Source of the DNA: a bacterium
GTDB lineage: Bacteria; UBA8248
Direction: 5' to 3'
Length of the DNA stretch: 64,000 bases
NCBI GenBank assembly: GCA_965200245.1
Contig: CBDATS010000004.1
Span: 1,184,001-1,248,000, forward strand
Shown: positions 1 to 64,000 of the stretch, piece by piece
Layout of the letters: each line of letters starts with the position of its first letter
Numbering within the stretch: position 1 is the first letter of the stretch
Program-made: the position numbers and the translations under genes
Notes under the pieces: model-generated
Database searches by the model: none
Told to the model about the DNA's origin: nothing
What the model saw: only the letters and a program-made list of their open reading frames with translations

Positions 1-1
1 G

Positions 2-187
2 CGATTTCGCGAGATGCTCGAAGGCGAAGGCCCCATCGGCCGAAAGCTGGATTTCCTCACCCAGGAGATGAACCGGGAGGCCAACACGATTTCGTCGAAA
101 TCCATCGACCTCGCCCTGACCCAGAGTGCGGTCGAGGTAAAAAGCGCCATCGAGAAAATCCGCGAACAGGTGCAAAACGTCGAATGA
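2..187 (+). CDS. yicC: YicC/YloC family endoribonuclease, C-terminal part (5' truncated by window edge)
   Basis: Frame 2 reads ...GRKLDFLTQEMNREANTISSKS...IEKIREQVQNVE*, the conserved YicC C-terminus; overlaps gmk start as in the usual yicC-gmk arrangement. Confidence 0.92.
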   Translation, partial: RFREMLEGEGPIGRKLDFLTQEMNREANTISSKSIDLALTQSAVEVKSAIEKIREQVQNVE

Positions 188-765
188 TGCAGGGCTGGGG
201 CCACCTATTCGTTCTTTCCGCTCCTTCGGGGGCGGGTAAATCCACGCTCATCGACCGCTCCTGCCGGGAGCTTCCCAAAATCTGGCACTCGATAAGCGCT
301 ACGACGCGCCCCAGACGCGAATACGAACAGGACGGGGTGCACTATTTCTTCCTGGAGAAAACACGGTTCGACGAGATGATCGCCGGAAACGAATTTCTCG
401 AATGGGCACGCGTTTTCGAGGAATACTACGGAACACCCGTCGAGGCGGTGGACACACGCCTGGCCGGCGGAGATGACGTGATCATGGATCTGGACGTGCA
501 GGGTGCGCTGCAAGTCAAGAGAAGACGTAAGGAGGCAAGCCTCATCTTCGTCATGCCTCCTTCGCTGGACGAACTCGCAAGGCGCCTTGAAAGCCGTGCG
601 ACGGAAGCCGACGAGGACGTCCAATTCCGGCTATCGAAAGCCAGGGAGGAGATGGCACAAAGCCATCAATACGACCACGTCATCGTCAACGACGACCTGG
701 ACGCCGCGTTCTGCGAACTCAAAAAGATCATTCTCAGACAACGCGGAGAGGTCGGTTCCCCGTGA
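184..765 (+). CDS. gmk: Guanylate kinase
   Basis: P-loop SAPSGAGKST, SATTRPRR, DGVHYFF, FLEWARVF, YYGT motifs. Confidence 0.97.
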   Translation: MMQGWGHLFVLSAPSGAGKSTLIDRSCRELPKIWHSISATTRPRREYEQDGVHYFFLEKTRFDEMIAGNEFLEWARVFEEYYGTPVEAVDTRLAGGDDVIMDLDVQGALQVKRRRKEASLIFVMPPSLDELARRLESRATEADEDVQFRLSKAREEMAQSHQYDHVIVNDDLDAAFCELKKIILRQRGEVGSP

Positions 766-2000
766 GCGAACAGGCGCAGGCCCCTCTCGGCGGCAAGAAA
801 ACTGTACTCGGCGTATCGGGCGGCATCGCCTCGTACAAGTCGATTGACCTCGCCCGTCTGCTCGTGCTCGACGGGGCCGAAGTACATACCGTTCTGACGC
901 AAAGCGCCGCCTCATTCGTGCAGCCCCTGCCCTTCGAAGTGCTCACAGGCGTGACACCCATCCAGAGGATGTTCCCGATCGAAGGAGGCGAATCCACAGG
1001 CGACATGCCGCACATCTCCCTGACGGAGGGTGCAGACCTCATTATTATCGCACCGGCTACTGCGAACATCATCGGGAAATTCGCACAGGGGGTGGGGGAT
1101 GATTTTCTCTCCACGCTCCTTTTGTCCGCAAAGCCGCCCGTGCTTGTCACTCCCGCCATGAACCCGCGCATGTGGGCCTCACCCGCCGTTCAGAAGAATG
1201 TCACCATCTTGCGCGAGAGGGACCATCTCGTGATGGAACCGGGCGTGGGCCGCATGGCGCGTACGGAGGAAGGAACAGGCCGCGGGCGCATGCCCGAGCC
1301 ACAGGAGATTCTTCTGGCCGCGCGATCGATTCTCCTCCCGAATCCCGACCTGGCCGGCATGAAATTGATCGTCACGGCGGGACCCACACGGGAGAGGTGG
1401 GACGCCGTGCGCTATCTCTCGAACCGGTCGAGCGGCAAGATGGGCTTCGCTCTGGCGGGAAAGGCAGCGTTGCGGGGCGCGGAAGTCCTTCTTGTAAGCG
1501 GCCCCGCTGCCCTTCCCGATCCACCGGGCGTTCGCGTCGTTCGCGTGGAATCGGCCGCCCAGATGTACGAGGCGGTGAAGAACGAATGGACACACACTCA
1601 CGCCATCGTCATGGCTGCCGCCGTGGCGGACTACCGGCCGGTCCATCCATCAAACCAAAAACACAAAAAAAGCGACGGGCCCCTAGCTGTCGAACTCGAA
1701 CGAACGACGGACATCCTCGCCGAACTCGCGAAGGACAGGGGAAGCAGAATCCTGGTCGGCTTCGCCGCCGAGACCGAAGAAGTGATGGCGCGTGCGAAGG
1801 AAAAACTCGCGCGAAAGGGGCTGGATATCATCGTGGCGAACAGGGTCTCGGGTGACGAGGACGCGATGGGTGCTGACGTCTCGCGTGCATGGCTCATCGA
1901 CTCGAAAACGACCGAAGGACTCCCCATGCTCGAAAAAGGGATTGTTGCCGAACGCATCCTCGACCGCCTCGCCAGGATGTGGCAGAATCACCAATCATGA
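762..2000 (+). CDS. coaBC: Bifunctional phosphopantothenoylcysteine decarboxylase/synthetase
   Basis: GVSGGIASYK, APATANII, PAMNPRMW, TAGPTRE, SNRSSGKMG, AAAVADY, GFAAET motifs. Confidence 0.97.
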   Translation: MSEQAQAPLGGKKTVLGVSGGIASYKSIDLARLLVLDGAEVHTVLTQSAASFVQPLPFEVLTGVTPIQRMFPIEGGESTGDMPHISLTEGADLIIIAPATANIIGKFAQGVGDDFLSTLLLSAKPPVLVTPAMNPRMWASPAVQKNVTILRERDHLVMEPGVGRMARTEEGTGRGRMPEPQEILLAARSILLPNPDLAGMKLIVTAGPTRERWDAVRYLSNRSSGKMGFALAGKAALRGAEVLLVSGPAALPDPPGVRVVRVESAAQMYEAVKNEWTHTHAIVMAAAVADYRPVHPSNQKHKKSDGPLAVELERTTDILAELAKDRGSRILVGFAAETEEVMARAKEKLARKGLDIIVANRVSGDEDAMGADVSRAWLIDSKTTEGLPMLEKGIVAERILDRLARMWQNHQS

Positions 2001-2034
2001 TTTCTGATTCAGACGCGTCCGTCGGTCCAAGAGG

Positions 2035-2892
2035 ATGAACCGCGCACAACTGGCCAAAGAAATACTCGGACACCTGAAAAACCAGCACGCCGCAGGAATC
2101 GGCTACGTGAGTCTGGGCACTCCGGGTGCGTCAGTTCCCAAAACGGCGTGCCCGGTAACGGTTCCACCTCCCAACACAAACGAGCCCGGAACAGTTCCCG
2201 AACAGAAGGCCTTGATTCCGCAGGCGACACCCGAAACTACCCTGGCCCCAATGGCGAAACGCAGAGCCTCCGGTCCCGAGCCACCACCCCTGCCATTCGA
2301 TCCTGAAGCCGAGATAACGCTCGACGAGCTTCACGCCGCCGTGGCCGGCTGTCTGCGCTGCAAGCTTGGGCCGGGCCGGACGAACCTCGTGTTCGGGGTG
2401 GGGAACCCGGCGGCGAACCTCGTCATCGTTGGCGAAGCGCCAGGGGCGAACGAAGACGCGGAGGGGATTCCCTTCGTGGGACGTGCGGGCCAGATGCTGA
2501 CCAAGATGATCGAAAACGTCATCGAGGTTCCACGCCAAGAGATCTACATCTGCAACATTCTGAAATGCCGCCCGCCGGGCAACCGCAATCCCGAACCAGA
2601 CGAGATAGACTGCTGTGAGCCGTATCTCCACAAGCAACTCGCCGTCATCCAGCCCCGGCTCATCCTGGCACTCGGGAAATTCGCCGCGCAGTGGCTGCTC
2701 CAGACGAAGACGCCCATCGGCAGGCTGCGGGGGAAGTTCGGGCGCTACCAGGGAATCCCCTGCCTATCGACGTACCACCCCGCTTATCTCCTGAGAAACC
2801 CGCGCGACAAAAAGCTGGTGCTCGAGGATCTGCTCAGGGTGAAGGCCGTCTACCACGGAGAGGCAAAGGCGGAAATCGAACTCTTCCGCTAG
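2035..2892 (+). CDS. Uracil-DNA glycosylase family 4 (4Fe-4S) with Pro-rich N-terminal linker
   Basis: CxxC, VGEAPGANED, PFVGRAG, KCRPPGNRNP, TYHPAYLLR. Confidence 0.93.
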   Translation: MNRAQLAKEILGHLKNQHAAGIGYVSLGTPGASVPKTACPVTVPPPNTNEPGTVPEQKALIPQATPETTLAPMAKRRASGPEPPPLPFDPEAEITLDELHAAVAGCLRCKLGPGRTNLVFGVGNPAANLVIVGEAPGANEDAEGIPFVGRAGQMLTKMIENVIEVPRQEIYICNILKCRPPGNRNPEPDEIDCCEPYLHKQLAVIQPRLILALGKFAAQWLLQTKTPIGRLRGKFGRYQGIPCLSTYHPAYLLRNPRDKKLVLEDLLRVKAVYHGEAKAEIELFR

Positions 2893-2910
2893 CAGGAGAA
2901 GCGAGGCGGG

Positions 2911-3396
<486 letters not shown>

Positions 3397-3505
3397 TTAT
3401 TCCAGACTCAAAATATGGAAACTCACGTTGCTGCCAAGGTTTTTTTCATTTGCAAGTCAAACCCGCCACCAGGAGATGTTCGATTTCGCCTTTGAGGCCA
3501 CAGCC

Positions 3506-4201
3506 ATGAATGCAACTTTCGATCCGGTGAAAACAGGTACCTATAGTATCTCCGAAGCGGCCCGTTGCATCTCCGCTCCATATTCCACGATTTCCCGCTG
3601 GGCGGTAGGTCCCGGAACCAGGGCTTCACTCTTGAATATACCGTCCAAAAAACCAAACCTCATATCGTTCATGAACCTTACCGAACTTCACTTATTATGC
3701 ACGATAAGAAGAGAACACAAGATATCGACGCAAAAAATATTCAGTGCCATCGAATATCTGAAAAAATACGGAAAAAGCGAAGATGAGAAAAATTATCCTC
3801 CGGTCTGCAGCAGACTGCATGTGTACAGGGATCGCAGAGATCTATTTGTAAGGCACCTGGGCGTACTCGCAGAGACGAGCCGTTCCGGTCAAATCGCTAT
3901 GCACGACCTTATCGGCCTGGCTCTCGACAGAATCGAACTGGACGAAAAGGGCCATCCCGCGAAGTTCTATCCTTTCACGAGATACAGCATAAGGGAAAAT
4001 CCTCCCAGAAAAATTGTAATCGACCCTCAGATATCTTTTGGCCGTCCCGTCATATCAGGCACTGGAATTTCCATGAACATCGTTGCCGGCAGATATAAAG
4101 ACGGGGAATCCATTCGTTCGCTCTCCAAAGATTACGGATGTTCGACACAAGACATCGAAGAAGCCATCAGGGTCGAATTGCAACCTGATGTCGCTGCATG
4201 A
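3506..4201 (+). CDS. DUF433-domain antitoxin (VapB45-like: N-terminal HTH + DUF433)
   Basis: YSISEAA HTH, ISFMNLTELH, IVIDPQISFGRPVISGTGI, IEEAIR; ATG at 3506 preceded by GAGG. Confidence 0.85.
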   Translation: MNATFDPVKTGTYSISEAARCISAPYSTISRWAVGPGTRASLLNIPSKKPNLISFMNLTELHLLCTIRREHKISTQKIFSAIEYLKKYGKSEDEKNYPPVCSRLHVYRDRRDLFVRHLGVLAETSRSGQIAMHDLIGLALDRIELDEKGHPAKFYPFTRYSIRENPPRKIVIDPQISFGRPVISGTGISMNIVAGRYKDGESIRSLSKDYGCSTQDIEEAIRVELQPDVAA

Positions 4202-4582
4202 AATACCGATCTTTTTTCTCGACAGATGCCTGGGGAGACGTCTGGTTGCATGCGGTTTTCGAAAAGAGAGTTTACGATGCGAGGTTAACGGCGATCACCT
4301 CGCCCAAACCGCAACCGATGAAGATGGCTCAGGTTCACGGTGGAAAACGGTTGGATAGTCATCACCAAAGACAAAAGGGTCAGGAACCGAACATCTTTCC
4401 TTCACTACCTGAATACCTGGTCAGGGCGGGTCTTCGTTATTTCAACCCGGAACAATTCGGCTGCAACGATGATTGAATGCATTTTGAAGGCGAAGAACCG
4501 AATCGTAAGGTTTATCGAAAAGAATGAAGCTCCATTTATAGCCAGCATCTATCCAAACGGAAGCCTGAAAAAACACGAGTAG
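4188..4582 (+). pseudogene. VapC45-like PIN toxin with a 1-nt frameshift near 4324
   Basis: MSLHEIPIFFLDRCLG...ATDED continues in the -1 frame as WLRFTVENGWIVITKDKRVR; FFLDxxLG / DxxW / WIVITKD are PIN-like motifs; overlaps the DUF433 stop. Confidence 0.75.
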
Positions 4583-4663
4583 AAAACGAAAAATGGGTTT
4601 TCCCGGCATTTTCTACCCCTGAAACGGATTTCCTTCCACCTGGGAAACAGGCATACAATTCCC

Positions 4664-6130
4664 TCACTTGTCCTTCCTTCGCGCCCTTCTGCCCGGCATG
4701 GCGGGGTCGGTGGGGCGGCGATCCTCCATGGACTTCTCGTTGGGCACGTTCAGCCGTTCACCCAGGCGCTCGTTCAAGATTTCCTCGCGCATGGTGAGCC
4801 TTTTCCGGACTTCCGCCTCGTAACCCCGCGAGGTGGGATGGTAAAACCGCGTACCCTGAAGACCTTCGGGCATGCCCTCCATCTCCACGACCGCGTCGTC
4901 GAACTCATGTGCGTGCTGGTAGTCCCCGCCGTAGCCCAGGTCGCGCATGAGGCCGGTGGGCGCGTTTCTCAGGTGAAGCGGAACGGGGGCAGCGTCTTCC
5001 TCGCGCACGGCGCGCTCGGCGGCACCGAAACCCCGATAGACCGCATCGCTCTTGCGCGCCTGGGCGAGATAGACAACCGCCTGGGCGATGGCGAGCTTCC
5101 CCTCGGGGAGGCCGATGAAGTGAAACGCCTGCTGGGCCGCCATCGCCACGCTCAGCGCGTCCGGATCCGCCATTCCGACGTCTTCCGAAGCGAAACGCAC
5201 AAGACGCCGCAGTATGTACATAGGGTCTTCACCACCTTCGAGCATACGCGCCAGCCAGTAGAGGGCGGCGTCAGGGTCGGAAGCGCGCAGGGTCTTGTGA
5301 AGGGCGGAGATGAGATTGTAGTGTTCCTCGCCTGATTTGTCGTATAGAAGCGTCTTGCGCTGAGCGGCTTCACCCGCCAAGGTCAAGTTGATGCGGCGAT
5401 CCCTGCCCGCGAGGGCGGCGGTGGCTTCCAGGATGTTCAGGGCCGCGCGCGCGTCGCCACTGCTCAGGATGGCGACACGGCGAAGCGCATCGTCCTCGGC
5501 TTCAAGCTTCATGGCACCCAAACCGCATTCTCTATCTTCGAGTGCCCGGCGCAAAAGCGCTACGATATGCTCTTCCTTCAACCCTTCAAGCACGAACACG
5601 CGCGCGCGGGATAACAGGGGAGCGATGACCTCGAAGGAGGGATTCTCCGTCGTGGCGCCGATGAGCGTGAGCGTGCCGTTTTCCACGTGAGGCAGCAGAC
5701 CGTCCTGCTGGGCCTTGTTGAAGCGGTGTATCTCGTCGATGAAGAGAATCGTGCGCATCTTTCTTTGCTGCATGCGCTTCGCCTCGTCCACGGCGGCGCG
5801 CAACTCTTTCACCCCGTGGAGCACTGCGCTCAGCGTGATGAAGTGCGCACTCGTTTTTATTGCGATGATGCGCGCGAGCGTCGTCTTGCCCGTGCCGGGC
5901 GGCCCCCACAAGATGAGCGGACGCAGGCTATCTTCCTCCACGGCGCGCCTGAGTACGCGGCCGGGGCCAATCAGATGATCCTGGCCCAGCACCTCATCGA
6001 GCGTCTGCGGCCGCATGCGCTCTGCCAGGGGCGCCATGGAATCGGCTTGGTGCGTGCGTGCTTCGGCGGTGCTATCGCCGTCATCCGTCTGATCGAACAG
6101 GCCTCTTTCCAATGGCGTTCTCCCTATCAA
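4664..6130 (-). CDS. rarA: Replication-associated recombination protein A (RarA/MgsA AAA+ ATPase); start uncertain
   Basis: PLAERMRPQTLDEVLGQ, WGPPGTGKTT, DEIHRFNKAQQD, GATTENPSFEV, ISALHK, VPLHLRNAPT. Confidence 0.96.
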   Translation of the reverse strand: MIGRTPLERGLFDQTDDGDSTAEARTHQADSMAPLAERMRPQTLDEVLGQDHLIGPGRVLRRAVEEDSLRPLILWGPPGTGKTTLARIIAIKTSAHFITLSAVLHGVKELRAAVDEAKRMQQRKMRTILFIDEIHRFNKAQQDGLLPHVENGTLTLIGATTENPSFEVIAPLLSRARVFVLEGLKEEHIVALLRRALEDRECGLGAMKLEAEDDALRRVAILSSGDARAALNILEATAALAGRDRRINLTLAGEAAQRKTLLYDKSGEEHYNLISALHKTLRASDPDAALYWLARMLEGGEDPMYILRRLVRFASEDVGMADPDALSVAMAAQQAFHFIGLPEGKLAIAQAVVYLAQARKSDAVYRGFGAAERAVREEDAAPVPLHLRNAPTGLMRDLGYGGDYQHAHEFDDAVVEMEGMPEGLQGTRFYHPTSRGYEAEVRKRLTMREEILNERLGERLNVPNEKSMEDRRPTDPAMPGRRARRKDK

Positions 6131-6600
6131 CCGATATGACCTATTGTAGCACCCACATTCGTGGCTTTCGAAACGAGTTTCCGTTTTGGAACGGAGGGAG
6201 AAAGTTCTTTCACGTTTCCTCCCTCTCCGGTTGCAGATGACCCTGGCATGACAATGACCTGACAGAAAATCAGGATCGTCATGATCAAGTTCATTTCGGG
6301 GTTATCGTTCACAGTTCACATAACAGAAGATTTTGCAAAACATCTTTATGGTTCCCGAATTTTTCCCCAGGATAGGACACGGTAGCGGTGCCGGGAAATT
6401 CTGCCATGGCCCGAGAGGCACACGATAACGGCAAATGCGAGGAATTGCAGGCCGTTTAGACCCAGGCGCGAAAAAAGAACTGTTACAACCATTTGATAGA
6501 ACTTGAGTTATAACGAAGCTGCCAAAAGGTGCCGCGAACGATACCCACGGGCTTCGTTTTGTGGTTTGATGAGGTATCCCTATGTCGCGCAGGAGGTTGT

Positions 6601-6990
6601 ATGGAAAAGAAGGTGATTCATACGGATAAGGCCGCAAGTGGCAAGGTTCCGCTCTCCCAGGCCATTCGGGTGGGAGAATGGCTCTACTGTTCAGGGCAGT
6701 TACCCCTTGATCCCGCGACGGGAGAACTGGTTCCCGGCGGTGTCCCCGAACAAACGCGCCGGGTCATCGAGAATCTCAAGGCCGTTTGCGAGGCGGGCGG
6801 CACCTCGCTTGAAAACGCCGTAAAGGTAACGATTTTCATGGAAGATCTGGCGGATTTGGGAGAAATGAACGCTGTGTTCGAGGAATACTTCGGGACGGAA
6901 ACCCCGCCGGCGCGGACGACATTTCAGGCGGCAAAAATCATCGCGGGCGCCAAGCTCGAAATCGAACTGCAGGCGTTCATCCCCCAGTAA
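6601..6990 (+). CDS. RidA/YjgF family enamine deaminase
   Basis: SQAIRVG..LYCSGQLPLDP, VKVTIF, PPART, IE; ATG at 6601 after AGGAGG. Confidence 0.9.
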   Translation: MEKKVIHTDKAASGKVPLSQAIRVGEWLYCSGQLPLDPATGELVPGGVPEQTRRVIENLKAVCEAGGTSLENAVKVTIFMEDLADLGEMNAVFEEYFGTETPPARTTFQAAKIIAGAKLEIELQAFIPQ

Positions 6991-7017
6991 TCGCCCCAAG
7001 AACAAGAGGAGAATCCT

Positions 7018-7647
7018 TTGGCCACGAGAGCACCCTTGGTGGGTATCCTGATGGGTAGCGCATCGGATAAACCGGTGATGGAAGAAGCCGCGAAAATGCT
7101 CGAATCCTTCAACATTCCCTCCGAGATGAGAATCCTGTCGGCTCACCGAACACCTGACGCCGTGCACGAATACGTCAAAACGGCACCTGATCGCGGAATC
7201 CGGGTGCTGATCGCAGGCGCGGGCATGTCGGCGCACCTGGCGGGCGTTGTCGGAGCCGCTACGGACCTGCCCGTCATAGGTGTTCCACTCGATAGTTCCT
7301 CACTCGGAGGCCTGGATTCTCTGCTATCCACGGTGCAGATGCCTCCTGGAATCCCCGTGGCCACGATGGGCATAGGGGGTCCCGGCGCCAGGAACGCGGC
7401 ACTTCACACCGCTCGAATTCTCGCGTTGACGGATCAGAAACTGGCGAAAGAATACCGGCGTTTCGCACAACAGCAAACCGAGAAGGTACTGTCTGCAGAC
7501 GCCGCTCTCCAGAAGGAAATCGCTCCGGCACCCACCCCGGCGCAAAATGAAGGACCGGAACAATCGAAGGGCAACGAGAGAAAAAGTTTCGAGCAGAAAC
7601 CAAGACCCAAGCGGAGTCGAGCCAAGAGAACGTACCGGAAAAAGTAG
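7018..7647 (+). CDS. purE: N5-CAIR mutase with basic C-terminal extension
   Basis: MGSASD, SAHRTP, AGAGMSAHL, LPVIGVP, STVQMPPGIPVAT. Confidence 0.95.
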   Translation: MATRAPLVGILMGSASDKPVMEEAAKMLESFNIPSEMRILSAHRTPDAVHEYVKTAPDRGIRVLIAGAGMSAHLAGVVGAATDLPVIGVPLDSSSLGGLDSLLSTVQMPPGIPVATMGIGGPGARNAALHTARILALTDQKLAKEYRRFAQQQTEKVLSADAALQKEIAPAPTPAQNEGPEQSKGNERKSFEQKPRPKRSRAKRTYRKK

Positions 7648-7650
7648 ACA

Positions 7651-8301
7651 GTGAGCAGAATCCTGCCTGTAAACATCGATTCACCGGAAAAAGAAGCAAT
7701 TCTTCAGGCCGGCGAGAAACTGGTTTCGGGAAACATAGTCGCTTTGCCCACGGATACGATCTACGGGTTATGCGCCTACGCTTTCGACCACGAAGCCATC
7801 GAGAAACTCTATGCAGCCAAGGGGAGAACAGACTCGAAAGGCGCGCCCGTTCTAATCGGCTGTCGTTCCCAACTAAAAGGACTTGCCGTTGACTTCTCTC
7901 CGCATGCCGCATACCTGATGAATTCATTATGGCCTTCCGGGCTGACTCTTGTGCTGCCCGCCGCTCGCAACCTGTCTCCCCTGCTTACCGAAGGCGGGTC
8001 ATCCGTCGCCGTTCGCATGCCCGCTCAAGCGCTTTGCCGTATGCTGGCCATAAGGGTTGGCCCGTTCGTGGCGACGAGCGCGAACACACCCGGCGAACCG
8101 ACACTTCAATTCGCTCAGGAAATCTTCTCCAGATTCCAAAACAAAGTGGGACTGATCCTAGACGGCGGAAAACTGGACAATACCCAGCCTTCCACCGTCG
8201 TAGACGCCAGAGGAGAGAAGCCCAAGCTCCTGCGCGAAGGCAAGGTGGATTTCGACTCGGTGGTCCGCGCCTGGAATCAGGCCGGAAAACCCGCACCCTG
8301 A
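7651..8301 (+). CDS. tsaC: L-threonylcarbamoyladenylate synthase (TsaC/YrdC domain)
   Basis: PTDTIYGL, KGR, AVRMP, TSAN, PSTVVD, LREG. Confidence 0.92.
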   Translation: MSRILPVNIDSPEKEAILQAGEKLVSGNIVALPTDTIYGLCAYAFDHEAIEKLYAAKGRTDSKGAPVLIGCRSQLKGLAVDFSPHAAYLMNSLWPSGLTLVLPAARNLSPLLTEGGSSVAVRMPAQALCRMLAIRVGPFVATSANTPGEPTLQFAQEIFSRFQNKVGLILDGGKLDNTQPSTVVDARGEKPKLLREGKVDFDSVVRAWNQAGKPAP

Positions 8302-8303
8302 AT

Positions 8304-8606
8304 TTATTCGGGTTCAGGCATATTCAGGACGATCCGTCCCTCTCCTTTGATGATACATTGACAGGCCAGGCGATATTCATCCGGGTTCCATCCATATGCA
8401 TCCAATGTATCTTTTTCGTCTTCTTGTTGTGAAGAAAGAAACTCGGCTCCGGAAATCACGATCACCTTGCAAGTCGAACAGGCGCAATTTCCGCCGCAAT
8501 CGCATGTATGTTCGACTCCATTCTCCAGGTCTGCATCCAGAATGGAATCCCCGATCTCAGTCTCATATTCGACATCGAGATTTTCATATCGAATAGTGCT
8601 CAACAA
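8304..8606 (-). CDS. [2Fe-2S] ferredoxin (adrenodoxin-type)
   Basis: CGGNCACSTC and RLACQ motifs. Confidence 0.9.
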   Translation of the reverse strand: MLSTIRYENLDVEYETEIGDSILDADLENGVEHTCDCGGNCACSTCKVIVISGAEFLSSQQEDEKDTLDAYGWNPDEYRLACQCIIKGEGRIVLNMPEPE

Positions 8607-8778
8607 CCCACCTCCCTAAGAAATAACGATCCAAGAAGTTTCTACCGAACTTTTTCGTCAAGGGTTAAATCTATGTCTTTTTTCTCCTTTTCAACAAGTA
8701 CGTCCCACAATTTCAGGGGACTTGTTCTGAAACTGTCACAAGTACGAATACGGAAATTCACGACACACCGAAAATGCA

Positions 8779-9510
8779 CTAAACCACGCCTTTCGGGGGG
8801 AGCACCACCATCGATTCCGTCCATGCCCTGCGGGATTGAGAAAGCAGAAACTCCATGGCTTCCGCCACCAGATCAGGCGGAATCATCGCCTCAAAATCGA
8901 ACTCGCCCGGAATGGATTTCCACATATCCGTTGCGCAGGCACCGGGCCGGAGAATCGTGAGCCGTATTCCCTTTGGCCTTAACTCTTCCACCAATGCCTT
9001 GGATAGACCCTCAAGACCGGCCTTGGCGGCGCAATAAGCCGATGCCCCCGGAAAACCTGACACCGCGCTAAGCGAGGAGACATTGATTACATCGCCATTC
9101 GCAGCTTCCAGCATGGGACAAAACACCTGAGTCAACATGAAAGGAGCTGTGAGGCACACCGAGATCGTAGCATTGAACTCATCCACCGAGAGGTTTTCGA
9201 TATCTTTGAAAACACCCGAGCCCGCATTGTTTATGAGCGCATCCACGCCTCCGAGACGTTTCTCGGCTATTTCGGCAAGCGCTCCCACTTCATCTTCTTT
9301 GGTTACATCGCAACTGTGCGGAAAAATCTGTCCCACGCATCCTTTTGAATCAAAAGCCAATTTCGCCAAGGCGTCGGCATCCCTCGATACGGCAAGCACT
9401 TTCGCTCCCGCTTTTGCAAGGCGGAGCGCACTCACTCGACCAATCCCACGAGAAGCCCCGGTGAGAACAATGCGTCTTTTCTCGAGATTTCTCGGTTCAC
9501 CTAACGCCAT
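8779..9510 (-). CDS. SDR oxidoreductase, possibly sepiapterin reductase-like
   Basis: TGASRGIG, NNAG, YCAAK, PGACATDMW; start overlaps the PTPS gene end. Confidence 0.8.
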   Translation of the reverse strand: MALGEPRNLEKRRIVLTGASRGIGRVSALRLAKAGAKVLAVSRDADALAKLAFDSKGCVGQIFPHSCDVTKEDEVGALAEIAEKRLGGVDALINNAGSGVFKDIENLSVDEFNATISVCLTAPFMLTQVFCPMLEAANGDVINVSSLSAVSGFPGASAYCAAKAGLEGLSKALVEELRPKGIRLTILRPGACATDMWKSIPGEFDFEAMIPPDLVAEAMEFLLSQSRRAWTESMVVLPPKGVV

Positions 9511-9925
9511 CGGGATTTTCTCCATGATAATCCACGAAATTCCGCTCGTTTTCATACAAACGAACGCGAAAAAGAATTTCCGGGTCGATATACTCCACCA
9601 AGCATTCCCAAATGGAAATCGCGATGTTCTCCGCTGTCGGGATGCGGTTCTTCATGAACTCCGCCGCGTCTTCATTCAAATTCCTGTGATCAAGCGCTTC
9701 TACGATTTCCTCTCTCATGACCTTTTTCAAGTCGGCGAGATTATATGCCATCCCTGTTTCACGATTCACGGGGCCACGCAGGGTTACTTCAAAAACATAA
9801 TTATGTCCATGATAGTGTGGGTTGGCACATTTTCCGTACACGGCCACATTTCGTTGATCGCTCCAGTCGGGCCGATACAATCGATGTGCAGCGGAAAATT
9901 CCTCTCGCCTGGTTATCTCGATCAT
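9497..9925 (-). CDS. 6-pyruvoyl-tetrahydropterin synthase / QueD family (Cx5HGH type)
   Basis: FSAAHRL, GKCANPHYHGHNY, LDHRNLN, PTAENIA, RLYE. Confidence 0.9.
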   Translation of the reverse strand: MIEITRREEFSAAHRLYRPDWSDQRNVAVYGKCANPHYHGHNYVFEVTLRGPVNRETGMAYNLADLKKVMREEIVEALDHRNLNEDAAEFMKNRIPTAENIAISIWECLVEYIDPEILFRVRLYENERNFVDYHGENPDGVR

Positions 9926-9942
9926 CTGTCCTTCACCTACGC

Positions 9943-11142
9943 CTAAAGCGGGTCGATAACCGGAATCTCTGTATCCAGCATATCTGCATATTTCAAGCCT
10001 GTTGCCGTATTGAACGTCACGATTCGTTCATCACACCCGATGTCACCCCGCTCGAGCAGAAATTCCAGGGCAGCGATACAGGCACCACCTTCCGGACAAA
10101 TCAGAATCCCCTCGGAAGCACCCACTTTTCTCTGCGCTTCGAACATCATTTCGTCGGAGACGGCAATTGCCGTGCCACCGCTTTCCCGAATAGCACGAAG
10201 GCACAGGAAATCCGCCAGGACCTTGGGCGCACGCAAGCCGGATACCTTTGTCGTCGGGTTATCCCAAAGGGATGAGACATCTTCGCCGTTTTCGTACGCC
10301 CGTACGAGCGGAGCGCAACCTTCGGCCTGAACACAAATCATGCGCGGTCTTTTTTCGCCTATCCATCCCAGTGCCTCTAGCTCGCCGAAGGCGCGCCACA
10401 TCGCCACCAATCCCGTCCCGCCGCCGGTGGGATACATGATCACATCAGGAACATCGCCGCAGAGCTGCTCGGCGAGTTCATAAGCCATCGTCTTCTTGCC
10501 TTCGGCCCGGTACGGCTCCTTGAACGTGGACAACTCGAACCAACCTTCCGCCGGAGTTCTTTGAGTTACGATTTCCGCACAATGATGTATGTAGCCACGA
10601 ACAACGGTGACATTGGCCCCGGATAATACAAATTCCACCTTATGCACACCGGGTGCCTTTTCCGGGACATAGACATGCGCCCTCATTCCCGCCCGCGATG
10701 CGTAAGCGGCCGCCGCCGCTCCTGCGTTGCCGGCCGTAGGGATGGCGATTTTGTCCACTCCAAGATGACACGCCATCGTAATCGCGACGGACAACCCCCT
10801 GGCCTTGAAACTGCCGGTCGGATTCAGGCCTTCGTCCTTCACAAAAAGGTTCGAGAATCCCAATATCTTTCCGAGCCGTGACGCCTTCAGCAGGGGCGTC
10901 ATGCCCTCGCCCAGTGTAACGATTGAACCCTCATCAGGAGCCGGAAGCATTTCATGATAACGCCACATCGAATGGACGCGGTTCGCCATGTTCCTGACAT
11001 CCAGGGTTCGTGCGGCGGTTTCAATGTCAAATCGCGCCATCAACGGGGCACCACAAGGACTCAGGTTCATCAAACTGCCGGGTGCAAACTGCTCTCCCGT
11101 CCTTGAACACTCAAGTCCTATGAATGCAGAAAAAGAATTCAT
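9943..11142 (-). CDS. thrC: Threonine synthase family PLP enzyme
   Basis: LGEGMTPL, NPTGSFKARG, AGNAG, PYRAEGKKT, PTGGGTG. Confidence 0.85.
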   Translation of the reverse strand: MNSFSAFIGLECSRTGEQFAPGSLMNLSPCGAPLMARFDIETAARTLDVRNMANRVHSMWRYHEMLPAPDEGSIVTLGEGMTPLLKASRLGKILGFSNLFVKDEGLNPTGSFKARGLSVAITMACHLGVDKIAIPTAGNAGAAAAAYASRAGMRAHVYVPEKAPGVHKVEFVLSGANVTVVRGYIHHCAEIVTQRTPAEGWFELSTFKEPYRAEGKKTMAYELAEQLCGDVPDVIMYPTGGGTGLVAMWRAFGELEALGWIGEKRPRMICVQAEGCAPLVRAYENGEDVSSLWDNPTTKVSGLRAPKVLADFLCLRAIRESGGTAIAVSDEMMFEAQRKVGASEGILICPEGGACIAALEFLLERGDIGCDERIVTFNTATGLKYADMLDTEIPVIDPL

Positions 11143-11263
11143 CTTGACATCTCATTTATGAAATTTTCATTTTCGATATTGTTGCTTCAAATGCACTTTG
11201 GTACCTTTGCCTAGATTCCCGTAACGATATCGTCATCATCGCTGCCCCCGCAAGGAGAAACCA

Positions 11264-12139
11264 ATGGCACGCAGTGTAAAGGCATTGCCGGGTCCGGCCA
11301 AAACCCATGGATTCGTTCAGGTCGCAGAAGGCGTACATGCCTTTACCGGAGGAGATGGAGCGACGAACTTTGGCCTTGTGCTGACGGACGAAAAACCCGT
11401 CATCATCGACAACGACATCCGGGTGCGAAAAGCCTTTCTCTCCGGCATGAAGGAAATCACCCGGAAATCGCCGGGAATGGTGTTGAACACCCACCATAAT
11501 TTCGATCACACTTCCGACAACGGTTATTACCACAATCGAGGGGCGATTTCCGTCGGCGAGGAGAGTGTGCGCCTGGAAATGGAACGCGAAGAGAATGAGG
11601 GCATCTGGGTAAAGCAAATGGCGGGCAGGCCGCAAAAAGTGGAGCACCTGATTGGCAAGCTGCACATCGCGCCACCCATGGTGACGTTTCGGGACAGGAT
11701 TTCCGTCCGATACGGCGGGCGTTTGTTCGAGATGGTACACATCGGGCATTGCCATACAAAAGGAGACACCGTCGTCTGGATGCCGGAAGAGAAAATACTG
11801 TTCACGGGGGATCTGCTCGACTACAGGACACACCCGGTGGCAAGACTGGGAAATTTCGGCAACTGGATAGATGCAATCCGGAAACTCAGGAAATTTCCCG
11901 CCAGGTTCCTCATTCCCGGCCATGGGCCCATTCCCACTCAGCCGACCTCAAAAGTATGGGATGAATTCAGGGGCTATATGACGAAACTGCGTTCGCGCAC
12001 AACTGCCGCTCTCGAAAAACACAAGACACCGGCGAAGGCGGCTCCAAACGTTCACATGGATGAGTATCGCAATTGGCTTCGCTCGAACCTCGTGCCGCAG
12101 AACGCACTATTGATGGCCAGAGAATTGAGAAAAAAATAA
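11264..12139 (+). CDS. MBL-fold metallohydrolase (cyclase-like)
   Basis: NTHHNFDH, HTKGD, FTGD, PGHG. Confidence 0.85.
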   Translation: MARSVKALPGPAKTHGFVQVAEGVHAFTGGDGATNFGLVLTDEKPVIIDNDIRVRKAFLSGMKEITRKSPGMVLNTHHNFDHTSDNGYYHNRGAISVGEESVRLEMEREENEGIWVKQMAGRPQKVEHLIGKLHIAPPMVTFRDRISVRYGGRLFEMVHIGHCHTKGDTVVWMPEEKILFTGDLLDYRTHPVARLGNFGNWIDAIRKLRKFPARFLIPGHGPIPTQPTSKVWDEFRGYMTKLRSRTTAALEKHKTPAKAAPNVHMDEYRNWLRSNLVPQNALLMARELRKK

Positions 12140-12508
12140 TGAGACCTTCACGCTCATTGCCCACTCTTTTGGCGGCGTTTCTCCTGTGACCCTTCTCCCT
12201 GTTCGTTCCGTGCACGAAATTTCCGGTTTTCCTCGTGGCATATAACGACGCATGGACCCCAAGGCGCTTGAGGAATTCACAGGATGGATCCGCCACTGAA
12301 CCTGCTCCTGAGCGGATGACACGGAAATGGATTCCTCCGAAACACGCAGCCCAAAGAGACCCTGTTCCGGCGAATCCTCTCATTTCTCGCCGGGCAGGCA
12401 TCCCCGTAACTTCCGGTTTTTCGCCAAGTCGTGCGCAGTGAATATTTTTGATAGACTCAAGCGGAATGAACGCTGTTTGAACAGGGATTCCAAAAGAGGA
12501 GATTTCAC

Positions 12509-13078
12509 ATGGCCGTAATCACCATTTCTCGTCAATACGGTACCGGTGGAATTTTCATAGCGCGTCAGCTCGCGGACAAACTGGGCTATGCGTTTCTGGG
12601 GCGAGACGAACTCGTGGAAACCTGCAAAGATCGAGGCCTGTCTCTGGACTTGGAAAAAATTGAAGGCCGGGCCCCGACAATCCTGGAACGCACCTTCGGC
12701 GTCAGGCGAGACAGCTTGCGCGGGGTTTTGTCCGACAGCATGAACGAAGCCGCCGATAAGGGAAACGCCGTTATCGGTGGGTGGGGAGGACAAGTACTTC
12801 TCAGGGACCGACAAGATGCGCTGCATCTTCGAATCGTCGGTAGCATGGAAGCCCGAGTCAGACACTTCATGGAATCATCCGGCGTCACGAGAACAGCATC
12901 GGAAGAAACCATCAAGAGATCAGATCGAGATCAGGGTTTGTTTTCCCAGTTCTTTTTCAATGTCGATTTCGCCGATTCAACCCTTTATCACGCCACATTG
13001 AACATCGAACAAACATCAACCGGTGACATGATTTCCATCATCGAATCGATGATTTCAGAAAAAGAAAAGGCGGCCTGA
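12509..13078 (+). CDS. Cytidylate kinase-like family protein
   Basis: VITISRQYGTGG..IA..LA, LHLRI, SDRD. Confidence 0.85.
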   Translation: MAVITISRQYGTGGIFIARQLADKLGYAFLGRDELVETCKDRGLSLDLEKIEGRAPTILERTFGVRRDSLRGVLSDSMNEAADKGNAVIGGWGGQVLLRDRQDALHLRIVGSMEARVRHFMESSGVTRTASEETIKRSDRDQGLFSQFFFNVDFADSTLYHATLNIEQTSTGDMISIIESMISEKEKAA

Positions 13079-13195
13079 CAAGAGGCCAATGAGCCATTTT
13101 TGACCTTCAGCCTGCCCGGAGGGTTTTGAACTTCCCGGTCCGCATACATCACTGCATTCCACAGATACAGTAATTCTTGAACGTCTTTTCGGAAA

Positions 13196-14431
13196 TCATC
13201 CCTTCTTGTATCTTGCTTGCGCAGACGCCGCCGCCACAACGACAATCGATAGCAATTGAACAACCATCACCAGAACAAACGCCCAGTAATAGCTTTTCCA
13301 GAAATCAAAAAACAATCCGGCGAGCCAGGGGCCCACGGCCGAGGCCAGTCCCCCTCCCATTTGACTGAAGCCAAGGATTCGCCCAAAACTCTTTCCTGAA
13401 AAAATATCCGCCTTGATCGATACGAAAATCGCACCTCGGGCTCCGGCTCCGACGCCATAGACCAGAACATAGGTATATGCCAGCCAAGCACGGTTTTCAG
13501 ATAAATTCATCAGTAAAAAAACTCCCGAGATCGCGACCAGGCTGAGAAGGTAAAACGTTCGGGTGCGACCGATTCTGTCCCCTATCCAGCCCCCCAGGAT
13601 ACCTCCAAGCGCTCTGACTACAGCCAGGCCCCCGATGAGTGAAGCGGCTTTCATGGTACTCATGCCGATATCAACCATGTGCGCGGCCTGATGCACGCCG
13701 ATTACGCTGAAGCCTATCCCGTTGAATATCCCTGCCAGAAACAAGAGCCAAAAAACCCAATCGGACAAGGCTTCTTTCAAGGTCCAGTTCGCGTTGCGAC
13801 CCTCTTTGGTCTTTCTTGTCGATGTATCGGTGCGGCTGCGGTGCAGAGACGCATTCAGGGGGACCAGCAAGACGACGACGCCAATCGCCAGCAAAACATA
13901 GGCCGAGCGCCATCCAAACGCCGCAATCATATAGGCTGAGAACGGAACCATGAAGATCCCGCCGCAACTCCTTCCCGACAAGGAGATCCCCATCGCTACG
14001 GAACGGCGTTGCGTAAACCATTGACTGATGATGGTGCTTGTTGGAATAAACCCGAACATCGTGACACCTAGTGCTACGATGCCCCCATAGAAAAGATACA
14101 GGCTGGACAAACTCGAGACCATTGACATCAAGACAAGGCCGATGCCCAGAATCGTGATTCCCGTGGGGATGATCACTCTCGGTCCCCAACGATCCACCAT
14201 TGCGCCGATGAAGCCTGCGGAAATCGCAAAAGTGGCCATGGAAAAAGAAAACGCCAAGGCGGTGTCCGCGCGGGACCAGCCGAACTCTTCAAGAAAAGCC
14301 ACATAAAAGACAGGAAAGGTTCCGACGACAGAACCCCCGATAGCCATGGTAGTGAAGGTGACGCCAACTATTACCCAGCCATAATAGCGGCTTGAATTCT
14401 CACTGGCCTTTTCCGAGAAATAAGGCATCAT
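13196..14431 (-). CDS. MFS transporter
   Basis: YYGW, FGWSRA, GAMVDRWGPR, GWIGDRIGR, ~12 hydrophobic segments; start placed at ATG 14431 because the longer ORF overlaps dnaN. Confidence 0.9.
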   Translation of the reverse strand: MMPYFSEKASENSSRYYGWVIVGVTFTTMAIGGSVVGTFPVFYVAFLEEFGWSRADTALAFSFSMATFAISAGFIGAMVDRWGPRVIIPTGITILGIGLVLMSMVSSLSSLYLFYGGIVALGVTMFGFIPTSTIISQWFTQRRSVAMGISLSGRSCGGIFMVPFSAYMIAAFGWRSAYVLLAIGVVVLLVPLNASLHRSRTDTSTRKTKEGRNANWTLKEALSDWVFWLLFLAGIFNGIGFSVIGVHQAAHMVDIGMSTMKAASLIGGLAVVRALGGILGGWIGDRIGRTRTFYLLSLVAISGVFLLMNLSENRAWLAYTYVLVYGVGAGARGAIFVSIKADIFSGKSFGRILGFSQMGGGLASAVGPWLAGLFFDFWKSYYWAFVLVMVVQLLSIVVVAAASAQARYKKG

Positions 14432-14565
14432 TCCACTGAATCCGCAACGAAAAATACGAGCGCCCCTAAAGTAGAGGCGCTCTGGAAACAACGACTCCTG
14501 AAAGTATCTTATGCAAAGACTCTGGCCACTCCGAAAGGAAATCTTGAGCAACGGCGAATAGACGT

Positions 14566-15720
14566 TCAGACACGCATGGGCATCACGACATACGTATAAC
14601 CCTCCGAGTCTTTTGGAGAGAACACTCCAGGGCTCAGTGAATCCTTTAGTTCCATGCTGATCTGCTCTTCGTCCAGTATGGAAAGCACCTCGATGCAATA
14701 CCTTGAATTGAATCCAATCGTGATATCAGTCTGCGCATTCGATTCTATGATTTCTTCGGCTTCCCCCGCTTCCGAGCCGTTCGTCGTCAACCTCAACTGG
14801 CCTTGGGAAAACTCGAATTTCACCATGCGTGTTTCGTTCGTAAAAAGTGAAACGCGCCTGAGTGCCTGTGTCAGACCTTCACGGTTCATCGTGATGGAAT
14901 GTTCATTGTCCGGTATTACCTGCCTGTATTTCGGGAATTCCCCGTCTATCAACCGGGCCGACAACGCAATATCTTCCAATTGAAAAATGATGTGATTTGG
15001 TATGAGAGAGGCGGACCCTTCACCTCCCGAAAGAGTCAATCCCTGGCCGCTTGGGACATGCGTGAGCGAAACGGAGACATCGCCCTCTACGCCCTGCAAG
15101 AGCCTCACGAGTTCCCCCAGGGCTTTTTTGTGAACGATGACCCCTTCAGCCAGAGTCAACCCCTCGCTGGGGCGCTCTATCATCGCCAGGCGATGACCGT
15201 CCGTAGCGACGAGACGCAGGATGTCGGCATCAGTCTCCATGTAAACGCCATTATAGGTATAGCGTGTCTCGTCCTGAGAAATTGCAAACATCGTCTTTCG
15301 AATCATTTCCGATAGAACAGAAGCGGAAATCGTCTGCGCCTGTGGTTCTTTCGACTCCGGAAGCGCGGGAAACTCCGAAGGCGGCAATCCGGGAAAACGG
15401 AACCTTGATCGCTCACAACGCATTTCAATCCATTGCCCATCCTGTTCCGAGAAGCGGACTTCCGCCTCTGGAAGTTCCCGGACGATATCAAATAATTTCC
15501 TTGCATTCAGGGTGACTTTACCCGCCTTCCCTATCTCGGCCTTGAAGATTCCCCGCATGCTTATATCAAGATTCGTGCCCAGCAAGTGGATATTGTTCTT
15601 CCCCTCGGTCTCGACAAGCACGTTTTGCAGTATCGGCATTGCGCTGCTTCTGTTTTCAACGACACCCTGTATCGTCTGCAAGGCCCTGAGCAGCGTTTCC
15701 CTCGAAATGGTTAATTCCAC
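14566..15720 (-). CDS. dnaN: DNA polymerase III beta clamp
   Basis: MPILQNVL, FAISQDETRY, VATDGHRLA, RLIDGEFPKY, IGFN, YVVMPMR. Confidence 0.96.
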   Translation of the reverse strand: MELTISRETLLRALQTIQGVVENRSSAMPILQNVLVETEGKNNIHLLGTNLDISMRGIFKAEIGKAGKVTLNARKLFDIVRELPEAEVRFSEQDGQWIEMRCERSRFRFPGLPPSEFPALPESKEPQAQTISASVLSEMIRKTMFAISQDETRYTYNGVYMETDADILRLVATDGHRLAMIERPSEGLTLAEGVIVHKKALGELVRLLQGVEGDVSVSLTHVPSGQGLTLSGGEGSASLIPNHIIFQLEDIALSARLIDGEFPKYRQVIPDNEHSITMNREGLTQALRRVSLFTNETRMVKFEFSQGQLRLTTNGSEAGEAEEIIESNAQTDITIGFNSRYCIEVLSILDEEQISMELKDSLSPGVFSPKDSEGYTYVVMPMRV

Positions 15721-16059
15721 GGCACGGACTCCTTGTAGTGAACGGAACCTTCCGCATCTTCAAGCGGACATCGTCTCTTTAAGAATCTGATAATAACAGA
15801 TTTAGCGTCATTCAGGCATTCTCTCCATATAAACCAAAGGCGGGGGGCGGGGCAAGGGGGCACATTTTCAGGAATCCGTGCCTTACCGCCGGGTTACACC
15901 CGACTTGACGCAGGCCAGATTCCCTGCTTTCCCTCAACTGCGAGAATGCTTCCAGGTTGATCCAGGTGTGGAATTCGTGTGGAGATTCTTGAATCGTCAA
16001 CCTGAAATGCTAATATGCGAATCTCGTTTGCATGGAGGCTTTTCAGCAATCTCTACGTC

Positions 16060-16812
16060 ATGAACAAATCAATCTCACGGCGTTCCATACTCCACGTTTA
16101 TGCCCATCCGGATGATGAATCTTTCGGGAATCCGGCCACAATCGCATTTTACGCAAGCCAGGGGATACGAATGGGCCTTCTTACCCTGACGCGCGGAGAA
16201 GCCGGTCTTACGAACGGAGTATGCGAACCCGATGAATTGGGCGATGTACGAGAAGAGGAACTCAAAAACGCCTGTCGTGTACTCGGTATTAAAGATATGA
16301 CGCTATGGAACTACCCGGACGGTGGATTAAGATTCATCGAGGAATCAGAAGTCCTGCCCCGCATCGAAAAATTCATCCTCAACTTCTCTCCCGATGTGGT
16401 GGTGACGTATGGAGAGGACGGCGTTACGGGACACCCCGATCACATTGCTGTCGGCCGGTGGGTCACAAAGGCTTTCCACCGTTTGACCAGGAAAAACCCG
16501 AGCGCAACTCCAAGGCGCCTGTACCACCGGATATCGCCGGAGAAAAGACGCGACCTGTACAACCGCCCTGACCTTGCGTATCGAAATGACTACACGACCA
16601 TCGTGGACGGGAGAAACTGCACACATGCGAGAAAAAGTGCACACGCATGCCACCGTTCCCAAAAACAAGCCACCGACTATTCACAACCAAAGGTATTTGA
16701 AGCGGGGTTGGTGGATTATTACATCAGGAAGTACCCCGCATGGGGCGGCGGTCCACTGGAGGCCGATCTGTTCGGCGATGCGCATCATGCCGATGAAACC
16801 AGACTGCCTTGA
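16060..16812 (+). CDS. PIG-L/LmbE family deacetylase
   Basis: AHPDDE, TRGEAG, REEEL, GHPDH. Confidence 0.9.
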   Translation: MNKSISRRSILHVYAHPDDESFGNPATIAFYASQGIRMGLLTLTRGEAGLTNGVCEPDELGDVREEELKNACRVLGIKDMTLWNYPDGGLRFIEESEVLPRIEKFILNFSPDVVVTYGEDGVTGHPDHIAVGRWVTKAFHRLTRKNPSATPRRLYHRISPEKRRDLYNRPDLAYRNDYTTIVDGRNCTHARKSAHACHRSQKQATDYSQPKVFEAGLVDYYIRKYPAWGGGPLEADLFGDAHHADETRLP

Positions 16813-16813
16813 A

Positions 16814-17458
16814 TCACACGACCTTGCCATGCGCGAGCCGTACGTTTTTTACCGAAAGGGAATTCGCCCATTCCGGGATGTGGGTGCTCACAACCAATGT
16901 GATTCCCGAAGCGGCCAATTCCTGGATGATTTCGACTATCAGTTTACTGTTTTCCTCATCCAGGTGGGAGATGGGTTCATCCAGAAGAAGGGTTTCCGCT
17001 CCCGCCGCCAGCGCTCTTGCCAGGGCTACACGCTTCTTCTCTCCACCGGATAGTTTTGCAGCATCACGGTGAATCAAATCTTCACATCGCGTTTTAAGAA
17101 CGGCTTCTTCAGCTATATTATGCGCCTGTGTTGCGCTCATTCCGCGTACCCGGGGACCATAGGATATATTGGAGAGCACGTTTCCCCGAAAAAGATACGG
17201 TTCCTGGGCCAGAAGCGTGACCTTTCTTCTGTGCTCAAGTCCCGCCTTGCCGAAGAGTACGGCCTTGCCCCTGTATTCAACAATGCCATCTTCAGGTGGA
17301 AGCAAACCCGCCATGATGCGCAATAGTGTCGTTTTTCCGGAACCATTCGCACCGGTGAGAAGCACCACCTCACCCGAGACAACTGTCATCTCCCCGATAT
17401 CCAAAACCAAATTGGTCTCGAAGCGAAATTTCACGTTCTTGAGAAAAAACACTTCCAT
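16814..17458 (-). CDS. tupC: Tungstate ABC transporter ATPase
   Basis: GANGSGKTT, LSGGEKKR, LLDEP; downstream of tupA/tupB. Confidence 0.85.
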   Translation of the reverse strand: MEVFFLKNVKFRFETNLVLDIGEMTVVSGEVVLLTGANGSGKTTLLRIMAGLLPPEDGIVEYRGKAVLFGKAGLEHRRKVTLLAQEPYLFRGNVLSNISYGPRVRGMSATQAHNIAEEAVLKTRCEDLIHRDAAKLSGGEKKRVALARALAAGAETLLLDEPISHLDEENSKLIVEIIQELAASGITLVVSTHIPEWANSLSVKNVRLAHGKVV

Positions 17459-17459
17459 T

Positions 17460-18146
17460 TCATGACCTTTGAATGTAGCGGGAAAGCAGGTTCGTCACGA
17501 AAATGATCGCCAGAAGCACAACTCCCAGGGCGACCCCAAATCCGAATTCTCCTTTCATGCTTTCAAGCGCAATGGCCGTGGTCAGGGTCCGTGTATATCC
17601 TTCTATATTTCCACCGAGCATCATGGCGATCCCCACTTCCGAGGATACACGACCGAATGCCGCCAGGACCGCGGCCATCATTCCGAAACGGGCTTCGCGC
17701 AGTAACGTCCATGCCACGAGTCCATTCGAAGCGCCCAGCGTGAGCGAGGTTTCCCGCACCCTGTAATCGACTGATGCAACGGATGTCATGGAGAATACCA
17801 CCACGAGGGGAACCGCCAAGACAACCAATCCAAGCACGATGGCAGAAGGGGAAAACAACAGGTCGGTGAATCCCAGTGGACCTCGTCTGGAAAGAATTCC
17901 GTATGTGAGCAATCCGATAACGACGGTCGGCAAACCAAGTAGCGTCTGGACCACCGTGATGGCAAACCCTCTTCCCCTGAAGCGGGCTGTCGCCAATAAA
18001 AAGCCAACCGGCAATCCGATGAGTGACGCCAGAATCGTTGCCCAAAACCCTACCTTGACAGTCACCCAGGCGGTCAGCATGACTCCAGGGTCCCCCTGGA
18101 GCACACGCATCAGCCCATCGGAAAACCCGTCAAGCAAGTATTCCAA
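17460..18146 (-). CDS. tupB: Tungstate ABC transporter permease
   Basis: LPTVVIGL, SRRGPLG, FGRVSSEVG, GGNIEGYTRTLTTAIALE. Confidence 0.9.
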   Translation of the reverse strand: MEYLLDGFSDGLMRVLQGDPGVMLTAWVTVKVGFWATILASLIGLPVGFLLATARFRGRGFAITVVQTLLGLPTVVIGLLTYGILSRRGPLGFTDLLFSPSAIVLGLVVLAVPLVVVFSMTSVASVDYRVRETSLTLGASNGLVAWTLLREARFGMMAAVLAAFGRVSSEVGIAMMLGGNIEGYTRTLTTAIALESMKGEFGFGVALGVVLLAIIFVTNLLSRYIQRS

Positions 18147-18166
18147 ATCGCATGTCCTCCAGCCTG

Positions 18167-19033
18167 TTATCGAGGGATTTTCGCGTTTGGATAGAAGAGT
18201 TGTTTTCCCAGGAGCCGGAAATCGCGGATGACGCCTTGCCCCTCAGCGGACAGGAGAAAATCGATATACTTCATCGCCCAATCAAATTTTACATGCGGAT
18301 GACGTTTCGGATTCACGGCAATCACGCTATAGGGGTTGTGCAAACGCTTTCCTCTCGGCCCCTGGATCTTGAGGGCGATTTTTCTGTTCGCTACCAAAGC
18401 GACATACGTACCTCTGTCAGTAAGCGTGTATCCCCCTTTTTCGTCCGCCGCCATTAGCGTTCTGCCCATGCCCTGGCCCAGGGCGCGATACCAAAGACCG
18501 AAAGCCTCGACGCCGGCGTCTCGCCAAAGCTGCATCTCCTTTTTATGCGTTCCGGAATCATCCCCCCTGCTGAACCAAAGGCTTTTCGAATTCCTGATTT
18601 GGAGTAACGCTTCAGATACGTCGAAAGTCCTGAATACCCTTGCCGGGTCCGATTCCGGGCCTACAATCACGAAATCATTATACATAACGGCTTCTCTGCG
18701 AACCCCGTAGCCTTGCTCCACGAACAAGACTTCCGCATTTTTCGCATGAACAAGCACGACATCCACATCGCCGTTTTGTCCCAGTCGTAATGCCTTTCCC
18801 GTACCGACGGAGATTGTGTGCACGGAAACGCCGTGTTTTTTCTCGAATGCGGGGTGCAATTGTTTGAGTAATCCAGAATTCTCCGTGCTTGTCGTGGTTG
18901 CAAGCTTCAGGCGTTCCAGAGCAAAAGCATCTGTCCAAAAACCGAAGGCCAGAAAAAGTGCCAACAACAAACGCACGAACCAGCACCGCGTCACCGGATT
19001 TTCCCTATGCTCTCGGTTGTTCTGAAGGTTCAA
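18167..19033 (-). CDS. tupA: Tungstate-binding protein (start uncertain)
   Basis: ATTTSTENSGLL signature, VGTGKAL, MYNDF, SRGDDSGTH; signal-peptide-like segment. Confidence 0.92.
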   Translation of the reverse strand: MNLQNNREHRENPVTRCWFVRLLLALFLAFGFWTDAFALERLKLATTTSTENSGLLKQLHPAFEKKHGVSVHTISVGTGKALRLGQNGDVDVVLVHAKNAEVLFVEQGYGVRREAVMYNDFVIVGPESDPARVFRTFDVSEALLQIRNSKSLWFSRGDDSGTHKKEMQLWRDAGVEAFGLWYRALGQGMGRTLMAADEKGGYTLTDRGTYVALVANRKIALKIQGPRGKRLHNPYSVIAVNPKRHPHVKFDWAMKYIDFLLSAEGQGVIRDFRLLGKQLFYPNAKIPR

Positions 19034-19328
19034 ACGAGGGAGCGAAATCCGGTATCTCGAAGTTGATTTCTCGGGAAAGCCCTTCGAGAAGCATCGTTAC
19101 CCCGGCTTTGGCATCAATGGTCGAGGTCAGCCGTGCAAGGGACATGGATTCGCCCTGTTCGTTTTTCTCTGTACAGGCACCAAAGGTTTGGTAGTAACCC
19201 ATGCCATCATAGGCTTCCAGGATCGCTTGCAAGTAATTTTGCTGTGAGGTTGGCACATGCAGCCACCAGATAAGAGAGCCTTCGTAAGGCACAGGGTTGA
19301 GCCTGGCGCTTTCTGTAAGGAACGTCAT
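19005..19328 (-). CDS. Small hypothetical protein (DUF4911-like)
   Basis: YLQAILEAYDG motif; sits in the minus-strand gene run with near-zero spacing. Confidence 0.55.
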   Translation of the reverse strand: MTFLTESARLNPVPYEGSLIWWLHVPTSQQNYLQAILEAYDGMGYYQTFGACTEKNEQGESMSLARLTSTIDAKAGVTMLLEGLSREINFEIPDFAPSFEPSEQPRA

Positions 19329-19336
19329 GCGCTTTC

Positions 19337-19729
19337 TTAAATTCTGTTTGCCGCCCGCCGAATGAGATACGGCATTTCTTTCACAAACAGGGAACGGGGC
19401 ATTACTCTGTCAAAGCCTGCCCTCGTCGCCGACTTGAGCAAGTCGGGCTCGGTATGTTTGCCCCAGGCAATGGAGTACACATCTTTGTTTTTGGGGTCGG
19501 TTCTGAGTGTTTTGAGGAGTTCACCCGATTTTTCGCCGCCCAGGCTATGATGATGCAGATCGGACAGGAACAATACGGGTTGATATTTCATCAGGGCTTC
19601 AGAGAAGTTCTCCTCTGAATTGATGAACTCCAATGAAATCCCTTGAGAAATTCCTGCCTCTCGAATGCCGGCTGAAAACATCAAGTCAGAACAAACAACA
19701 AAAACTCTCCTTGCTTCTTCAGTCATCAT
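19337..19729 (-). CDS. Stand-alone receiver-like domain protein
   Basis: DLMFS..I, LFLSDL, AGFDRVMPRS.F pattern. Confidence 0.65.
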   Translation of the reverse strand: MMTEEARRVFVVCSDLMFSAGIREAGISQGISLEFINSEENFSEALMKYQPVLFLSDLHHHSLGGEKSGELLKTLRTDPKNKDVYSIAWGKHTEPDLLKSATRAGFDRVMPRSLFVKEMPYLIRRAANRI

Positions 19730-20172
19730 GAAGTGCTTTTCTGCTCGTTCAGGAATTCATTTTTCGGTTCACCCACATAGCCGGGCAGGTAATCGATGCG
19801 CCCAGAGGACAACACCTCGATATATTTCGCACCCTCGGGTCCAACGGCAGTTGCGCTGTGAAACACACCGCTTGGGATAGATGCGAAACCACCGGGTTCC
19901 AGCCACTCTTCGACTCCATCTATAGACATTTTCAGCTTTCCTTCCAGCACGACGATGAACTGATCTTCGGGGTGACGATGAATCGTGCTCTCATCGAACA
20001 GCGTGTCAGGAGCTATCTCGCCGCGCTGCATCGTTAACCCATCCAATGCAACCGCGCGGCGCATGGTTCCCTTGCGAAGGTTCTGCGTCTGCGGGATGTC
20101 TTCCCAATGATGAAAACCCAATTTCCTGTCCTTTGGCTGCAAGTCCTGTACAGGCAGATACAAAAACGGCAA
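19726..20172 (-). CDS. Cupin domain protein
   Basis: HRHPEDQ...G...IPSGVFHSA. Confidence 0.85.
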   Translation of the reverse strand: MPFLYLPVQDLQPKDRKLGFHHWEDIPQTQNLRKGTMRRAVALDGLTMQRGEIAPDTLFDESTIHRHPEDQFIVVLEGKLKMSIDGVEEWLEPGGFASIPSGVFHSATAVGPEGAKYIEVLSSGRIDYLPGYVGEPKNEFLNEQKSTS

Positions 20173-20183
20173 CAGGCAAAGTG

Positions 20184-21584
20184 TTACGCTTCCACTTTTT
20201 CACCCAAGAGATCGATAAGGCCGTGGATATTTTCGAGAGTATCGATCTTGTAGAGCATCGCCTCAATCATGGCGATCTGATCACTCTCGTACACCAGACT
20301 GCTGCATTCGGTGAATTTCTCATAAAGCTCTTCGCGGTCCATGGGGCGTTGAGGTGTGCCGCGAGATATTTCCGACATTTTTTCATACACAGTGCCGTCT
20401 TCGAGTTCTATCGTCACCTTGCCGCGAATGAGCGCGTAACCCTGGGCTTCGATTTCATCGTCTTTGAACGGATTTACCTTTTTCATCATCTCCACGACGT
20501 CAGGGCGCCTTACGACCTCATCTCTGTATTGCGCAATGCCAGCTGCGCGTTCCAGGAGCAAGATACCGAAACCGAACTGCAGGGAGAATTTCGCTTCCAG
20601 TTCATTTTGTGGTTCCTTGTAGCGCAGAGGCTCCAGTACGCGCGATGTAGTGCCGAAACGCAACTCTTTCACCTGGTCCGGTTTGATGTCGTTTTCCAGA
20701 ATCAGATCCCTGGCGGCATCCATCGCGGGATGCGCAAGTGATCCGCAGGGATAGGGTTTGATCGACACGCCTGGATCCACAGCAGACCAGGCGTTGCCGA
20801 GCTTCCCGACGATATAATCCCTATCGCAGCCACCTCCCATGATCTGGAAAAATCCCCACTGTCCATCGAATATCGTGGGATCTGAAGTGTAACCGCCTGC
20901 CGCCAGCCTTGCCGCCACGACGCCGTTCTCTGCCGCGCGGCCACAGTGGTATGGCTTCGTCATTGTCCCGAAATTCGCACGAAGACCCGCACTTTCCGAA
21001 CAGACGATTCCGTAGCACATACGCAATTGGTGTTCGTTCAATCCCATCAATTTCGCTGCGGCCGTCGCGGCTCCGATAGCACCGATTGTTCCTGTCGAAT
21101 GAAATCCTGTTACGTAGTGATCCGGTCGAATCGCTTCGGCGACCTTGCATTCGACTTCAAAGCCCAGCGCAAATGCGGCAAGCAACTCCTGCCCACTTGT
21201 ACCCAACGCCTCGCCAAGGGCCAAGGCAGCGGGCATCACTGGACAGGTGGGGTGAGTCAACAGGCCGTATACGCGATCCGGGTAGCTGCTCAGTTGCGTA
21301 TCGTCGTAATCCATTGCATGGCCTGCGACACCGTTAGCCAAGGCGGCGAGATGCGCAGGCACCGTCATACCGGTCCCAACTACCCGCGCTTCTGGTTCCC
21401 CTCCGATTTCTCTCAGATAGTTTTGAATAATATGGCCGCTTTCTTCTGTGGATCCCGCAACCATCAAGCCAATACCGTCCACAAAACAGCGACGCACGAT
21501 CACCCTCACATCTTCCGGAATGTCTTCATACTCCGTATTCAAGACAAACTCGACGATGGCATCCGTGATCAGAGATTCTGTCAT
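20184..21584 (-). CDS. MmgE/PrpD family protein
   Basis: ANGVAGHAMDYDD, GFHSTG, FGTMTKPYH, KPYPCG, KFSL. Confidence 0.92.
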   Translation of the reverse strand: MTESLITDAIVEFVLNTEYEDIPEDVRVIVRRCFVDGIGLMVAGSTEESGHIIQNYLREIGGEPEARVVGTGMTVPAHLAALANGVAGHAMDYDDTQLSSYPDRVYGLLTHPTCPVMPAALALGEALGTSGQELLAAFALGFEVECKVAEAIRPDHYVTGFHSTGTIGAIGAATAAAKLMGLNEHQLRMCYGIVCSESAGLRANFGTMTKPYHCGRAAENGVVAARLAAGGYTSDPTIFDGQWGFFQIMGGGCDRDYIVGKLGNAWSAVDPGVSIKPYPCGSLAHPAMDAARDLILENDIKPDQVKELRFGTTSRVLEPLRYKEPQNELEAKFSLQFGFGILLLERAAGIAQYRDEVVRRPDVVEMMKKVNPFKDDEIEAQGYALIRGKVTIELEDGTVYEKMSEISRGTPQRPMDREELYEKFTECSSLVYESDQIAMIEAMLYKIDTLENIHGLIDLLGEKVEA

Positions 21585-21626
21585 GACCTCACCTTTCTGA
21601 AATATTCACGAAATTGCTCAATTCTT

Positions 21627-21812
21627 TTACCGTCCCAGCCCTTCTGTCGCAGGGTTCGGCGGAACCGTGATGAGCTTCTCCCGAGGCTTGGGGCAAAAGT
21701 ATCCGGTCAATGATGGAAAAATGGATGTATTCGAACAAACCCCACTAAGCAAGAAAACCAAAAGTCCCGACAGGGTTAGGGTAGCCAACAGCCAAATCAC
21801 ACCGCGGGTCAT
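21627..21812 (-). CDS. Possible small membrane protein (61 aa)
   Basis: ATG after GGGGAA, one hydrophobic helix, co-oriented just upstream of the PrpD gene. Confidence 0.3.
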   Translation of the reverse strand: MTRGVIWLLATLTLSGLLVFLLSGVCSNTSIFPSLTGYFCPKPREKLITVPPNPATEGLGR

Positions 21813-22264
21813 GATGGATTCCCCAAAACTCCCTGTACCTACGCGAAAATGGTGCAGAAGGAGTAGCCAGGTCGGATACCGGTTCAAATAAACAAAAACG
21901 AGTCGTCTCGCTCGGCGACCCGCGATTCAAACCAACCGGAGAGGAAATACTCCCCTCCTCCTGCGCCCAAAATGGCTAACACAGAATTTCCGCAATGAAA
22001 GCTAACAAAAACGAAAACGCTCGGCAAGGAAGAACCTGCATTTTTTCCAGTTTCCATTTTACTTCTCTTCATAAGGCTGGAATAATATGAAGTCAAAGGG
22101 GTCGAAGAATCCATGTCCCATATCATGTTTGGCTCGTTGCCAGTGAAAGCGTCGATATTGATCTGATTCAATTTGTTATTTTTTATCCGTGCTTGTGCTT
22201 TTTTGCGCAAGCGCGGTGACTGGTTCTTTCGATAGCGGCAAGCATTTTCCCGACATCCAAATGA

Positions 22265-23389
22265 ATGGAGCTAGAAATGATTCTAGATGTGGAAGCCGGT
22301 GACATCCTTCCAGCGAAAGATGCCATCGCCTTGATGGACCAAACGGATCTTGGTCCTTCCATCGATATTCCCGAAATCCCTGAAAATGCGTATTCCGAGA
22401 ACATTACGGACGAGGAAAGGGATTTCTTGCAAGGCGAGATCCGGCGTCTCAAGAAAGAGAGAAACGCTCTCGTTCTCGCACATAATTATGTGCCCCAGGA
22501 TATTCAAGATGTCTCTGACATTATCGGAGATTCATTGTATTTGGCCCAGCAAGGCGCCGCATCGGACGCGGATTACCTTGTCGAACCATCCGTCTTGTTT
22601 ATGAACCAGATTTTGGCCGCACTCAAGAAACCCCACCAAACTGTTTTGGCACCAAGCCTCAAGGCGCTTTGTTCTTTGGCCGCCCATGCCGATGCAGACA
22701 AGGTTCGACAATGGAAAAAAGACAACACCGATGGAATCGTCATCAGCTATGTAAACACATATCTCGAGGTTAAGGCCGAGAGCGATTTCTGCTGCGCGTC
22801 CGCCAATGCGGGCAAAGTCACCCTCCATATCCTCGAAAACTCGAGGCCTGAGCAACCCATATTGTTTTTGCCCGATGTCTTCTTGGGATTTTACGCGGCT
22901 AAACTTCTGGAGAGCAAAGGACACTCTCTGGATCGACTGCATCTCATGATGGGCGCATGTCATGTGCATGAGAGGATTCGGCCGCACCATGTCCTGGAAC
23001 AACAACAACAACACCCTGAGGCCGTCACCGTCGTTCACCCGGAATGCGGATGCACCAGCGCCTGCATGCGACAGGTCAATGATGGCATCGTGCCCGAGGA
23101 CATGCTTCAGTTCCGGTCCACCCAAGGAATGATCAAGCTGGTGGAGGAAATTCCTCATTCAGAAGTCATCGTGGCCACAGAGGTCGGAAACCTCCATCCC
23201 ATGTCCAAAGCGGTTCCGGAAAAAACGCTGATTCCCGCAAGCCGTGAGGCTCTTTGCGCCTACATGAAACAAAATACCTTGCAGAACCTGCATGAATGCC
23301 TGCGCGACTTGAAGCACGAAATCACCGTGGACCCGGAATTGGCCCGGCGAGCGAGAATCCCGATCGAGCGCATGCTCGAAATCCTATAG
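22265..23389 (+). CDS. nadA: Quinolinate synthase
   Basis: LAHNY, GDSL.LA, CSLA, YVNT, FLPD, CHVH, HPEC, TE, C.YMK. Confidence 0.95.
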   Translation: MELEMILDVEAGDILPAKDAIALMDQTDLGPSIDIPEIPENAYSENITDEERDFLQGEIRRLKKERNALVLAHNYVPQDIQDVSDIIGDSLYLAQQGAASDADYLVEPSVLFMNQILAALKKPHQTVLAPSLKALCSLAAHADADKVRQWKKDNTDGIVISYVNTYLEVKAESDFCCASANAGKVTLHILENSRPEQPILFLPDVFLGFYAAKLLESKGHSLDRLHLMMGACHVHERIRPHHVLEQQQQHPEAVTVVHPECGCTSACMRQVNDGIVPEDMLQFRSTQGMIKLVEEIPHSEVIVATEVGNLHPMSKAVPEKTLIPASREALCAYMKQNTLQNLHECLRDLKHEITVDPELARRARIPIERMLEIL

Positions 23390-23407
23390 TTCCAAATATC
23401 GTTCAGT

Positions 23408-24292
23408 ATGGACATCCGCTCTAAAGTTCGCGAATGGCTTCTGGAGGATTTTGGGAGTGCTCCCCTTCATTTCGAAGCTGAAAAAGAACCCTTGTGCGTG
23501 GCCGAGTTATGCTCGAAAAGCGACGCCATTCTGGCCGGTTCTCCGTTTTTCCTTCCCGTATTGGAGGAAACCCAAAATCTTCTGGCCCTTGGGAAAAACC
23601 ATCCACCCGAAATCGACTGGCGAAAAAATGAAGGGGCCCGAATTTCCAGAGGTGAACTCCTGGCATATGTATCAGGACACACCCAGACAATCTTGAAAGC
23701 GGAGCGCACCGCACTCAATCTCCTTTCCCACACCTCCGAAATCGCCACGCATACGGCACACACACTGTCTCTGTTCGGAGATTTTCCAAAAACGCTCAAG
23801 GGCATTATCGATACAAGGAAGAATCGGCCGGGATTGCGTTATTTTGAAAAATACGCTGTTCGCGTTGGAGGCGGGCGGAATCACCGCCTCGGTTTTTTCG
23901 ACGGTGAAATGATCAAAGACAACGACATCACTGCCGCCGGTTCCATCCCGGCCGCTATCGACAGACAATTCGGCAACCGCTACATGACGGATACTCAAAT
24001 CGAAGTGCAGAACCTGTCCCAACTGGAAAAAGTCATCGAAGACGGACGAGTGCACATGATTTTACTGGACAACATGGACATCGAAACCCTCCGCAGGGCC
24101 GTTTTGCGGACGAGAGAAGCCGGAGTTGCCCCCAAAACGCAAAAACCCTACGAACTTGAGGCTTCCGGCATCGGCGGAATCGACTTGAAGAGCATCGCTG
24201 AAACAGGAGTGGATTACATTTCCACCAGTTCGCTTGTTCGCTCTGCACCCCCTCTTGACTTTCACATGAAGATCACAAAAGTGGGTTTATGA
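23408..24292 (+). CDS. nadC: Quinolinate phosphoribosyltransferase
   Basis: AERTALN, DTRK.RPG.R, NHRLG, IKDN, EV, LLDNM, EASG. Confidence 0.93.
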   Translation: MDIRSKVREWLLEDFGSAPLHFEAEKEPLCVAELCSKSDAILAGSPFFLPVLEETQNLLALGKNHPPEIDWRKNEGARISRGELLAYVSGHTQTILKAERTALNLLSHTSEIATHTAHTLSLFGDFPKTLKGIIDTRKNRPGLRYFEKYAVRVGGGRNHRLGFFDGEMIKDNDITAAGSIPAAIDRQFGNRYMTDTQIEVQNLSQLEKVIEDGRVHMILLDNMDIETLRRAVLRTREAGVAPKTQKPYELEASGIGGIDLKSIAETGVDYISTSSLVRSAPPLDFHMKITKVGL

Positions 24293-24366
24293 TATTCTGT
24301 TGAAGCTGATTTCACGACTTGTACTGAAATGCTGTTTCTCTGAACTTATTCACTTTGGAGGAAATT

Positions 24367-24891
24367 ATGTCCCTGGAAGTCGAGTCTAAAAGTGTGGATT
24401 ATTACAAAGCCTCCGATGGGCGCATGATTGCTATTCACATCAAGGGAGATTTCAACGATTACGCCGGATTTCCACCTTATCTGGATACCGAAGACGCGAA
24501 AGAACACATCCGCACCGCATACGCTGGCCAAGACATCGAAGCGGAACGCAACACAAAAGCCCATATGACGGATGATGAAGTACCTCTGCAAATCATCGTT
24601 TTGAACAGGCCCAAAGGCGCGATCACCAAAGCGCATTATCACGTGGTCGAAGAGAGGACCACGAACACCACAAGGCATCAGATTCTATTGTGCCAACGCG
24701 GGAGGGTTCGAGTCGGCGTATTCACCAGGGAAGGGGAAAACCTGGGCGATGCGATTCTGCATCGCGACGATCTCATCCTTATGTACGAAGGCCATGAAGT
24801 CGAATTCCTGGAAGATGATTCAAAGCTCATCGAAATCAAGGAAGGTCCTTTCCCGGAAACGGACGAGCGGGACAAAATCGATTTGAAATAG
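24367..24891 (+). CDS. Cupin-fold hypothetical protein
   Basis: AHYH...GHEVEFLED..LIEIKEGPF. Confidence 0.6.
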   Translation: MSLEVESKSVDYYKASDGRMIAIHIKGDFNDYAGFPPYLDTEDAKEHIRTAYAGQDIEAERNTKAHMTDDEVPLQIIVLNRPKGAITKAHYHVVEERTTNTTRHQILLCQRGRVRVGVFTREGENLGDAILHRDDLILMYEGHEVEFLEDDSKLIEIKEGPFPETDERDKIDLK

Positions 24892-24934
24892 CTTGATATG
24901 GATACAATCCAATCAACTTATGCGGAGAGAAACC

Positions 24935-25951
24935 ATGAAATTTTGCACATTTGAAGTGCGAACACCAGTTGGCCCATTCGAGCGTTTGGGTGCCGTTGTA
25001 TCCGAAGGTGATGGTCTTCGGTTCGTCGACCTCAATTTCGCGGCGGCGGCGGAGTTCAGGCAGCGTGGTTCCTCACGTCCGCAAGCCATGGCGGACGCCC
25101 TCATTCCATCCGACATCCTGGCCATTGCGGCATCCGGCAAAGGTGGAATCGAGGCCGCTGAAGAAGCTCTCGAATATGCACTCGAACATGAAGGTGCCAG
25201 CGGCCCCCGAGGGGAACAGATCATATATACACCAAGCGAAATCCGGCTTCTTCCACCGATAAAGCAGCCCCCTCTCATTCGTGGCTTTGCAGGATTCGAG
25301 CGCCATCTCAAAAAAACATTTGAGGTAATGAATCTTGAAATCCCGAAAACCTGGTACGAGCGTCCCCTGGCCTTCAAGGCGAGTTGCGCCCACATGGCCG
25401 GACCCGAGGAGGAAGTCCCTTGGCCCAGCTTCACCGAAAAAATGGATTTCGAGCTTGAATTCTGCTGTGTGGTTGGAGTGCCGGGCAGAGATATTTCGGA
25501 AGAGGATGCACATGAACACATTTTCGGTTACGCGATATTAAATGACTGGAGCGCCCGGGACGCGCAAGGGGGCGAAATGGCTATGGGAACAGGGCCATAC
25601 AAGAGCAAGGATTGGTGCTGGAGCTTCGGCCCCTGGATTGCCACTCCCGACGAGGTGGGTGATCCCAAAAACATACCCATGGCTGCAAGGGTCAATGGAG
25701 AGACGTGGGTCGAAACTACTCCCGGGGAGATGTATTGGACTTTCTCGCAAATCATCGCCTATACCGCCAGGGATGAGAATCTGCTCACGGGAGACCTGAT
25801 GGGTTCCGGCACGGTCCCTGGAGGTTGCGGCATGGAAATCGGCCGTTGGATCCAGCCAGGAGATGTCGTGGAAATCGATATGGGGCCGCTGGGAGTCATG
25901 AGAAACAAGATCGGCCAGAAACCAGATCCCAGACCCTACACATACAAATAA
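24935..25951 (+). CDS. Fumarylacetoacetate hydrolase family protein
   Basis: DFELE, NDWSARD, KSKD, GPWIAT, GSGT. Confidence 0.92.
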   Translation: MKFCTFEVRTPVGPFERLGAVVSEGDGLRFVDLNFAAAAEFRQRGSSRPQAMADALIPSDILAIAASGKGGIEAAEEALEYALEHEGASGPRGEQIIYTPSEIRLLPPIKQPPLIRGFAGFERHLKKTFEVMNLEIPKTWYERPLAFKASCAHMAGPEEEVPWPSFTEKMDFELEFCCVVGVPGRDISEEDAHEHIFGYAILNDWSARDAQGGEMAMGTGPYKSKDWCWSFGPWIATPDEVGDPKNIPMAARVNGETWVETTPGEMYWTFSQIIAYTARDENLLTGDLMGSGTVPGGCGMEIGRWIQPGDVVEIDMGPLGVMRNKIGQKPDPRPYTYK

Positions 25952-25953
25952 TC

Positions 25954-28323
25954 CTACTCCTCTGCTTCCGGTTCGCTTTCCTCTGGATTCATGAGGTGAA
26001 CGACTCTTTGCGGGAAGGGGATCTCAATCCCCTCTTCCCGGAAGCAACGGTCGATCTCAAATCTTAAATCACTCGCGACATGCAATCGACTCATCACATT
26101 CGGAGTAAAGCACCGCAACTCGAAATCCAGACTGCTTCCACCAAAATCGCGAAACACAACTGTGGGTGCGGGCAGTTCGCTTACCTGTCCATTCCTGTCG
26201 GCAACATCCAATAAAATTTCTCGAACTTTCTCCACGTCAGAGCCATATGCCACTCCAACCCCGATTTCCACACGACCGTACTGATCCCGATGCGTAAGGT
26301 TGGTAACCGAAGTCGAGATAATCTCCGCGTTCGGAATAATGACCGAAGCACGCTGCCAGGTTTGAAGCTCCGTTGCACGAAACTGAATTCTTTTCACTAC
26401 TCCTTCGTCGCTTCCCACTCGCACCCAATCGCCAACCTTAATGGGTCTTTCCACCAAAAGTATCAACCCGGAAATAAAATTGTTCACCACATTCTGCAGC
26501 CCGAAGCCGATCCCCACAGACAGCGCACTGACAACCAGCGCCAGGTTCGAGAGATCGATTCCCGTTACGGAAATACTCAATAAAGCCGCAACAGTTACAC
26601 CTGCGTAACCAAATCCTGCATTCAGGGAATGGCGTATGCCCGGGGGCAAATTCGTCTGCTCAAGAAAACGTTCCGACAACTGCCTTTGCAAGATTCTTGC
26701 GCCAGCCATGGTGATGAAGAAAACGGCTATGGCCAAGAAAATATCGATGATAGAGATACGAACGCTGCCTACCTGGAATCCGGACAGGATTTCCAGCGTC
26801 CGGTGAATCAGATCATTCAGGGGTACGCCCCAGAAAGACACGATAACGAAGATGCCGCAAAGGGAAACGACAAGATCGAGAATGATTCGTACCCAGACAT
26901 TGAAACTCTCGATCATGCGGGCAGAAATGTGAAATTTGTCTTGTATAAACCCGAATTTCGTCGGCGAGGATACCAGTTCGTGGATGACCCCACGCAACAG
27001 GACCACTATCCACAGCACAAGACCGGTCCAAATGAGATTGGTGATAAGCCGCTTACCGAAAACACCATAACCGACAAACAACGCTGCAATACCGATTACC
27101 GCAAGCGCTCTAGCGGTACTACGGATTGCCCGGTATTTATGTCCTTCCCGTGCGCTCTCACTATCCTGGGCGGTTTCGGCTATCCATAGTTTCCCTCCCG
27201 CAAGCCTGAAGAGAGACCAGCCTCCCAATGCACCAAACACCGCAAAGCTTATCGCAATCGCCTCTGCGGATATCACGCCCTTGTTTTCGATGTTCGAGAA
27301 AAACATGTCGCCCGAACAAACAGCCGCCAATATGAAAATCAAACGACAGGCACTGTTCGCGTTTTCTGAAGATTGTCCGGTGAACCGCCATGCCGGCTGA
27401 TCTATGGAGAGGAAACATCTTGCAAAGGAGACTACCAGACAAAAGAACATCATGGCCAAAAGAAACGAAGTGAGTGCTTCTCCAAACAATCCACTCACCG
27501 AAGTGCCTGGCCGGGTCACCCAAAAATAAAGGGCCGTCAAGGCAGCAACCGGGGCAACACTGTTACCAACACCTCCTGTGATTGCGACTCCAAACCGACG
27601 CGCGTAGGAGGGCTCCAATATTTTTGGGTCCTGATCGAAAATACCCAAAACGCTTCTCCGAATTCCCCACCCCACCAATGCACCCAGAATCAAAACCACG
27701 CCCCCTTGCAGCAAGATGGAATGAACACTGGTTTCGCGAGGGAGGTTTTTGAACCAATCAAATGGTGAACGGAGAATGCGTCGAACCGTGGCTGCAATTT
27801 CCGGAACACCATTTATGAGCACACCCGGTGCAACAGGAATTGGTGTACGACGGTACATTTCTTCCAATAACCGCTCGTACCTTATCCGGGAAATGGATTC
27901 TTTCAATTCCCCAACACGAACAATAGCCCAATCCGCTTCGGCGATACGCGCACGGGCAGCCTTAATTTCACGATTGTGCTGCTCTCTTATGTTGCCTGTC
28001 TCTTTCGCCTCTGGCAGGCCGTCCGTTCCGGGAGGAGGACCGATGGCTTTGAGTAATTTTTCAGACTGCTGGAGTTGCCTCTGGGCTCTGGTTTTCACTT
28101 CGCCTGCGCGCGCGAGGACTTGTTCCAACAAGGACAAATGTCCCTGGGTACGAGCCGGCGTTTTTTCGTCGCTATTTAAATAGAGCGTCGCTTCCCGCAA
28201 AATCATCGCCCAATCTCGCGCTTCTGTTGTTTCGTCCAGATTAGAATCCTGCGCATGCGCGGGCAAAAAAACGAGAAACGAAACCGCCAAAACGAAAAGG
28301 AACCCGAAAATCCATCGTTTCAT
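25954..28323 (-). CDS. Large MscS-family mechanosensitive channel
   Basis: ALSVGIGFGLQNVVNNFISGLILLVERPIKVGD, VAYGSD, IEIPFPQR; signal peptide and periplasmic coiled region. Confidence 0.92.
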   Translation of the reverse strand: MKRWIFGFLFVLAVSFLVFLPAHAQDSNLDETTEARDWAMILREATLYLNSDEKTPARTQGHLSLLEQVLARAGEVKTRAQRQLQQSEKLLKAIGPPPGTDGLPEAKETGNIREQHNREIKAARARIAEADWAIVRVGELKESISRIRYERLLEEMYRRTPIPVAPGVLINGVPEIAATVRRILRSPFDWFKNLPRETSVHSILLQGGVVLILGALVGWGIRRSVLGIFDQDPKILEPSYARRFGVAITGGVGNSVAPVAALTALYFWVTRPGTSVSGLFGEALTSFLLAMMFFCLVVSFARCFLSIDQPAWRFTGQSSENANSACRLIFILAAVCSGDMFFSNIENKGVISAEAIAISFAVFGALGGWSLFRLAGGKLWIAETAQDSESAREGHKYRAIRSTARALAVIGIAALFVGYGVFGKRLITNLIWTGLVLWIVVLLRGVIHELVSSPTKFGFIQDKFHISARMIESFNVWVRIILDLVVSLCGIFVIVSFWGVPLNDLIHRTLEILSGFQVGSVRISIIDIFLAIAVFFITMAGARILQRQLSERFLEQTNLPPGIRHSLNAGFGYAGVTVAALLSISVTGIDLSNLALVVSALSVGIGFGLQNVVNNFISGLILLVERPIKVGDWVRVGSDEGVVKRIQFRATELQTWQRASVIIPNAEIISTSVTNLTHRDQYGRVEIGVGVAYGSDVEKVREILLDVADRNGQVSELPAPTVVFRDFGGSSLDFELRCFTPNVMSRLHVASDLRFEIDRCFREEGIEIPFPQRVVHLMNPEESEPEAEE

Positions 28324-28587
28324 AAATCATTCTCATTCATCATGACTTGCACCAGTCTATTCGGGGCGAATCGTCCGCTATCAAGAACTTTCATTAAATG
28401 ATACCGCTTTCCCATCCTGAAAGGGATAGCCCCGCTGCCTTCGTCAAAAGCAACTGCGTGCGAAACATCTCATGAGCAGCGAAACACAACGGCCAGTTTG
28501 CATCATCCCAAAACCCTGCCTTTTTGCAAAATCGAAATTCCTTTCACCCGCCGCCAATTCCGGCATTCAGGGCAACCCTCCCAGTCC

Positions 28588-29985
28588 TCATCGAAATCTC
28601 GCTTCAGCATGTGAACCTATTCCCCTGTTGCGACTCCAAACAAAAAACCAGACCAAAAGACACAATCCTCCCACAAAATGACTTATTGTCATCGCACCCC
28701 ATACACCGGAGGCTTCGAATCCCAACGGCAAAGCGGCGAAATATGCAAGAGGTATCTGAAAACCCCATCGGACAAAACCTTCCACAACCATCGGCGGTTT
28801 CGTGTTGGCCGCGCCCTGAAAAGCGCCCGCCAACATGCGTCGAATAGCCTCGAACAAAGTTCCTATGGTAAGTATTCGGACGCAAGCGACGCCAACATCT
28901 ACTCCCTCCCCCTTCATCCCGAAGATCAAGACAATTTCCGTAGCATATAAATACAGTGCGATCGTCACGCCACACATCATGATGAATAAACCGGCCATGG
29001 CAAGATAGACGCTTTGTAACGCCCGGGCCGGCTGGCCGGCGCCTACATTTTGACCCACCATCGTCCGCACGGCGGACTGAATCCCAAAACCGGGCAATCG
29101 CGAAAACGTCCCGAGCCGATTTCCAATTGACCATGCAGCCAAAACCACTGGCCCAAACAACGCCAGAATCTTGAGCAAAATAAGAAGGGCACCGCGTTCA
29201 AGCATGTTCTGCGCCGCCGCGGGCCAGCCCAACAAAATAATGCGGCGCATGCTTTCCGCATGTGGTTTGAGATGAATCAACTTGATACGGAGGCGAGAAC
29301 GTCCCGATGTCAAAAAGTAGAGGATGGTCAAAATTCCTGCTATACGACCCAACCCGATGGCCAAGGCTGAGCCCGTAAGTCCAAGTCCCGTGAACGGCCC
29401 CACACCAAAAACAAGGACAGGAATGAACGTGATGGACAAAAGCGTCGAAACCCCAAGGCCAATCAAGGGTTTTCCAGGTTCGCCAGCCGCTTTCAACATA
29501 TGTGATACCGTGAAAATACCGTCTACGAACGCTATAGTGAGGAACGATACCTGCAAATACGCAACACCAACCCGAATTACATTCGCGTCAGAAGTCAAAA
29601 GCCCAAGCAATCGCGATGAAAACGCAAATCCGAGAAAACTGATGGCGAAGTAATACATACTCGCAAGCAAAAACGCCTGGCCTGCCGCGTGGCTTGCGTG
29701 CTCAGGTTCTTTCGCTCCGATTCTCTGGGCCACCAGGGCGCTGCCCGCGATTCTGATGCCGAAGCCGACTGCGCGAAAAAAGAATATGATCATGAAGCTC
29801 AGGGAAATCGCGGCCAGGTATTCGGGACCCAAGCGCCCCACCCAAAAGATTTCGACCAACGTGTCGGCGTTCCAGGCTATTGGCTCCAGGCATGAAGGAA
29901 CCGCCAGGCGAAAAAGCCCGAAACTTATGGAGCCTGTTGTATAGTCATATTTTTTTGTTTTCTTTCCCAAGCGTGGCATACGCAA
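28588..29985 (-). CDS. MATE efflux transporter
   Basis: GSI...LFRLAVP, VGRLG, AQRIGA, GQNVGAG, ~12 TM. Confidence 0.9.
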   Translation of the reverse strand: MRMPRLGKKTKKYDYTTGSISFGLFRLAVPSCLEPIAWNADTLVEIFWVGRLGPEYLAAISLSFMIIFFFRAVGFGIRIAGSALVAQRIGAKEPEHASHAAGQAFLLASMYYFAISFLGFAFSSRLLGLLTSDANVIRVGVAYLQVSFLTIAFVDGIFTVSHMLKAAGEPGKPLIGLGVSTLLSITFIPVLVFGVGPFTGLGLTGSALAIGLGRIAGILTILYFLTSGRSRLRIKLIHLKPHAESMRRIILLGWPAAAQNMLERGALLILLKILALFGPVVLAAWSIGNRLGTFSRLPGFGIQSAVRTMVGQNVGAGQPARALQSVYLAMAGLFIMMCGVTIALYLYATEIVLIFGMKGEGVDVGVACVRILTIGTLFEAIRRMLAGAFQGAANTKPPMVVEGFVRWGFQIPLAYFAALPLGFEASGVWGAMTISHFVGGLCLLVWFFVWSRNRGIGSHAEARFR

Positions 29986-30132
29986 ATCTTATCCTAATCA
30001 ATTCCAAAAGGGTTCCGGTCCGGCAAATCAGGCGAATTTCCCTCCAGGGCTGGAAAGTTTTCTCTCCACAAGATAGGTTTGTCTCCAATATACAAACCCG
30101 CGCCCGATGCAACCGGTGAGTTTGGTGCTTCC

Positions 30133-30912
30133 ATGATGCAATTCATAGAACAAACATTGAAAGATGCGGGCGATTTGGCCTTGTCGTTCATGAACAACGC
30201 CAAAGGCGCGCAAAAACAAGACCGGAGTCTGGTGAGCGAGGCGGACCTTGAAGTAGAAAGATTCATTCTTTCCCGCCTGGAAAAATCATTCCCGAACGAC
30301 AGTGTCATCGGCGAAGAACTGGGCAGCAGAGAAACACAATACTCCAGACACTCCCGTCTCTGGGCGGTCGACCCCATTGACGGCACCAATCCGTTTCTGA
30401 ACGGCTTGCCCACCTGGGGCGTATCCATCGGGGTGATGGAAAAGGGAAAAACCGCTGCCGGAGGATTCCACATGCCTGTCGTGGATGAAATGTTTCTCGC
30501 TCTTCAAGGGAAAGGCGCTACCAGAAACGGGAAGGCTCTTCCGAACCTGCAAGACATGGAAATAACCAACCAAACCGTCATGCTGGGTCCTTCGTCCCGA
30601 AAACGCTTTTACAAGCTGGATTATCCAGGAAAATCCGTCGCTTATGGAAGCGCTTCCTCACACATCGCCTATGCGGCTACGGGGGGCGTCATAGCCGCCC
30701 TGGTCGATAGACCCCAAATCTGGGACATCCTGGGCCCTCTGGCTGTTTTGCGGGAAGTCGGGGGGAACGGGTATCACCCAGATGGGCGCGTCCTTAATCT
30801 CCAGAAACTCACGAATGGTGATAAAGCCGAAGGACCCGTATTTTTCGGCTTGAAAGAAAATGCGGAAAAAATATTCCCGCACATCGAAGTGTACCCCAGG
30901 CCGAAATCCTAG
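30133..30912 (+). CDS. Inositol monophosphatase family protein
   Basis: GEE, WAVDPIDGTNPF, WD. Confidence 0.9.
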   Translation: MMQFIEQTLKDAGDLALSFMNNAKGAQKQDRSLVSEADLEVERFILSRLEKSFPNDSVIGEELGSRETQYSRHSRLWAVDPIDGTNPFLNGLPTWGVSIGVMEKGKTAAGGFHMPVVDEMFLALQGKGATRNGKALPNLQDMEITNQTVMLGPSSRKRFYKLDYPGKSVAYGSASSHIAYAATGGVIAALVDRPQIWDILGPLAVLREVGGNGYHPDGRVLNLQKLTNGDKAEGPVFFGLKENAEKIFPHIEVYPRPKS

Positions 30913-30915
30913 CCT

Positions 30916-32097
30916 TCACCCCTGAAACCCGGTTCCGAAAACACTTCGCATCAAATCCCCTTCTTCAAAACGCGATAGACAATAATCGTTGATATCGGGT
31001 TCCTCGCAACTTCCCGTCATGATCAAATCCGACATCATCTCCCCCACGGCGGGGGCCAGCTTGAAGCCATGACCGCTCATGCCCGTGCAAATGTAGTAGC
31101 CGGGTGCTTCGGGGTGACGATCCAGGATGGGCATCCAATCCGGTGTAATGCAATACAGGCAGCCCCAACCCCGGAAAAGTTTCGCATTTTCGAAATCCGG
31201 CCATCGTTTTTGCATTCTCTCCAGAATGTCGAGCACGAATTCCATATCTTCCTTTTTTTTGAAATTATCCGGGTCAACATACTCGGGTTCTATATTGTCG
31301 CGACCAACAAGAAGCAGATTTCGCCCTTCCGGGCGATAATACAGACGCGTAGGGCCATCATAGACGACAATCTCGACCCTCTCGCCTTTTTTCCCAGCGG
31401 CGTCAAAAACCGTATCTTGTTCCCTGATGGCTTCCGCCGGAAACCGGTGCCCACTCAGGGCAGCCACTTTGTTCACCCAGGCACCCGAGGCATTTACAAC
31501 AACGGGACTTTCGATCACGTCTCGTGAAGTCTTCACCTCGAACATATCCCGGTCGTTTTTGTTCAACCCGATAACGGGGCAATTTTGTCGAATCAGTGCG
31601 CCATATTTCTTGGCACCTTCGGCAAACCCGGATGTCACTCCATGAGGATCCGCATATCCGCTTCTGGGCTCGTATGCCGCGCCCACGATATCACCCAGTT
31701 TGGCCCACGGGGCGTATCGAGAAATCTCCTCTTTTTCCATCCAGCACGTCTCTACGCCAAGGGACTGCGCGAGTTCCACATTCTTTCTGACACCTTCGCG
31801 AAGTGAATCATTCGCCAGCACCAGATACCCGGTTTGGATAAAACCCGCTTGTCCACCCTCGGAGTACTCCTCAAATCTCTCGAGCGCCAAAAGAGAACGC
31901 CAAGCCATCTGAATGGTGCTTTTGTTCGAATAATGCGTGCGAATAAGAGCCGAGGAACCTCCTGTGGAACCGGATGCGATGCCGTCGCGCTCGCAGAGAA
32001 TAACCTGTCCAATGCCTCGCCTAGCCAATTGATAGGCGATGGAGCATCCCATCACACCGCCACCTATAATGACGGCATCCGCTGTTTCTTGCGCCAT
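30916..32097 (-). CDS. FAD-dependent oxidoreductase (DAO/sarcosine oxidase beta-like)
   Basis: IIGGGVMG, GYADP, TPDWMPIL, GMSGHGFKLAP. Confidence 0.88.
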   Translation of the reverse strand: MAQETADAVIIGGGVMGCSIAYQLARRGIGQVILCERDGIASGSTGGSSALIRTHYSNKSTIQMAWRSLLALERFEEYSEGGQAGFIQTGYLVLANDSLREGVRKNVELAQSLGVETCWMEKEEISRYAPWAKLGDIVGAAYEPRSGYADPHGVTSGFAEGAKKYGALIRQNCPVIGLNKNDRDMFEVKTSRDVIESPVVVNASGAWVNKVAALSGHRFPAEAIREQDTVFDAAGKKGERVEIVVYDGPTRLYYRPEGRNLLLVGRDNIEPEYVDPDNFKKKEDMEFVLDILERMQKRWPDFENAKLFRGWGCLYCITPDWMPILDRHPEAPGYYICTGMSGHGFKLAPAVGEMMSDLIMTGSCEEPDINDYCLSRFEEGDLMRSVFGTGFQG

Positions 32098-32105
32098 GGC
32101 ATTCC

Positions 32106-33971
32106 TCAGGCATCCACCCAAACGGGACTCGACCAAGCCATTTCCCCGTTGTCCTGGAGCAGGCGAATATAATAATAATCCGACTCTCGTTCCTTCCCCT
32201 TCGAATCGACCCATTCAAGAGAGACTGATTCCTGGTTCGGTTCGGTCACATGAATTTCTCTCGCATTTTTGATGATGACGATCTTCAGAACCAGGGAGCA
32301 GGCTTCGGCGCAAATCTTGAGCTTTCTTTCCGTCGACACATCCAACTGAATCTCTGAACCCATCGGGGCGTCGTTCAGGAAAAACTCAAGAATAATGCGC
32401 GCCCCCGTCGTGCCGTAGCAACGCCGTTCCCAAAGGGCCCTGAATATCCCTTCCCTATCGAAAGTCTTCGCCCATACGCAGGCCAGTCCGCCTTGCCAGG
32501 CATTTTTCAGGCGCAATCGATTCGAAAAGCCGGGCTGAGAAGTATGCGTATCTGAACCGGCGATGATGCCCAGGCGGTATCCTTTCTCTAACGCATCCTG
32601 AACGCTTTGTCCTTGATAGCGCGCCGGGTTGACCAAAGGTCTTTCACAGCCATGAGCTTCAGAGTTGCCCCAACAAGAATATATCTCCACGAGACGTTGA
32701 AACCTGGGATCGTGCCAACGCCAGCGGGTGCCAATCACGGCACTCGCCGAATGATGGGGAATCGTGAGTGCTCGACCCTCGAGACTTTCGAGTCGCTTCC
32801 AGAGTTTTTCCGGGTGATTGGACCCTGAACTGCGAGAATCCAGCTTCGGGATTTCCTGGCCATCCAAAAAATAGACGTTTTTGTTCCCGTCTTGCTCAAG
32901 CGTGCCAAACCATTCGTAAGCGGGAAGAGACACGTACTTCCCAGCCTCGGAAAAACGATTCGCCGCCTCGACAACCTCTTTCCACTGCGCCTCATCCATT
33001 TGCATGGCCAAGGATGTGCAGGCAGCGAAATCGACTCCTGCGCAGTCTCGTGCATAGGTATGGACGTACTCCACGATTTCACGTGTCGTCGATGGTCTCG
33101 GATATTCCCCCACGCACAACCCGCTCATGCAATGCGGGTCTCCAAAAAGAAGGATGTGCTCCGGGATCTCGTCCAATACCCGGATCGGTGGCGTATGGGC
33201 GGCCGTCAAACCATCCGCCAAGACTTTCAGCCGATGAACACCCTCCATATTCAGCACCACGTCTTCGCATACAAAAATTCCGGGCGATTCCTGATGAAAA
33301 GTTCCTGTGCCCCTGTCAGGCAACACAATTTCCGGTATGGATGCCCCCTTCGTCGCTACATTGTGAAAACAGTCCCTGGCCACTGCACGGACTGTAAACG
33401 CTTGCCCCCGCAACACATGTGCCGGGGCCGTCACCGAAAGAAAAAATGGCTCCTCGGGTGCCACATCGAACCTCGGCGAATCCGGAAGAAGCTCCCAGTT
33501 CCCTTTTCCCGTCGCATCTACGGACAGGGTGAATTCCACAGGCATGGCCAGGACTTGCGCCTGCACACCGGGGATGCCGGATGGCGTCCAGCCATATTCA
33601 ATTTCAATGAAATCGTTTTCCACCAAAGAAGATTCTTGAACTGTTAAATCCAGGCTGGCCGGCAGAAAAGTAAAACCAAGCACGGGCTCAATCAGTGAGT
33701 GTCCCAAAGAAACACGCTCGTTCGAGCATCGGTACCTGCAAAATCCCGGAGCCGTCATATCTTCTAACTGAGGTTTGCTGAATCCATTCGGCGGCGTGAA
33801 GCGAAGGCCGCCACCGTGATCGATTCCACGCGGGCCGACTCGATAGATAATGCGCCATCTACCCATTTTGCCCGCCGTAATCGGGCCTTCGGGCTCTATA
33901 TTCGCTCGGCCCAGATCTTCACCATAAAAATACTCTCGCAACGCGCCTATTCCCCGGCGAGAGGCTTCCAT
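32106..33971 (-). CDS. DUF3604-like PHP-related protein
   Basis: FGD.H, AYEW, IPHH, EIYS.WG, GSDTH, RRCYGTTG, YYIRL.Q.NG.MAWSSPVW. Confidence 0.8.
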   Translation of the reverse strand: MEASRRGIGALREYFYGEDLGRANIEPEGPITAGKMGRWRIIYRVGPRGIDHGGGLRFTPPNGFSKPQLEDMTAPGFCRYRCSNERVSLGHSLIEPVLGFTFLPASLDLTVQESSLVENDFIEIEYGWTPSGIPGVQAQVLAMPVEFTLSVDATGKGNWELLPDSPRFDVAPEEPFFLSVTAPAHVLRGQAFTVRAVARDCFHNVATKGASIPEIVLPDRGTGTFHQESPGIFVCEDVVLNMEGVHRLKVLADGLTAAHTPPIRVLDEIPEHILLFGDPHCMSGLCVGEYPRPSTTREIVEYVHTYARDCAGVDFAACTSLAMQMDEAQWKEVVEAANRFSEAGKYVSLPAYEWFGTLEQDGNKNVYFLDGQEIPKLDSRSSGSNHPEKLWKRLESLEGRALTIPHHSASAVIGTRWRWHDPRFQRLVEIYSCWGNSEAHGCERPLVNPARYQGQSVQDALEKGYRLGIIAGSDTHTSQPGFSNRLRLKNAWQGGLACVWAKTFDREGIFRALWERRCYGTTGARIILEFFLNDAPMGSEIQLDVSTERKLKICAEACSLVLKIVIIKNAREIHVTEPNQESVSLEWVDSKGKERESDYYYIRLLQDNGEMAWSSPVWVDA

Positions 33972-34055
33972 GAACAACCTCCTGTTTCAGGCCGACCCGT
34001 GATTTGGAAACTCGACAATCACTCGAACAATATCAAAGCGAAGAAGCGGGCACTT

Positions 34056-34727
34056 CTATTCCCAGCTGAGCATCGCGGCATATCCATCCCTCGGAACATT
34101 TGCATAAATTGGCAAACCCTTGTGGCGCTTAAACTCCTGAATGGTGATCAAGTGCACATTCGATTCCCACAATATGTGACGGAACGAGCACTCGAGAGTC
34201 TGATAGTACAAATAAGGATCGCTTTCGTCTTTGCGAAAGCCGCTTTCGTGCGCAGGCAGAACGAGATTTTGAAAATAATCTATCACTCGCTCTCCATTCG
34301 CCCATTTTCTGTCAGGCGAATACCTCCTGGGCAATTCCTTTTCCCTTAATCCAGCGAGTGTTTCATTTGACAATACTTCCCGGCACAGAGCGCACGCATC
34401 ATCGAGCGCCGCCAGAACATCGGAAAATTCAGGAAACCGTACCGGGTCCAACATTCTGTCCGCTCCGCCGGTATCCACCAAGGATTTATCCCGCGGCAAA
34501 GAGTCTGGATACAAAACGGGCGGCCAAAATTCCAGGAAAAAAAGATAGGGTATCCAGGCCGTGTGGCTGATTTGTTCCTTGATGGACCAAGCTCCCCAAC
34601 TTTTCTCGGGCAACACCAGTTCATGAAATTCTTCAGGCAGTCCGCTTGTTTCGTCGTGAAACAAATCCGCCAAGTTTATATATTCCGGAAAAACATCCAG
34701 CCCCGGAGTGGATAAGTCTTCAGGCAT
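34056..34727 (-). CDS. DinB-like protein
   Basis: WSIKEQISH near the N-terminus; RHILWE..VH.I.I near the C-terminus. Confidence 0.65.
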   Translation of the reverse strand: MPEDLSTPGLDVFPEYINLADLFHDETSGLPEEFHELVLPEKSWGAWSIKEQISHTAWIPYLFFLEFWPPVLYPDSLPRDKSLVDTGGADRMLDPVRFPEFSDVLAALDDACALCREVLSNETLAGLREKELPRRYSPDRKWANGERVIDYFQNLVLPAHESGFRKDESDPYLYYQTLECSFRHILWESNVHLITIQEFKRHKGLPIYANVPRDGYAAMLSWE

Positions 34728-34744
34728 ATCGTTTCCTCAAGGTA

Positions 34745-35644
34745 TCAATTTTCGTCCGGTTTCATGGGCAAGTGCTCCGCATACACTTCCGCCGCTTGCT
34801 GCGGCGTCAAGGATTTGTCTCTTTTCTCCAGAGTTTGCTCTGCCAAAGGCGTCGTCGCGAGGTGGGAATAGATGGCCACTGCTCCTTCATGAAACTTTGG
34901 GGTAACACCGGCGGCTTCGAAGGTCTGCGCAATTTGTTTCATCTCGTCGATATACCGCCATGCCACGACGGGAAGACGAGGTGCGCTTGATGCCATCTGT
35001 CTATAATAAGCTTCCTGGCTCGTTTGAAACTCGTGGCTAACCTCTTCGGCGAGACCAAGCGCCTCTGACAGGGTGATAACAGCGGTTTGAAGGGCATGTG
35101 ACCCCTTGGTAAGAGCAGCGTAGCACATCTTGATCCCCGAAGCGCGGCCAACCTCACTCCCAAGCAAACGGACCACAATTCCCTTGCCATCCAACTCCGC
35201 CAGCAATTCCGCCTGTTCACCGCTGAAGTAAAACCTCGTTTTGTTCCGGGCCTCGCTCGGTGGAGGACCCAATATTCCTCCATCAATGAAATCGGATCCG
35301 GCATCTGAAATTCTTCTGGCGATGACTTTCGCCGTTTCAGGCGACACTGCGTTGCAGTCGGCGTAAGGAGGACAACATCCGGTAGCCGACATGCATTCCG
35401 CTACTTCGTCCGCCACCTGCACGGCTGAACCCGGAGGCACTATGGACAGAACCATGTCAGAGCGTTCCAGCATCACGGCCAAATTCGGATAGTCCCTGAT
35501 CCCCCCTTTATCGGCCAAGCGCTTCGTCTGTTCGCTTCTATTCGTGAGGCAAGTCACCACCTCAATGCCATGCAAGCCCAGCATTCGCCCCACGGCGTGC
35601 CCCATATCTCCCGGGCTCAGGATAGCGACAGTTTCAAGGGCCAT
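34745..35644 (-). CDS. NAD(P)-dependent oxidoreductase (6PGD/3-hydroxyisobutyrate dehydrogenase-like, DUF1932)
   Basis: SPGDMG, DCNAVSP, DGGILGPPP, ASGIKMCYAALTKG. Confidence 0.85.
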   Translation of the reverse strand: MALETVAILSPGDMGHAVGRMLGLHGIEVVTCLTNRSEQTKRLADKGGIRDYPNLAVMLERSDMVLSIVPPGSAVQVADEVAECMSATGCCPPYADCNAVSPETAKVIARRISDAGSDFIDGGILGPPPSEARNKTRFYFSGEQAELLAELDGKGIVVRLLGSEVGRASGIKMCYAALTKGSHALQTAVITLSEALGLAEEVSHEFQTSQEAYYRQMASSAPRLPVVAWRYIDEMKQIAQTFEAAGVTPKFHEGAVAIYSHLATTPLAEQTLEKRDKSLTPQQAAEVYAEHLPMKPDEN

Positions 35645-35774
35645 GGAATACCTCCCCCTAACTCGAAATGAGAAATGTCAATTTGTACGTTCCACCTGAC
35701 AGAAACAATGCTCTTCGAAAAAAAGTCCGGCTTTCGGGACTTTGAGTGTAGATGTGCAGGCGTTTCTGCAACAA

Positions 35775-36278
35775 CTATTCTTTCCATACGCATTTCTTAT
35801 CTGATGAAGAATACGACATCACCCCCACGGGATCGCTGGCTGTCGAGTCCCTTGCCATGCGCAGGATAAAAACCAGGAAAACCACATCTTTGGCTCCGGC
35901 GCTTTCAAGCATCTCGCCACCCAGGCGGCAGACCAGCCGCGCCCTTTGTTTTCTCTTCTTGGCGCTCACCTCCGCCCACGGTAACAGAATATCAAGAGAC
36001 AACCTGCCAAGGCTCGCTTCGGATACACGAATCTTCGCACGACTGGTATGCGTGGAAGCATCCAGATATTTCTTGAGCGTGAGTCCTGTGTTTCTGGTGA
36101 TGACTGGCGGAGGTATTCCTTTCCATTTCTTCGCTTCCGCCACCAAGGATGCCTTCACGCCCGTCTCATAAAGAAACAGTGGTTGCGTAAAGAATAAAAG
36201 CAAACCCGCCAAGGCTGCAAACGAAATGAAAAGCAGCCAGAAAAGAAATTTCTGTGTTGGTCTCGGAAGTCTCATCAA
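35775..36278 (-). CDS. Hypothetical membrane-anchored protein
   Basis: N-terminal TM helix; start overlaps the upstream stop (translational coupling). Confidence 0.5.
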   Translation of the reverse strand: MMRLPRPTQKFLFWLLFISFAALAGLLLFFTQPLFLYETGVKASLVAEAKKWKGIPPPVITRNTGLTLKKYLDASTHTSRAKIRVSEASLGRLSLDILLPWAEVSAKKRKQRARLVCRLGGEMLESAGAKDVVFLVFILRMARDSTASDPVGVMSYSSSDKKCVWKE

Positions 36279-36958
36279 ATAATCGGATAGGCGGCAGCAT
36301 AACCGCCCACTGGAGCATCAGGATAGACAAATGGCAACCCCATTGCTTCACGATGAAGCCTGATGGATCGCAAGTGAATCAAATCGTCCCAAAGCACATG
36401 ACGCAAGGTTGCCAGAGGCGTCACCCGAAAACCGTGCGTGTGATTCGGGTCAATCGTAAATCCATCCGGATGACATCTCATGCAACGATTCCACAAATCA
36501 ACGGAACGCTCCTCGCTCGCGCCCACAACCGAGCTATCAGTAAAAACAAACAAGAGCGAGTTTTCTTCCAGGTCTTCCACCGTGCACTTTTCAACTTGTA
36601 ACGCCGCTGCTTCGCATGCCTCGGAAAAGCGCAGATGCAGCCACTCAATATCCGCATATCGCTCGGAGGAAAAACGGCGGTCGTCCTCCCGCGTGTTGAT
36701 GAACGTACCGAACTGGCTCATATCCACAAGCGGCCATGGCAGGCGAGTGGTGCCGTATAAAACCATGAACCACCGCGTCGTGATGTAAGCCATATGGCTA
36801 AGCTGCCTTCTTGGTGACCAGCGCGACCATTCTTCCTCGCCTGTCCTGTCCAGCTGTGCCTCGGAAAAATCAGCGAGTTCACCCAAGGCCCACGTGGGGA
36901 TTTGCCGATAGACATGGGAGATTTCACCAAGCGTGGCCGGATACGAAGATGTTCTCAT
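36275..36958 (-). CDS. DinB-like protein (paralogue of 34056-34727)
   Basis: WSPRRQLSH; RHVLWDDLIHLRSI; GLP...GGY. Confidence 0.65.
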   Translation of the reverse strand: MRTSSYPATLGEISHVYRQIPTWALGELADFSEAQLDRTGEEEWSRWSPRRQLSHMAYITTRWFMVLYGTTRLPWPLVDMSQFGTFINTREDDRRFSSERYADIEWLHLRFSEACEAAALQVEKCTVEDLEENSLLFVFTDSSVVGASEERSVDLWNRCMRCHPDGFTIDPNHTHGFRVTPLATLRHVLWDDLIHLRSIRLHREAMGLPFVYPDAPVGGYAAAYPII

Positions 36959-37725
36959 GCCCGAGTGCCGCCCCCATCCAGAATCTCACAAAACCTTGCC
37001 GTGTCCTCCAGGGTCGCCAAAAGAAAATCCGGACAAGCGCACGCCAACTCGTATAGCGAATCCCCTCCTGTTGCCACAGCTATCGTCTTCGCCCTGCATG
37101 CCCGGCCCGCTTCTACGTCACGCCACGTATCGCCTATCACCCAACGGGAAACCGTTTTGTCCGGGAATTTCGTACGAATGATTTGCTCGCCTCTCAGAAA
37201 TCCCGCTTCCAGCAATTCCGTCCTGCCTCCAGAGTCAGAACCAAAACCTCCGAACGAAAAGAATCGATTCAACCCGCCGCGCGAAAGTTTGATTCTCGCA
37301 CCCTGCTCGATATTTCCCGTACCCAATCCCATGAGCACGTCATCCCGACTCATCAGGTGCGAAAGCAACTCCGGGATTCCCGGCATAAGGTGGAAGTTTT
37401 TGGAATTCATAACCGTGGCGGGGAGAATTTCCACATATTTCGCCAGAAGATCCTCCACCTCGGACTCACTCCCGCAACGTCCAAGAAGAGAGCGAAACAT
37501 CTCCTGTACTATGAGTTCATCTGTCTTGCCGTGCGGGCGAACATGACGCATCGCATTCGGTACCCCGTATATTCGCTCAAAAGCGATATCGAGAGCTCCT
37601 GCTCCCGCGCCTCCGCTCAGAAGCAAAGTGCCGTCCACATCGAAAAGTAGCAGGTGAATTGAATTCAACGGTTTCTTTCCAACACGCATTCGCGAATGCA
37701 TCCGGGTGAGATGACCTTCTTCCAT
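36955..37725 (-). CDS. HAD family hydrolase (start uncertain)
   Basis: LFDVDGTLL, GKTD, TGN, GGFGSD, IGDT.RD. Confidence 0.88.
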   Translation of the reverse strand: MEEGHLTRMHSRMRVGKKPLNSIHLLLFDVDGTLLLSGGAGAGALDIAFERIYGVPNAMRHVRPHGKTDELIVQEMFRSLLGRCGSESEVEDLLAKYVEILPATVMNSKNFHLMPGIPELLSHLMSRDDVLMGLGTGNIEQGARIKLSRGGLNRFFSFGGFGSDSGGRTELLEAGFLRGEQIIRTKFPDKTVSRWVIGDTWRDVEAGRACRAKTIAVATGGDSLYELACACPDFLLATLEDTARFCEILDGGGTRA

Positions 37726-37781
37726 GGTATACTATGCAGTAGAATTGAACCAGCGATAGATACAGACAAAGGAGATGGGAA

Positions 37782-38486
37782 TTGCCTGACAAGAAGCTCG
37801 CCGTCGTAACGGGTAGCAACAAGGGTATTGGCCTTGGAATTTGCCGGGCACTCGCCGGGCAAGGGGTGCAAACCATCCTCACAGCGCGAGATGCTTCCAA
37901 GGGTGAAATCGCCAAAGGGCAACCGGAAAGAGAGGGACTGGAAATCATGTTCCATCCCCTGGATGTCACTTGCCGGGACAGCATCAACACTCTGGCCGGT
38001 TTTCTGGCGAAAGAATTCGGACACCTTGATATTCTGATCAACAATGCGGCCATCAGAAAAGACGTAGGTATGATGGGCCTGGATGTCCCTGTCGAAACAT
38101 TGCGCGAAATGATGGAAACCAACCTCTACGGCCCGCTCATGATGTGCCAAACCCTGGCACCTCTTCTGAAAAAAAGTTCAGGCGGCAGAATAGTGAACGT
38201 TTCAAGCGGCATGGCATCCCTGACAAACATGGGGGGAGGCTCGCCCGCATACAGAATCACCAAAACTGCCCTGAATGCGATGACGAAAGTTCTCGCGGAT
38301 GAATTCCGTGGAACCAGCGTTCTCGTAAATTGTTGCCATCCAGGATGGGTGAGAACAGACATGGGCGGCAGGAACGCCGCAAAGTCAATAGATGAAGGCG
38401 CAGATACGCCCGTTTGGCTCGCCCTGTTGCCCGACGGCGGACCTACCGGAGGGTATTTCCAGGACAGAAAACCCATGCCGTGGTAG
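37782..38486 (+). CDS. SDR oxidoreductase (carbonyl reductase-like)
   Basis: TGSNKGIG, NNAA, YRITK, HPGWVRTDMGG, GADT.VWLA. Confidence 0.9.
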   Translation: MPDKKLAVVTGSNKGIGLGICRALAGQGVQTILTARDASKGEIAKGQPEREGLEIMFHPLDVTCRDSINTLAGFLAKEFGHLDILINNAAIRKDVGMMGLDVPVETLREMMETNLYGPLMMCQTLAPLLKKSSGGRIVNVSSGMASLTNMGGGSPAYRITKTALNAMTKVLADEFRGTSVLVNCCHPGWVRTDMGGRNAAKSIDEGADTPVWLALLPDGGPTGGYFQDRKPMPW

Positions 38487-38540
38487 AAAAATGCATGATT
38501 TCACGACGATGCCCGGGAGCTGTTTTTCAGTGTTTCCACG

Positions 38541-39116
38541 TCAGAGGGAGTTCTTTGCGTAATCCCATCCCGATTGAAACGACTTCACCTCGCCGGTTGA
38601 TTCCTCATATTTAAAGCGCGGTATCTTCGCAAGATTACCGCCATAGACATGAATGCCCACCACGGGTTCAGACGATGCGCAACTTACGCGGTGCACATCG
38701 TTGTCCAACGTACAGCAGACAAAGACATCCCCAGGCCCGGCAATTCGGTGGCCTTTTGGTGTGAGCTTTACACGGGCACCGCTCTCCCGAGGTCCTTCCC
38801 GCAAAAAACTCTCCTCTTTCTCCATTCCACGGTAAATGCCTATCACTCCCCATGTACCGTGATCATGGATCGGAGTGGTCTGCCCTACGTCCCATATCCC
38901 CGCGCCTATCGAGAAACTCTCATCCGGTTCGATATGAATGCGGTTGAGCGTAAAACTCTCTTTCTTTAGCAGGAGTTGCTCCTCGCTCAACAGATTCGGC
39001 TCGTTCAAAACCGGCTCAAGGATCGCTGCTGCCCTGGCGGTTATTTCCTCTTCCGCACCGCCTTCCTTCACGATTCCACGCACCTGATTGACGATCCCGT
39101 TCATGCCCTTTGACAT
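38541..39116 (-). CDS. Thiol dioxygenase (cysteine/3-mercaptopropionate dioxygenase family)
   Basis: W..GQTTPIHDHGTWG, DVHRV, IHVYGG. Confidence 0.82.
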   Translation of the reverse strand: MSKGMNGIVNQVRGIVKEGGAEEEITARAAAILEPVLNEPNLLSEEQLLLKKESFTLNRIHIEPDESFSIGAGIWDVGQTTPIHDHGTWGVIGIYRGMEKEESFLREGPRESGARVKLTPKGHRIAGPGDVFVCCTLDNDVHRVSCASSEPVVGIHVYGGNLAKIPRFKYEESTGEVKSFQSGWDYAKNSL

Positions 39117-39159
39117 TTCTCATCCCCCTGAATCCATTGCGCAACACCAAGCGCAACTC

Positions 39160-39717
39160 TCATCGCTTGAGTTTATGGTTCATTTCATGTGCCAAAAGCG
39201 CCAGCTTGAGCGATGCGCTGCTGGCGAATCCACCGAGCTCGCCCGAGCCCGCGATGACTCGATGTCATGGTATCACAAGAGGCACGGGGTTTCTATGCAA
39301 AGCCTGGCCAACGGCGCGTGATGCTTTCGGGTTTCCGATTTCCTTCGCGACCCACCCATAGGGGCGCGTCTCTCCGTACGGAATTTCTTCTGTCTTCCTG
39401 AGCACTTTGTCCATAAAAGGAGTGAGCGCAGAGAGGTCTGTTCTCAATTTGAAACCTTTCCGCACGCCGCTCAGATATTCTTCTATCTCCTTTGAAGCCC
39501 GGCGGCCCAAAGGTGTGGATTGGTCACTCGTACAATGGGCCACGTGCAGTTTCTCCACTCCATCCAGCATCCTTATTTCCGCAATTCCCCTGTCCGATAC
39601 GAAAACGGAGAATTCCGTACGCACCTTCTTCAGCCAATATGCAACGTGGGCATTGAGCGAGTCCGCGGTTTCATCGAACAACCCGACTTGCCTCCATCCA
39701 CTCAACCAACGCGTCAT
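39160..39717 (-). CDS. ogt: Methylated-DNA--protein methyltransferase with selenocysteine at the acceptor site (TGA 39265-39267 read as Sec), 185 aa
   Basis: IPYGETRPY, ASRAVGQA, NPVPLVIP-TGA-HRVI..SGELGGF....LK..LLAHE; TGA occupies the Cys of PCHRV and the frame continues 34 codons with family-typical sequence. Confidence 0.88.
39234..39251 (-). promoter_or_regulatory. Putative SECIS hairpin of ogt
   Basis: CGGGCUC-GGGC-GAGCUCG (7 bp including one G-U); G-initiated loop begins 20 nt after UGA. Confidence 0.65.
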
Positions 39718-39739
39718 CGCGAAAGCTCCCTGTGCGCTG

Positions 39740-40942
39740 CTAGAACGCCGTGGCCGCGCCTTTCGCATATGCTTGCCCCGTTCTGAGCCGCAGGATTTGA
39801 TTCGTACCGTCTGAATGCAAGAACGTGCTGGCATCGCGGAGGTATTTCTCCATGGGAGCATCGTGCATGATTCCTGCACCACCGAATACCTCCATGCCCA
39901 GACGCGCGCAATCAAAGGCGACTTCAGATGCGAAAACCTTACATTTCCATCCCTGGGTAAAATCATAGGGTTTTTGGTGATCCACCGCCCAGGCGGTACG
40001 CCAGATATACGTGCGGGCAATGTCCAGATTCATCGCCATATCGGCCAGCATGGTTTCTATCGCCTGGTGTTGCCCTATGGGCTTGCCACCCTGGACACGT
40101 TCACGGCTGTAAACCAATGCTTTTTCGAACGCAGCGCGTCCAACGCCCAAGACCGTAGCAGCTGCTTCCGGTTTCCCCATCGCCAGAAGATTGCCCCTGA
40201 TCTCGAACATGTTCCCTTCACCCAGAATCACGTGGTTCTCGGGAACCTCGACATCTTCATAAAAAATTTCCGAATTCATCGAAAGGCGCTGGCCTATTTT
40301 TTCATGTACCTTGCCTATCGATATGCCGGGAGTGTCCCTGGGAACCAGAAATCCGGTCAAGCTTTCTCTCAGGTTTTTATTGAGGTCGGTCCTCGCCGCC
40401 AACACGAACAGGGACGCAACGGGCCCATTGCTGATATAGCGCTTTTTTCCATTGATAATCCATTTGCCGCCTTTTTTCTCTGCATGTGAATAAAGCGCGA
40501 TGGAAGGATCGTCGTAGTATCCTTGATGGTCGGTTCCTGCCCCTTCTTCCGTCATGGAGATCGCAACCAGGAACCTTGGTTCCTCGCACAAGCGCTTTAT
40601 CCAGGAGTCTCTGAGTTCAGGCTCGACTTTTTCCAGAATATGAGACAGTTTCCAGGTTTGATCCAGATTGACCGCAAAACCCAGATCGCCCACGGCAAGT
40701 TCCTCTCCCGCCAGACAACAGGAAAGCACGTCGGCATCCATGCCACCATATTCCTCGGGGTAGGGAAGCTGCCTCAAGCCCAAAGCGCTTGCCTGTTCCG
40801 TTAGATCCCATGGCATCCGTTCTTCCCAGTCCTGTATCCGATCTCGTTCTGGAGCCACCGGAGCCAATTTTTCATAGGAAAATTTTCTGGCGATTTCCTG
40901 AATCCGCAATTGTTTTTCATTCAAAGTGAATTCCACGAACAC
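39740..40942 (-). CDS. Acyl-CoA dehydrogenase
   Basis: MTEEGAGTD, INGKKRYISNG, KIGQR, RVQGGKPI, FGGAG, EKYLRD, DGTNQILR. Confidence 0.92.
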   Translation of the reverse strand: MFVEFTLNEKQLRIQEIARKFSYEKLAPVAPERDRIQDWEERMPWDLTEQASALGLRQLPYPEEYGGMDADVLSCCLAGEELAVGDLGFAVNLDQTWKLSHILEKVEPELRDSWIKRLCEEPRFLVAISMTEEGAGTDHQGYYDDPSIALYSHAEKKGGKWIINGKKRYISNGPVASLFVLAARTDLNKNLRESLTGFLVPRDTPGISIGKVHEKIGQRLSMNSEIFYEDVEVPENHVILGEGNMFEIRGNLLAMGKPEAAATVLGVGRAAFEKALVYSRERVQGGKPIGQHQAIETMLADMAMNLDIARTYIWRTAWAVDHQKPYDFTQGWKCKVFASEVAFDCARLGMEVFGGAGIMHDAPMEKYLRDASTFLHSDGTNQILRLRTGQAYAKGAATAF

Positions 40943-41010
40943 TCCTCCCCTGAATCACCCCTTGAAAGCGAGGCGGATGATCCGGTTGTTCTCAAGGAAA
41001 CAAATGCGCA

Positions 41011-41394
41011 TCATGAAGAACCAGACAATGCGCGATTGGCCACATCCATTTCCATGACACCGGGTGGTCTGCCCTCGCCTTCGACAAAAGCAGCATCCGC
41101 CCGTGCCATTTCAAGCCGGAATACGGCCTCGTTCAAATCCGCATCCGGAGATAGCCATATGGCTCGCCTCGCAGGTATCTCCGTTTTGGCGACCTCACCC
41201 ACTTCCCGAAATACTTCGGGTACGCGTATGAATTTATCGAGGTCTGTTTTGTTCACCACACCAACCAGTCGCTTGTCATCAAAAATCGCCGCCCATGGAG
41301 CGTTTATCCTGTTCATCGCCATCCAGACTTCTCTGGTGTCTTCTCCCGCTCCAGCAATCGCTACCGCCTGCAAAAAACACTCCCGAACCTTCAT
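41011..41394 (-). CDS. CBS-domain-like protein
   Basis: MKVRE..., RLVGVV..TDL, LSPDADL.EA; ATGA-coupled to the upstream gene. Confidence 0.6.
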   Translation of the reverse strand: MKVRECFLQAVAIAGAGEDTREVWMAMNRINAPWAAIFDDKRLVGVVNKTDLDKFIRVPEVFREVGEVAKTEIPARRAIWLSPDADLNEAVFRLEMARADAAFVEGEGRPPGVMEMDVANRALSGSS

Positions 41395-42092
41395 CGAGCG
41401 ATTTTCTCGGCCACCGACAGATGACCAAAGCGCGACATAGCTTCAACTTTCAAAAATGTTGATTTCATCGCTTTTAGTCCCGCCGGTGGTTGCCGGGCAA
41501 TTTTACCGGCCAGATCACACGTTTCCCTCATGAGATTTCTTCTCGATGTGACGCGATTCACCAATCCTAAGCGATATCCCTCTCGCGCATCAAACCTTCT
41601 GCCGGTCAAGACCAGATCCTTCGCGTACGGAACAAGAATTTGCCGTGTCAGACGAACAGTGGCATCTCCTCCAGGAAACACTCCCAGGGCGGTCTCTGGA
41701 TATCCCAAAACGGCACCCTCCACCGCAATACGAATATCACATGAGAGCATCAGGACCATTCCCCAGCCAAACGCGGGCCCATTCACCGCCGCAATGGTCG
41801 GGATGGGCAGTTCACGCAGGGCTGCACTCCATCTCTCGCCCAACAGCATAAAACGAGTTGCCTGTTCTTTCGTATGGGTGATGCTTTCCTTTAAGTCGCG
41901 TCCTGACGAAAAAGAACTTCCGGCACCCGTCACAACAAGGACTTTAATGTTCCGGTTCTTTTCAATTTCATCCATCTCCCGACACATTGCTTTCATCAAT
42001 GACGTGTTGAACGCATTGCGCGTCTCCGGACGATTCACGGTGATGCGCGCAACATGGGACTCAATACGTGTGATGAGGAGGTCTTTCTTCAT
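41391..42092 (-). CDS. Enoyl-CoA hydratase/isomerase family protein
   Basis: NRPETRNA, FSSGRDL, PTIAAVNGPAFGWG, PETALG.FPG. Confidence 0.9.
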   Translation of the reverse strand: MKKDLLITRIESHVARITVNRPETRNAFNTSLMKAMCREMDEIEKNRNIKVLVVTGAGSSFSSGRDLKESITHTKEQATRFMLLGERWSAALRELPIPTIAAVNGPAFGWGMVLMLSCDIRIAVEGAVLGYPETALGVFPGGDATVRLTRQILVPYAKDLVLTGRRFDAREGYRLGLVNRVTSRRNLMRETCDLAGKIARQPPAGLKAMKSTFLKVEAMSRFGHLSVAEKIAR

Positions 42093-42109
42093 GTTCCGCC
42101 ATAATGGAC

Positions 42110-42138
42110 AAAAAGCCTGCCCCTTGAGGGACAGGCTT
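42110..42138 (-). terminator. Rho-independent terminator downstream of the UGSC + hydratase pair
   Basis: Minus strand AAGCCTGTCCC-TCAA-GGGGCAGGCTT-TTT. Confidence 0.6.
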
Positions 42139-42164
42139 GATGTTTCCTGGAAATTTTATGCGCC

Positions 42165-42947
42165 CTATTCTCCGGTAAACACAGGTTTCCTCTTTTCCCT
42201 GAACGCAGCCAGCGCCTCAGCGAAATCCCTGGTGTAGTTCAAAGGCAACCTGTGGGCGTTGGAAAACTCGATGGCCTGAGCGAGCGGCATATCGAGTGTT
42301 TGATCGAGCACTTTTTTCGCTCCACGAACTCCAAGGGGACCATTATCCCTTATCTTCTCCGCTATGGCGGTTGCTTCATCCATCAGCGTATCCAGCGGAT
42401 GCGCCTTGTTCACCAAACCGATGCGCTCGGCCTCTTTTCCATCGATACGTTTACTTGTGAAAACCAACTCTTTCGCCTGTCCGGCCGGCATGATTCTTTG
42501 AAGCCAGACTACGCCGCCAGCTCCTGGAAAGATACCCAGACTGCATTCCGGAAAACAAAGGGTTGCTCCTTCCGCGGCCAGCCTGATATCGCACACCAGG
42601 GTAATTTCCACGCCCCAACCGAACGCATGACCGTTGACAGCGGCGATGGTGGGCATGGGCAAGCGTTCCCACAACGAGGTTGCAGCCATCACGTTGCGTT
42701 GGTAACGATCGGCCATCTCTTTCGTATGCGCAGTGCTTTCCTTCAGGTCGCGGCCCGTACTGAAACCACGTCCCTCTCCAGTGAGAATGACAACACGCAC
42801 ATCCTGCGCGTCAGCCAGGGTTTGCGTCAATTCCACGAATTCTTCTGCCATCTTGAAACTGATTGCGTTCAAACTTTCCGGACGGTCGAACTTCACCACC
42901 GCCAATCCATCTTCCTCCGTATAGGACATCGTCTCAAATTCGTGCAC
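42165..42947 (-). CDS. Enoyl-CoA hydratase/isomerase family protein
   Basis: RPESLNA, FSTGRDL, AFGWGVE, PECSLGIFPGAGG, FREKRKPVFTG. Confidence 0.92.
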   Translation of the reverse strand: MHEFETMSYTEEDGLAVVKFDRPESLNAISFKMAEEFVELTQTLADAQDVRVVILTGEGRGFSTGRDLKESTAHTKEMADRYQRNVMAATSLWERLPMPTIAAVNGHAFGWGVEITLVCDIRLAAEGATLCFPECSLGIFPGAGGVVWLQRIMPAGQAKELVFTSKRIDGKEAERIGLVNKAHPLDTLMDEATAIAEKIRDNGPLGVRGAKKVLDQTLDMPLAQAIEFSNAHRLPLNYTRDFAEALAAFREKRKPVFTGE

Positions 42948-42986
42948 GAACCCCCTCCTGGGAAATGCTTTTGTTTCGGGAACGGA

Positions 42987-43517
42987 TCAACCTTTCAAAT
43001 GGCTGGCCACTTCCTCAACAAACTTGAGTGTCGTTTCTCTCATTTCATCGGGCTGCAAGTTGCTCACCGGATGAGGTAACTGCACATACGGGTGACCTTC
43101 CATTCCCTTTCCACGAAACTGAAAGTCAGCAGCGTTTTTGAACGCCTCGGTAATAATGGTCGTTGCCGGGATACCCCGTTTCTCAAATTCAACCGTGTCG
43201 TGCACACTGCACAACGTGCAGGAACCTCAGCCACCCAAGGCGGCTATCGCCAAATCAATCTCCTGGGCCATATCCTCGATCATTTCATCGGTGGCGGGTT
43301 TGGAATAATGCTCCTTCCGCCGCGAGATGACTCTGGCCACGTCGTATTGTTCACGCAGGGCATTTCCCAGAGTTTCCAAAATGATGTCCGCTTGCTCTTT
43401 CGTGTTGTCCAAGAGCCCTACTACTTTCCCTGAAAGGTCTTCGGGGCGTTGTGCAAGCTCGATTCGTGCAACCGACCCACCCGCTGTCGGATCGATGAAT
43501 CCCATTCCGTTCGCCAT
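42987..43517 (-). CDS. UGSC-type selenoprotein (TGA 43227-43229 read as Sec; GrdB/PrdB-like UxxC), 176 aa
   Basis: ORFs 43227-43529 and 42987-43214 are in the same frame: ...DLAIAALGG-TGA-GSCTLCSVHDTVEFEKRGIPA...; ATG 43517 follows GGAG. Confidence 0.9.
43197..43215 (-). promoter_or_regulatory. Putative SECIS hairpin of the UGSC gene
   Basis: GUUGUGCA-GUG-UGCACGAC; 8-bp stem starts 11 nt after UGA, with a G-initiated loop. Confidence 0.75.
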
Positions 43518-43717
43518 GGTTTTCTCCATTAGAATTATGTGAATTCAATCGCGTTCGCATCATATCCCGCAATTTAGTCCCTGTCTACGATATCAATGCC
43601 CCTTCAGCCATGGCTCGAAAACACGAATGAAGTTTTTCCCTCTTCTCAGTTTCGCCGAATTTTGACAAAATCAAGCCTACTTCACTCAACTCCTCCAATC
43701 TTTAAGGAGCAAAACAA

Positions 43718-45988
43718 ATGGCCGGTTACGATATCATCGGCAAGTCAAACGTCCGATATGATGCAATCCCGAAAGCGGATGGTTCCATGCCCTATGGAGA
43801 GGACACGATACCCGCAGGCGCCTTGCAATGTGGCGTATTGTTTACGCCCATCCCGGCAGGCCGCTTGAAAAAACTCGACACGTCGAAAGCCGAAAAAATC
43901 CCGGGTGTAGCCGCCATCTTGACCGCAAAGGATATTCCGGGGACTAACACGCGGTTCGGCTCGGGCACGCCGGGCCTCCCGCACCAGCCGGTATTGGTGG
44001 AAGACAAAATCGAATTTACGGGCGATGCCCTCGCAATCGTAGGCGCCGAAAACAGAGAAACGCTTGACGCTGCCATTGCGGCTATTGAGGTGGAAATCGA
44101 GGCGGAAGAAGGCGTGTGGACAACGCGTCACGATGAGTCGAGTGCCGAGAAGCGCCAGGCATGTGACTTCGAGGTCACCCGCGGTGACATCAATACCGCG
44201 TTCGATGAAGCCGACGTAGTAATTGAAAAAACATACACCACTCAGCTTGCCGAGCACGCTTTTCTGGAACCTGCTTCCGGTACTTCCTGGATGGAGGAAG
44301 ACGGCATCATCACCATCCGCGTCGGGACTCAACTCATCGAATACTATCGCGCCATAGCCGCTATTTTGGGAATCTCACAGAGCCGTGTTCGCCACCTCGG
44401 CACTTATGTTGGTGGCGGATTCGGTGCCAAGGGCATGCTGACCGTGGAACCCTACCTCGCATTGCTCACCTGGCATACGCAAAGGCCTGCCGTCATGGTG
44501 CTTGGTCGTGAGCACGGCATCAGAAACACTTCCAAAAAGCATCCCTTCTACATGAAGTACAAAACAGGAGCTACCAGGGACGGGAAACTCCTGGCCGTAC
44601 AAGCGGATATCGTGGGCGACGCAGGCGCTTATCCCTATAAATCCAATTTATTCCTCTTGGGTGCCATGTGCATCGCCGCCGGACCTTACGATGTCCCCAA
44701 CGTAACAATTCGAGCGCACGGCTATCTCACCAACAATCCCATCACCAACGCGATGCGCGGTGTTGGCTCGAACCAGGTCTGCTTTGCTTACGAAAACCAG
44801 ATGAACCTGGTGGCGGACACCATCGGTATTGACAAATACGAATTCAGACGGAGAAATTTCATCCAGAAAGGTCAGGAACTGCCTACAGGGCAGAAAATTC
44901 CCTACGAACCAAACCTGGAAGAATGCCTGGACAGCGCGCTAGAGGCCTTGGGTGCTCCGACAGAACCAGGTCCGGGAAAACGTATCGGACGTGCGGCGGC
45001 GGCGAACATCACCGGCTATGGAAGGCCACATGACGATGCGAATGCAGCGGTTCACCTTGAGCCTGACGGCAGCGCCGTGGTCCGCGTGAGCGCACCGGAC
45101 ATAGGCGCAGGTCAGGGGGCTACGCTTCAAAGCATCACGGCCGAAACCCTGGGGCTCAGGCTCGACCAGGTTTCCACCCGCTTATCCGATTCCGCCACGA
45201 CACCACTCTCGGGCATCACTGCGGGTTCCCGCCAAACGCTTATGGCAGGACACGCCGTTCGCCTTGCTGCAGATGAAGTACGAAAAGCCGTTACCAAAGG
45301 CGCCGCTTCATTGCTCGAGGCAGCGGAAGAGGATATTCGCGTCGGCGGTGGCGAGGCGTGGGTAGCCTCCGCTCCCGAGAGAAGGATTGGCATAGGTGCT
45401 GCAGCTGGAGAAGCCAAGAAAATGGGAGAATCGCTACACTGTACACACGGCTACAACATGCCGGGCCATCAGTATGAGAATCCAGAGCGATACATGAACG
45501 GCATGGGCGGATGGTCGGACTACACATTTGGTGTTCACGCGAGTGAAGTGGAAGTCGACATCGAAACCGGCGAAGTAAATCTATTGAAACACATAGCTTC
45601 GCATGATGTCGGGCGAGCGCTGAACCCTCAAAGCGTGGAGGGGCAATTCGAGGGCGGCGCAGTGATGGGGATTGGCTACGCACTCCACGAGGAAATTACG
45701 ATGGTGGAAGGCGATTGTCGCTCGCAAAGCTTTCATGAATATCTGATCCCTACCTCATCGGACATCGGCGAGGTCGAATCCGTCGTTCTCGAGTGCGGTG
45801 AGGGCGCGGGACCTTACGGTGCGCGCGGCGTCGGAGAACCGCCATGCAACAATGCGCCGGCCGCCGTCGCCCTCGCCATCAATGACGCAATAGGCACTGA
45901 AGTCTACGACCTGCCCATCACGCCCGAGCGCGTCTGCTGGGCGGTCATGAAGAAAAACGGCAAAAGCAACGGTCATCAGGAACCATAA
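43718..45988 (+). CDS. Xanthine dehydrogenase family molybdopterin-binding subunit
   Basis: EHAFLEP, VGGGFGAK, AMRGVG, DIGAGQG, AGSR, NP..VEGQFEGG, GARGVGEP. Confidence 0.93.
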   Translation: MAGYDIIGKSNVRYDAIPKADGSMPYGEDTIPAGALQCGVLFTPIPAGRLKKLDTSKAEKIPGVAAILTAKDIPGTNTRFGSGTPGLPHQPVLVEDKIEFTGDALAIVGAENRETLDAAIAAIEVEIEAEEGVWTTRHDESSAEKRQACDFEVTRGDINTAFDEADVVIEKTYTTQLAEHAFLEPASGTSWMEEDGIITIRVGTQLIEYYRAIAAILGISQSRVRHLGTYVGGGFGAKGMLTVEPYLALLTWHTQRPAVMVLGREHGIRNTSKKHPFYMKYKTGATRDGKLLAVQADIVGDAGAYPYKSNLFLLGAMCIAAGPYDVPNVTIRAHGYLTNNPITNAMRGVGSNQVCFAYENQMNLVADTIGIDKYEFRRRNFIQKGQELPTGQKIPYEPNLEECLDSALEALGAPTEPGPGKRIGRAAAANITGYGRPHDDANAAVHLEPDGSAVVRVSAPDIGAGQGATLQSITAETLGLRLDQVSTRLSDSATTPLSGITAGSRQTLMAGHAVRLAADEVRKAVTKGAASLLEAAEEDIRVGGGEAWVASAPERRIGIGAAAGEAKKMGESLHCTHGYNMPGHQYENPERYMNGMGGWSDYTFGVHASEVEVDIETGEVNLLKHIASHDVGRALNPQSVEGQFEGGAVMGIGYALHEEITMVEGDCRSQSFHEYLIPTSSDIGEVESVVLECGEGAGPYGARGVGEPPCNNAPAAVALAINDAIGTEVYDLPITPERVCWAVMKKNGKSNGHQEP

Positions 45989-45992
45989 ACAA

Positions 45993-46026
45993 GAAACAGC
46001 CCCGGCATCTTCGCCGGGGCTGTTTC
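45993..46026. terminator. Perfect 14-bp inverted repeat between convergent genes (probable bidirectional terminator)
   Basis: GAAACAGCCCCGGC-ATCTTC-GCCGGGGCTGTTTC. Confidence 0.75.
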
Positions 46027-46156
46027 ATCCGGAGAAATACCCGGACATTCCCGGCTTGATGCAAAAACGGATTTCTGTGGAGAGGAAATCGCGGAGATTC
46101 TTTCACGCCAACAGATGAACCCGGTTTCCCGTTCCTGTCTCTTGCTGAAAAACCTT

Positions 46157-47176
46157 CTACACACTGAATTTTTTGGTCACGGCCCGACATGCTACGGTGA
46201 TTCCATGCATGACCATGCTTGATGGCGATCCTTTGCTTCCCGCGACGATCAGGTGAAGATCTTCGGGATCCCCTACTGCAGGCACGAAGAAATCATCATC
46301 ATGTATATCCACGGGAAACGGCCAGCGATCCGCGCCTTTCTCGCCTCTCCAGATCCCGCCCCGCTTGATATCTCGGATAGTACGACCACCCATTTCCAGC
46401 AATTTTCGGTGTACATCGCTGCGGGCCAAGCCTGCACCGGCGCACAGATGCGCATGTTGCGCGCCCAGGACAACCGCCATGTCAGCTTGCCGATACATAT
46501 TGGGTCCGCCCAGAGCGGACATCATATCGGCAACCGTCGCAAGAAGTCGGTCGGGGGTCAGGCTCGCATCGTCCCATACCTGTACGGGGCCTTCGAGAGG
46601 AATCATGGTCACAACATTGTCGCTTTTGTGAAATCCCTTCGATTCTGCATACGACTCCCAGGGCGATTCCTCCTCGTACTCCATAATGCAAAAGGTGTTT
46701 CGCCAAGGACCCCCAAAACCGCCCAGACAGGTGACTCCGGGGATGCCTCCACCCACATTCATCATGACGAGCCTCACGGCGCGGCCGATGGTCAAGTTTG
46801 CGCGAAAACCAGGACCCATGCAGCCCACGCCGCCGTGCAAACCGATTTCCCTGGCGTAGGGACCATTCACCAACAGAAAAGGCGCACCCGCACTCGTCGT
46901 GGCCTGGATGAGATTTACGTTGAAACGCTCATCAAGAAGCGCCTCCAGACCCGCTATCAAGACCGGCATGTATTCAGGTTTACAACCAGCCATCACGGCA
47001 TGTGCCGCCACGCCCTGGATGCTGAGTTCCCCGCCCGCCGGAGCCACATGACCGAGCACTTCGCCAGGCTCCCTTGCCGTCCCAGAGAGCATCGATGCGA
47101 TCCTGCCTTCCGTCGGTGTCACGACAGGCAAGCCGTCTGACCATTCTTTTTCAAAGAAAAACTCGAACTCATCCAT
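46157..47176 (-). CDS. Uncharacterised 'DGLP' family protein, tandem paralogue 4
   Basis: WSDGLPVVTPT, HAVMAGCKPEY, QATT, VNGP, GCMGPGFRAN.TIGRA, ESPWE. Confidence 0.85.
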   Translation of the reverse strand: MDEFEFFFEKEWSDGLPVVTPTEGRIASMLSGTAREPGEVLGHVAPAGGELSIQGVAAHAVMAGCKPEYMPVLIAGLEALLDERFNVNLIQATTSAGAPFLLVNGPYAREIGLHGGVGCMGPGFRANLTIGRAVRLVMMNVGGGIPGVTCLGGFGGPWRNTFCIMEYEEESPWESYAESKGFHKSDNVVTMIPLEGPVQVWDDASLTPDRLLATVADMMSALGGPNMYRQADMAVVLGAQHAHLCAGAGLARSDVHRKLLEMGGRTIRDIKRGGIWRGEKGADRWPFPVDIHDDDFFVPAVGDPEDLHLIVAGSKGSPSSMVMHGITVACRAVTKKFSV

Positions 47177-47192
47177 CAATTTGGCGATTATC

Positions 47193-47363
47193 CTATTGAC
47201 GAAATGGACACAATATCATGCATGAGGTGCCCGACCCACAGGGGAACGCAAGATATCGGGATGCTACATGACGAGCGGGGATGTCTACGACACCATTGCA
47301 TAAAGTGCCAGCACAGATTCCAGCGCCCCTGCATGCTGCCCCTGAGCAAGGGTTCTTGTCCAT
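47193..47363 (-). CDS. Possible 56-aa Cys-rich protein (below ORF-track cutoff)
   Basis: AAAGGA before ATG; 7 Cys including C-terminal CxxGxxCxxxCP; ends 16 nt before the ATG of the next paralogue. Confidence 0.35.
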   Translation of the reverse strand: MDKNPCSGAACRGAGICAGTLCNGVVDIPARHVASRYLAFPCGSGTSCMILCPFRQ

Positions 47364-47516
47364 GAAATCCTTTTTTATCGGGCATCACCTCTTTCTGGTT
47401 TTGGATACAACCCCCTGTATTCTCCTGTGAGTTGGATCTCGGTGCAATATCCTGCGGTTGACTCATTTAGAGAGACAAACACGAATCCATCCTTGAATAC
47501 CAGCCTGACAGAAAGA

Positions 47517-48533
47517 CTATGGTCGATAAGCAGCCGAAACCGCTTCGCTGCCATCCACCCAGCCAGGCATGACGGCCGTCACCGGTCCGGGCGTACCCCC
47601 TGCGACGATCAAAACCAGATCGTCTTCATTTTTGACCGCCGGGACCATGAATGAATCATCTTGCCGCCCCGCGTCAGGCGGCCATTTTGCTATCATTTCC
47701 TCACGCCAATAGCCCGATTTTTTCAGCTCCCCGAGAGGCTTGCACGCAAGCTCCATGATTTGGTGATGGACATCTTCCTTGCTCAAGCCCGCCGCCGCGC
47801 ACATGCGCGCATGATCCGGACCCAATGCGACGACAACCTGTGTTCTCAGCCAAATATTCAGCGACCCCAACGTGGATATCTTGTCCGCCAGCCCGACGAA
47901 AAATGATTCCGGCTCCCTGGAATAATCATCGATATACCCTTGAGGCGCTTCTGCCATCACGGCGGTCACAACATCATCATCTGGATGAAACCCTCTCGTA
48001 ACGGACAATGGCTCCCAGGGGTTTTCCGCTTCATTCTCGGCGACACAAAACGTATATCTGGCAGGTGAACCGAATGTGCTCATGGAGGCGGAAATCGGCA
48101 CACCGCCGCCGATGTTCATAAGAATGAGCCGGATGGCACGACCAATCGTCGCATTCGCCCGAAAACCCGGGCCAAAGCATCCCGTGCCGCCATGCAGGCC
48201 AATTTTTTTCGCGTACGGCCCATTCATGATCAGTAAAGGTGCCGCGCTGTGCATGGTGCCCTGCACACCGTTCAAATTGAGTTTCGGCTCAAGCAGCGTC
48301 TGGAGGCCGGCAATCACAACGGGCAAAAACGAAGGCTCGCACCCCGCCATGACGGCATGCGCGGCAATCGCTTGAACACTGGCCTCCCCCATGAGGGGTG
48401 GCACCAAGCCGATGACTTCCGAAGCCCCAGGTTTTGCGCACGAAAGCATGGCGGACATTCGTTCCTGGGTAGGAGGAACAATCGGCAGGCCATCCGACCA
48501 TTCTTTTTGAAAGAAAAACTCGAATTCATCCAT
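47517..48533 (-). CDS. Uncharacterised 'DGLP' family protein, tandem paralogue 3
   Basis: WSDGLPIVPPT, HAVMAGCEP, GVQGT, GCFGPGFRANATIGRA, ENPWE. Confidence 0.85.
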   Translation of the reverse strand: MDEFEFFFQKEWSDGLPIVPPTQERMSAMLSCAKPGASEVIGLVPPLMGEASVQAIAAHAVMAGCEPSFLPVVIAGLQTLLEPKLNLNGVQGTMHSAAPLLIMNGPYAKKIGLHGGTGCFGPGFRANATIGRAIRLILMNIGGGVPISASMSTFGSPARYTFCVAENEAENPWEPLSVTRGFHPDDDVVTAVMAEAPQGYIDDYSREPESFFVGLADKISTLGSLNIWLRTQVVVALGPDHARMCAAAGLSKEDVHHQIMELACKPLGELKKSGYWREEMIAKWPPDAGRQDDSFMVPAVKNEDDLVLIVAGGTPGPVTAVMPGWVDGSEAVSAAYRP

Positions 48534-48574
48534 CGAAACTTGGTTTCGCCTTGCCGGTCACGGCATATTCAGCG

Positions 48575-49603
48575 TCAAACTTCATAGACCCCATGTACGG
48601 CGCGGCTCCCGCCGCTCCACCCATGACAGACCGCACTGCCCGATCCCCACCCGCCTGCGACGATCAGGTGAAGGTCGCGGGAATCCTTGATGACGGGGAC
48701 GAAAAAATCCTCATCATCCGGATCTACGTGGATATACATATCCAGAGCACGCTCGCGTCGCCAGTTGCCGCCTTGTTTCAGATCCTTCACCTTATGGCCG
48801 GCCAATTCACACAGACGCCGATGCACGTCAGCGCGCGCCAGGCCACCCTCGGAACAAATCTTTGCATGCTGAGGATTCATGGCGACAACCATATCGGTTC
48901 TTGGCGCGTGCATGTTCCAGGAACCCAAACCCGTCATCGCATCGGCGATGCCGCGGAGCAGCCTCTCGGGCTCCTCGCTTACATCATCAAAGGTCAATCG
49001 CGGGCTTTCCACCATCGCCATGGTAATCACGTTCTCGTCCTTTCCATACCCTCTGGATTCAGCGAGCGTCTCCCACGGGTGAAATGGAAGGTTCTCCGTG
49101 ATGCAGGCCGTATAGCGCAGCGGCGTGGCGAAAATCGTCATGGAGGAAACACCCGGAATGCCCCCGCCCAGGTTCATCAAAATCAGGCGAATGGCGCGCC
49201 CTATGGAAGCGTTGGCCCTGAATCCGGGGCCAAAGCAACCGTTGCCCCCATGAATGCCGATTTCTTCGGAATAGGGCCCGTTCACGATCATGAGTGGCGC
49301 TACGCCGTGCATCGTGCCCTGCACGCCATTCATGTTGAATTCTTCACGGAGCATGAGGGAAGTGGCACCGAGAACAACCGGCAGATATTCGGGCTTGCAA
49401 CCCGCCATTACCGCATGAACCGCCACGCTGTGAACCGTGGCCTCACTCATGGCGGGGGGAACGTGGCCTATCAGTTCATCAGAATTTCTCTTTGTACCGG
49501 CAAGCATGCGCTCAATGCGCTCCCCGGTCGGAGTGACGACCGGAAGGCCGTCCGACCAGGGTTTTTCAAGAAAAAACTCGAATTCATCTTGAGGTTCGTT
49601 CAA
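48575..49603 (-). CDS. Uncharacterised 'DGLP' family protein, tandem paralogue 2
   Basis: WSDGLPVVTPT, HAVMAGCKPEY, GVQGT, GCFGPGFRANASIGRA, HPWE. Confidence 0.85.
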   Translation of the reverse strand: MNEPQDEFEFFLEKPWSDGLPVVTPTGERIERMLAGTKRNSDELIGHVPPAMSEATVHSVAVHAVMAGCKPEYLPVVLGATSLMLREEFNMNGVQGTMHGVAPLMIVNGPYSEEIGIHGGNGCFGPGFRANASIGRAIRLILMNLGGGIPGVSSMTIFATPLRYTACITENLPFHPWETLAESRGYGKDENVITMAMVESPRLTFDDVSEEPERLLRGIADAMTGLGSWNMHAPRTDMVVAMNPQHAKICSEGGLARADVHRRLCELAGHKVKDLKQGGNWRRERALDMYIHVDPDDEDFFVPVIKDSRDLHLIVAGGWGSGSAVCHGWSGGSRAVHGVYEV

Positions 49604-49634
49604 ATTTCCTTACCTCTTGAAGGTACGGATATCA

Positions 49635-50666
49635 TCAAGATTCGAATGCGCGCGATACGGAACGGCTGCTCCCGTTCCATCCGTGCATCACGGCCGTAAT
49701 CGGGCCTGGAACACCACCTGCCACGATCAAGATTAGTCTTTGGGCCTCTTTTATCGTCGGAACGAACACTTCGTCATCGTTCAAATCGACAGGAATCGGA
49801 AAACTCTTGACGCGATTTTCCCTGAAATGCCCTCCCGTTTTGAGTTCGCCCACCGTGCGGCCCGCAATTTCGCAAAGGCGTCCGTGGACATCCGCCCTTG
49901 AATACCCCCTCTTTGCGCAAATCGCGGCCTGTTGCGGGCTCATCGCCACCACCAGATCGGTATTGGCCCAACAGTTCCACGAACCCAGGTGCGACATGGT
50001 GTCCGCTATGGAAGGCAACATGCGCTCGGGGTCGTCGCTCACATCATCCCAGGACATGACGGGGCCCTCTACGTGCACGGCGGTTACTACATTCTCCCCG
50101 GCTTCGAAACCCTTCGACTGCGCAAGAGACTCCCAGGGACTCTCCTCCTCGTTCTCTGCGATGCAATACGTGAACCTGCCCGGCTGTGAGAACGTACTCA
50201 TCGAAGTGATGCCCGGTATTCCGCCGCCAATGTTGAGAAGCAAAAGCCTGATGGCCCGGCCGATTGTCGCGTTGGCGCGATTCCCGGGACCGAAACAGCC
50301 GAGTCCGCCGTGTAGCCCGACTTCCCTGGCATAAGGGCCGTTCACGATCAAGAGAGGGGCTGCGCATGAGAGAGTCGCCTGAACGCCACCCACGTTGAAT
50401 TTTTCTTCTAAAACAGCCTCCATCGCCGCGATGAGAACTGGCATATATTCCGGTTTGCATCCGGCCATGACGGCGTGAACGGCTATGGTCCGAACGTCCG
50501 CCTGCCCCAGAAGCGGGGGTATGTCACCGATGATTTCGTCCGGACCGCGGTTCGTCCCCGCTAACATGAGGCCCACACGCTCTTCGGTGGGGGGGATGAC
50601 CGGCAGACCATCCGACCAGGCCATTTCGAAGAAATATTCGAACTCATCCACAGGAGGGGTACTCAC
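49635..50666 (-). CDS. Uncharacterised 'DGLP' family protein, tandem paralogue 1
   Basis: WSDGLPVIPPT, HAVMAGCKPEY, GVQAT, GCFGPGNRANATIGRA, ESPWE; GTG 50666 follows GGAGG. Confidence 0.85.
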   Translation of the reverse strand: MSTPPVDEFEYFFEMAWSDGLPVIPPTEERVGLMLAGTNRGPDEIIGDIPPLLGQADVRTIAVHAVMAGCKPEYMPVLIAAMEAVLEEKFNVGGVQATLSCAAPLLIVNGPYAREVGLHGGLGCFGPGNRANATIGRAIRLLLLNIGGGIPGITSMSTFSQPGRFTYCIAENEEESPWESLAQSKGFEAGENVVTAVHVEGPVMSWDDVSDDPERMLPSIADTMSHLGSWNCWANTDLVVAMSPQQAAICAKRGYSRADVHGRLCEIAGRTVGELKTGGHFRENRVKSFPIPVDLNDDEVFVPTIKEAQRLILIVAGGVPGPITAVMHGWNGSSRSVSRAFES

Positions 50667-50821
50667 GAAAGCCTCCGAAACGAATTGTTGGAGCAAAGGA
50701 CACGTTTACCGCCAATCATGCGGAAAATATACACGGGCACTGGACAGATTGCGAGTCCATGTCGTTAGAATGCCACCGCGTCCCGATCCACGATCATCAC
50801 CTCACATACAGGAGCACCTTG

Positions 50822-51214
50822 ATGCCTATTTACAGAAATCTCGCCAGCCAGAACCAGGGGAAAGCGGCCGATTACGTCACCGCAGACGCCAGCTGGGTGG
50901 ACGGCGCACACTCCACCATCGGTTATTTCCGTATGGAGGCGCACGGCCATTCGAATCCGCACTACCACCACGACGAGCAGTTCCTCTATCTCCTGAAGGG
51001 CAGGCTGCGCATCGCCGCAAGGGGCGAGATATTCGAAGCCGAGCCAGGCGATCTGGTACAGTTCGCGCCCGGAGATGTGCACGAGATCATGGCGCAGGAA
51101 GAGCCCGTGGAGCTTTTGCTTGTACGGAGCCCGGCACGGCCCAGTCTCGAGGTGCTCGCGGTGACGCCCGAAGGCGAGGGCGCGAGGAGCGTCCTCCGAC
51201 CTGAATCAAATTAA
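50822..51214 (+). CDS. Cupin domain protein
   Basis: PHYHHDEQ.LYLLKG...PGD...PGDVHEI; ATG after AGGAG. Confidence 0.82.
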   Translation: MPIYRNLASQNQGKAADYVTADASWVDGAHSTIGYFRMEAHGHSNPHYHHDEQFLYLLKGRLRIAARGEIFEAEPGDLVQFAPGDVHEIMAQEEPVELLLVRSPARPSLEVLAVTPEGEGARSVLRPESN

Positions 51215-51536
51215 CGCCTTGCATATCAACAAGATAAACTTTCAGAAATCCCGGTTCTCGGTCACAGCCGTACAGGGAGATAAATCGCGACTGGGGAGGG
51301 AGCAATTAAAAGCTGGAAGGGAATTTCGCGTCGCCCAAAACCGGATCGCCTGTTCCATTTTCCACCCTCCTCGCATCGCCGGGATACTGAATATCACGCG
51401 GGAATTTTCGCCTGTCCCCGAGAAAACCCGATGTAGCATCTGCGGGAAAATGTGGATCGATCTCTCCTAGTGGGAGGGGTTGCACCTTGGGAGTACATTC
51501 CGCAATCACGTCAAACACCCATTCGTGTTTGCTCAC

Positions 51537-51569
51537 AAAAAAACCGCCCCGCTCCGGTAGAGCGGGGCG
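51537..51569 (-). terminator. Rho-independent terminator of bcp
   Basis: Minus strand CGCCCCGCTC-TACCG-GAGCGGGGCG-G-TTTTTTT. Confidence 0.85.
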
Positions 51570-51589
51570 AGGGGAATGCGGAAACAACC

Positions 51590-52048
51590 CTAGAGTGCCT
51601 TCAGCACGTCCTTCGTATGGCCGGCCACCTTGACGTCCTTGAAAACTTTCTCGATGACGCCCATCTCATCAATGATGTAGGTAGTGCGGTAAATGCCGTT
51701 GAACTTCTCGCCGAACAGCGTTTTCTCGCCGTAGGCCCCGTATTTGGACGAGATGAGGCCGTCGGGGTCCGCCAGCAGGGTGAAGTCCAGGTCCAGTTTC
51801 TCGGAAAACTTCTTGTGGCTGACTTCGTTATCCGGGCTGACACCGATTACAGTCGCGTTCTTCTTGTGAATCTTTCCCAGTTCCCTGTTGAAGTCCCGCG
51901 CCTCCGCCGTGCATCCGGGCGTGTTGTCCTTCGGGTAGAAGTAGAGCACTACCTTCTGGCCCTTGTACTTCGAGAGCTGATGCACTTTGCCGTTTTCATC
52001 CCTCAGGGCGAAGGCGGGGGCTTTCACTCCTTCTTTTAGCGCTGCCAT
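51590..52048 (-). CDS. bcp: Thioredoxin-dependent peroxiredoxin BCP/PrxQ (single Cys)
   Basis: LYFYPKDNTPGCT.EA, GVSPD, RTTYIID. Confidence 0.93.
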   Translation of the reverse strand: MAALKEGVKAPAFALRDENGKVHQLSKYKGQKVVLYFYPKDNTPGCTAEARDFNRELGKIHKKNATVIGVSPDNEVSHKKFSEKLDLDFTLLADPDGLISSKYGAYGEKTLFGEKFNGIYRTTYIIDEMGVIEKVFKDVKVAGHTKDVLKAL

Positions 52049-52189
52049 TTCGCCCCCTTGTCGTTGCAGTCCTGTAGATCAAAAAAAACCACGCGCCATG
52101 ATACGCATGTTTGAGATAAAGCGGGAGCAATCGACGCTCGGGGAATTATACTGCCACAAACCGGAACAGACTTCAAGCGCGCCCCGGCT

Positions 52190-53047
52190 TCAGAGCCCCC
52201 AATCACGGGCGTAACGGAAATCGCGGTCTATCGTGCGCTGGCTGAGCTTGGCGATGAGCGGCAGGCGCCTCTTGTACTGGCTGCGCTGGACGAAGCGCTG
52301 GATACCGTCCACGAGTTCGGGCGGGAAGCCCTCGCCCAGGAGTTCCTCGCGCGTGTAACGGCGATCAATCATCCGGTAAAGCACGGCGTCGGCCACCTCG
52401 TAGGTGTAGCCAAGTTCCTGTTCGTCGGTCTGGCCCACCCACAAATCCGCGCTCGGGGCTTTCTCCACCACCTGCGCGGGCACGCCGACATGGCGCGAGA
52501 GTTGGCGTACCTGCGTCTTGAACAAATCGCCGATGGGGTTCACCGCGCTCGCCATGTCACCGAAGAGCGTACCATAGCCGAGCAGGAGTTCTGTCTTGTT
52601 GCTCGTGCCCAGCACCAGCGCGCTGAGCATGGCGGAATGATCATATAAGATCGTCATCCGCTCACGAGCCATCTTGTTGCCCCGGCGCAGGTTGTCCGCG
52701 TCCGGGAAGCGCTCGAAATAGGTGTCCACCTGGGGGGAGATGTCCACTACGTCGAAATGGATGCCGCTCGCTTCTGCCACTGCACGTGCGTCCGCCTCAC
52801 TCTGGGGGTTCGACAGTCGGTAGGGCATGATAACGCCCGTCACGTTCTCAGGCCCCATGGCGCGGGCAGCTAGGAAGGCCGAGAGCGCACTGTCTATCCC
52901 TCCCGAGAGGCCCAGCACGAGTTTCCTTACGCCCACTTTCGAAACTTCATCCCTGATGAAGCCCGAGAGCAAGCCGACGGCAAGATCGCCATCAAGTTCG
53001 AGTTCTGTCATCGCTTCTTCGATGAGTCCTTCATCCAGCAAGGCCAA
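52190..53047 (-). CDS. nadE: NAD+ synthetase (no glutaminase domain)
   Basis: [41 protein letters not shown]. Confidence 0.95.
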
Positions 53048-53197
53048 ATCCCCTGAATGAAAAGCGGTATCGCGACGATTTTCCTCGTATCATGCCTCCC
53101 GCCCGCGTGCCGCGCAACGCCTTGGACTCATTGACCGCGTGCGTGGCCCGGGGATACCCTTCCTTCCTCCATCCATTCACCCCTTTTTGGAGTCGGT

Positions 53198-53977
53198 ATG
53201 CCTTACGTGGGAAACATCGAAGACATCAAATGGATCTACGACCAGGAAGAGGCGATGCGCCAAGGCTCACCCATCCTCATCGACACGCCGAATCTGGAAG
53301 TGCGCGTCATCGTACTCCGTCCCGGCGCATACCCTCCCTATCACGCGCATCACGAGGAAATGGACGAGGGCTATCTTATCTATAACGGGCGCGGGATCAT
53401 CCACAACGATGGGCATACCTTCGAGGTCGGAAAGGGCGACGTACTCTTGAACCCGCGCGGGGCGATGCACCACATGAAAAACACAGGGGATGATGAACTG
53501 ATAGAGTTCAACTTCAGGGGCGGCCGGATGCCCTCCGGCTTCCTGATGCCGCCGGGCGACCCGCCGCCCAACCCGGACCCGGAATCGGTACAAAACCCCC
53601 TCGACCCGCCCGTGCCCTACATCAAGGGCGACATTGCCGGGCTCACAGGACCGTTCGACGCAAGCTCTGTCAAGGAAAAGGGACTCGCGCGCGCCATCTC
53701 CACTGAATACCTCGAATGTCAGATCGTCTCCTTCCCCCCGGGCGGAAGGCCACACGTTCACCGCCACCAGGATACGATGGACGAGGCGACGCTCGTTCTT
53801 GAAGGACACATGAACTTCATCATCGAAGGCGAGACGACAGAGGCTTCCCAGGGCGATCTCGTCCACACCCCCGGCGGGGCATGGCATACCGTGCACAACG
53901 TAAGCGACGCTACCGCCGTTCTCTTCAACTTCAGGGGCGGTGCGCTACCCTCCAAAACCGAATGGCGGGATACCTAG
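53198..53977 (+). CDS. Double-cupin protein
   Basis: Two cupin repeats (HAH..MDE...G..H; HRH..MDE...G..H), both ending FNFRGG, joined by a Pro-rich linker. Confidence 0.85.
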   Translation: MPYVGNIEDIKWIYDQEEAMRQGSPILIDTPNLEVRVIVLRPGAYPPYHAHHEEMDEGYLIYNGRGIIHNDGHTFEVGKGDVLLNPRGAMHHMKNTGDDELIEFNFRGGRMPSGFLMPPGDPPPNPDPESVQNPLDPPVPYIKGDIAGLTGPFDASSVKEKGLARAISTEYLECQIVSFPPGGRPHVHRHQDTMDEATLVLEGHMNFIIEGETTEASQGDLVHTPGGAWHTVHNVSDATAVLFNFRGGALPSKTEWRDT

Positions 53978-54139
53978 AGAGCAATCACCCGCAAGGGTGG
54001 ACTTTCGCCCCCATCCATCTCGATTCGCAAGGCTTTCGCAGGGACGGTTCTCGAACCGTCTCTGGATCAGAAAGCGCGTTCTGGCCATAGGAACAGCTCA
54101 CGACTTTCCCCCAAGGGAACCAGAAAATTTGCGAACAGC

Positions 54140-54304
54140 ACGAGCGTGGTCCTCTCCGTGGGCTTTGCCCTGTTCGCCGCCTCGGGCTACGAGGGGATCT
54201 GGATGCTCGGGCTGATGGTGACACTCATGATCAGTCTGGGGCTGCTCACCGACTTCTTTCTTCTGCCGACGCTGCTGATGCGTTTCGATCGGAGGAAACC
54301 ATGA
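54140..54304 (+). pseudogene. Remnant: last two TM helices of an MMPL/RND transporter
   Basis: TSVVLSVGFALFAASGYEGIWMLGLMVTLMISLGLLTDFFLLPTLL...*; no upstream body. Confidence 0.6.
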
Positions 54305-54964
54305 TCACCCGACTGTCCCTCCTGCTTCCCCTGGTGTGCCAGTACGTTCTGGTTCATCCGCCTGCGCCGGCTTCGCGTGAAGGTTCTGGAGGCGGAAGGG
54401 TGCGGGAACAAGAGCCTGTTCGTCTTCGAACGCCCGCGCGACGTGAAGGGCACGGCCCTGCTCGCCCACTCCCACAGGGACAGGGGCGACGACCAGTGGC
54501 TCTACCTGCCCGCCCTCAAGCGGGTGAAGCGCATCAGTTCGTCGAACCGGTCGGGCTCGTTCATGGGCAGCGAGTTCTCCTACGAGGACATGGGGACCCA
54601 GGAGGTCGAGAAGTTCACCTACCGCTACCGGGGGGAGGAGCCCTGCGGGAAGCTGACGTGCACGGTCGTGGAACGCTTCCCGACGGACAGGCGTTCGGGC
54701 TACACGCGCCAGGTCGTCTGGCAGGACAGGGACGAGCTTCGCGCCTGGAAGATCCAGTACTACGACCGGAAGAACTCGCACCTGAAGACGCTGACGTTCA
54801 GCAAGTACAGGAAGTTTCTGGACAGGTTCTGGCAGTCGCACGAGATGAAGATGGTGAACCACCAGACGGGCAAGAGCACCGTGCTGCGCTGGAAGGACTA
54901 CAAATTCCGCACCGGTCTCAGGGAGAGCGAATTCACGCGAACCGGCCTGAGACGGGTACGCTGA
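54301..54964 (+). pseudogene. Outer-membrane lipoprotein-sorting (LolA-like) protein with N-terminal deletion/frameshift
   Basis: ATG 54301 (GGAGG) starts a signal-peptide-like MITRLSLLLPLV out of frame with the body KSLFVFERPRDVKGTALL...DDQWLYLPALKRVKRISS...FMGSEFSYED. Confidence 0.7.
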
Positions 54965-55743
54965 TGGCGATGCACGCTCGCCGACATGGATTATACGATA
55001 CGCGTTCTGAGCGTCGAGTGGAAACGACGCCGACGCCTCTCGGATCGGTGGCCCATGAAGCTCAAGACCATCGCCCTTTCGTCGTCCTGAACCTGACGTA
55101 CAACTTCCAGCGGGGCTCTGTCGAGATACTTCCGGAATCACGACCTTCCTTTCAGGAGCGACGATACCGAAAGTCGGTTTATAGAATTTACAGGCCAAGC
55201 TCACCTTGCCGCCGCTGCAGAAGAAATACTTATGACGCAGTCGGTCAATCTGGTTCTTCTATATCGAAGCGCGCGCTTTCGATTCGCACACCTGCCAGAC
55301 AGTACGGGCACGCCGCCGCGCGAGAAAGTCCTTTCAAGCCCGGCGTTGGATCGTCCGGGAAATAAACCGGCACAGGAGAACATTTCCTGGTATTTGGAGC
55401 TGCGGGAGTCCCGTCCTCAAGAAGCCTCCTGAAGGGTTTTCGCGTTGCGCGATCGTATTCCCTCGGGGATGTTCAAAGAGAACGCCATGCGCGTTTCATG
55501 ACGGGAAATTTCAAATTCGGACTGCATAACAAATTCTGAAAGCATTCATTACACTTGTCGCAAAGCGATACACGGAAGCAGCGGGGCAAAGTCCGTTTCC
55601 GATGCCTCGACCGCAACTCTGCTGGACCAACGAACACGCGTTATACCGCGATCACACCGAAAACGGTCTCTTGCTACAAATGTGCGGCCAAACTGGCACC
55701 CCTGAGCGAATTTTCGGAAAGTACGATTGCGGTCTCCACCGGA

Positions 55744-56820
55744 TCAGTCCTTAACGCGTGTCCCCGTGGAACCCTCGAACAGATGAACGTTTTCCATATC
55801 AAAGAACACCCGGAGATTCTCCCCCACCCGAGCGCGGAAATGACCTTCCTCCTTCACCGTGAGCACCTCTCCCCCGATATCGAGGGCGACGTAGGTATCC
55901 GAACCCAGCGGCTCGACGAGTTCCACCCGACCATCTGCGGAAACGAAGCGCGCCCCCTCTCCCTGAAACCCCAGGTGTTCGGGGCGGAAGCCGAGCGTGT
56001 AGACCTCTCCTTCCCGGCACGCCTCGGGAAGCGGGAAACGCACGACGCCCCCGCCGAGTTCGATATCTCCCTCCGAACGACGGGCACAGCCCTCGATGAA
56101 GTTCATCGCCGGGCTCCCCAGAAACCCCGCCACGAAACGGTTGAGCGGGCGATCGTAAAGCGCGGTGGGAGGTCCCGCCTGCAGTATCTTCCCCTCGTCC
56201 ATGACGACGATACGATCCCCCATCGTCATCGCCTCGGTCTGATCATGCGTGACGTAGATCGAGGTCGTGCCCAAGCGACGCTGGATCTTTCGGATCTCGG
56301 CACGGGCGATCACGCGCAACTTGGCGTCCAGGTTGCTGAGCGGCTCATCGAAGAGAAAGGCCACCGGGTCGCGTACGATGGCCCGGCAGACCGCCACCCG
56401 TTGGCGCTGGCCGCCCGAGAGCTGGCGCGGCTTGCGGGCGAGGAGGTCATCCAGCCCCATGAGAGCGGTGGCTTCCTTCACGCGGCGGTCAATCTCCCCC
56501 GGGGGAATCCGGCGCACGCGCAGACCGAAAGCCATGTTCTCGTATACCGTCATGTGGGGATAGAGGGCGTAGTTCTGAAACACCATGGCCATGTTGCGAT
56601 CCTTGGCCGGAATCTCGTTCACACGCTCACCCGACACGCGTATCTCGCCCCCCGTGGGAAACTCCAGGCCCGCCACCATCCGCAGCGTCGTCGTCTTCCC
56701 GCAGCCCGACGGTCCAACAAGGACGAGGAACTCTCCCTCTTCCACCTCGAGGTTGATTCCGTCCACGGCGCGCACGCTGCCGAAGTGTTTGCTCAGGTTC
56801 TCGAGACTCACGGTGCCCAA
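55744..56820 (-). CDS. CUT1 sugar-type ABC transporter ATPase (MalK/UgpC-like)
   Basis: GPSGCGKTT, VFQNYALYPHMTV, LSGGQRQR, DEPLSNLDAKLR, YVTHDQ.EA. Confidence 0.95.
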   Translation of the reverse strand: MGTVSLENLSKHFGSVRAVDGINLEVEEGEFLVLVGPSGCGKTTTLRMVAGLEFPTGGEIRVSGERVNEIPAKDRNMAMVFQNYALYPHMTVYENMAFGLRVRRIPPGEIDRRVKEATALMGLDDLLARKPRQLSGGQRQRVAVCRAIVRDPVAFLFDEPLSNLDAKLRVIARAEIRKIQRRLGTTSIYVTHDQTEAMTMGDRIVVMDEGKILQAGPPTALYDRPLNRFVAGFLGSPAMNFIEGCARRSEGDIELGGGVVRFPLPEACREGEVYTLGFRPEHLGFQGEGARFVSADGRVELVEPLGSDTYVALDIGGEVLTVKEEGHFRARVGENLRVFFDMENVHLFEGSTGTRVKD

Positions 56821-56831
56821 GCCGACTCCCC

Positions 56832-57680
56832 CTACTTCACCGCTCCGGCCGTGAGGGCGCGGACGAGATAACGCTGCATGAAAAAACCCACCAGCAGGGC
56901 GGGCAACATGATGAGCGTCGCAAGTGTGGACATATCCTGCCAGAAAACCTGCATCTCACCCATCGTCTCCGCCAACCGGACGGGGATGGTGCGCGCGTGC
57001 ACGTTCGTCAGCATGAACGCGAACATGAACTCGTTCCAGGCCAGAAGAAAAACGAAAATGGAAGTCGCCGCAATACCCGAGGACGCGAGGGGAAAGGTTA
57101 CCCGCGCCAGGGTGCGCAGCGCACCGCAGCCGTCCAGGGCGGCAGCTTCTTCAAGTTCTTTCGGAATGCCGTCGAAAAACGCCTTCATCAGCCATGTGCC
57201 AAAGGGGATGTTGAGGGCAGTGTAAATAAGGATCAGGATCAACCGCGTGTCGAGTATCTGGAGATAACGAAACAGCAGATAGAGTGGAACTACGGCCGTG
57301 ACGGGCGGTAGCAGACGCGTGGCCAGCATGAAAAACAGAAGATAATTCGACGCCCGGAAGCGATAGCGCGAAAACGCATAGGCTGCAAGGGAAGATACCA
57401 GCAGGGTGAGAAAGGTCGTCACCACCGCGATGAGGGTGCTGTTCCAGATGAAGCGCAAGGCCGACTCGTTTCCGAGCCCCAGGAACTTCTCATATGAGGA
57501 GAAATCAGGACTCACGAAAACCTTGGGCGGGATGCTGAAGATGGCGGTCTCATCCTTCAGCGAAGTGAGCATGATCCACACGATCGGAAACAGGCTGAAC
57601 GCGAGCAGCACCAACATTGCCCCTCGTGCAGCCGGGAAGGAGGGAATTCCGGGCCCGATCTGTTCTTCGCCCCGCGGCAT
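56832..57680 (-). CDS. CUT1 ABC transporter permease
   Basis: IPKELEEAAALDG EAA loop, LAWNEF. Confidence 0.93.
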   Translation of the reverse strand: MPRGEEQIGPGIPSFPAARGAMLVLLAFSLFPIVWIMLTSLKDETAIFSIPPKVFVSPDFSSYEKFLGLGNESALRFIWNSTLIAVVTTFLTLLVSSLAAYAFSRYRFRASNYLLFFMLATRLLPPVTAVVPLYLLFRYLQILDTRLILILIYTALNIPFGTWLMKAFFDGIPKELEEAAALDGCGALRTLARVTFPLASSGIAATSIFVFLLAWNEFMFAFMLTNVHARTIPVRLAETMGEMQVFWQDMSTLATLIMLPALLVGFFMQRYLVRALTAGAVK

Positions 57681-57683
57681 TGC

Positions 57684-58610
57684 CTAGCTATCCCTGTCCT
57701 GAATGAGCCGCAAGTAGGCGACCGCGATTCCCGCACCGAGCACGAGAAGGACAACCGAGGTGGCCGCCGCGTTGCCTACGTCGAAATAGCGAAAATACGT
57801 GCGCTGAACAAGCAGGCCGTAAGGCATGGTGGACGTGCCGGGGCCTCCTTCGGTGAGAATATAGGGAATATCAAACACCCGCAGCTTGAAAATGGTCTGA
57901 AACAGCAGCGCGACTACCAGCGGGGGAAGAATGAGCGGAAAGGTGATCCGCCGGAACACCTGCACGCGGTTCGCGCCGTCCACATGGGCGGCTTCGAACA
58001 CCTCGTTGGGCAGGGCGGTGATGCCCGCCAGGAGAATCATGGTGACGAAGGGCGTTGAACGCCATGCCTCGCAGATCACGATTGCCCAGAAGGCAGGGCC
58101 AGTCTCGGCGAGCCAGTTCACCTTGGCAATTCCCACGAGAGTGAGCAGGAGGTTCACGATGCCAATGTCGCGGTCCCACATGAGCCGCCAGCCGAGGCCG
58201 ACCGCAATGGGAGCGACCATATAGGGGGTCAAGAGAAAAGAGGTCACGAGTCGCCTGCCGCGTACCAGCCCGTAGAGCAGCAGTGCGCTCGCCACACCCA
58301 GTACAAACTCCAGGGCGATGGTGGCCACGGTGAAGCCCAGGCTGAAGCGGGTTACGGGCCAGAAATCGGGGTCGACCGTGAGCAAGCGAATGTAGTTTGC
58401 GAATCCGACGAAGCTGGAGAGATGAGGCGTGGTGAGCCGCCACTCCCACAGCGAGAGATAAATATTGTAGATTGAGGGATAGACCAGTATCCCACCAAGG
58501 ATGGCGAAGGCAGGCGCCATGAGCAGATAGGGCGCCATCGCCTGCTTTCGCGCGGGGGTAAACCACGACCGGCCCCCTCGCGCCGTTTTCTGGGCGGTTC
58601 CAGTACTCAC
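57684..58610 (-). CDS. CUT1 ABC transporter permease (start uncertain)
   Basis: FVGFANY, WRSTPF, EAAHVDGA, TEGGPG. Confidence 0.93.
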   Translation of the reverse strand: MSTGTAQKTARGGRSWFTPARKQAMAPYLLMAPAFAILGGILVYPSIYNIYLSLWEWRLTTPHLSSFVGFANYIRLLTVDPDFWPVTRFSLGFTVATIALEFVLGVASALLLYGLVRGRRLVTSFLLTPYMVAPIAVGLGWRLMWDRDIGIVNLLLTLVGIAKVNWLAETGPAFWAIVICEAWRSTPFVTMILLAGITALPNEVFEAAHVDGANRVQVFRRITFPLILPPLVVALLFQTIFKLRVFDIPYILTEGGPGTSTMPYGLLVQRTYFRYFDVGNAAATSVVLLVLGAGIAVAYLRLIQDRDS

Positions 58611-58668
58611 GACCCTCTCCGTTTTCTCGTTTGCGGCCGCGCCGCACGTATGACGAGCCCAATCCTCT

Positions 58669-58695
58669 CCCGGGAGGATGGATCGCCCTCCCGGG
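58669..58695 (-). promoter_or_regulatory. Intercistronic stem-loop after the solute-binding protein gene (possible mRNA stabiliser)
   Basis: 9-bp inverted repeat CCCGGGAGG...CCTCCCGGG without a U-tract. Confidence 0.45.
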
Positions 58696-58730
58696 GACTC
58701 GTCCATACGTCCAGGCAGTCGAGAGTGGCC

Positions 58731-60005
58731 TTACTTCAAGACCGCACTGATCTGCTTGCAAGCATCCTGCATGGCCTGCTTCGCGCTTTTCTTCTTCTGC
58801 AGGTAGTTGATGACTTCCTTCGAGGTGGCGTCACTGATTTCGGACGCGCGCGGATGCTGCGCCGCGCCGCTTCCCCGACTGATGGCGGTCAGCCACGCCT
58901 TCGCCACCGGAAACTTCTTCAGGTAGTCCGCGTTGTTGTAGACCGAACTGCGAACCGGGCCGTTCGCCCATTGCAGGGCGCCCCGAAGCTGGTTTTTCTT
59001 GTTAGAGAGCGCCATCATGAGCTCCCAAGCCGCCTTCTTGTTCTTGCTCTTCCTGTCCATGACGAGATGCCAGCCGCCGTTCAGGGTGGCGCCGGTATTC
59101 TTGCCATCCAGCGTCGGAACGAGGAACCAACCCAGCTTGTCAGCCGTCTTGGACTTCTTGGGGTTGGTCATCAGGCCCCAATAAGGGGAAAAATAGACCC
59201 CCATGGCCGCGCGGCCCTGCATCATGGCGTTTCGGTATTCGTCCCGGCCCCAGGCCAGCATGTCGGGCGGCGACCAGCCGCTGCGAAAAGGCTTGCCGAA
59301 GACTTCGAGCAACTTGATCGAATCGGCGCGGTCGAGCAAGCAGGTCTTGTTGTCGGCGGAGAGTACGCCGTGGCCCGAACTGTGGAGATAGCGCAGGAAG
59401 TCCTGTTCCACGTGGACGCCCGGTTTTCCGCGCTGAACGACGCCATAGACCTTGCCGGGCTGGTTCAGCTTCTCGGCCGCGGCGAGGAATTCGTCCCACG
59501 TCTTGGGAATCGAGACTTTGGCCGCCGCGAACAGGTCCTTGCGGTAATAGACGATTCCCGTTCCCGTCCGGTAAGGAATCCCGTAGGCGGGCCCACCGGG
59601 CTTTGGGAAGCGGGTAGTACCCGAGAGAGCGGGGATGAGATCTCCATAGTCGTAGTCTGCCGGCGCGCTCTTGATGTAGTTGTCCAAAGGCTCCAAAAAG
59701 CCGATCGTCTCGGGGTTGACCCATGCATCGACCCAAGACACAACGTCGAACTGTCCGCCTCCGGCAGCGAAGGAGAGTACTGCCTTGTCCTTGATCTTCC
59801 CGTAGGGGGTGGTCACCACGGTCACCTTGATGCCCTTTTCCTTATCAAGGTCGGCCACCACGCCCTTCGGCCCCCCAGCCGCCTTGAACAGGGTCGGGTG
59901 GATGAGGAGTGTGACCTTTTTGGCCGCCGCTGCAGGAAGTGCGAGCCCTGCCAACAGGGCGACCACGGCAATAAGGCAAATTAACCAGCGTCCGGAACGT
60001 TTCAT
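58731..60005 (-). CDS. CUT1 ABC transporter solute-binding protein
   Basis: Signal peptide, LEPLD, YGIP, YYRKDLF, PKTWDE, GGW. Confidence 0.92.
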   Translation of the reverse strand: MKRSGRWLICLIAVVALLAGLALPAAAAKKVTLLIHPTLFKAAGGPKGVVADLDKEKGIKVTVVTTPYGKIKDKAVLSFAAGGGQFDVVSWVDAWVNPETIGFLEPLDNYIKSAPADYDYGDLIPALSGTTRFPKPGGPAYGIPYRTGTGIVYYRKDLFAAAKVSIPKTWDEFLAAAEKLNQPGKVYGVVQRGKPGVHVEQDFLRYLHSSGHGVLSADNKTCLLDRADSIKLLEVFGKPFRSGWSPPDMLAWGRDEYRNAMMQGRAAMGVYFSPYWGLMTNPKKSKTADKLGWFLVPTLDGKNTGATLNGGWHLVMDRKSKNKKAAWELMMALSNKKNQLRGALQWANGPVRSSVYNNADYLKKFPVAKAWLTAISRGSGAAQHPRASEISDATSKEVINYLQKKKSAKQAMQDACKQISAVLK

Positions 60006-60064
60006 CGTTTCTCCTCCCTTTTCTGGGTGTTCGATCCAAGGCGATGCGAACTCCTAAAGAGCGG

Positions 60065-61450
60065 TCACAAAACCGCTCCATCCTGGCGAAGTTTTTCCCG
60101 CAGCGGTTCTACCGGCAGTTCGCGCGGAGTCATCCTGCGCTCCACGCACATGGACGCCGCCGTACCCGCTGCCTGTCCGATGGTCATGATGTGGGCCTGG
60201 TTGCGCACGGAACCGTTCGCGAAGCGGTCGCTCGATACGGGCCGGCCCGCCACGATGCAGTTCTCGATCTTCCGGGGGATCATGACACCATACGGAATGC
60301 CGTAGGACTCCCCGTCCCTGACGTGTTTGTGCTCAATCACACCGGAAGGCTGGTGTACGTCCAGACAGTAGGCCCCCTGACCGATATCGCGCGGTCCCTT
60401 GCGCGCCTCGACACAGTCTTCATCGGTAAGAGTTTCCTCCCCGATGATGCGGCGCGTCTCGCGCACTCCGATGGCCGAGGCCGAATCCACCACGTAGCAC
60501 TTCTCGAAGCCGGGAACGTATTTGCGGTAGAAATCGCGCACCTTAAATATCTGTTCGCGGCCCTCGATGGCGACCCGGTTCAGATCGTCGTTGTCGACGC
60601 CGCTGTAGCCCAGCATGCTCGTCGAGTTGATGGTGACCACTCCGGGAGTGGCGGTGATGGAAAACACCACGCGCTGGCGGTTCGGGTGAAACTCGCCTCG
60701 CGACTGGGCGAGCTTGACGGCCTCGTAATAGCCGGTAACGAGGGGGTAGTCCTTGTGGGTGCGGAGCCCTGCGGCGATTTCCTCACGGCTCTTGCCAATG
60801 TAGGGATCTTCGCCGAGCATGAAGTTGTAGGGGTTGGCCTTGACGTGCTGGAGGTGGCGATCCAGATCCACGTTTCCCATCCTGGAGAAGAGGCTGATGG
60901 ACATCATCTGGCCCTCTTCGTTCCCGAGATGGAAGGGCGCACCCGCCTGGGCGGCGATGTCTGCGTCGCCGCTCGCGTCGATAACGACGCGTGCGCGGAT
61001 TTCACTCTCCCCACTCTTGTTCACAATTCGAACTCCGGCCACCCGGTCACCGTCCATGACGGGACCGATGGTGTAGGTGTTCAGCACGAGCTCAACGCCC
61101 GCCTCCAGGCAGAGTTTCTGGTTCACGAGCTTGAGCACCTCGCCGTCCTGGGGCGTTACGGAGTAGGAGTTTCCGTAGGCGTTATGGAGATGGCCTTCGG
61201 GAAAAGCGCCGCCCAGCTTGATAAGTTCGTCCACGATTTCCTGGGGAATGCCGTCGCAGATCTGCTCTCCCTTCATGTTGTGGAAAGTAAGGAAGTTGCC
61301 GAGAAGGCCCGCCGTCGCGTTTCCTCCCAGGAAGGCGTAGCGATCCGTGAGGACGGTTCGCGCTCCACCCCGCGCCGCTGCGATTGCGGCGCACACCCCG
61401 GCCATACCAGCTCCGACTACGAGAACGTCAACGTTGCCTCTGTCTGCCAT
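60065..61450 (-). CDS. FAD-dependent oxidoreductase (FAD_oxidored type)
   Basis: DVLVVGAG.AG..AAIAAAR.G, IDASGDAD, GVRETRRI.G, IPY, AGR, GQAAG.AA. Confidence 0.9.
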   Translation of the reverse strand: MADRGNVDVLVVGAGMAGVCAAIAAARGGARTVLTDRYAFLGGNATAGLLGNFLTFHNMKGEQICDGIPQEIVDELIKLGGAFPEGHLHNAYGNSYSVTPQDGEVLKLVNQKLCLEAGVELVLNTYTIGPVMDGDRVAGVRIVNKSGESEIRARVVIDASGDADIAAQAGAPFHLGNEEGQMMSISLFSRMGNVDLDRHLQHVKANPYNFMLGEDPYIGKSREEIAAGLRTHKDYPLVTGYYEAVKLAQSRGEFHPNRQRVVFSITATPGVVTINSTSMLGYSGVDNDDLNRVAIEGREQIFKVRDFYRKYVPGFEKCYVVDSASAIGVRETRRIIGEETLTDEDCVEARKGPRDIGQGAYCLDVHQPSGVIEHKHVRDGESYGIPYGVMIPRKIENCIVAGRPVSSDRFANGSVRNQAHIMTIGQAAGTAASMCVERRMTPRELPVEPLREKLRQDGAVL

Positions 61451-61485
61451 TGGTTTCTCCTTTTTCCACCCGCCTGTATGCCCGC

Positions 61486-62520
61486 CTAATCCTGTACAGG
61501 CTTCGTGACCGCCCGCGTCTCACCGTAGGTAGGGAAAAAAAGCGTGTGGCTCCCCGGTCCACCCGCCACGGTGAGGAGAATGCTTTTTGGGCTATCCGCA
61601 ATCGGAACGGCCTCGGGCTCTGAATCGGTGAAGAGTCCCGGCCGCTTGCCCCGAACGCGCTCGGCTATCTCCGGAGAAAAGCTCGCGAGCGAAACCCGAG
61701 CAAGTTCAAAGAGCGCACACTGCACGTCCTTTCGGTCCATGCCGCCCGCTTCGAGGAGACTTTTATGCTGGGGGCTAAGGACGACCAGCACTTCGCCACC
61801 GCCTTGGGCGTTGTTCGAGCCGGGATAGGCCATTGAGCCTGCGATCATGTGCAGCACACTCTCCGCGCTCCCGCTCGCGTAATCGTTCACGTTCACAGGC
61901 GCGTCCGCACCCACCACCGTCACGGCATCTTGATCCGCGCGGAACCCCCGCGCCATATGGAGCGGCTCCCAGCCGCATTCCGCCTCGGCGAAACAGGCGG
62001 AGAACTTCCCTCCGTGGCCGAAAGTGGCCATATCTGTCTCACCGGGAGTCGCCTGCCCCAGCCGCACGGCGACCAGGCGGACGGCGCGCCCGATCGTAGC
62101 GTTCGCCCGAAAGCCCGGCCCAAGGCATCCGCTACCCGAATGTACGTCAAGCCGTTCGGCAAGAGGCCCGTGGACGACAACCAAGGGCGAGGCGAGTTCG
62201 GTGGTCGCCTGAATGGCCAGGAAATTGAATTCGGGCTCCATCACGGCTTCGAGCGCCGCCAGAACCACCGGGAAGTACACAGGTTTGCACCCTGCGGCCA
62301 CCGCGCAGACGGCGGCATCCCCCACAGTCAACTCTTGCATGCCGGGCGGCATGATTCCCAGAACGTGGCCGGGACCCTCCTGCACCGAGGCGAGCATGGC
62401 GTCGATCGCCCGGCGTGTAGGCGGGACGAGGGGGAGTCCGTCACCCGGTCCGTTCTCAAGTGCGGCTTCGAGCGCCGCCTCGGCGCTCGGCGAAATTTCA
62501 CTCAGAAGTGCCCCGGACAT
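61486..62520 (-). CDS. Uncharacterised 'DGLP' family protein
   Basis: GDGLPLVPPT, AVAAGCKP, IQATT, VHGP, GCLGPGFRANATIGRA, WEPLH..RGF. Confidence 0.85.
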   Translation of the reverse strand: MSGALLSEISPSAEAALEAALENGPGDGLPLVPPTRRAIDAMLASVQEGPGHVLGIMPPGMQELTVGDAAVCAVAAGCKPVYFPVVLAALEAVMEPEFNFLAIQATTELASPLVVVHGPLAERLDVHSGSGCLGPGFRANATIGRAVRLVAVRLGQATPGETDMATFGHGGKFSACFAEAECGWEPLHMARGFRADQDAVTVVGADAPVNVNDYASGSAESVLHMIAGSMAYPGSNNAQGGGEVLVVLSPQHKSLLEAGGMDRKDVQCALFELARVSLASFSPEIAERVRGKRPGLFTDSEPEAVPIADSPKSILLTVAGGPGSHTLFFPTYGETRAVTKPVQD

Positions 62521-62523
62521 AAC

Positions 62524-63999
62524 CTAGTCGATCTTCCGCGTCACAGAGCGGTGGTTCAGTGCGCCCGGCGCAAGGAGCGAGTTCGGTCCCGCGCCGCCAT
62601 GCACCACGATGGTGATGTCGCTTCGGTCCTCGACGATGGGAAGTGTCGCATTCTCCATCGTATTCACTCCGTAGAGCATCTGCTTCCAGTCGCTCCACCG
62701 TTCGCGCGATTCGGGGGGATAGGCGTGGACGGGAATACGGTAGACTTCACAGAGGAAATCGCGCACGAGCTTTTTGTCGAACCCCGCCTCTGCGACCTTG
62801 TTCGCGTGGGTGGGGCCGAATATAAGCATGATCTCGCAGCGGCCGAACTGCGGTCGAGTGCCGGAGCAAGCGGCCACCGTTCCGAAAGTCCCAAGGATGC
62901 CCTGCGCGGTGAGCGCGCTGTGATCATCTACCATGTGGAGGGGTTCTGCAGTGAACACCGTCACGACACTATCCGTTTCAGCGAAGCCCTTCTCCACATG
63001 GAGCGGCTCCCAGGGGCTCTGTTCGACGTTCTCGGTAATGGCGTCGAAATACTTGGCGAAATGGCCCTGGCAAGTAGCACCCCTGTTTTCGAGGTCGCCG
63101 ATGCAGTTGAACATGATGAACTTGACCGCGCGGCCGATGGAGGCGTTCACTCCCCATCTCTTCTCGCTCAGGTCGCGTCCGTCGCTCATCCCGATCTCTT
63201 GTGCGATGGGGCCGTTCACCACGACGATGGGGAACAGCGTGTGCGCCGTGGTGATGACATGGTTGACGTGATATTCCTCAGCCCCCATGGCTTGCACCGC
63301 TGTCACGAGGATAGGCATGACGCCCGGCTTGCATCCCGCCATGACGGCGTTGGCTGCGATTCGTTCGACAGTGATGTCCGCCATTCTAGGCATGAGGCGG
63401 GCGATGACTTCATCTCCCCTCCGGCCCGAGGCCGCCACAAACCGCTCCACCATCTCCACAGTGGGAGGTATGACGGGCAGCCCGTCGGTCACGCCTAGAT
63501 CGAAGAGCGCTCCGTTGGTGCCAATGGGGTCTGCCTCTATCGAAAGAACTCGCTCGATGGGGTCTTCCGCTGCTGCGGCTTCTCCCCCGTTCGCTGAGTT
63601 CATCCACTCGGAGGCCACAGAATCCACGCCGTTTCGCGCAATGTGCGTCAGAGCGTCGCCGCCTTGGTGGGCCACGGTGTCGTCCACCAGGAGAAGGCGC
63701 AGATTTGGGGATTTATAGGCACGGGCGAAGCTGCGCGCCGCCGTCTCGAAACCGTTTCCCACCACTACGACGGTGGGAACACCGCGTTTTTCGAGTTCCG
63801 CCGAGTCGTGGACACTCCACGACGTGCAACCCCCTCAGACTCCGAAGCCGGTTACCGCCACATCGCAGTTCGAGGCGATCTCGTCGAGCATCTCCTGCCC
63901 GGCACCCTGAGCGGCCCAGCCCTTCTTTCGCACGAAGAGTTCGGCGCCGTGCCGTTCCGCAAAGACCTCCCCGACATGGTTCAGGAATTCACCCGCGTG
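62524..63999 (-). CDS. Fusion of a UGSC-type Sec domain (U-G-G-C; TGA 63835-63837) and a divergent 'DGLP' domain; 5' end beyond window
   Basis: Continuous frame ...EMLDEIASNCDVAVTGFGV-TGA-GGCTSWSVHDSAELEKRGVPTVVVVGNGF...TDGLPVIPPT...NAVMAGCKP... Confidence 0.88.
63805..63823 (-). promoter_or_regulatory. Putative SECIS hairpin of the fusion gene
   Basis: GUCGUGGA-GUG-UCCACGAC; perfect 8-bp stem starts 11 nt after UGA. Confidence 0.78.
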
Positions 64000-64000
64000 G

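Follow-up and report, generated by a model that had tools for sequence, protein, structure and literature searches.

An in-frame UGA at the alkyl-acceptor site of a bacterial O6-alkylguanine-DNA alkyltransferase, predicted to encode selenocysteine

The ogt gene described here lies in a window of 64,000 nucleotides, the whole stretch of bacterial DNA that was analysed, and carries an in-frame UGA exactly at the codon for the alkyl-acceptor cysteine of O6-alkylguanine-DNA alkyltransferases. It is very probably a selenoprotein gene and neither a sequencing error nor a pseudogene. With good confidence, its product is a genuine suicide alkyltransferase of the constitutive type that uses selenocysteine (Sec) as its nucleophile. 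The features of the gene are as follows.

39160..39717, minus strand: ogt coding sequence, Sec form of O6-alkylguanine-DNA alkyltransferase, 185 amino acids with the internal UGA read through (profiles, AlphaFold2, Foldseek)
39265..39267, minus strand: in-frame UGA at the alkyl-acceptor site, predicted selenocysteine, residue 151, aligned with the Cys of PCHRV
39163..39264, minus strand: the 34 codons after the UGA, with His152, Arg153, the active-site loop, Phe164, Lys171, Glu178 and the C-terminal helix
39268..39417, minus strand: DNA-binding helix-turn-helix with Tyr120, the arginine finger Arg134 and the asparagine hinge Asn143

The reading frame starts with the ATG at 39717 and ends with a TGA at 39160-39162 on the minus strand. 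Codon 151 stands in the context ...RNPVPLVIP-U-HRVIAGSGELGGF...LKLALLAHE..., with exactly 34 codons from there to the stop, which bears out an earlier note on this DNA that had reported a frame open for 34 codons past the UGA. The placing of the UGA at the acceptor Cys, claimed in the same note, was confirmed by a gapless alignment around the site to the solved alkyltransferases M. tuberculosis OGT and human AGT. The [IV]PCHR[VI] motif is intact around the UGA, and the nucleophile is present only if the UGA is decoded. Read through, the protein scored 102 bits against PF01035 (cut-off 27) and 98.9 against TIGR00589 (cut-off 46.4); the 150-amino-acid form ending at the UGA scored 58.4 and covered positions 1-52 of the 80 positions of TIGR00589. 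No match to PF02870 was obtained for the read-through protein at 1e-3.

An AlphaFold2 model with Cys placed at the site reached a pLDDT of 83.8, the post-UGA helix 168-183 included. Its top Foldseek match was M. tuberculosis OGT (E 2e-10, TM 0.67), and all matches listed with E < 0.001 were alkyltransferases or alkyltransferase-like (ATL) proteins, in agreement with the two-domain fold that the window protein shares with M. tuberculosis OGT (4bhb, 4wx9) and human AGT (1eh6, 1yfh; TM 0.6-0.68). Common to all of them are the features described for the AGT/Ogt family, i.e. a helix-turn-helix with a Tyr, an arginine finger, an asparagine hinge, a His/Glu pair and a conserved Lys (PMC10779285). In the alignment to the solved structures, every supporting residue is kept (Tyr120, Arg134, Asn143, His152, Lys171 and Glu178). 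Tyr120 and Arg134 occur in 56/56 and Asn143 in 55/56 of the clade proteins, taken as the 56 closest of 120 listed. The window protein differs from the two solved enzymes in its predicted Sec in place of Cys, in Phe164 where M. tuberculosis OGT has Tyr139 and human AGT Tyr158, and in an extra N-terminal segment of approx. 30 residues with a Q-x-x-L-F motif. Assignment to the bifunctional regulator Ada was rejected, as NF011964 scored 63.5 against a cut-off of 345 with the C-terminal part matched only. An N-terminal Zn/AraC regulator domain as in Ada was not found, and the clade has no conserved Cys. ATL proteins carry Trp or another non-nucleophile at the site. Membership in this class was likewise rejected: the site is UGA and not TGG, ATL structures were far weaker matches, and Asn143 is kept here, whereas ATL proteins are described as being without the asparagine hinge (PMC10779285).

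A protein search listed 120 matches, one of them the window's own protein. None of the 56 closest, at 61-82% identity, is a Cys form: 54 terminate with the Pro that precedes the site, another has the same length but a final Gln, and the last stops before that point. Hence the view that all close relatives might have TGC or TGT is contradicted by 0 of the 56 closest listed proteins with Cys, and the suspicion that annotation pipelines would call the gene truncated describes 54 of these 56 (of 120 listed). Reading the UGA as Sec corrects a systematic annotation error that makes a whole clade look as if its repair gene were broken. Among the remaining, more distant matches listed, five stop at the site too and 58 have PCHR, and the best 150 matches in a 50%-cluster library comprised 11 that stop at the site, 127 with PCHR and 12 with neither pattern. 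At the DNA level, species genomes were scanned with a pattern that demanded TGA at the acceptor site and left the position of the Asn hinge free. At least 115 matches were found, and 112 of those listed are ogt genes with UGA at the site, so that orthologues retaining the TGA, for which the earlier note had suggested a search, are abundant; the other three of the 115 listed (L046, L061 and L113) are chance matches and not ogt. Two of the 112 listed loci come from one assembly. The UGA-containing loci, at least 112 as listed, fall into 12 named phyla according to their record titles (nine without a phylum name), led among the listed loci by Thermodesulfobacteriota (29), Bacillota (29) and Planctomycetota (13). 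The single Pseudomonadota record, a 3-kb contig syntenic with the window, may be mis-binned. In the clade of the window, the UGA was seen on DNA in 10 loci. As the scan covered TGA only, some singleton loci may be nonsense alleles. One such locus may be L085 (267-311, minus strand), the sole Sec-type locus whose Asn hinge is replaced by Thr, since it also failed the hairpin test described below.

The codons after the UGA were compared with the five closest loci by a dN/dS-type approach, as had been proposed. Over 27 codons, pN was 0.03-0.07 and pS 0.38-0.48, values close to those of the 52 codons preceding the UGA. Judged from these substitution patterns, with pN far below pS, the segment 3′ of the UGA is translated and under purifying selection. 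Synonymous change was unevenly distributed (pS 0-0.29 in codons 1-12, 0.66-0.76 in codons 13-27), and low values in codons 1-12 are what an RNA signal within the reading frame would predict. The gene combines an in-frame UGA at a conserved Cys, its retention in orthologues and a selected frame downstream, as is typical of selenoprotein genes.

Downstream of the UGA, the mRNA can form a hairpin of the bacterial SECIS type, composed of the following elements.

39226..39260, minus strand: bacterial SECIS-type hairpin with lower stem, upper stem and loop (fold and comparative data)
39256-39260 with 39226-39230, minus strand: lower stem, 5 bp (fold)
39245-39251 with 39234-39240, minus strand: upper stem, 7 bp (fold)
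39241-39244, minus strand: loop GGGC (fold)

The G-rich loop 20 nt after the UGA pointed out in the earlier note was thus recovered as GGGC on a 7-bp stem, with a spacer of 20 nt, pair probabilities of 0.78-0.84 in a 45-nt fold and an energy of −12.3 kcal/mol locally or −17.2 kcal/mol in the two-stem form. The published bSECIS model calls for a loop of 3-9 nt, an upper stem of 4-16 bp, a G in the first two loop positions, a spacing of 16-37 nt and an energy of at most −7.5 kcal/mol (PMC13188914); the window hairpin satisfies these values with 4 nt, 7 bp, 20 nt and −12.3 kcal/mol. Taken alone, it is marginal and not beyond chance. Its z-scores were −0.3 to −1.4 against dinucleotide shuffles, with three of four folds giving other structures, and −1.83 (p = 0.05) against synonymous-codon shuffles. 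The significance of the hairpin therefore comes from comparative data and not from the fold of the window sequence alone.

The comparative set consisted of 112 sequences, namely 111 loci and the window, with the three chance matches and the short L033 left out. A lenient loop rule, which approx. 60% of shuffles pass, was passed by 109/112 sequences compared to 67.6 expected from synonymous shuffles, and 107/112 folded better than the mean of their own shuffles. A bSECISearch-type check thus came out in favour of the hairpin both in the window, by the published model, and in at least 109 sequences by the lenient rule. The excess was found only in the intervals +1..33 (96%) and +10..42 (95%; n = 108) after the UGA, with 37-67% in 12 other intervals. 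No excess was seen in 14 Cys-coding ogt/ada controls, eight of which passed the rule with 6.8 expected (median z −0.05). Among the true UGA stops in the window, 4/26 passed, and their best fold had −11.6 kcal/mol versus −12.3 kcal/mol for the ogt UGA. Furthermore, the Gly codon in the loop had a pyrimidine as its third base in 91% (n = 88 sequences), compared to 51% for upstream Gly codons. No structure common to the 86 sequences analysed with RNAalifold emerged, and a single consensus structure across phyla was rejected; the upper stem shifts its register between lineages. The register of the window's upper stem was paired in 46% of cells in the 86 sequences, with slid controls equal on covariation. 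The lower stem was paired in 84% of cells, in part because the protein fixes those bases. The hairpin is kept as a shape at a position and not pair for pair, which would fit independent origins. A promoter and terminator scan at the locus gave nothing informative.

Genes for selA, selB, selD and tRNA-Sec were not found within the 64-kb window, nor was tRNA-Sec in 78 flanks of ogt loci; a SelA motif was present in one flank only (L065). Gene order around ogt is common to L037, L051, L056 and L068 and in part to L018 and L032. The isolate name of L032, FO_M_Nitrospinota_01, matches an entry of BSepDB, which places it under UBA8248 with 54 selenoprotein genes and admits a species only if two or more sel genes are present (PMC13326102). 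Judged by this synteny and by protein matches named Nitrospinota, the window would belong to UBA8248 as well, so that support for sel genes is at the level of the lineage. A second predicted selenoprotein gene lies approx. 4 kb upstream of ogt.

42987..43529, minus strand: second predicted selenoprotein, UGSC family, with an in-frame UGA at 43227-43229 and its own hairpin passing the loop rule

The encoded protein reached 149 bits against NF041046 (cut-off 125), and its UGA is kept in six related loci. From the sequence, this gene would be supporting context for Sec use, linked to ogt by position. Near it are six similar-looking genes of 340-410 amino acids, four of them in tandem (46157-50696 and 61486-63765, both minus strand). 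Two of the six were tested and had no Pfam match at E 0.1; they and their paralogues recur in related loci. Directly downstream of ogt is a cupin gene (38541-39116, minus strand) resembling cysteine dioxygenase (PF05995, E 0.003, below cut-off). It is close downstream of ogt in seven clade loci and duplicated in L032, and it does not stand beside Sec-type ogt genes in other phyla.

The distribution of Sec and Cys was mapped on an unrooted tree of 182 rows and approx. 100 columns, with the columns of the Sec codon and the hairpin left out. It contains 19 switches between Sec and Cys, three of which are forced by strongly supported branches. The 12-row clade of the window holds 11 Sec forms and one Cys form (P0062), and one Nitrospirota group with 97% support holds nine Sec and seven Cys forms. 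A single Sec clade was rejected by the AU test (p-AU 4.6e-6) on a hand-picked subset of 49 rows, whose own strong branches force just one Sec/Cys change. Because the alignment is short and the tree unrooted, gains are not separable from losses. The best explanation suggested by these sequences is that lineages which use selenium gained or lost Sec on several occasions, and the interchange of both residues argues that they do the same job. Close sister pairs of Sec and Cys forms exist, e.g. in Nitrospirota. Two Cys forms of the Nitrospirota group, P0108 and P0116, have post-site residues nearly identical to those of neighbouring Sec forms; on this resemblance they are candidates for a recent Sec-to-Cys reversion and would be ideal matched pairs. 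A separate short subfamily with UGA at the site (L004, L015, L017, L022 and related loci; 20 tree rows), mostly from Desulfobacterales-type records, is short ahead of the DNA-binding domain and extended at the C-terminus.

Sec-containing Ogt itself is already known as a prediction, and its breadth is wider than first reported. It was predicted in 2005 in Carboxydothermus hydrogenoformans and called unique and very recent (PMC1287953); by its description, that predicted gene resembles ours in having a UGA for the same acceptor Cys and a stem-loop just downstream. Further reports gave two Sec versus eight Cys forms in a worm-symbiont metagenome (PMC1976440) and one versus 2,879 in ocean samples (PMC2398784), and noted Sec-Ogt in algae (PMC7539508). 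It is listed as a predicted selenoprotein family (PMC13188914, PMC9312934), with high confidence in a 2026 listing. Whereas the Carboxydothermus report concerned a single organism, the present count is at least 112 loci, spread over 12 named phyla, and includes a clade with Sec almost fixed. Of the earlier assessment that Sec forms are predicted but rare, the first part stands from 2005 onward; the second holds insofar as they are a minority, yet one with this wide a spread. The picture shifts from one recent oddity to a form recurring in many phyla, although BSepDB may already hold many of these genes and thereby cover much of the breadth reported here.

The earlier note also knew of no biochemical study. 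This holds for the natural form, for which our literature search found no assay, most subscription papers being outside its coverage; it does not hold for an engineered human AGT with Sec at the position of the window UGA (Sec145), which was tested in E. coli. AGT-Sec145 protected an ada/ogt-null strain from MNNG about as well as the wild type, and the N137A/Sec145 variant was active where N137A/Cys145 was inactive (PMC4150793; Haruna et al. 2014). On these results, Sec works at the acceptor site and needs less activation. In that work Sec was inserted by artificial decoding of UAG and assessed in a growth assay (PMC4150793), whereas the window gene has a natural UGA. Asn137 was dispensable in human AGT-Sec145, but the natural Sec forms keep this Asn in 112/113 sequences among the matches listed. 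The idea that natural Sec forms had lost the Asn hinge, suggested by the N137A result, was thus rejected, and Sec does not seem to compensate for a damaged pocket.

In the mechanism we propose, the in-frame UGA would be recoded by SelB with Sec-tRNA, docked on the hairpin that lies within the 13 codons that follow. The full-length protein would bind the DNA minor groove via its helix-turn-helix, and the observed residues Arg134 and Tyr120 would flip the O6-alkylguanine into the pocket, both steps as known from the family. By analogy to other alkyltransferases and to the engineered human AGT-Sec145, the selenolate of Sec151 would then make a single attack on the alkyl carbon, by which guanine is restored and the protein ends up Se-alkylated and dead. 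Sec probably does the same job as Cys with a modest gain, needing no activation, and a faster alkyl transfer is plausible. The earlier note considered it odd to spend one Sec per repair event. This cost paradox appears weak, since the whole protein of 185 residues would be spent per repair anyway and one Se atom should add little cost for a lineage that encodes some 50 selenoproteins. A one-step alkyl transfer together with matched natural pairs offers a clean test of selenium for nucleophilic speed apart from redox cycling.

Several other readings of the UGA have to be weighed against selenocysteine. A recent nonsense mutation or a base-call error would need one change only, from TGC or TGT to TGA, and would be compatible with the marginal fold of the window hairpin alone. 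It is opposed by 54 of the 56 closest listed relatives, which stop at the very same place, and by the UGA seen on DNA in 10 clade loci. A genome-wide reassignment is opposed by UGA being an ordinary stop in this genome, where it ends 26 of 54 genes, none of which contains a further UGA in frame, and by the ordinary use of TGG and TGC/TGT in the window genes. On this sequence evidence, error, mutation and reassignment are refuted for the clade of the window, and their probability is negligible. It is also highly improbable that the UGA is a true stop and the 150-amino-acid product a non-catalytic, ATL-like lesion binder. Read-through of UGA is usually incomplete, so that some truncated protein is likely made, and it would keep the helix-turn-helix and the arginine finger. 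However, the post-UGA codons are under purifying selection at the amino-acid level, with Lys171 and Glu178 kept, selection on the hairpin is position-specific, and the asparagine hinge is retained here and absent in ATLs (PMC10779285). A further reading is that the UGA is recoded in part or completely to Cys, through a backup tRNA-Cys carrying an opal anticodon (selC*/SelB* type), which would yield an ordinary Cys enzyme at least when selenium is scarce. Such tRNAs were described in genomes with a full Sec apparatus, including Desulfobacterales (PMC5389517), 29 of the at least 112 UGA-containing loci belong to Thermodesulfobacteriota, and the Cys form P0062 sits inside the clade of the window. 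Yet the description places the opal-anticodon selC* in a Desulfobacterales subgroup and not in the window's lineage (PMC5389517), none was found in the window or flanks, and such a tRNA would supplement Sec decoding, not replace it. We regard this alternative as improbable.

If the UGA is read as Sec, the residue might also serve a different purpose than faster transfer, and the earlier note had suggested that methyl-Sec may be recyclable. We found no support for a protein made recyclable by demethylation or turnover of methyl-Sec, and consider this, or a new redox role, very improbable. Alkyl selenoethers are stable. A second conserved Cys is absent: upstream of the UGA, 51 of 56 clade proteins contain no Cys at all, and in the others its position varies. 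No neighbour family is common to unrelated phyla beyond generic ones, and a dedicated recycling partner gene was sought among 667 neighbouring ORFs and not found. The interleaving of both forms on the tree, e.g. nine Sec and seven Cys forms in Nitrospirota, points in the same direction, as does the destabilisation of the fold by alkylation in the AGTs studied (PMC10779285). Against this stand the strong retention of the UGA in the clade, which shows selection for something, and the fact that most selenoproteins are redox enzymes (PMC2398784). Overall, the evidence favours a Sec that does the work of the Cys in a single-turnover repair protein.

A Tyr-to-Phe exchange at residue 164 as a Sec-specific adaptation was not established. 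Phe occupies this position in 102/111 Sec sequences (two Tyr, seven unmatched) and is common in Cys proteins as well (23/58 and 50/127), and the comparison comprises three independent Sec/Cys pairs only. The Phe codon is paired in the lower stem at 0.75 in 88 Sec sequences compared to 0.21 in 14 Cys sequences, so that RNA structure may explain the residue. In M. tuberculosis OGT, Y139F was reported to lower the affinity for alkylated DNA (PMC5751216).

Apart from the Sec question, the N-terminal segment of the protein carries a motif that may bind the sliding clamp, a lead that draws on a modelled complex.

39676..39690, minus strand: Q-x-x-L-F motif, candidate for sliding-clamp binding, residues 10-14, QVGLF; clade consensus QGELF
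14566..15720, minus strand: dnaN (sliding clamp), candidate partner in a complex prediction; three DNA_pol3_beta domains above cut-off

The motif occurs in 55/56 clade proteins and in 1/63 of the other listed matches, against a background of approx. 0.002 per 25 sites. It is absent from four more distant clade loci and present in 6/113 Sec forms among the matches listed; being mostly absent from other Sec forms, it is a matter separate from Sec. The clamp-binding consensus is QL(S/D)LF (PMC9690074). The window motif has its Q (position 1), L (position 4) and F (position 5) and lies in a terminal segment of low confidence (residues 1-15 are unstructured in the AlphaFold2 model, pLDDT < 50), but positions 2 and 3 (VG or GE) are off-consensus and its location is N-terminal. 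Ogt, MGMT and alkyl repair do not occur in the accessible text of this review of clamp binding (PMC9690074). A complex prediction for Ogt and the window DnaN gave weak support with a score of 0.39, compared to 0.00 for the best of three controls; its runs agreed in at least 72% of contacts and the partner pLDDT was at least 44. The mark for such scores is reached by 116/157 solved complexes and 2/215 mismatches, and at scores of up to 0.60 by 18/157 solved complexes and both mismatches. As clamp-peptide complexes have already been solved, the predictor may have reproduced known structures in this pass. The dnaN gene is 24 kb from ogt and not part of the locus. No dnaA, recF or gyrB was recognised alongside it, and its product is approx. 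18 residues longer than more distant homologues (384-385 versus 365-366 amino acids).

We tentatively suggest, though we hold it rather doubtful, that the Sec-Ogt of this marine lineage is tethered to the clamp via Q-x-x-L-F and that its pre-activated selenolate would remove O6-alkylguanine at the fork before mispairing. If the tether were true, a bacterial alkyltransferase would be coupled to replication, and nature would have run the Cys-to-Sec experiment repeatedly in a single-turnover reaction without redox chemistry. A functional motif would link bacterial direct repair to the replisome, a link for which we found no precedent among the titles and abstract openings listed by a literature search. 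With the breadth of Sec-Ogt, the matched Sec/Cys pairs and the possible clamp motif, a long-standing question becomes open to experiment, even if a selenoprotein specialist will not be surprised.

Q-x-x-L-F also occurs at the C-terminus of the Sec-Ogt from Acidimicrobiia (L009) and of the Cys form P0331, and internally in P0373. These sequences hint that Ogt may have acquired motifs of the clamp type more than once. Five further proteins that stop at the UGA site (P0063, P0064, P0069, P0073 and P0248) have an extra N-terminal segment, presumably a ribbon-helix-helix DNA-binding domain. In P0063 this segment gave a weak match to TacA1 (E 0.05), and the arrangement is possibly an autoregulatory fusion of ribbon-helix-helix and Ogt. 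In P0063, a Q-x-x-L-F motif stands directly before the Ogt domain.

Follow-up and report, generated by a model that had tools for sequence, protein, structure and literature searches.

UGSC selenoproteins and DGLP proteins as the probable parts of one selenium-dependent enzyme

The genes of the locus

The window (the whole stretch of 64,000 nucleotides that we analysed) comes from a sponge-associated bacterium. It carries two UGSC-family selenoprotein domains, one free-standing (UGSC1) and one in a fusion, and six homologous domains of ~340 aa, which we refer to as DGLP (Table 1). Both sets had been read from the letters alone in the original prediction, and both stand: each UGSC domain has its in-frame TGA and a SECIS-like hairpin, and one of the six DGLP domains is indeed fused in frame to UGSC. 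Apart from the Sec TGA, the fusion frame runs without a stop through UGSC into DGLP, and its start, preceded by a GGGGGAAGGAG ribosome-binding site, lies 131 bases past the window end.

Table 1. Features of the UGSC and DGLP locus, in positions of the window
Feature	Position	Strand	Remarks
Acyl-CoA dehydrogenase	39740-40942	-	downstream of UGSC1
Enoyl-CoA hydratases	42165-42947 and 41391-42092	-	downstream of UGSC1
UGSC1, free-standing UGSC-family selenoprotein gene	42987..43529	-	180 aa, motif GGUGSC; true stop is the terminal TGA, 42987-42989
SECIS-like hairpin, UGSC1	43197..43215	-	8-bp stem, 3-nt loop, 15-33 nt after U of UGA
Sec codon (TGA), UGSC1	43227..43229	-	
Molybdopterin-binding large subunit, xanthine-dehydrogenase family	43718..45988	+	between UGSC1 and DGLP array
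DGLP paralogue 1	46157..47179	-	tandem array; Pfam/NCBIfam: none
DGLP paralogue 2	47517..48533	-	tandem array
DGLP paralogue 3	48575..49603	-	tandem array; the modelled one
DGLP paralogue 4	49635..50696	-	tandem array
ABC importer ATPase	55744-56820	-	
ABC importer permeases	56832-58706	-	
ABC importer binding protein	58731-60005	-	
FAD-dependent oxidoreductase (PF12831)	60065-61450	-	downstream of fusion and DGLP paralogue 5
DGLP paralogue 5	61486..62520	-	directly downstream of fusion gene
UGSC-DGLP fusion gene	62524..64000	-	535 aa in total; first 131 bases outside window
DGLP domain of fusion gene	~62524-63540	-	sixth in window
UGSC domain of fusion gene	from ~63590	-	N-terminal part of frame
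SECIS-like hairpin, fusion gene	63805..63823	-	
Sec codon (TGA), fusion gene	63835..63837	-	motif GVUGGC

The match of UGSC1 to Pfam PF24696 scores 175.5 bits and that to NCBIfam NF041046 149.4 bits (cut-off 125); the fusion gene reaches 96.3 bits against the former and, at full length, 96 bits against the latter, under that cut-off. The genome has seven UGSC genes, all of which pass the Pfam cut-off, while UGSC1 and four other paralogues pass that of NF041046. DGLP is a different matter, matching nothing in Pfam or NCBIfam, so that its description as a domain of no recognisable function holds in the sense that it belongs to no described family. It is nonetheless far from rare: 13-14 DGLP genes occur in this genome and 13-16, diverged, in genomes of the same genus, and the family as a whole comprises 6,723 clusters at 50% identity from many phyla. 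The window's domains are 31-57% identical to paralogue 3, and the six share 40 invariant columns (among them D-G-L-P, P-T, A-G-C, N..I-G-R-A, E and W-E); the family's motifs are a nearly invariant Cys in A-V-M-A-G-C, along with D-G-L-P..P-T, N..I-G-R-A, E and P-W.

The fusion gene, paralogue 5 and the oxidoreductase and importer genes that follow (55744..61450) are closely spaced on the same strand, and the xanthine-dehydrogenase-family large subunit adjoins DGLP arrays in four locus sets, the window included. The neighbourhoods of DGLP vary, often holding genes for CoA-transferase III, acyl-CoA dehydrogenase, enoyl-CoA hydratase and importers; the neighbour once taken for a thiol dioxygenase is merely a generic Cupin_2 protein. 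Contigs from RNA libraries span all of UGSC1 with 0-1 differences and continue into the first enoyl-CoA hydratase gene, and a 4,642-nt contig covers DGLP paralogue 5; coming as they do from two libraries of one study, these are a weak hint that UGSC1 and the fusion operon are expressed.

Selenocysteine at the TGA codons

Gene callers truncate nearly all relatives of these genes at the TGA, and one might ask whether the TGA codons are simply true stops or errors and the adjacency of UGSC and DGLP an accident. We think this almost certainly wrong. The frame is open and conserved on either side of the TGA, and the genome carries selA, selB, selD and tRNA-Sec, as a selenoprotein reading demands. 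TGA occupies the same motif position in 7/7 UGSC genes of the genome, and among 76 distinct codons at the U position (70 segments from related loci and six of the genome's own loci) TGA stands in 76/76, TAA or TAG in none. Across the 70 related loci with UGSC, the U position holds a stop codon in 65, Cys in three and Gly in one, and in one the match does not reach it. The hairpin that follows the UGA is conserved as well, with 87.7% of its cells paired, a figure that falls to 15-55% once the partner column is shifted, and its pair 21:27 switches cleanly between CG (40/77 sequences) and GC (35/77), a compensatory change. Because of the Sec machinery, the TGA in every one of these genes and codons and the conserved hairpin, the TGA codons are more than chance, and adjacency in 68/80 loci (below) speaks against accident in the pairing. 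The second Cys of the motif is less constant, being absent from one paralogue of the genome (GHUGSS) and from two related loci.

UGSC and DGLP as partners

The family represented here is Zhang and Gladyshev's "UGSC-containing protein", which the literature takes for a redox protein that stands alone, "likely with a Trx-like fold" (PMC1976440, PMC2398784). The window's UGSC genes share with that family (PF24696, NF041046) the U-G-S-C motif, the in-frame TGA and the SECIS-like hairpin, and, just as the original prediction had it, no function has been assigned to UGSC in the literature. What differs is that UGSC here is tied to a partner family, that it has seven copies in the genome (UGGC and UGSS variants included) and that its model is a parallel alpha/beta domain, closest among solved folds to flavodoxin-like ones.

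The tie is a close one. In this genome 6/7 UGSC genes have a DGLP gene as fusion partner or immediate neighbour. Of 80 DGLP loci, drawn from archaea and many phyla of bacteria, 68 have UGSC right next to DGLP, no more than 300 bp away on the same strand, the two gene orders occurring 34 times each; in the other 12, UGSC lies within 800 bp in two and is lacking in ten. Of the best 150 DGLP cluster representatives, 76 are longer than 400 aa, and 49 of these carry PF24696 (E<=1e-3; 46 above its cut-off), in both domain orders, many of them truncated by gene callers where the Sec codon stands. Within the phylum, 43 of 51 genomes have both UGSC and DGLP and the remaining eight have neither, a co-occurrence that rests on few independent events; selA is found in 49/51, including the eight that lack both. 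That the two modules belong together, as was proposed from the window's one fusion, is thus borne out by many fusions elsewhere, by adjacency at diverse loci and by identical presence and absence within the phylum. The proposal that one Sec subunit serves several DGLP subunits fared less evenly: the window does have one UGSC gene with four tandem DGLP genes, these being among several in the genome with no adjacent UGSC, but elsewhere the pairs are as a rule one-to-one, and relatives of paralogue 3 in loci L029 (65%) and L032 (61%) are followed directly by a GG*GSCT-type UGSC gene.

Nor is the system altogether undescribed, as had been suggested, for although no family description covers DGLP, the GOS selenoproteome paper of 2008 reported a "UGSC/Unknown_1 fusion"; its available part gives Unknown_1 as a conserved domain with a conserved Cys, limited to a few aquatic organisms (PMC2398784). 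Like our fusion, it joins UGSC to a function-less conserved domain with a Cys, and it is possible that Unknown_1 is DGLP; DGLP, however, is spread over thousands of clusters and many phyla, and the split adjacent pairs that are the rule for UGSC and DGLP are not reported in that part of the paper.

AlphaFold2 models the fusion with pLDDT 85.2 and pTM 0.87 across both domains, the latter value suggesting a defined packing of the two, and models paralogue 3 with pLDDT 95.5 and pTM 0.93. No solved structure matches DGLP (best Z 5.4). Class I (Fe-S) fumarate hydratase, its best though weak structural neighbour, ranks first in Foldseek for both models (E ~1e-3, TM 0.27-0.29) and aligns by VIA over 182-186 residues, but with Z only 3.6 and rmsd 5.5-5.7 A; with PrpD-type hydro-lyases included, Z spans 3.6-3.9, under the background of the tool (typical best Z 7-8). 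An Fe-S site, moreover, would need three Cys, and the DGLP family conserves only one.

That one Cys is invariant in all 21 rows of an alignment (A3) of 20 full-length non-Sec fusions and this genome's Sec-bearing fusion, although Ala replaces it in P0250. Seven of the 20 non-Sec fusions have lost both redox residues from the UGSC motif (AEIGGS, GWSGVY, ADIGAA, GNSGAP, AEGGNP, CDSG-V and CDQG-V), so the chemistry of DGLP does not always depend on that Sec or Cys. One could therefore picture DGLP as a non-redox enzyme (an isomerase, lyase or hydrolase with a catalytic Cys) and UGSC as its private thioredoxin-like guardian, which keeps that Cys reduced or restores it, and the faint likeness to hydro-lyases, sub-background as it is, points the same way. 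DGLP is also fused to AhpC-TSA/Redoxin (P0195, P0224), FeThRed_B (P0227) and Pyr_redox_2 (P0173) domains; all of these other partners are thiol-disulfide electron modules, which would suit a relay for repair or activation no less than one for catalysis. We nevertheless regard a guardian as unlikely: Sec is costly yet near-universal here, and nearly every DGLP gene in those 68 loci has a partner of its own, both of which would be unusual for a guardian; that the fusions are stable, whichever domain comes first, suggests that UGSC is a stoichiometric component of the active site.

What the pair may do

We consider it probable that UGSC and DGLP together make up one cytoplasmic selenoenzyme, as two parts that are sometimes fused, and that this enzyme is a selenol/thiol-dependent reductase with many paralogues in variable, often acyl-CoA-linked catabolic gene sets. 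DGLP would be its large substrate-binding and catalytic body, with a fold that has no solved relative, and UGSC a small alpha/beta module bearing Sec at a helix start and usually a Cys three residues on. The target of the selenolate would be either a substrate bound to DGLP or the DGLP cysteine in an oxidised or adduct state; Sec would end as a selenenyl-sulfide, to be re-reduced by a thioredoxin-type system, and the net reaction would be a two-electron reduction. The 13-14 paralogues in the genome would serve different small substrates.

Methionine sulfoxide reductases, ArsC and PAPS reductase are thioredoxin-dependent enzymes that pair a nucleophile with a resolving thiol. In their logic they may be analogues of the proposed enzyme (nucleophilic Sec or Cys, resolving Cys, thioredoxin-type re-reduction), and Trx-fold and TrxR-like fusions do occur with UGSC and DGLP; we found no relation in sequence or fold, however, and here nucleophile and substrate pocket apparently lie on two different proteins. 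A recurrent dedicated electron donor beside the pair was sought in the 80 loci and not found.

What sort of bond might be reduced? The predicted resemblance of the UxxC segment to the reductases GrdB and PrdB survived a profile check: hhalign aligns it with the genome's own GrdB and PrdB-like proteins at 81% probability (E 1.2e-5, 68 columns, Sec on Sec), and 4/7 UGSC paralogues have weak matches to TIGR01917, TIGR04483 or TIGR01918 (~15-20 bits, where the TIGR01917 cut-off is 602). The Sec-bearing segment is thus, by profile comparison, a remote relative of GrdB/PrdB. In GrdB (with GrdE) and PrdB (with PrdA), too, a Sec subunit works with a larger one and Sec follows a beta-strand at a helix start, with E-(K/R)-x-G-(I/V)-P-T thereafter; the profile similarity is confined to the Sec segment. 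The PrdB-like proteins of the genome (motifs PVUPLC and PAUGLC) even have the UxxC spacing of UGSC.

A sharper version of our explanation would make the pair a true analogue of the "protein B" found in the reductases of glycine, betaine or D-proline: DGLP would bind an amine or sulfonium substrate, whose alpha-carbon the Sec of UGSC would attack, and the C-N or C-S bond would be reductively cleaved. Its attraction lies in the Sec-on-Sec alignment and in the importer, CoA-transferase III, acyl-CoA dehydrogenase and crotonase genes nearby, a set that resembles carnitine and betaine pathways. We think it rather unlikely all the same, since DGLP has no relation to GrdE, the pyruvoyl proprotein (0.3%), no GrdA-like carrier stands beside the pairs and the neighbouring families, which vary with lineage, are common to organic-acid catabolism in general. 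DGLP likewise shows no relation to GrdB/PrdB-like proteins (0.5%), and neither GrdC nor GrdD is found near the pairs; a separate, complete GrdA-GrdE-GrdB cluster lies elsewhere in the genome. Aerobes and archaea, as opposed to Stickland fermenters, are among the hosts of UGSC and DGLP. Of the original reading, then, the pairing of the two modules stands, backed by fusion, adjacency and co-occurrence, and the C-S or C-N cleavage is unsupported.

Might the pair instead handle selenium or sulfur itself, as a carrier, a persulfide or selenide relay or a detoxifier, or act as a redox sensor, with no part in carbon catabolism? Its conserved residues are a Cys and a Sec, and selA and selB directly adjoin the pair in 3/80 loci (L084, L085 and L099). 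That DGLP has many diverged paralogues per genome, set among differing catabolic genes, speaks for a variety of substrates, though, and no fusion includes a regulator domain; we judge the idea very unlikely.

UGSC has long been known, yet it has stayed unexplained. Here it meets six copies of a family that is almost always its neighbour or its fusion partner, and the pairing points to an undescribed selenium-dependent enzyme and offers a practical route to the function of UGSC.

UGSC genes and the decoding of selenocysteine

When TGA is read through on the minus strand of 42987-64000, the window yields two genes of the selenocysteine (Sec) protein family UGSC (PF24696/NF041046) and six homologous domains of about 340 aa, the DGLP family; the two Sec domains, the six partner domains and the in-frame fusion of one to the other that the original prediction had described are all there. 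The free-standing gene, UGSC1, matches PF24696 with 175.5 bits (cut-off 25) and NF041046 with 149.4 bits (cut-off 125), and five of the genome's seven UGSC paralogues pass the NF041046 cut-off, while the fusion (96 bits) and a UGSS variant (120.3 bits, slightly under 125) are above the cut-off for the Pfam family only. That variant, the GHUGSS subtype, is also seen in two related loci (L050 and L069) and is without the Cys three residues past Sec. Within the fusion, the Sec TGA is the sole stop in the frame that leads from the UGSC domain into the DGLP domain, and the gene starts 131 bases outside the window end, preceded by a GGGGGAAGGAG ribosome-binding site. Directly upstream of it, on the opposite strand and just past the window end, an N6/N4 DNA methylase is apparently split into two consecutive frames (324 + 176 aa).

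Why should these TGA codons be read as selenocysteine? The genome carries selA (572.7 bits), selB (391.9 bits), selD (338.6 bits, in a gene that itself contains one TGA) and tRNA-Sec, so the selABCD set on which the prediction leaned is present. The same motif position is TGA in all seven of the genome's UGSC genes (GGUGSC in UGSC1, GVUGGC in the fusion, GDUGSC in four paralogues and GHUGSS in one) and, in a wider count, in 76 of 76 sequences, made up of 70 distinct segments from related loci and six from the genome's other loci; the position is Cys in three related loci and Gly in one. Natural Cys-type pairs with the two genes side by side are found, for example, in Natrialba asiatica DSM 12278 (L035) and in a Sphingomonas locus (L100). 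A SECIS-like hairpin lies 15-33 nt 3' of the UGA in all seven genes. Across 77 sequences, 87.7% of its cells are paired; sliding the partner column lowers this to 15-55%. One pair alternates between CG (40) and GC (35) with 2 unpaired, and the covariation score was matched by none of 500 shuffles. Because machinery, own genes, relatives and a covarying hairpin all agree, we regard the TGA codons of the UGSC genes as confirmed selenocysteine codons.

The window stretch is matched in sponge-metagenome runs and in two metatranscriptome libraries of one study. Contigs of the RNA libraries span the whole of UGSC1 across its TGA with 0-1 differences and continue into the hydratase gene, and one contig of 4,642 nt covers 58592-62899 and beyond, from the binding protein through the FAD enzyme and DGLP5 into the fusion. 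Contig cover is low or absent over some of the tandem DGLP array, and this is not evidence of silence. As such contigs prove neither transcription, strand nor level, and as DNA may contaminate RNA libraries, they offer a weak hint that UGSC1 and the fusion row are expressed. Over a LolA-like gene the RNA-library contigs differ at many bases, carry a deletion of 6 bases and have loose ends, which suggests that the samples also contain a related strain or a paralogue.

Features of the window and of other loci (C4, C5 and C8 are contigs of this genome, G000; L-numbers are loci of this genome and of others)
Feature	Position	Strand	Detail
UGSC1	42987-43529	-	180 aa
Molybdopterin-binding large subunit, xanthine-dehydrogenase family	43718-45988		between UGSC1 and the tandem DGLP array
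Four tandem DGLP genes	46157-50696	-
Antisense open frame	48551-49699	+
Cupin	50759-51214
Bicupin	53198-53977
LolA-like gene	54139-55124
DGLP5	61486-62520	-
UGSC-DGLP fusion	62524-64000	-	535 aa; UGSC domain first, then DGLP domain; Sec codon at 63835-63837
Split DNA methylase	L019:4599-6046
Antisense open frame	L020:8088-8627	-
GHUGSS-type UGSC gene	G000:C4:1134017 (L017:8723-9301)
GrdA-GrdE-GrdB cluster	G000:C5:575430-578652 (L109, L028, L024)		GrdA 192 bits, GrdE 350, GrdB 398
Three PrdB-like selenoproteins	C8:244819-245790, C4:784596-785609, C4:1532007-1532963 (L025-L027)		266-306 aa; PVUPLC or PAUGLC

The DGLP family and its pairing with UGSC

Across the six DGLP domains of the window 40 columns are invariant (they include D-G-L-P, P-T, A-G-C, N..I-G-R-A, E and W-E), and the view that the domains are of no recognisable function survives every search we made in Pfam, NCBIfam and PDB sequences and structures. 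The five free-standing window genes match no family in Pfam or NCBIfam, no Pfam family recurs among 71 members scanned at E<=5, and the best match of the DGLP profile to PDB sequences has an E value of 0.53 (for UGSC1, nothing falls under 0.39). The fold is confidently predicted (pLDDT 95.5, pTM 0.93), and Foldseek returns no match to it at E<=1e-3; its top rows are class I fumarate hydratases, with E about 1e-3, TM 0.27-0.29 and an rmsd of 16 A. An exhaustive alignment against 48,161 chains with the structure alignment tool VIA reached a best Z of 5.4, with none at 8 or more, under the tool's stated background, and gave class I fumarate hydratase a Z of 3.6 over 182-186 aligned residues. Going by the model, then, DGLP appears to have a fold without a solved relative. 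For a close homologue (P0016), the 30 nearest clusters of the ESM Atlas have no common Pfam family, and one of the 30 is auto-named "thiol-disulfide oxidoreductase family protein."

The weak fumarate-hydratase rows hinted at a [4Fe-4S] cluster. We dropped that reading because three Cys ligands would be needed and one is conserved family-wide: the A-G-C cysteine is nearly invariant, no other Cys is so across the family, and the two further Cys of the tandem paralogues are absent from the window fusion and from several of 21 aligned fusions. The family is large, with 6,723 clusters at 50% identity for the profile at E<=1e-3 and 1,984 at E<=1e-30, and each named match is annotated "hypothetical protein"; DGLP is, in other words, a family of thousands of clusters without a Pfam model.

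How closely is DGLP bound to UGSC? In this genome, tblastn finds 7 UGSC and 13 DGLP loci, and a profile search gives 14 DGLP matches. Of the seven UGSC genes, six are either fused to a DGLP gene or directly next to one. The seventh, UGSC1, is 2.6 kb away from the four tandem DGLP genes, and it most likely serves that group, to judge by its closest relatives (L029 and L032), where a GG*GSCT-type UGSC gene comes directly after a DGLP gene that shares 65% and 61% identity, respectively, with the third tandem copy. Fusions are common. Among the 150 best DGLP cluster representatives, 76 are longer than 400 aa, and 49 of these match PF24696 at E<=1e-3 (46 over the cut-off). The UGSC domain is mostly N-terminal, and many of the proteins start right past the Sec codon; in four it is C-terminal, and each of the four ends at the Sec position. 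Those that start just past the Sec codon are fusions split at TGA by gene callers, which systematically cut DGLP fusions short there.

The prediction would have failed had the two families not occurred together, and they do. The genomes of the phylum, 51 in number, have both in 43 cases and neither in the other 8; selA is present in 49, including all 8 that lack the pair, so DGLP tracks UGSC beyond the mere capacity to make Sec. Because those 51 genomes reflect few independent gains and losses, a stronger test is the count over 80 loci, with one genome per species, from many phyla (Betaproteobacteria, Dehalococcoidia, Methylomirabilota, Binatia, Acidobacteriota, Alphaproteobacteria, a haloarchaeon, a thaumarchaeon and others). 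In 68 of the 80, UGSC lies within 300 bp of DGLP on the same strand, the two gene orders being split 34:34; it lies within 800 bp in 2 more, and none is near DGLP in 10, of which at least two are contigs of about 3 kb.

UGSC compared with selenoprotein B

UGSC had been likened to the Sec-bearing segment of GrdB and PrdB, the subunits of glycine/betaine and D-proline reductases, and here the answer is divided: a remote alignment of the Sec segments is suggestive, and membership of that family fails. UGSC1 matches the GrdB model TIGR01917 faintly (E 0.0025, model positions 330-414), and four of the seven paralogues have faint NCBIfam matches to GrdB or PrdB models in the same segment. The scores are far under all three family cut-offs (15.6-20 bits against 602 for TIGR01917, 15.3 against 65 for TIGR01918 and 15.8 against 300 for TIGR04483), and a genome-wide search with PF07355 finds only four loci, GrdB and PrdB-like, with no UGSC gene among them; we therefore reject UGSC as a member of the family. 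When a profile of 12 UGSC sequences is aligned by hhalign with the genome's four GrdB/PrdB-like proteins, the result is a probability of 81% (E 1.2e-5) over 68 columns, a short segment from a small profile, and Sec is aligned on Sec. Taken with the faint NCBIfam matches, this alignment suggests that the Sec segment of selenoprotein B is probably a distant ancestor of UGSC and that the two would work alike.

A thioredoxin fold for UGSC is suggested in PMC2398784. In the model of the fusion (pLDDT 85.2, pTM 0.87), the UGSC part shows a parallel sheet in a beta-alpha repeat, with Sec at a helix start, and among the closest solved chains that Foldseek gives for this part, with the whole fusion model as query, there is no thioredoxin; AzoR (TMt 0.43-0.44), a TIR domain (0.51-0.52) and a B12-binding protein (E 8e-4) are found. 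We tentatively place UGSC, from this search with the fusion model, closest to flavodoxin-like folds and not to thioredoxin.

The likeness to selenoprotein B systems stops at the partner, which in those systems is a GrdE/PrdA-type proprotein and for UGSC is the unrelated DGLP. As a relative of GrdE/PrdA, DGLP gets 0.3% in hhalign against the genome's GrdE, and no DGLP protein matches the pyruvoyl proprotein family PF09338; as a relative of the GrdB/PrdB-like proteins, it gets 0.5%. We reject both. The GrdA-GrdE-GrdB cluster of this sponge-associated genome looks complete and lies apart from every UGSC/DGLP locus, with Sec in GrdA and in GrdB (PATUGTGT). Its three PrdB-like selenoproteins, partial PF07355 matches only, add a further orphan Sec family to this genome.

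Gene neighbourhoods and a possible reductase

Of the neighbours that had been predicted, the importers, crotonases and acyl-CoA dehydrogenase were found, as an ABC importer, two enoyl-CoA hydratases and one acyl-CoA dehydrogenase, the last three downstream of UGSC1 on its strand. The thiol dioxygenase was not: the two candidate cupins match generic cupin models only. The N-terminal half of the bicupin weakly matches the DMSP-lyase cupin PF16867 (32.2 bits, cut-off 27) among many generic cupin matches. A tight row of same-strand genes starts with the fusion and DGLP5 and goes on with an FAD-dependent oxidoreductase (PF12831) and the ABC importer. No small or medium subunit genes are seen beside the xanthine-dehydrogenase-type large subunit of the window, and such a lone large subunit also adjoins tandem DGLP arrays with no UGSC directly beside them in three related loci (L030, L078 and L080).

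The genome's other pairs adjoin CoA-transferase III and a hydratase; two acyl-CoA dehydrogenases; CoA-transferase III with hydrolases and an aminotransferase; luciferase-like monooxygenases; and a flavin monooxygenase. Across 88 locus sets there is no constant third gene or dedicated electron donor: CoA-transferase III occurs in 12, TctC receptors in 11, luciferase-like monooxygenases in 10, acyl-CoA dehydrogenases in 9, SDR in 8, enoyl-CoA hydratases in 6 and PrpD in 5. A "TauD" cluster in 42 locus sets seemed to offer a universal third partner, and we reject it, as true TauD proteins account for only 7 of the 53 members (found in 6 loci) and the others are antisense shadow frames over DGLP/UGSC genes, linked via one chimeric frame. 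Long antisense open frames of this kind lie over DGLP/UGSC genes in the window, in L020 and in many related loci, in GC-rich DNA, and their homology to one another makes false "families" possible in neighbour clustering. In three alphaproteobacterial loci (L084, L085 and L099), selA and selB directly adjoin the pair, as though making it were the main reason to keep the Sec machinery. The neighbourhoods give the picture of DGLP-UGSC as a self-contained two-gene module that would be plugged into varied small-organic-acid routes.

Clues to mechanism come from other fusions. DGLP is joined to AhpC-TSA/Redoxin domains in two cluster representatives (P0195 and P0224); in P0227 its partner is the catalytic chain of ferredoxin-thioredoxin reductase, and in P0173 it is a pyridine-nucleotide-disulfide oxidoreductase. 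All of these are electron modules of the thiol-disulfide type, which speaks for a redox cycle that would close via a thioredoxin-type relay. By conservation, the A-G-C cysteine appears to be the sole near-universal DGLP residue that could take part in such a cycle. In an alignment of 20 full-length non-Sec fusions with the genome's own (21 rows), it is invariant in all 21, including those with a degraded UGSC domain, both UGSC redox residues being lost in 7 of the 20; in P0250, Ala replaces it. Double DGLP proteins (about 7 of the 76 long representatives), several of which keep A-G-C in the first half only, hint at catalytic/non-catalytic pairs, and such pairing may be why DGLP genes outnumber UGSC genes by roughly 2:1 in this genus. 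Degraded-UGSC fusions, the UGSS paralogue, P0250 and the double DGLPs would all argue against a picture in which Sec is always essential.

UGSC itself is an already named family. Since 2007-2008 it has been counted as one of the most abundant families of prokaryotic selenoproteins in natural waters (255 Sec forms in GOS data; PMC2398784), and a 2026 review still calls it uncharacterised (PMC13188914). That it has no assigned function, as had been supposed, agrees with the accessible parts of PMC1976440, PMC2398784, PMC9312934, PMC5029168 and PMC13188914, which give neither a function nor a partner family, bar a 2008 note of a "UGSC/Unknown_1 fusion" (PMC2398784). The pairing described here is of a selenoprotein-B-like Sec module that would work with an undescribed catalytic family, DGLP, and a defined partner family makes the function of UGSC experimentally approachable. 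That partner is a very large family that has neither a name nor a place among solved structures. The genome is extreme in its 7 Sec-UGSC and 13-14 DGLP genes, and its classical GrdA-GrdE-GrdB set makes both systems comparable in one organism.

What, in the end, might the two proteins do together? Our boldest reading, which we ourselves think rather improbable, is that DGLP and UGSC form a new class of selenium-dependent reductase, with a fold that has no solved relative and with no pyruvoyl group, in which the selenolate of a GrdB/PrdB-like module would reach a pocket in a second, catalytic protein and there break a carbon-heteroatom bond reductively, or reduce it. Dozens of substrate-specific paralogues would then let sponge symbionts, Dehalococcoidia, Methylomirabilota, Betaproteobacteria and some archaea use small organic compounds, and, if true, such a class would account for the rank of UGSC among the most abundant selenoproteins of natural waters.
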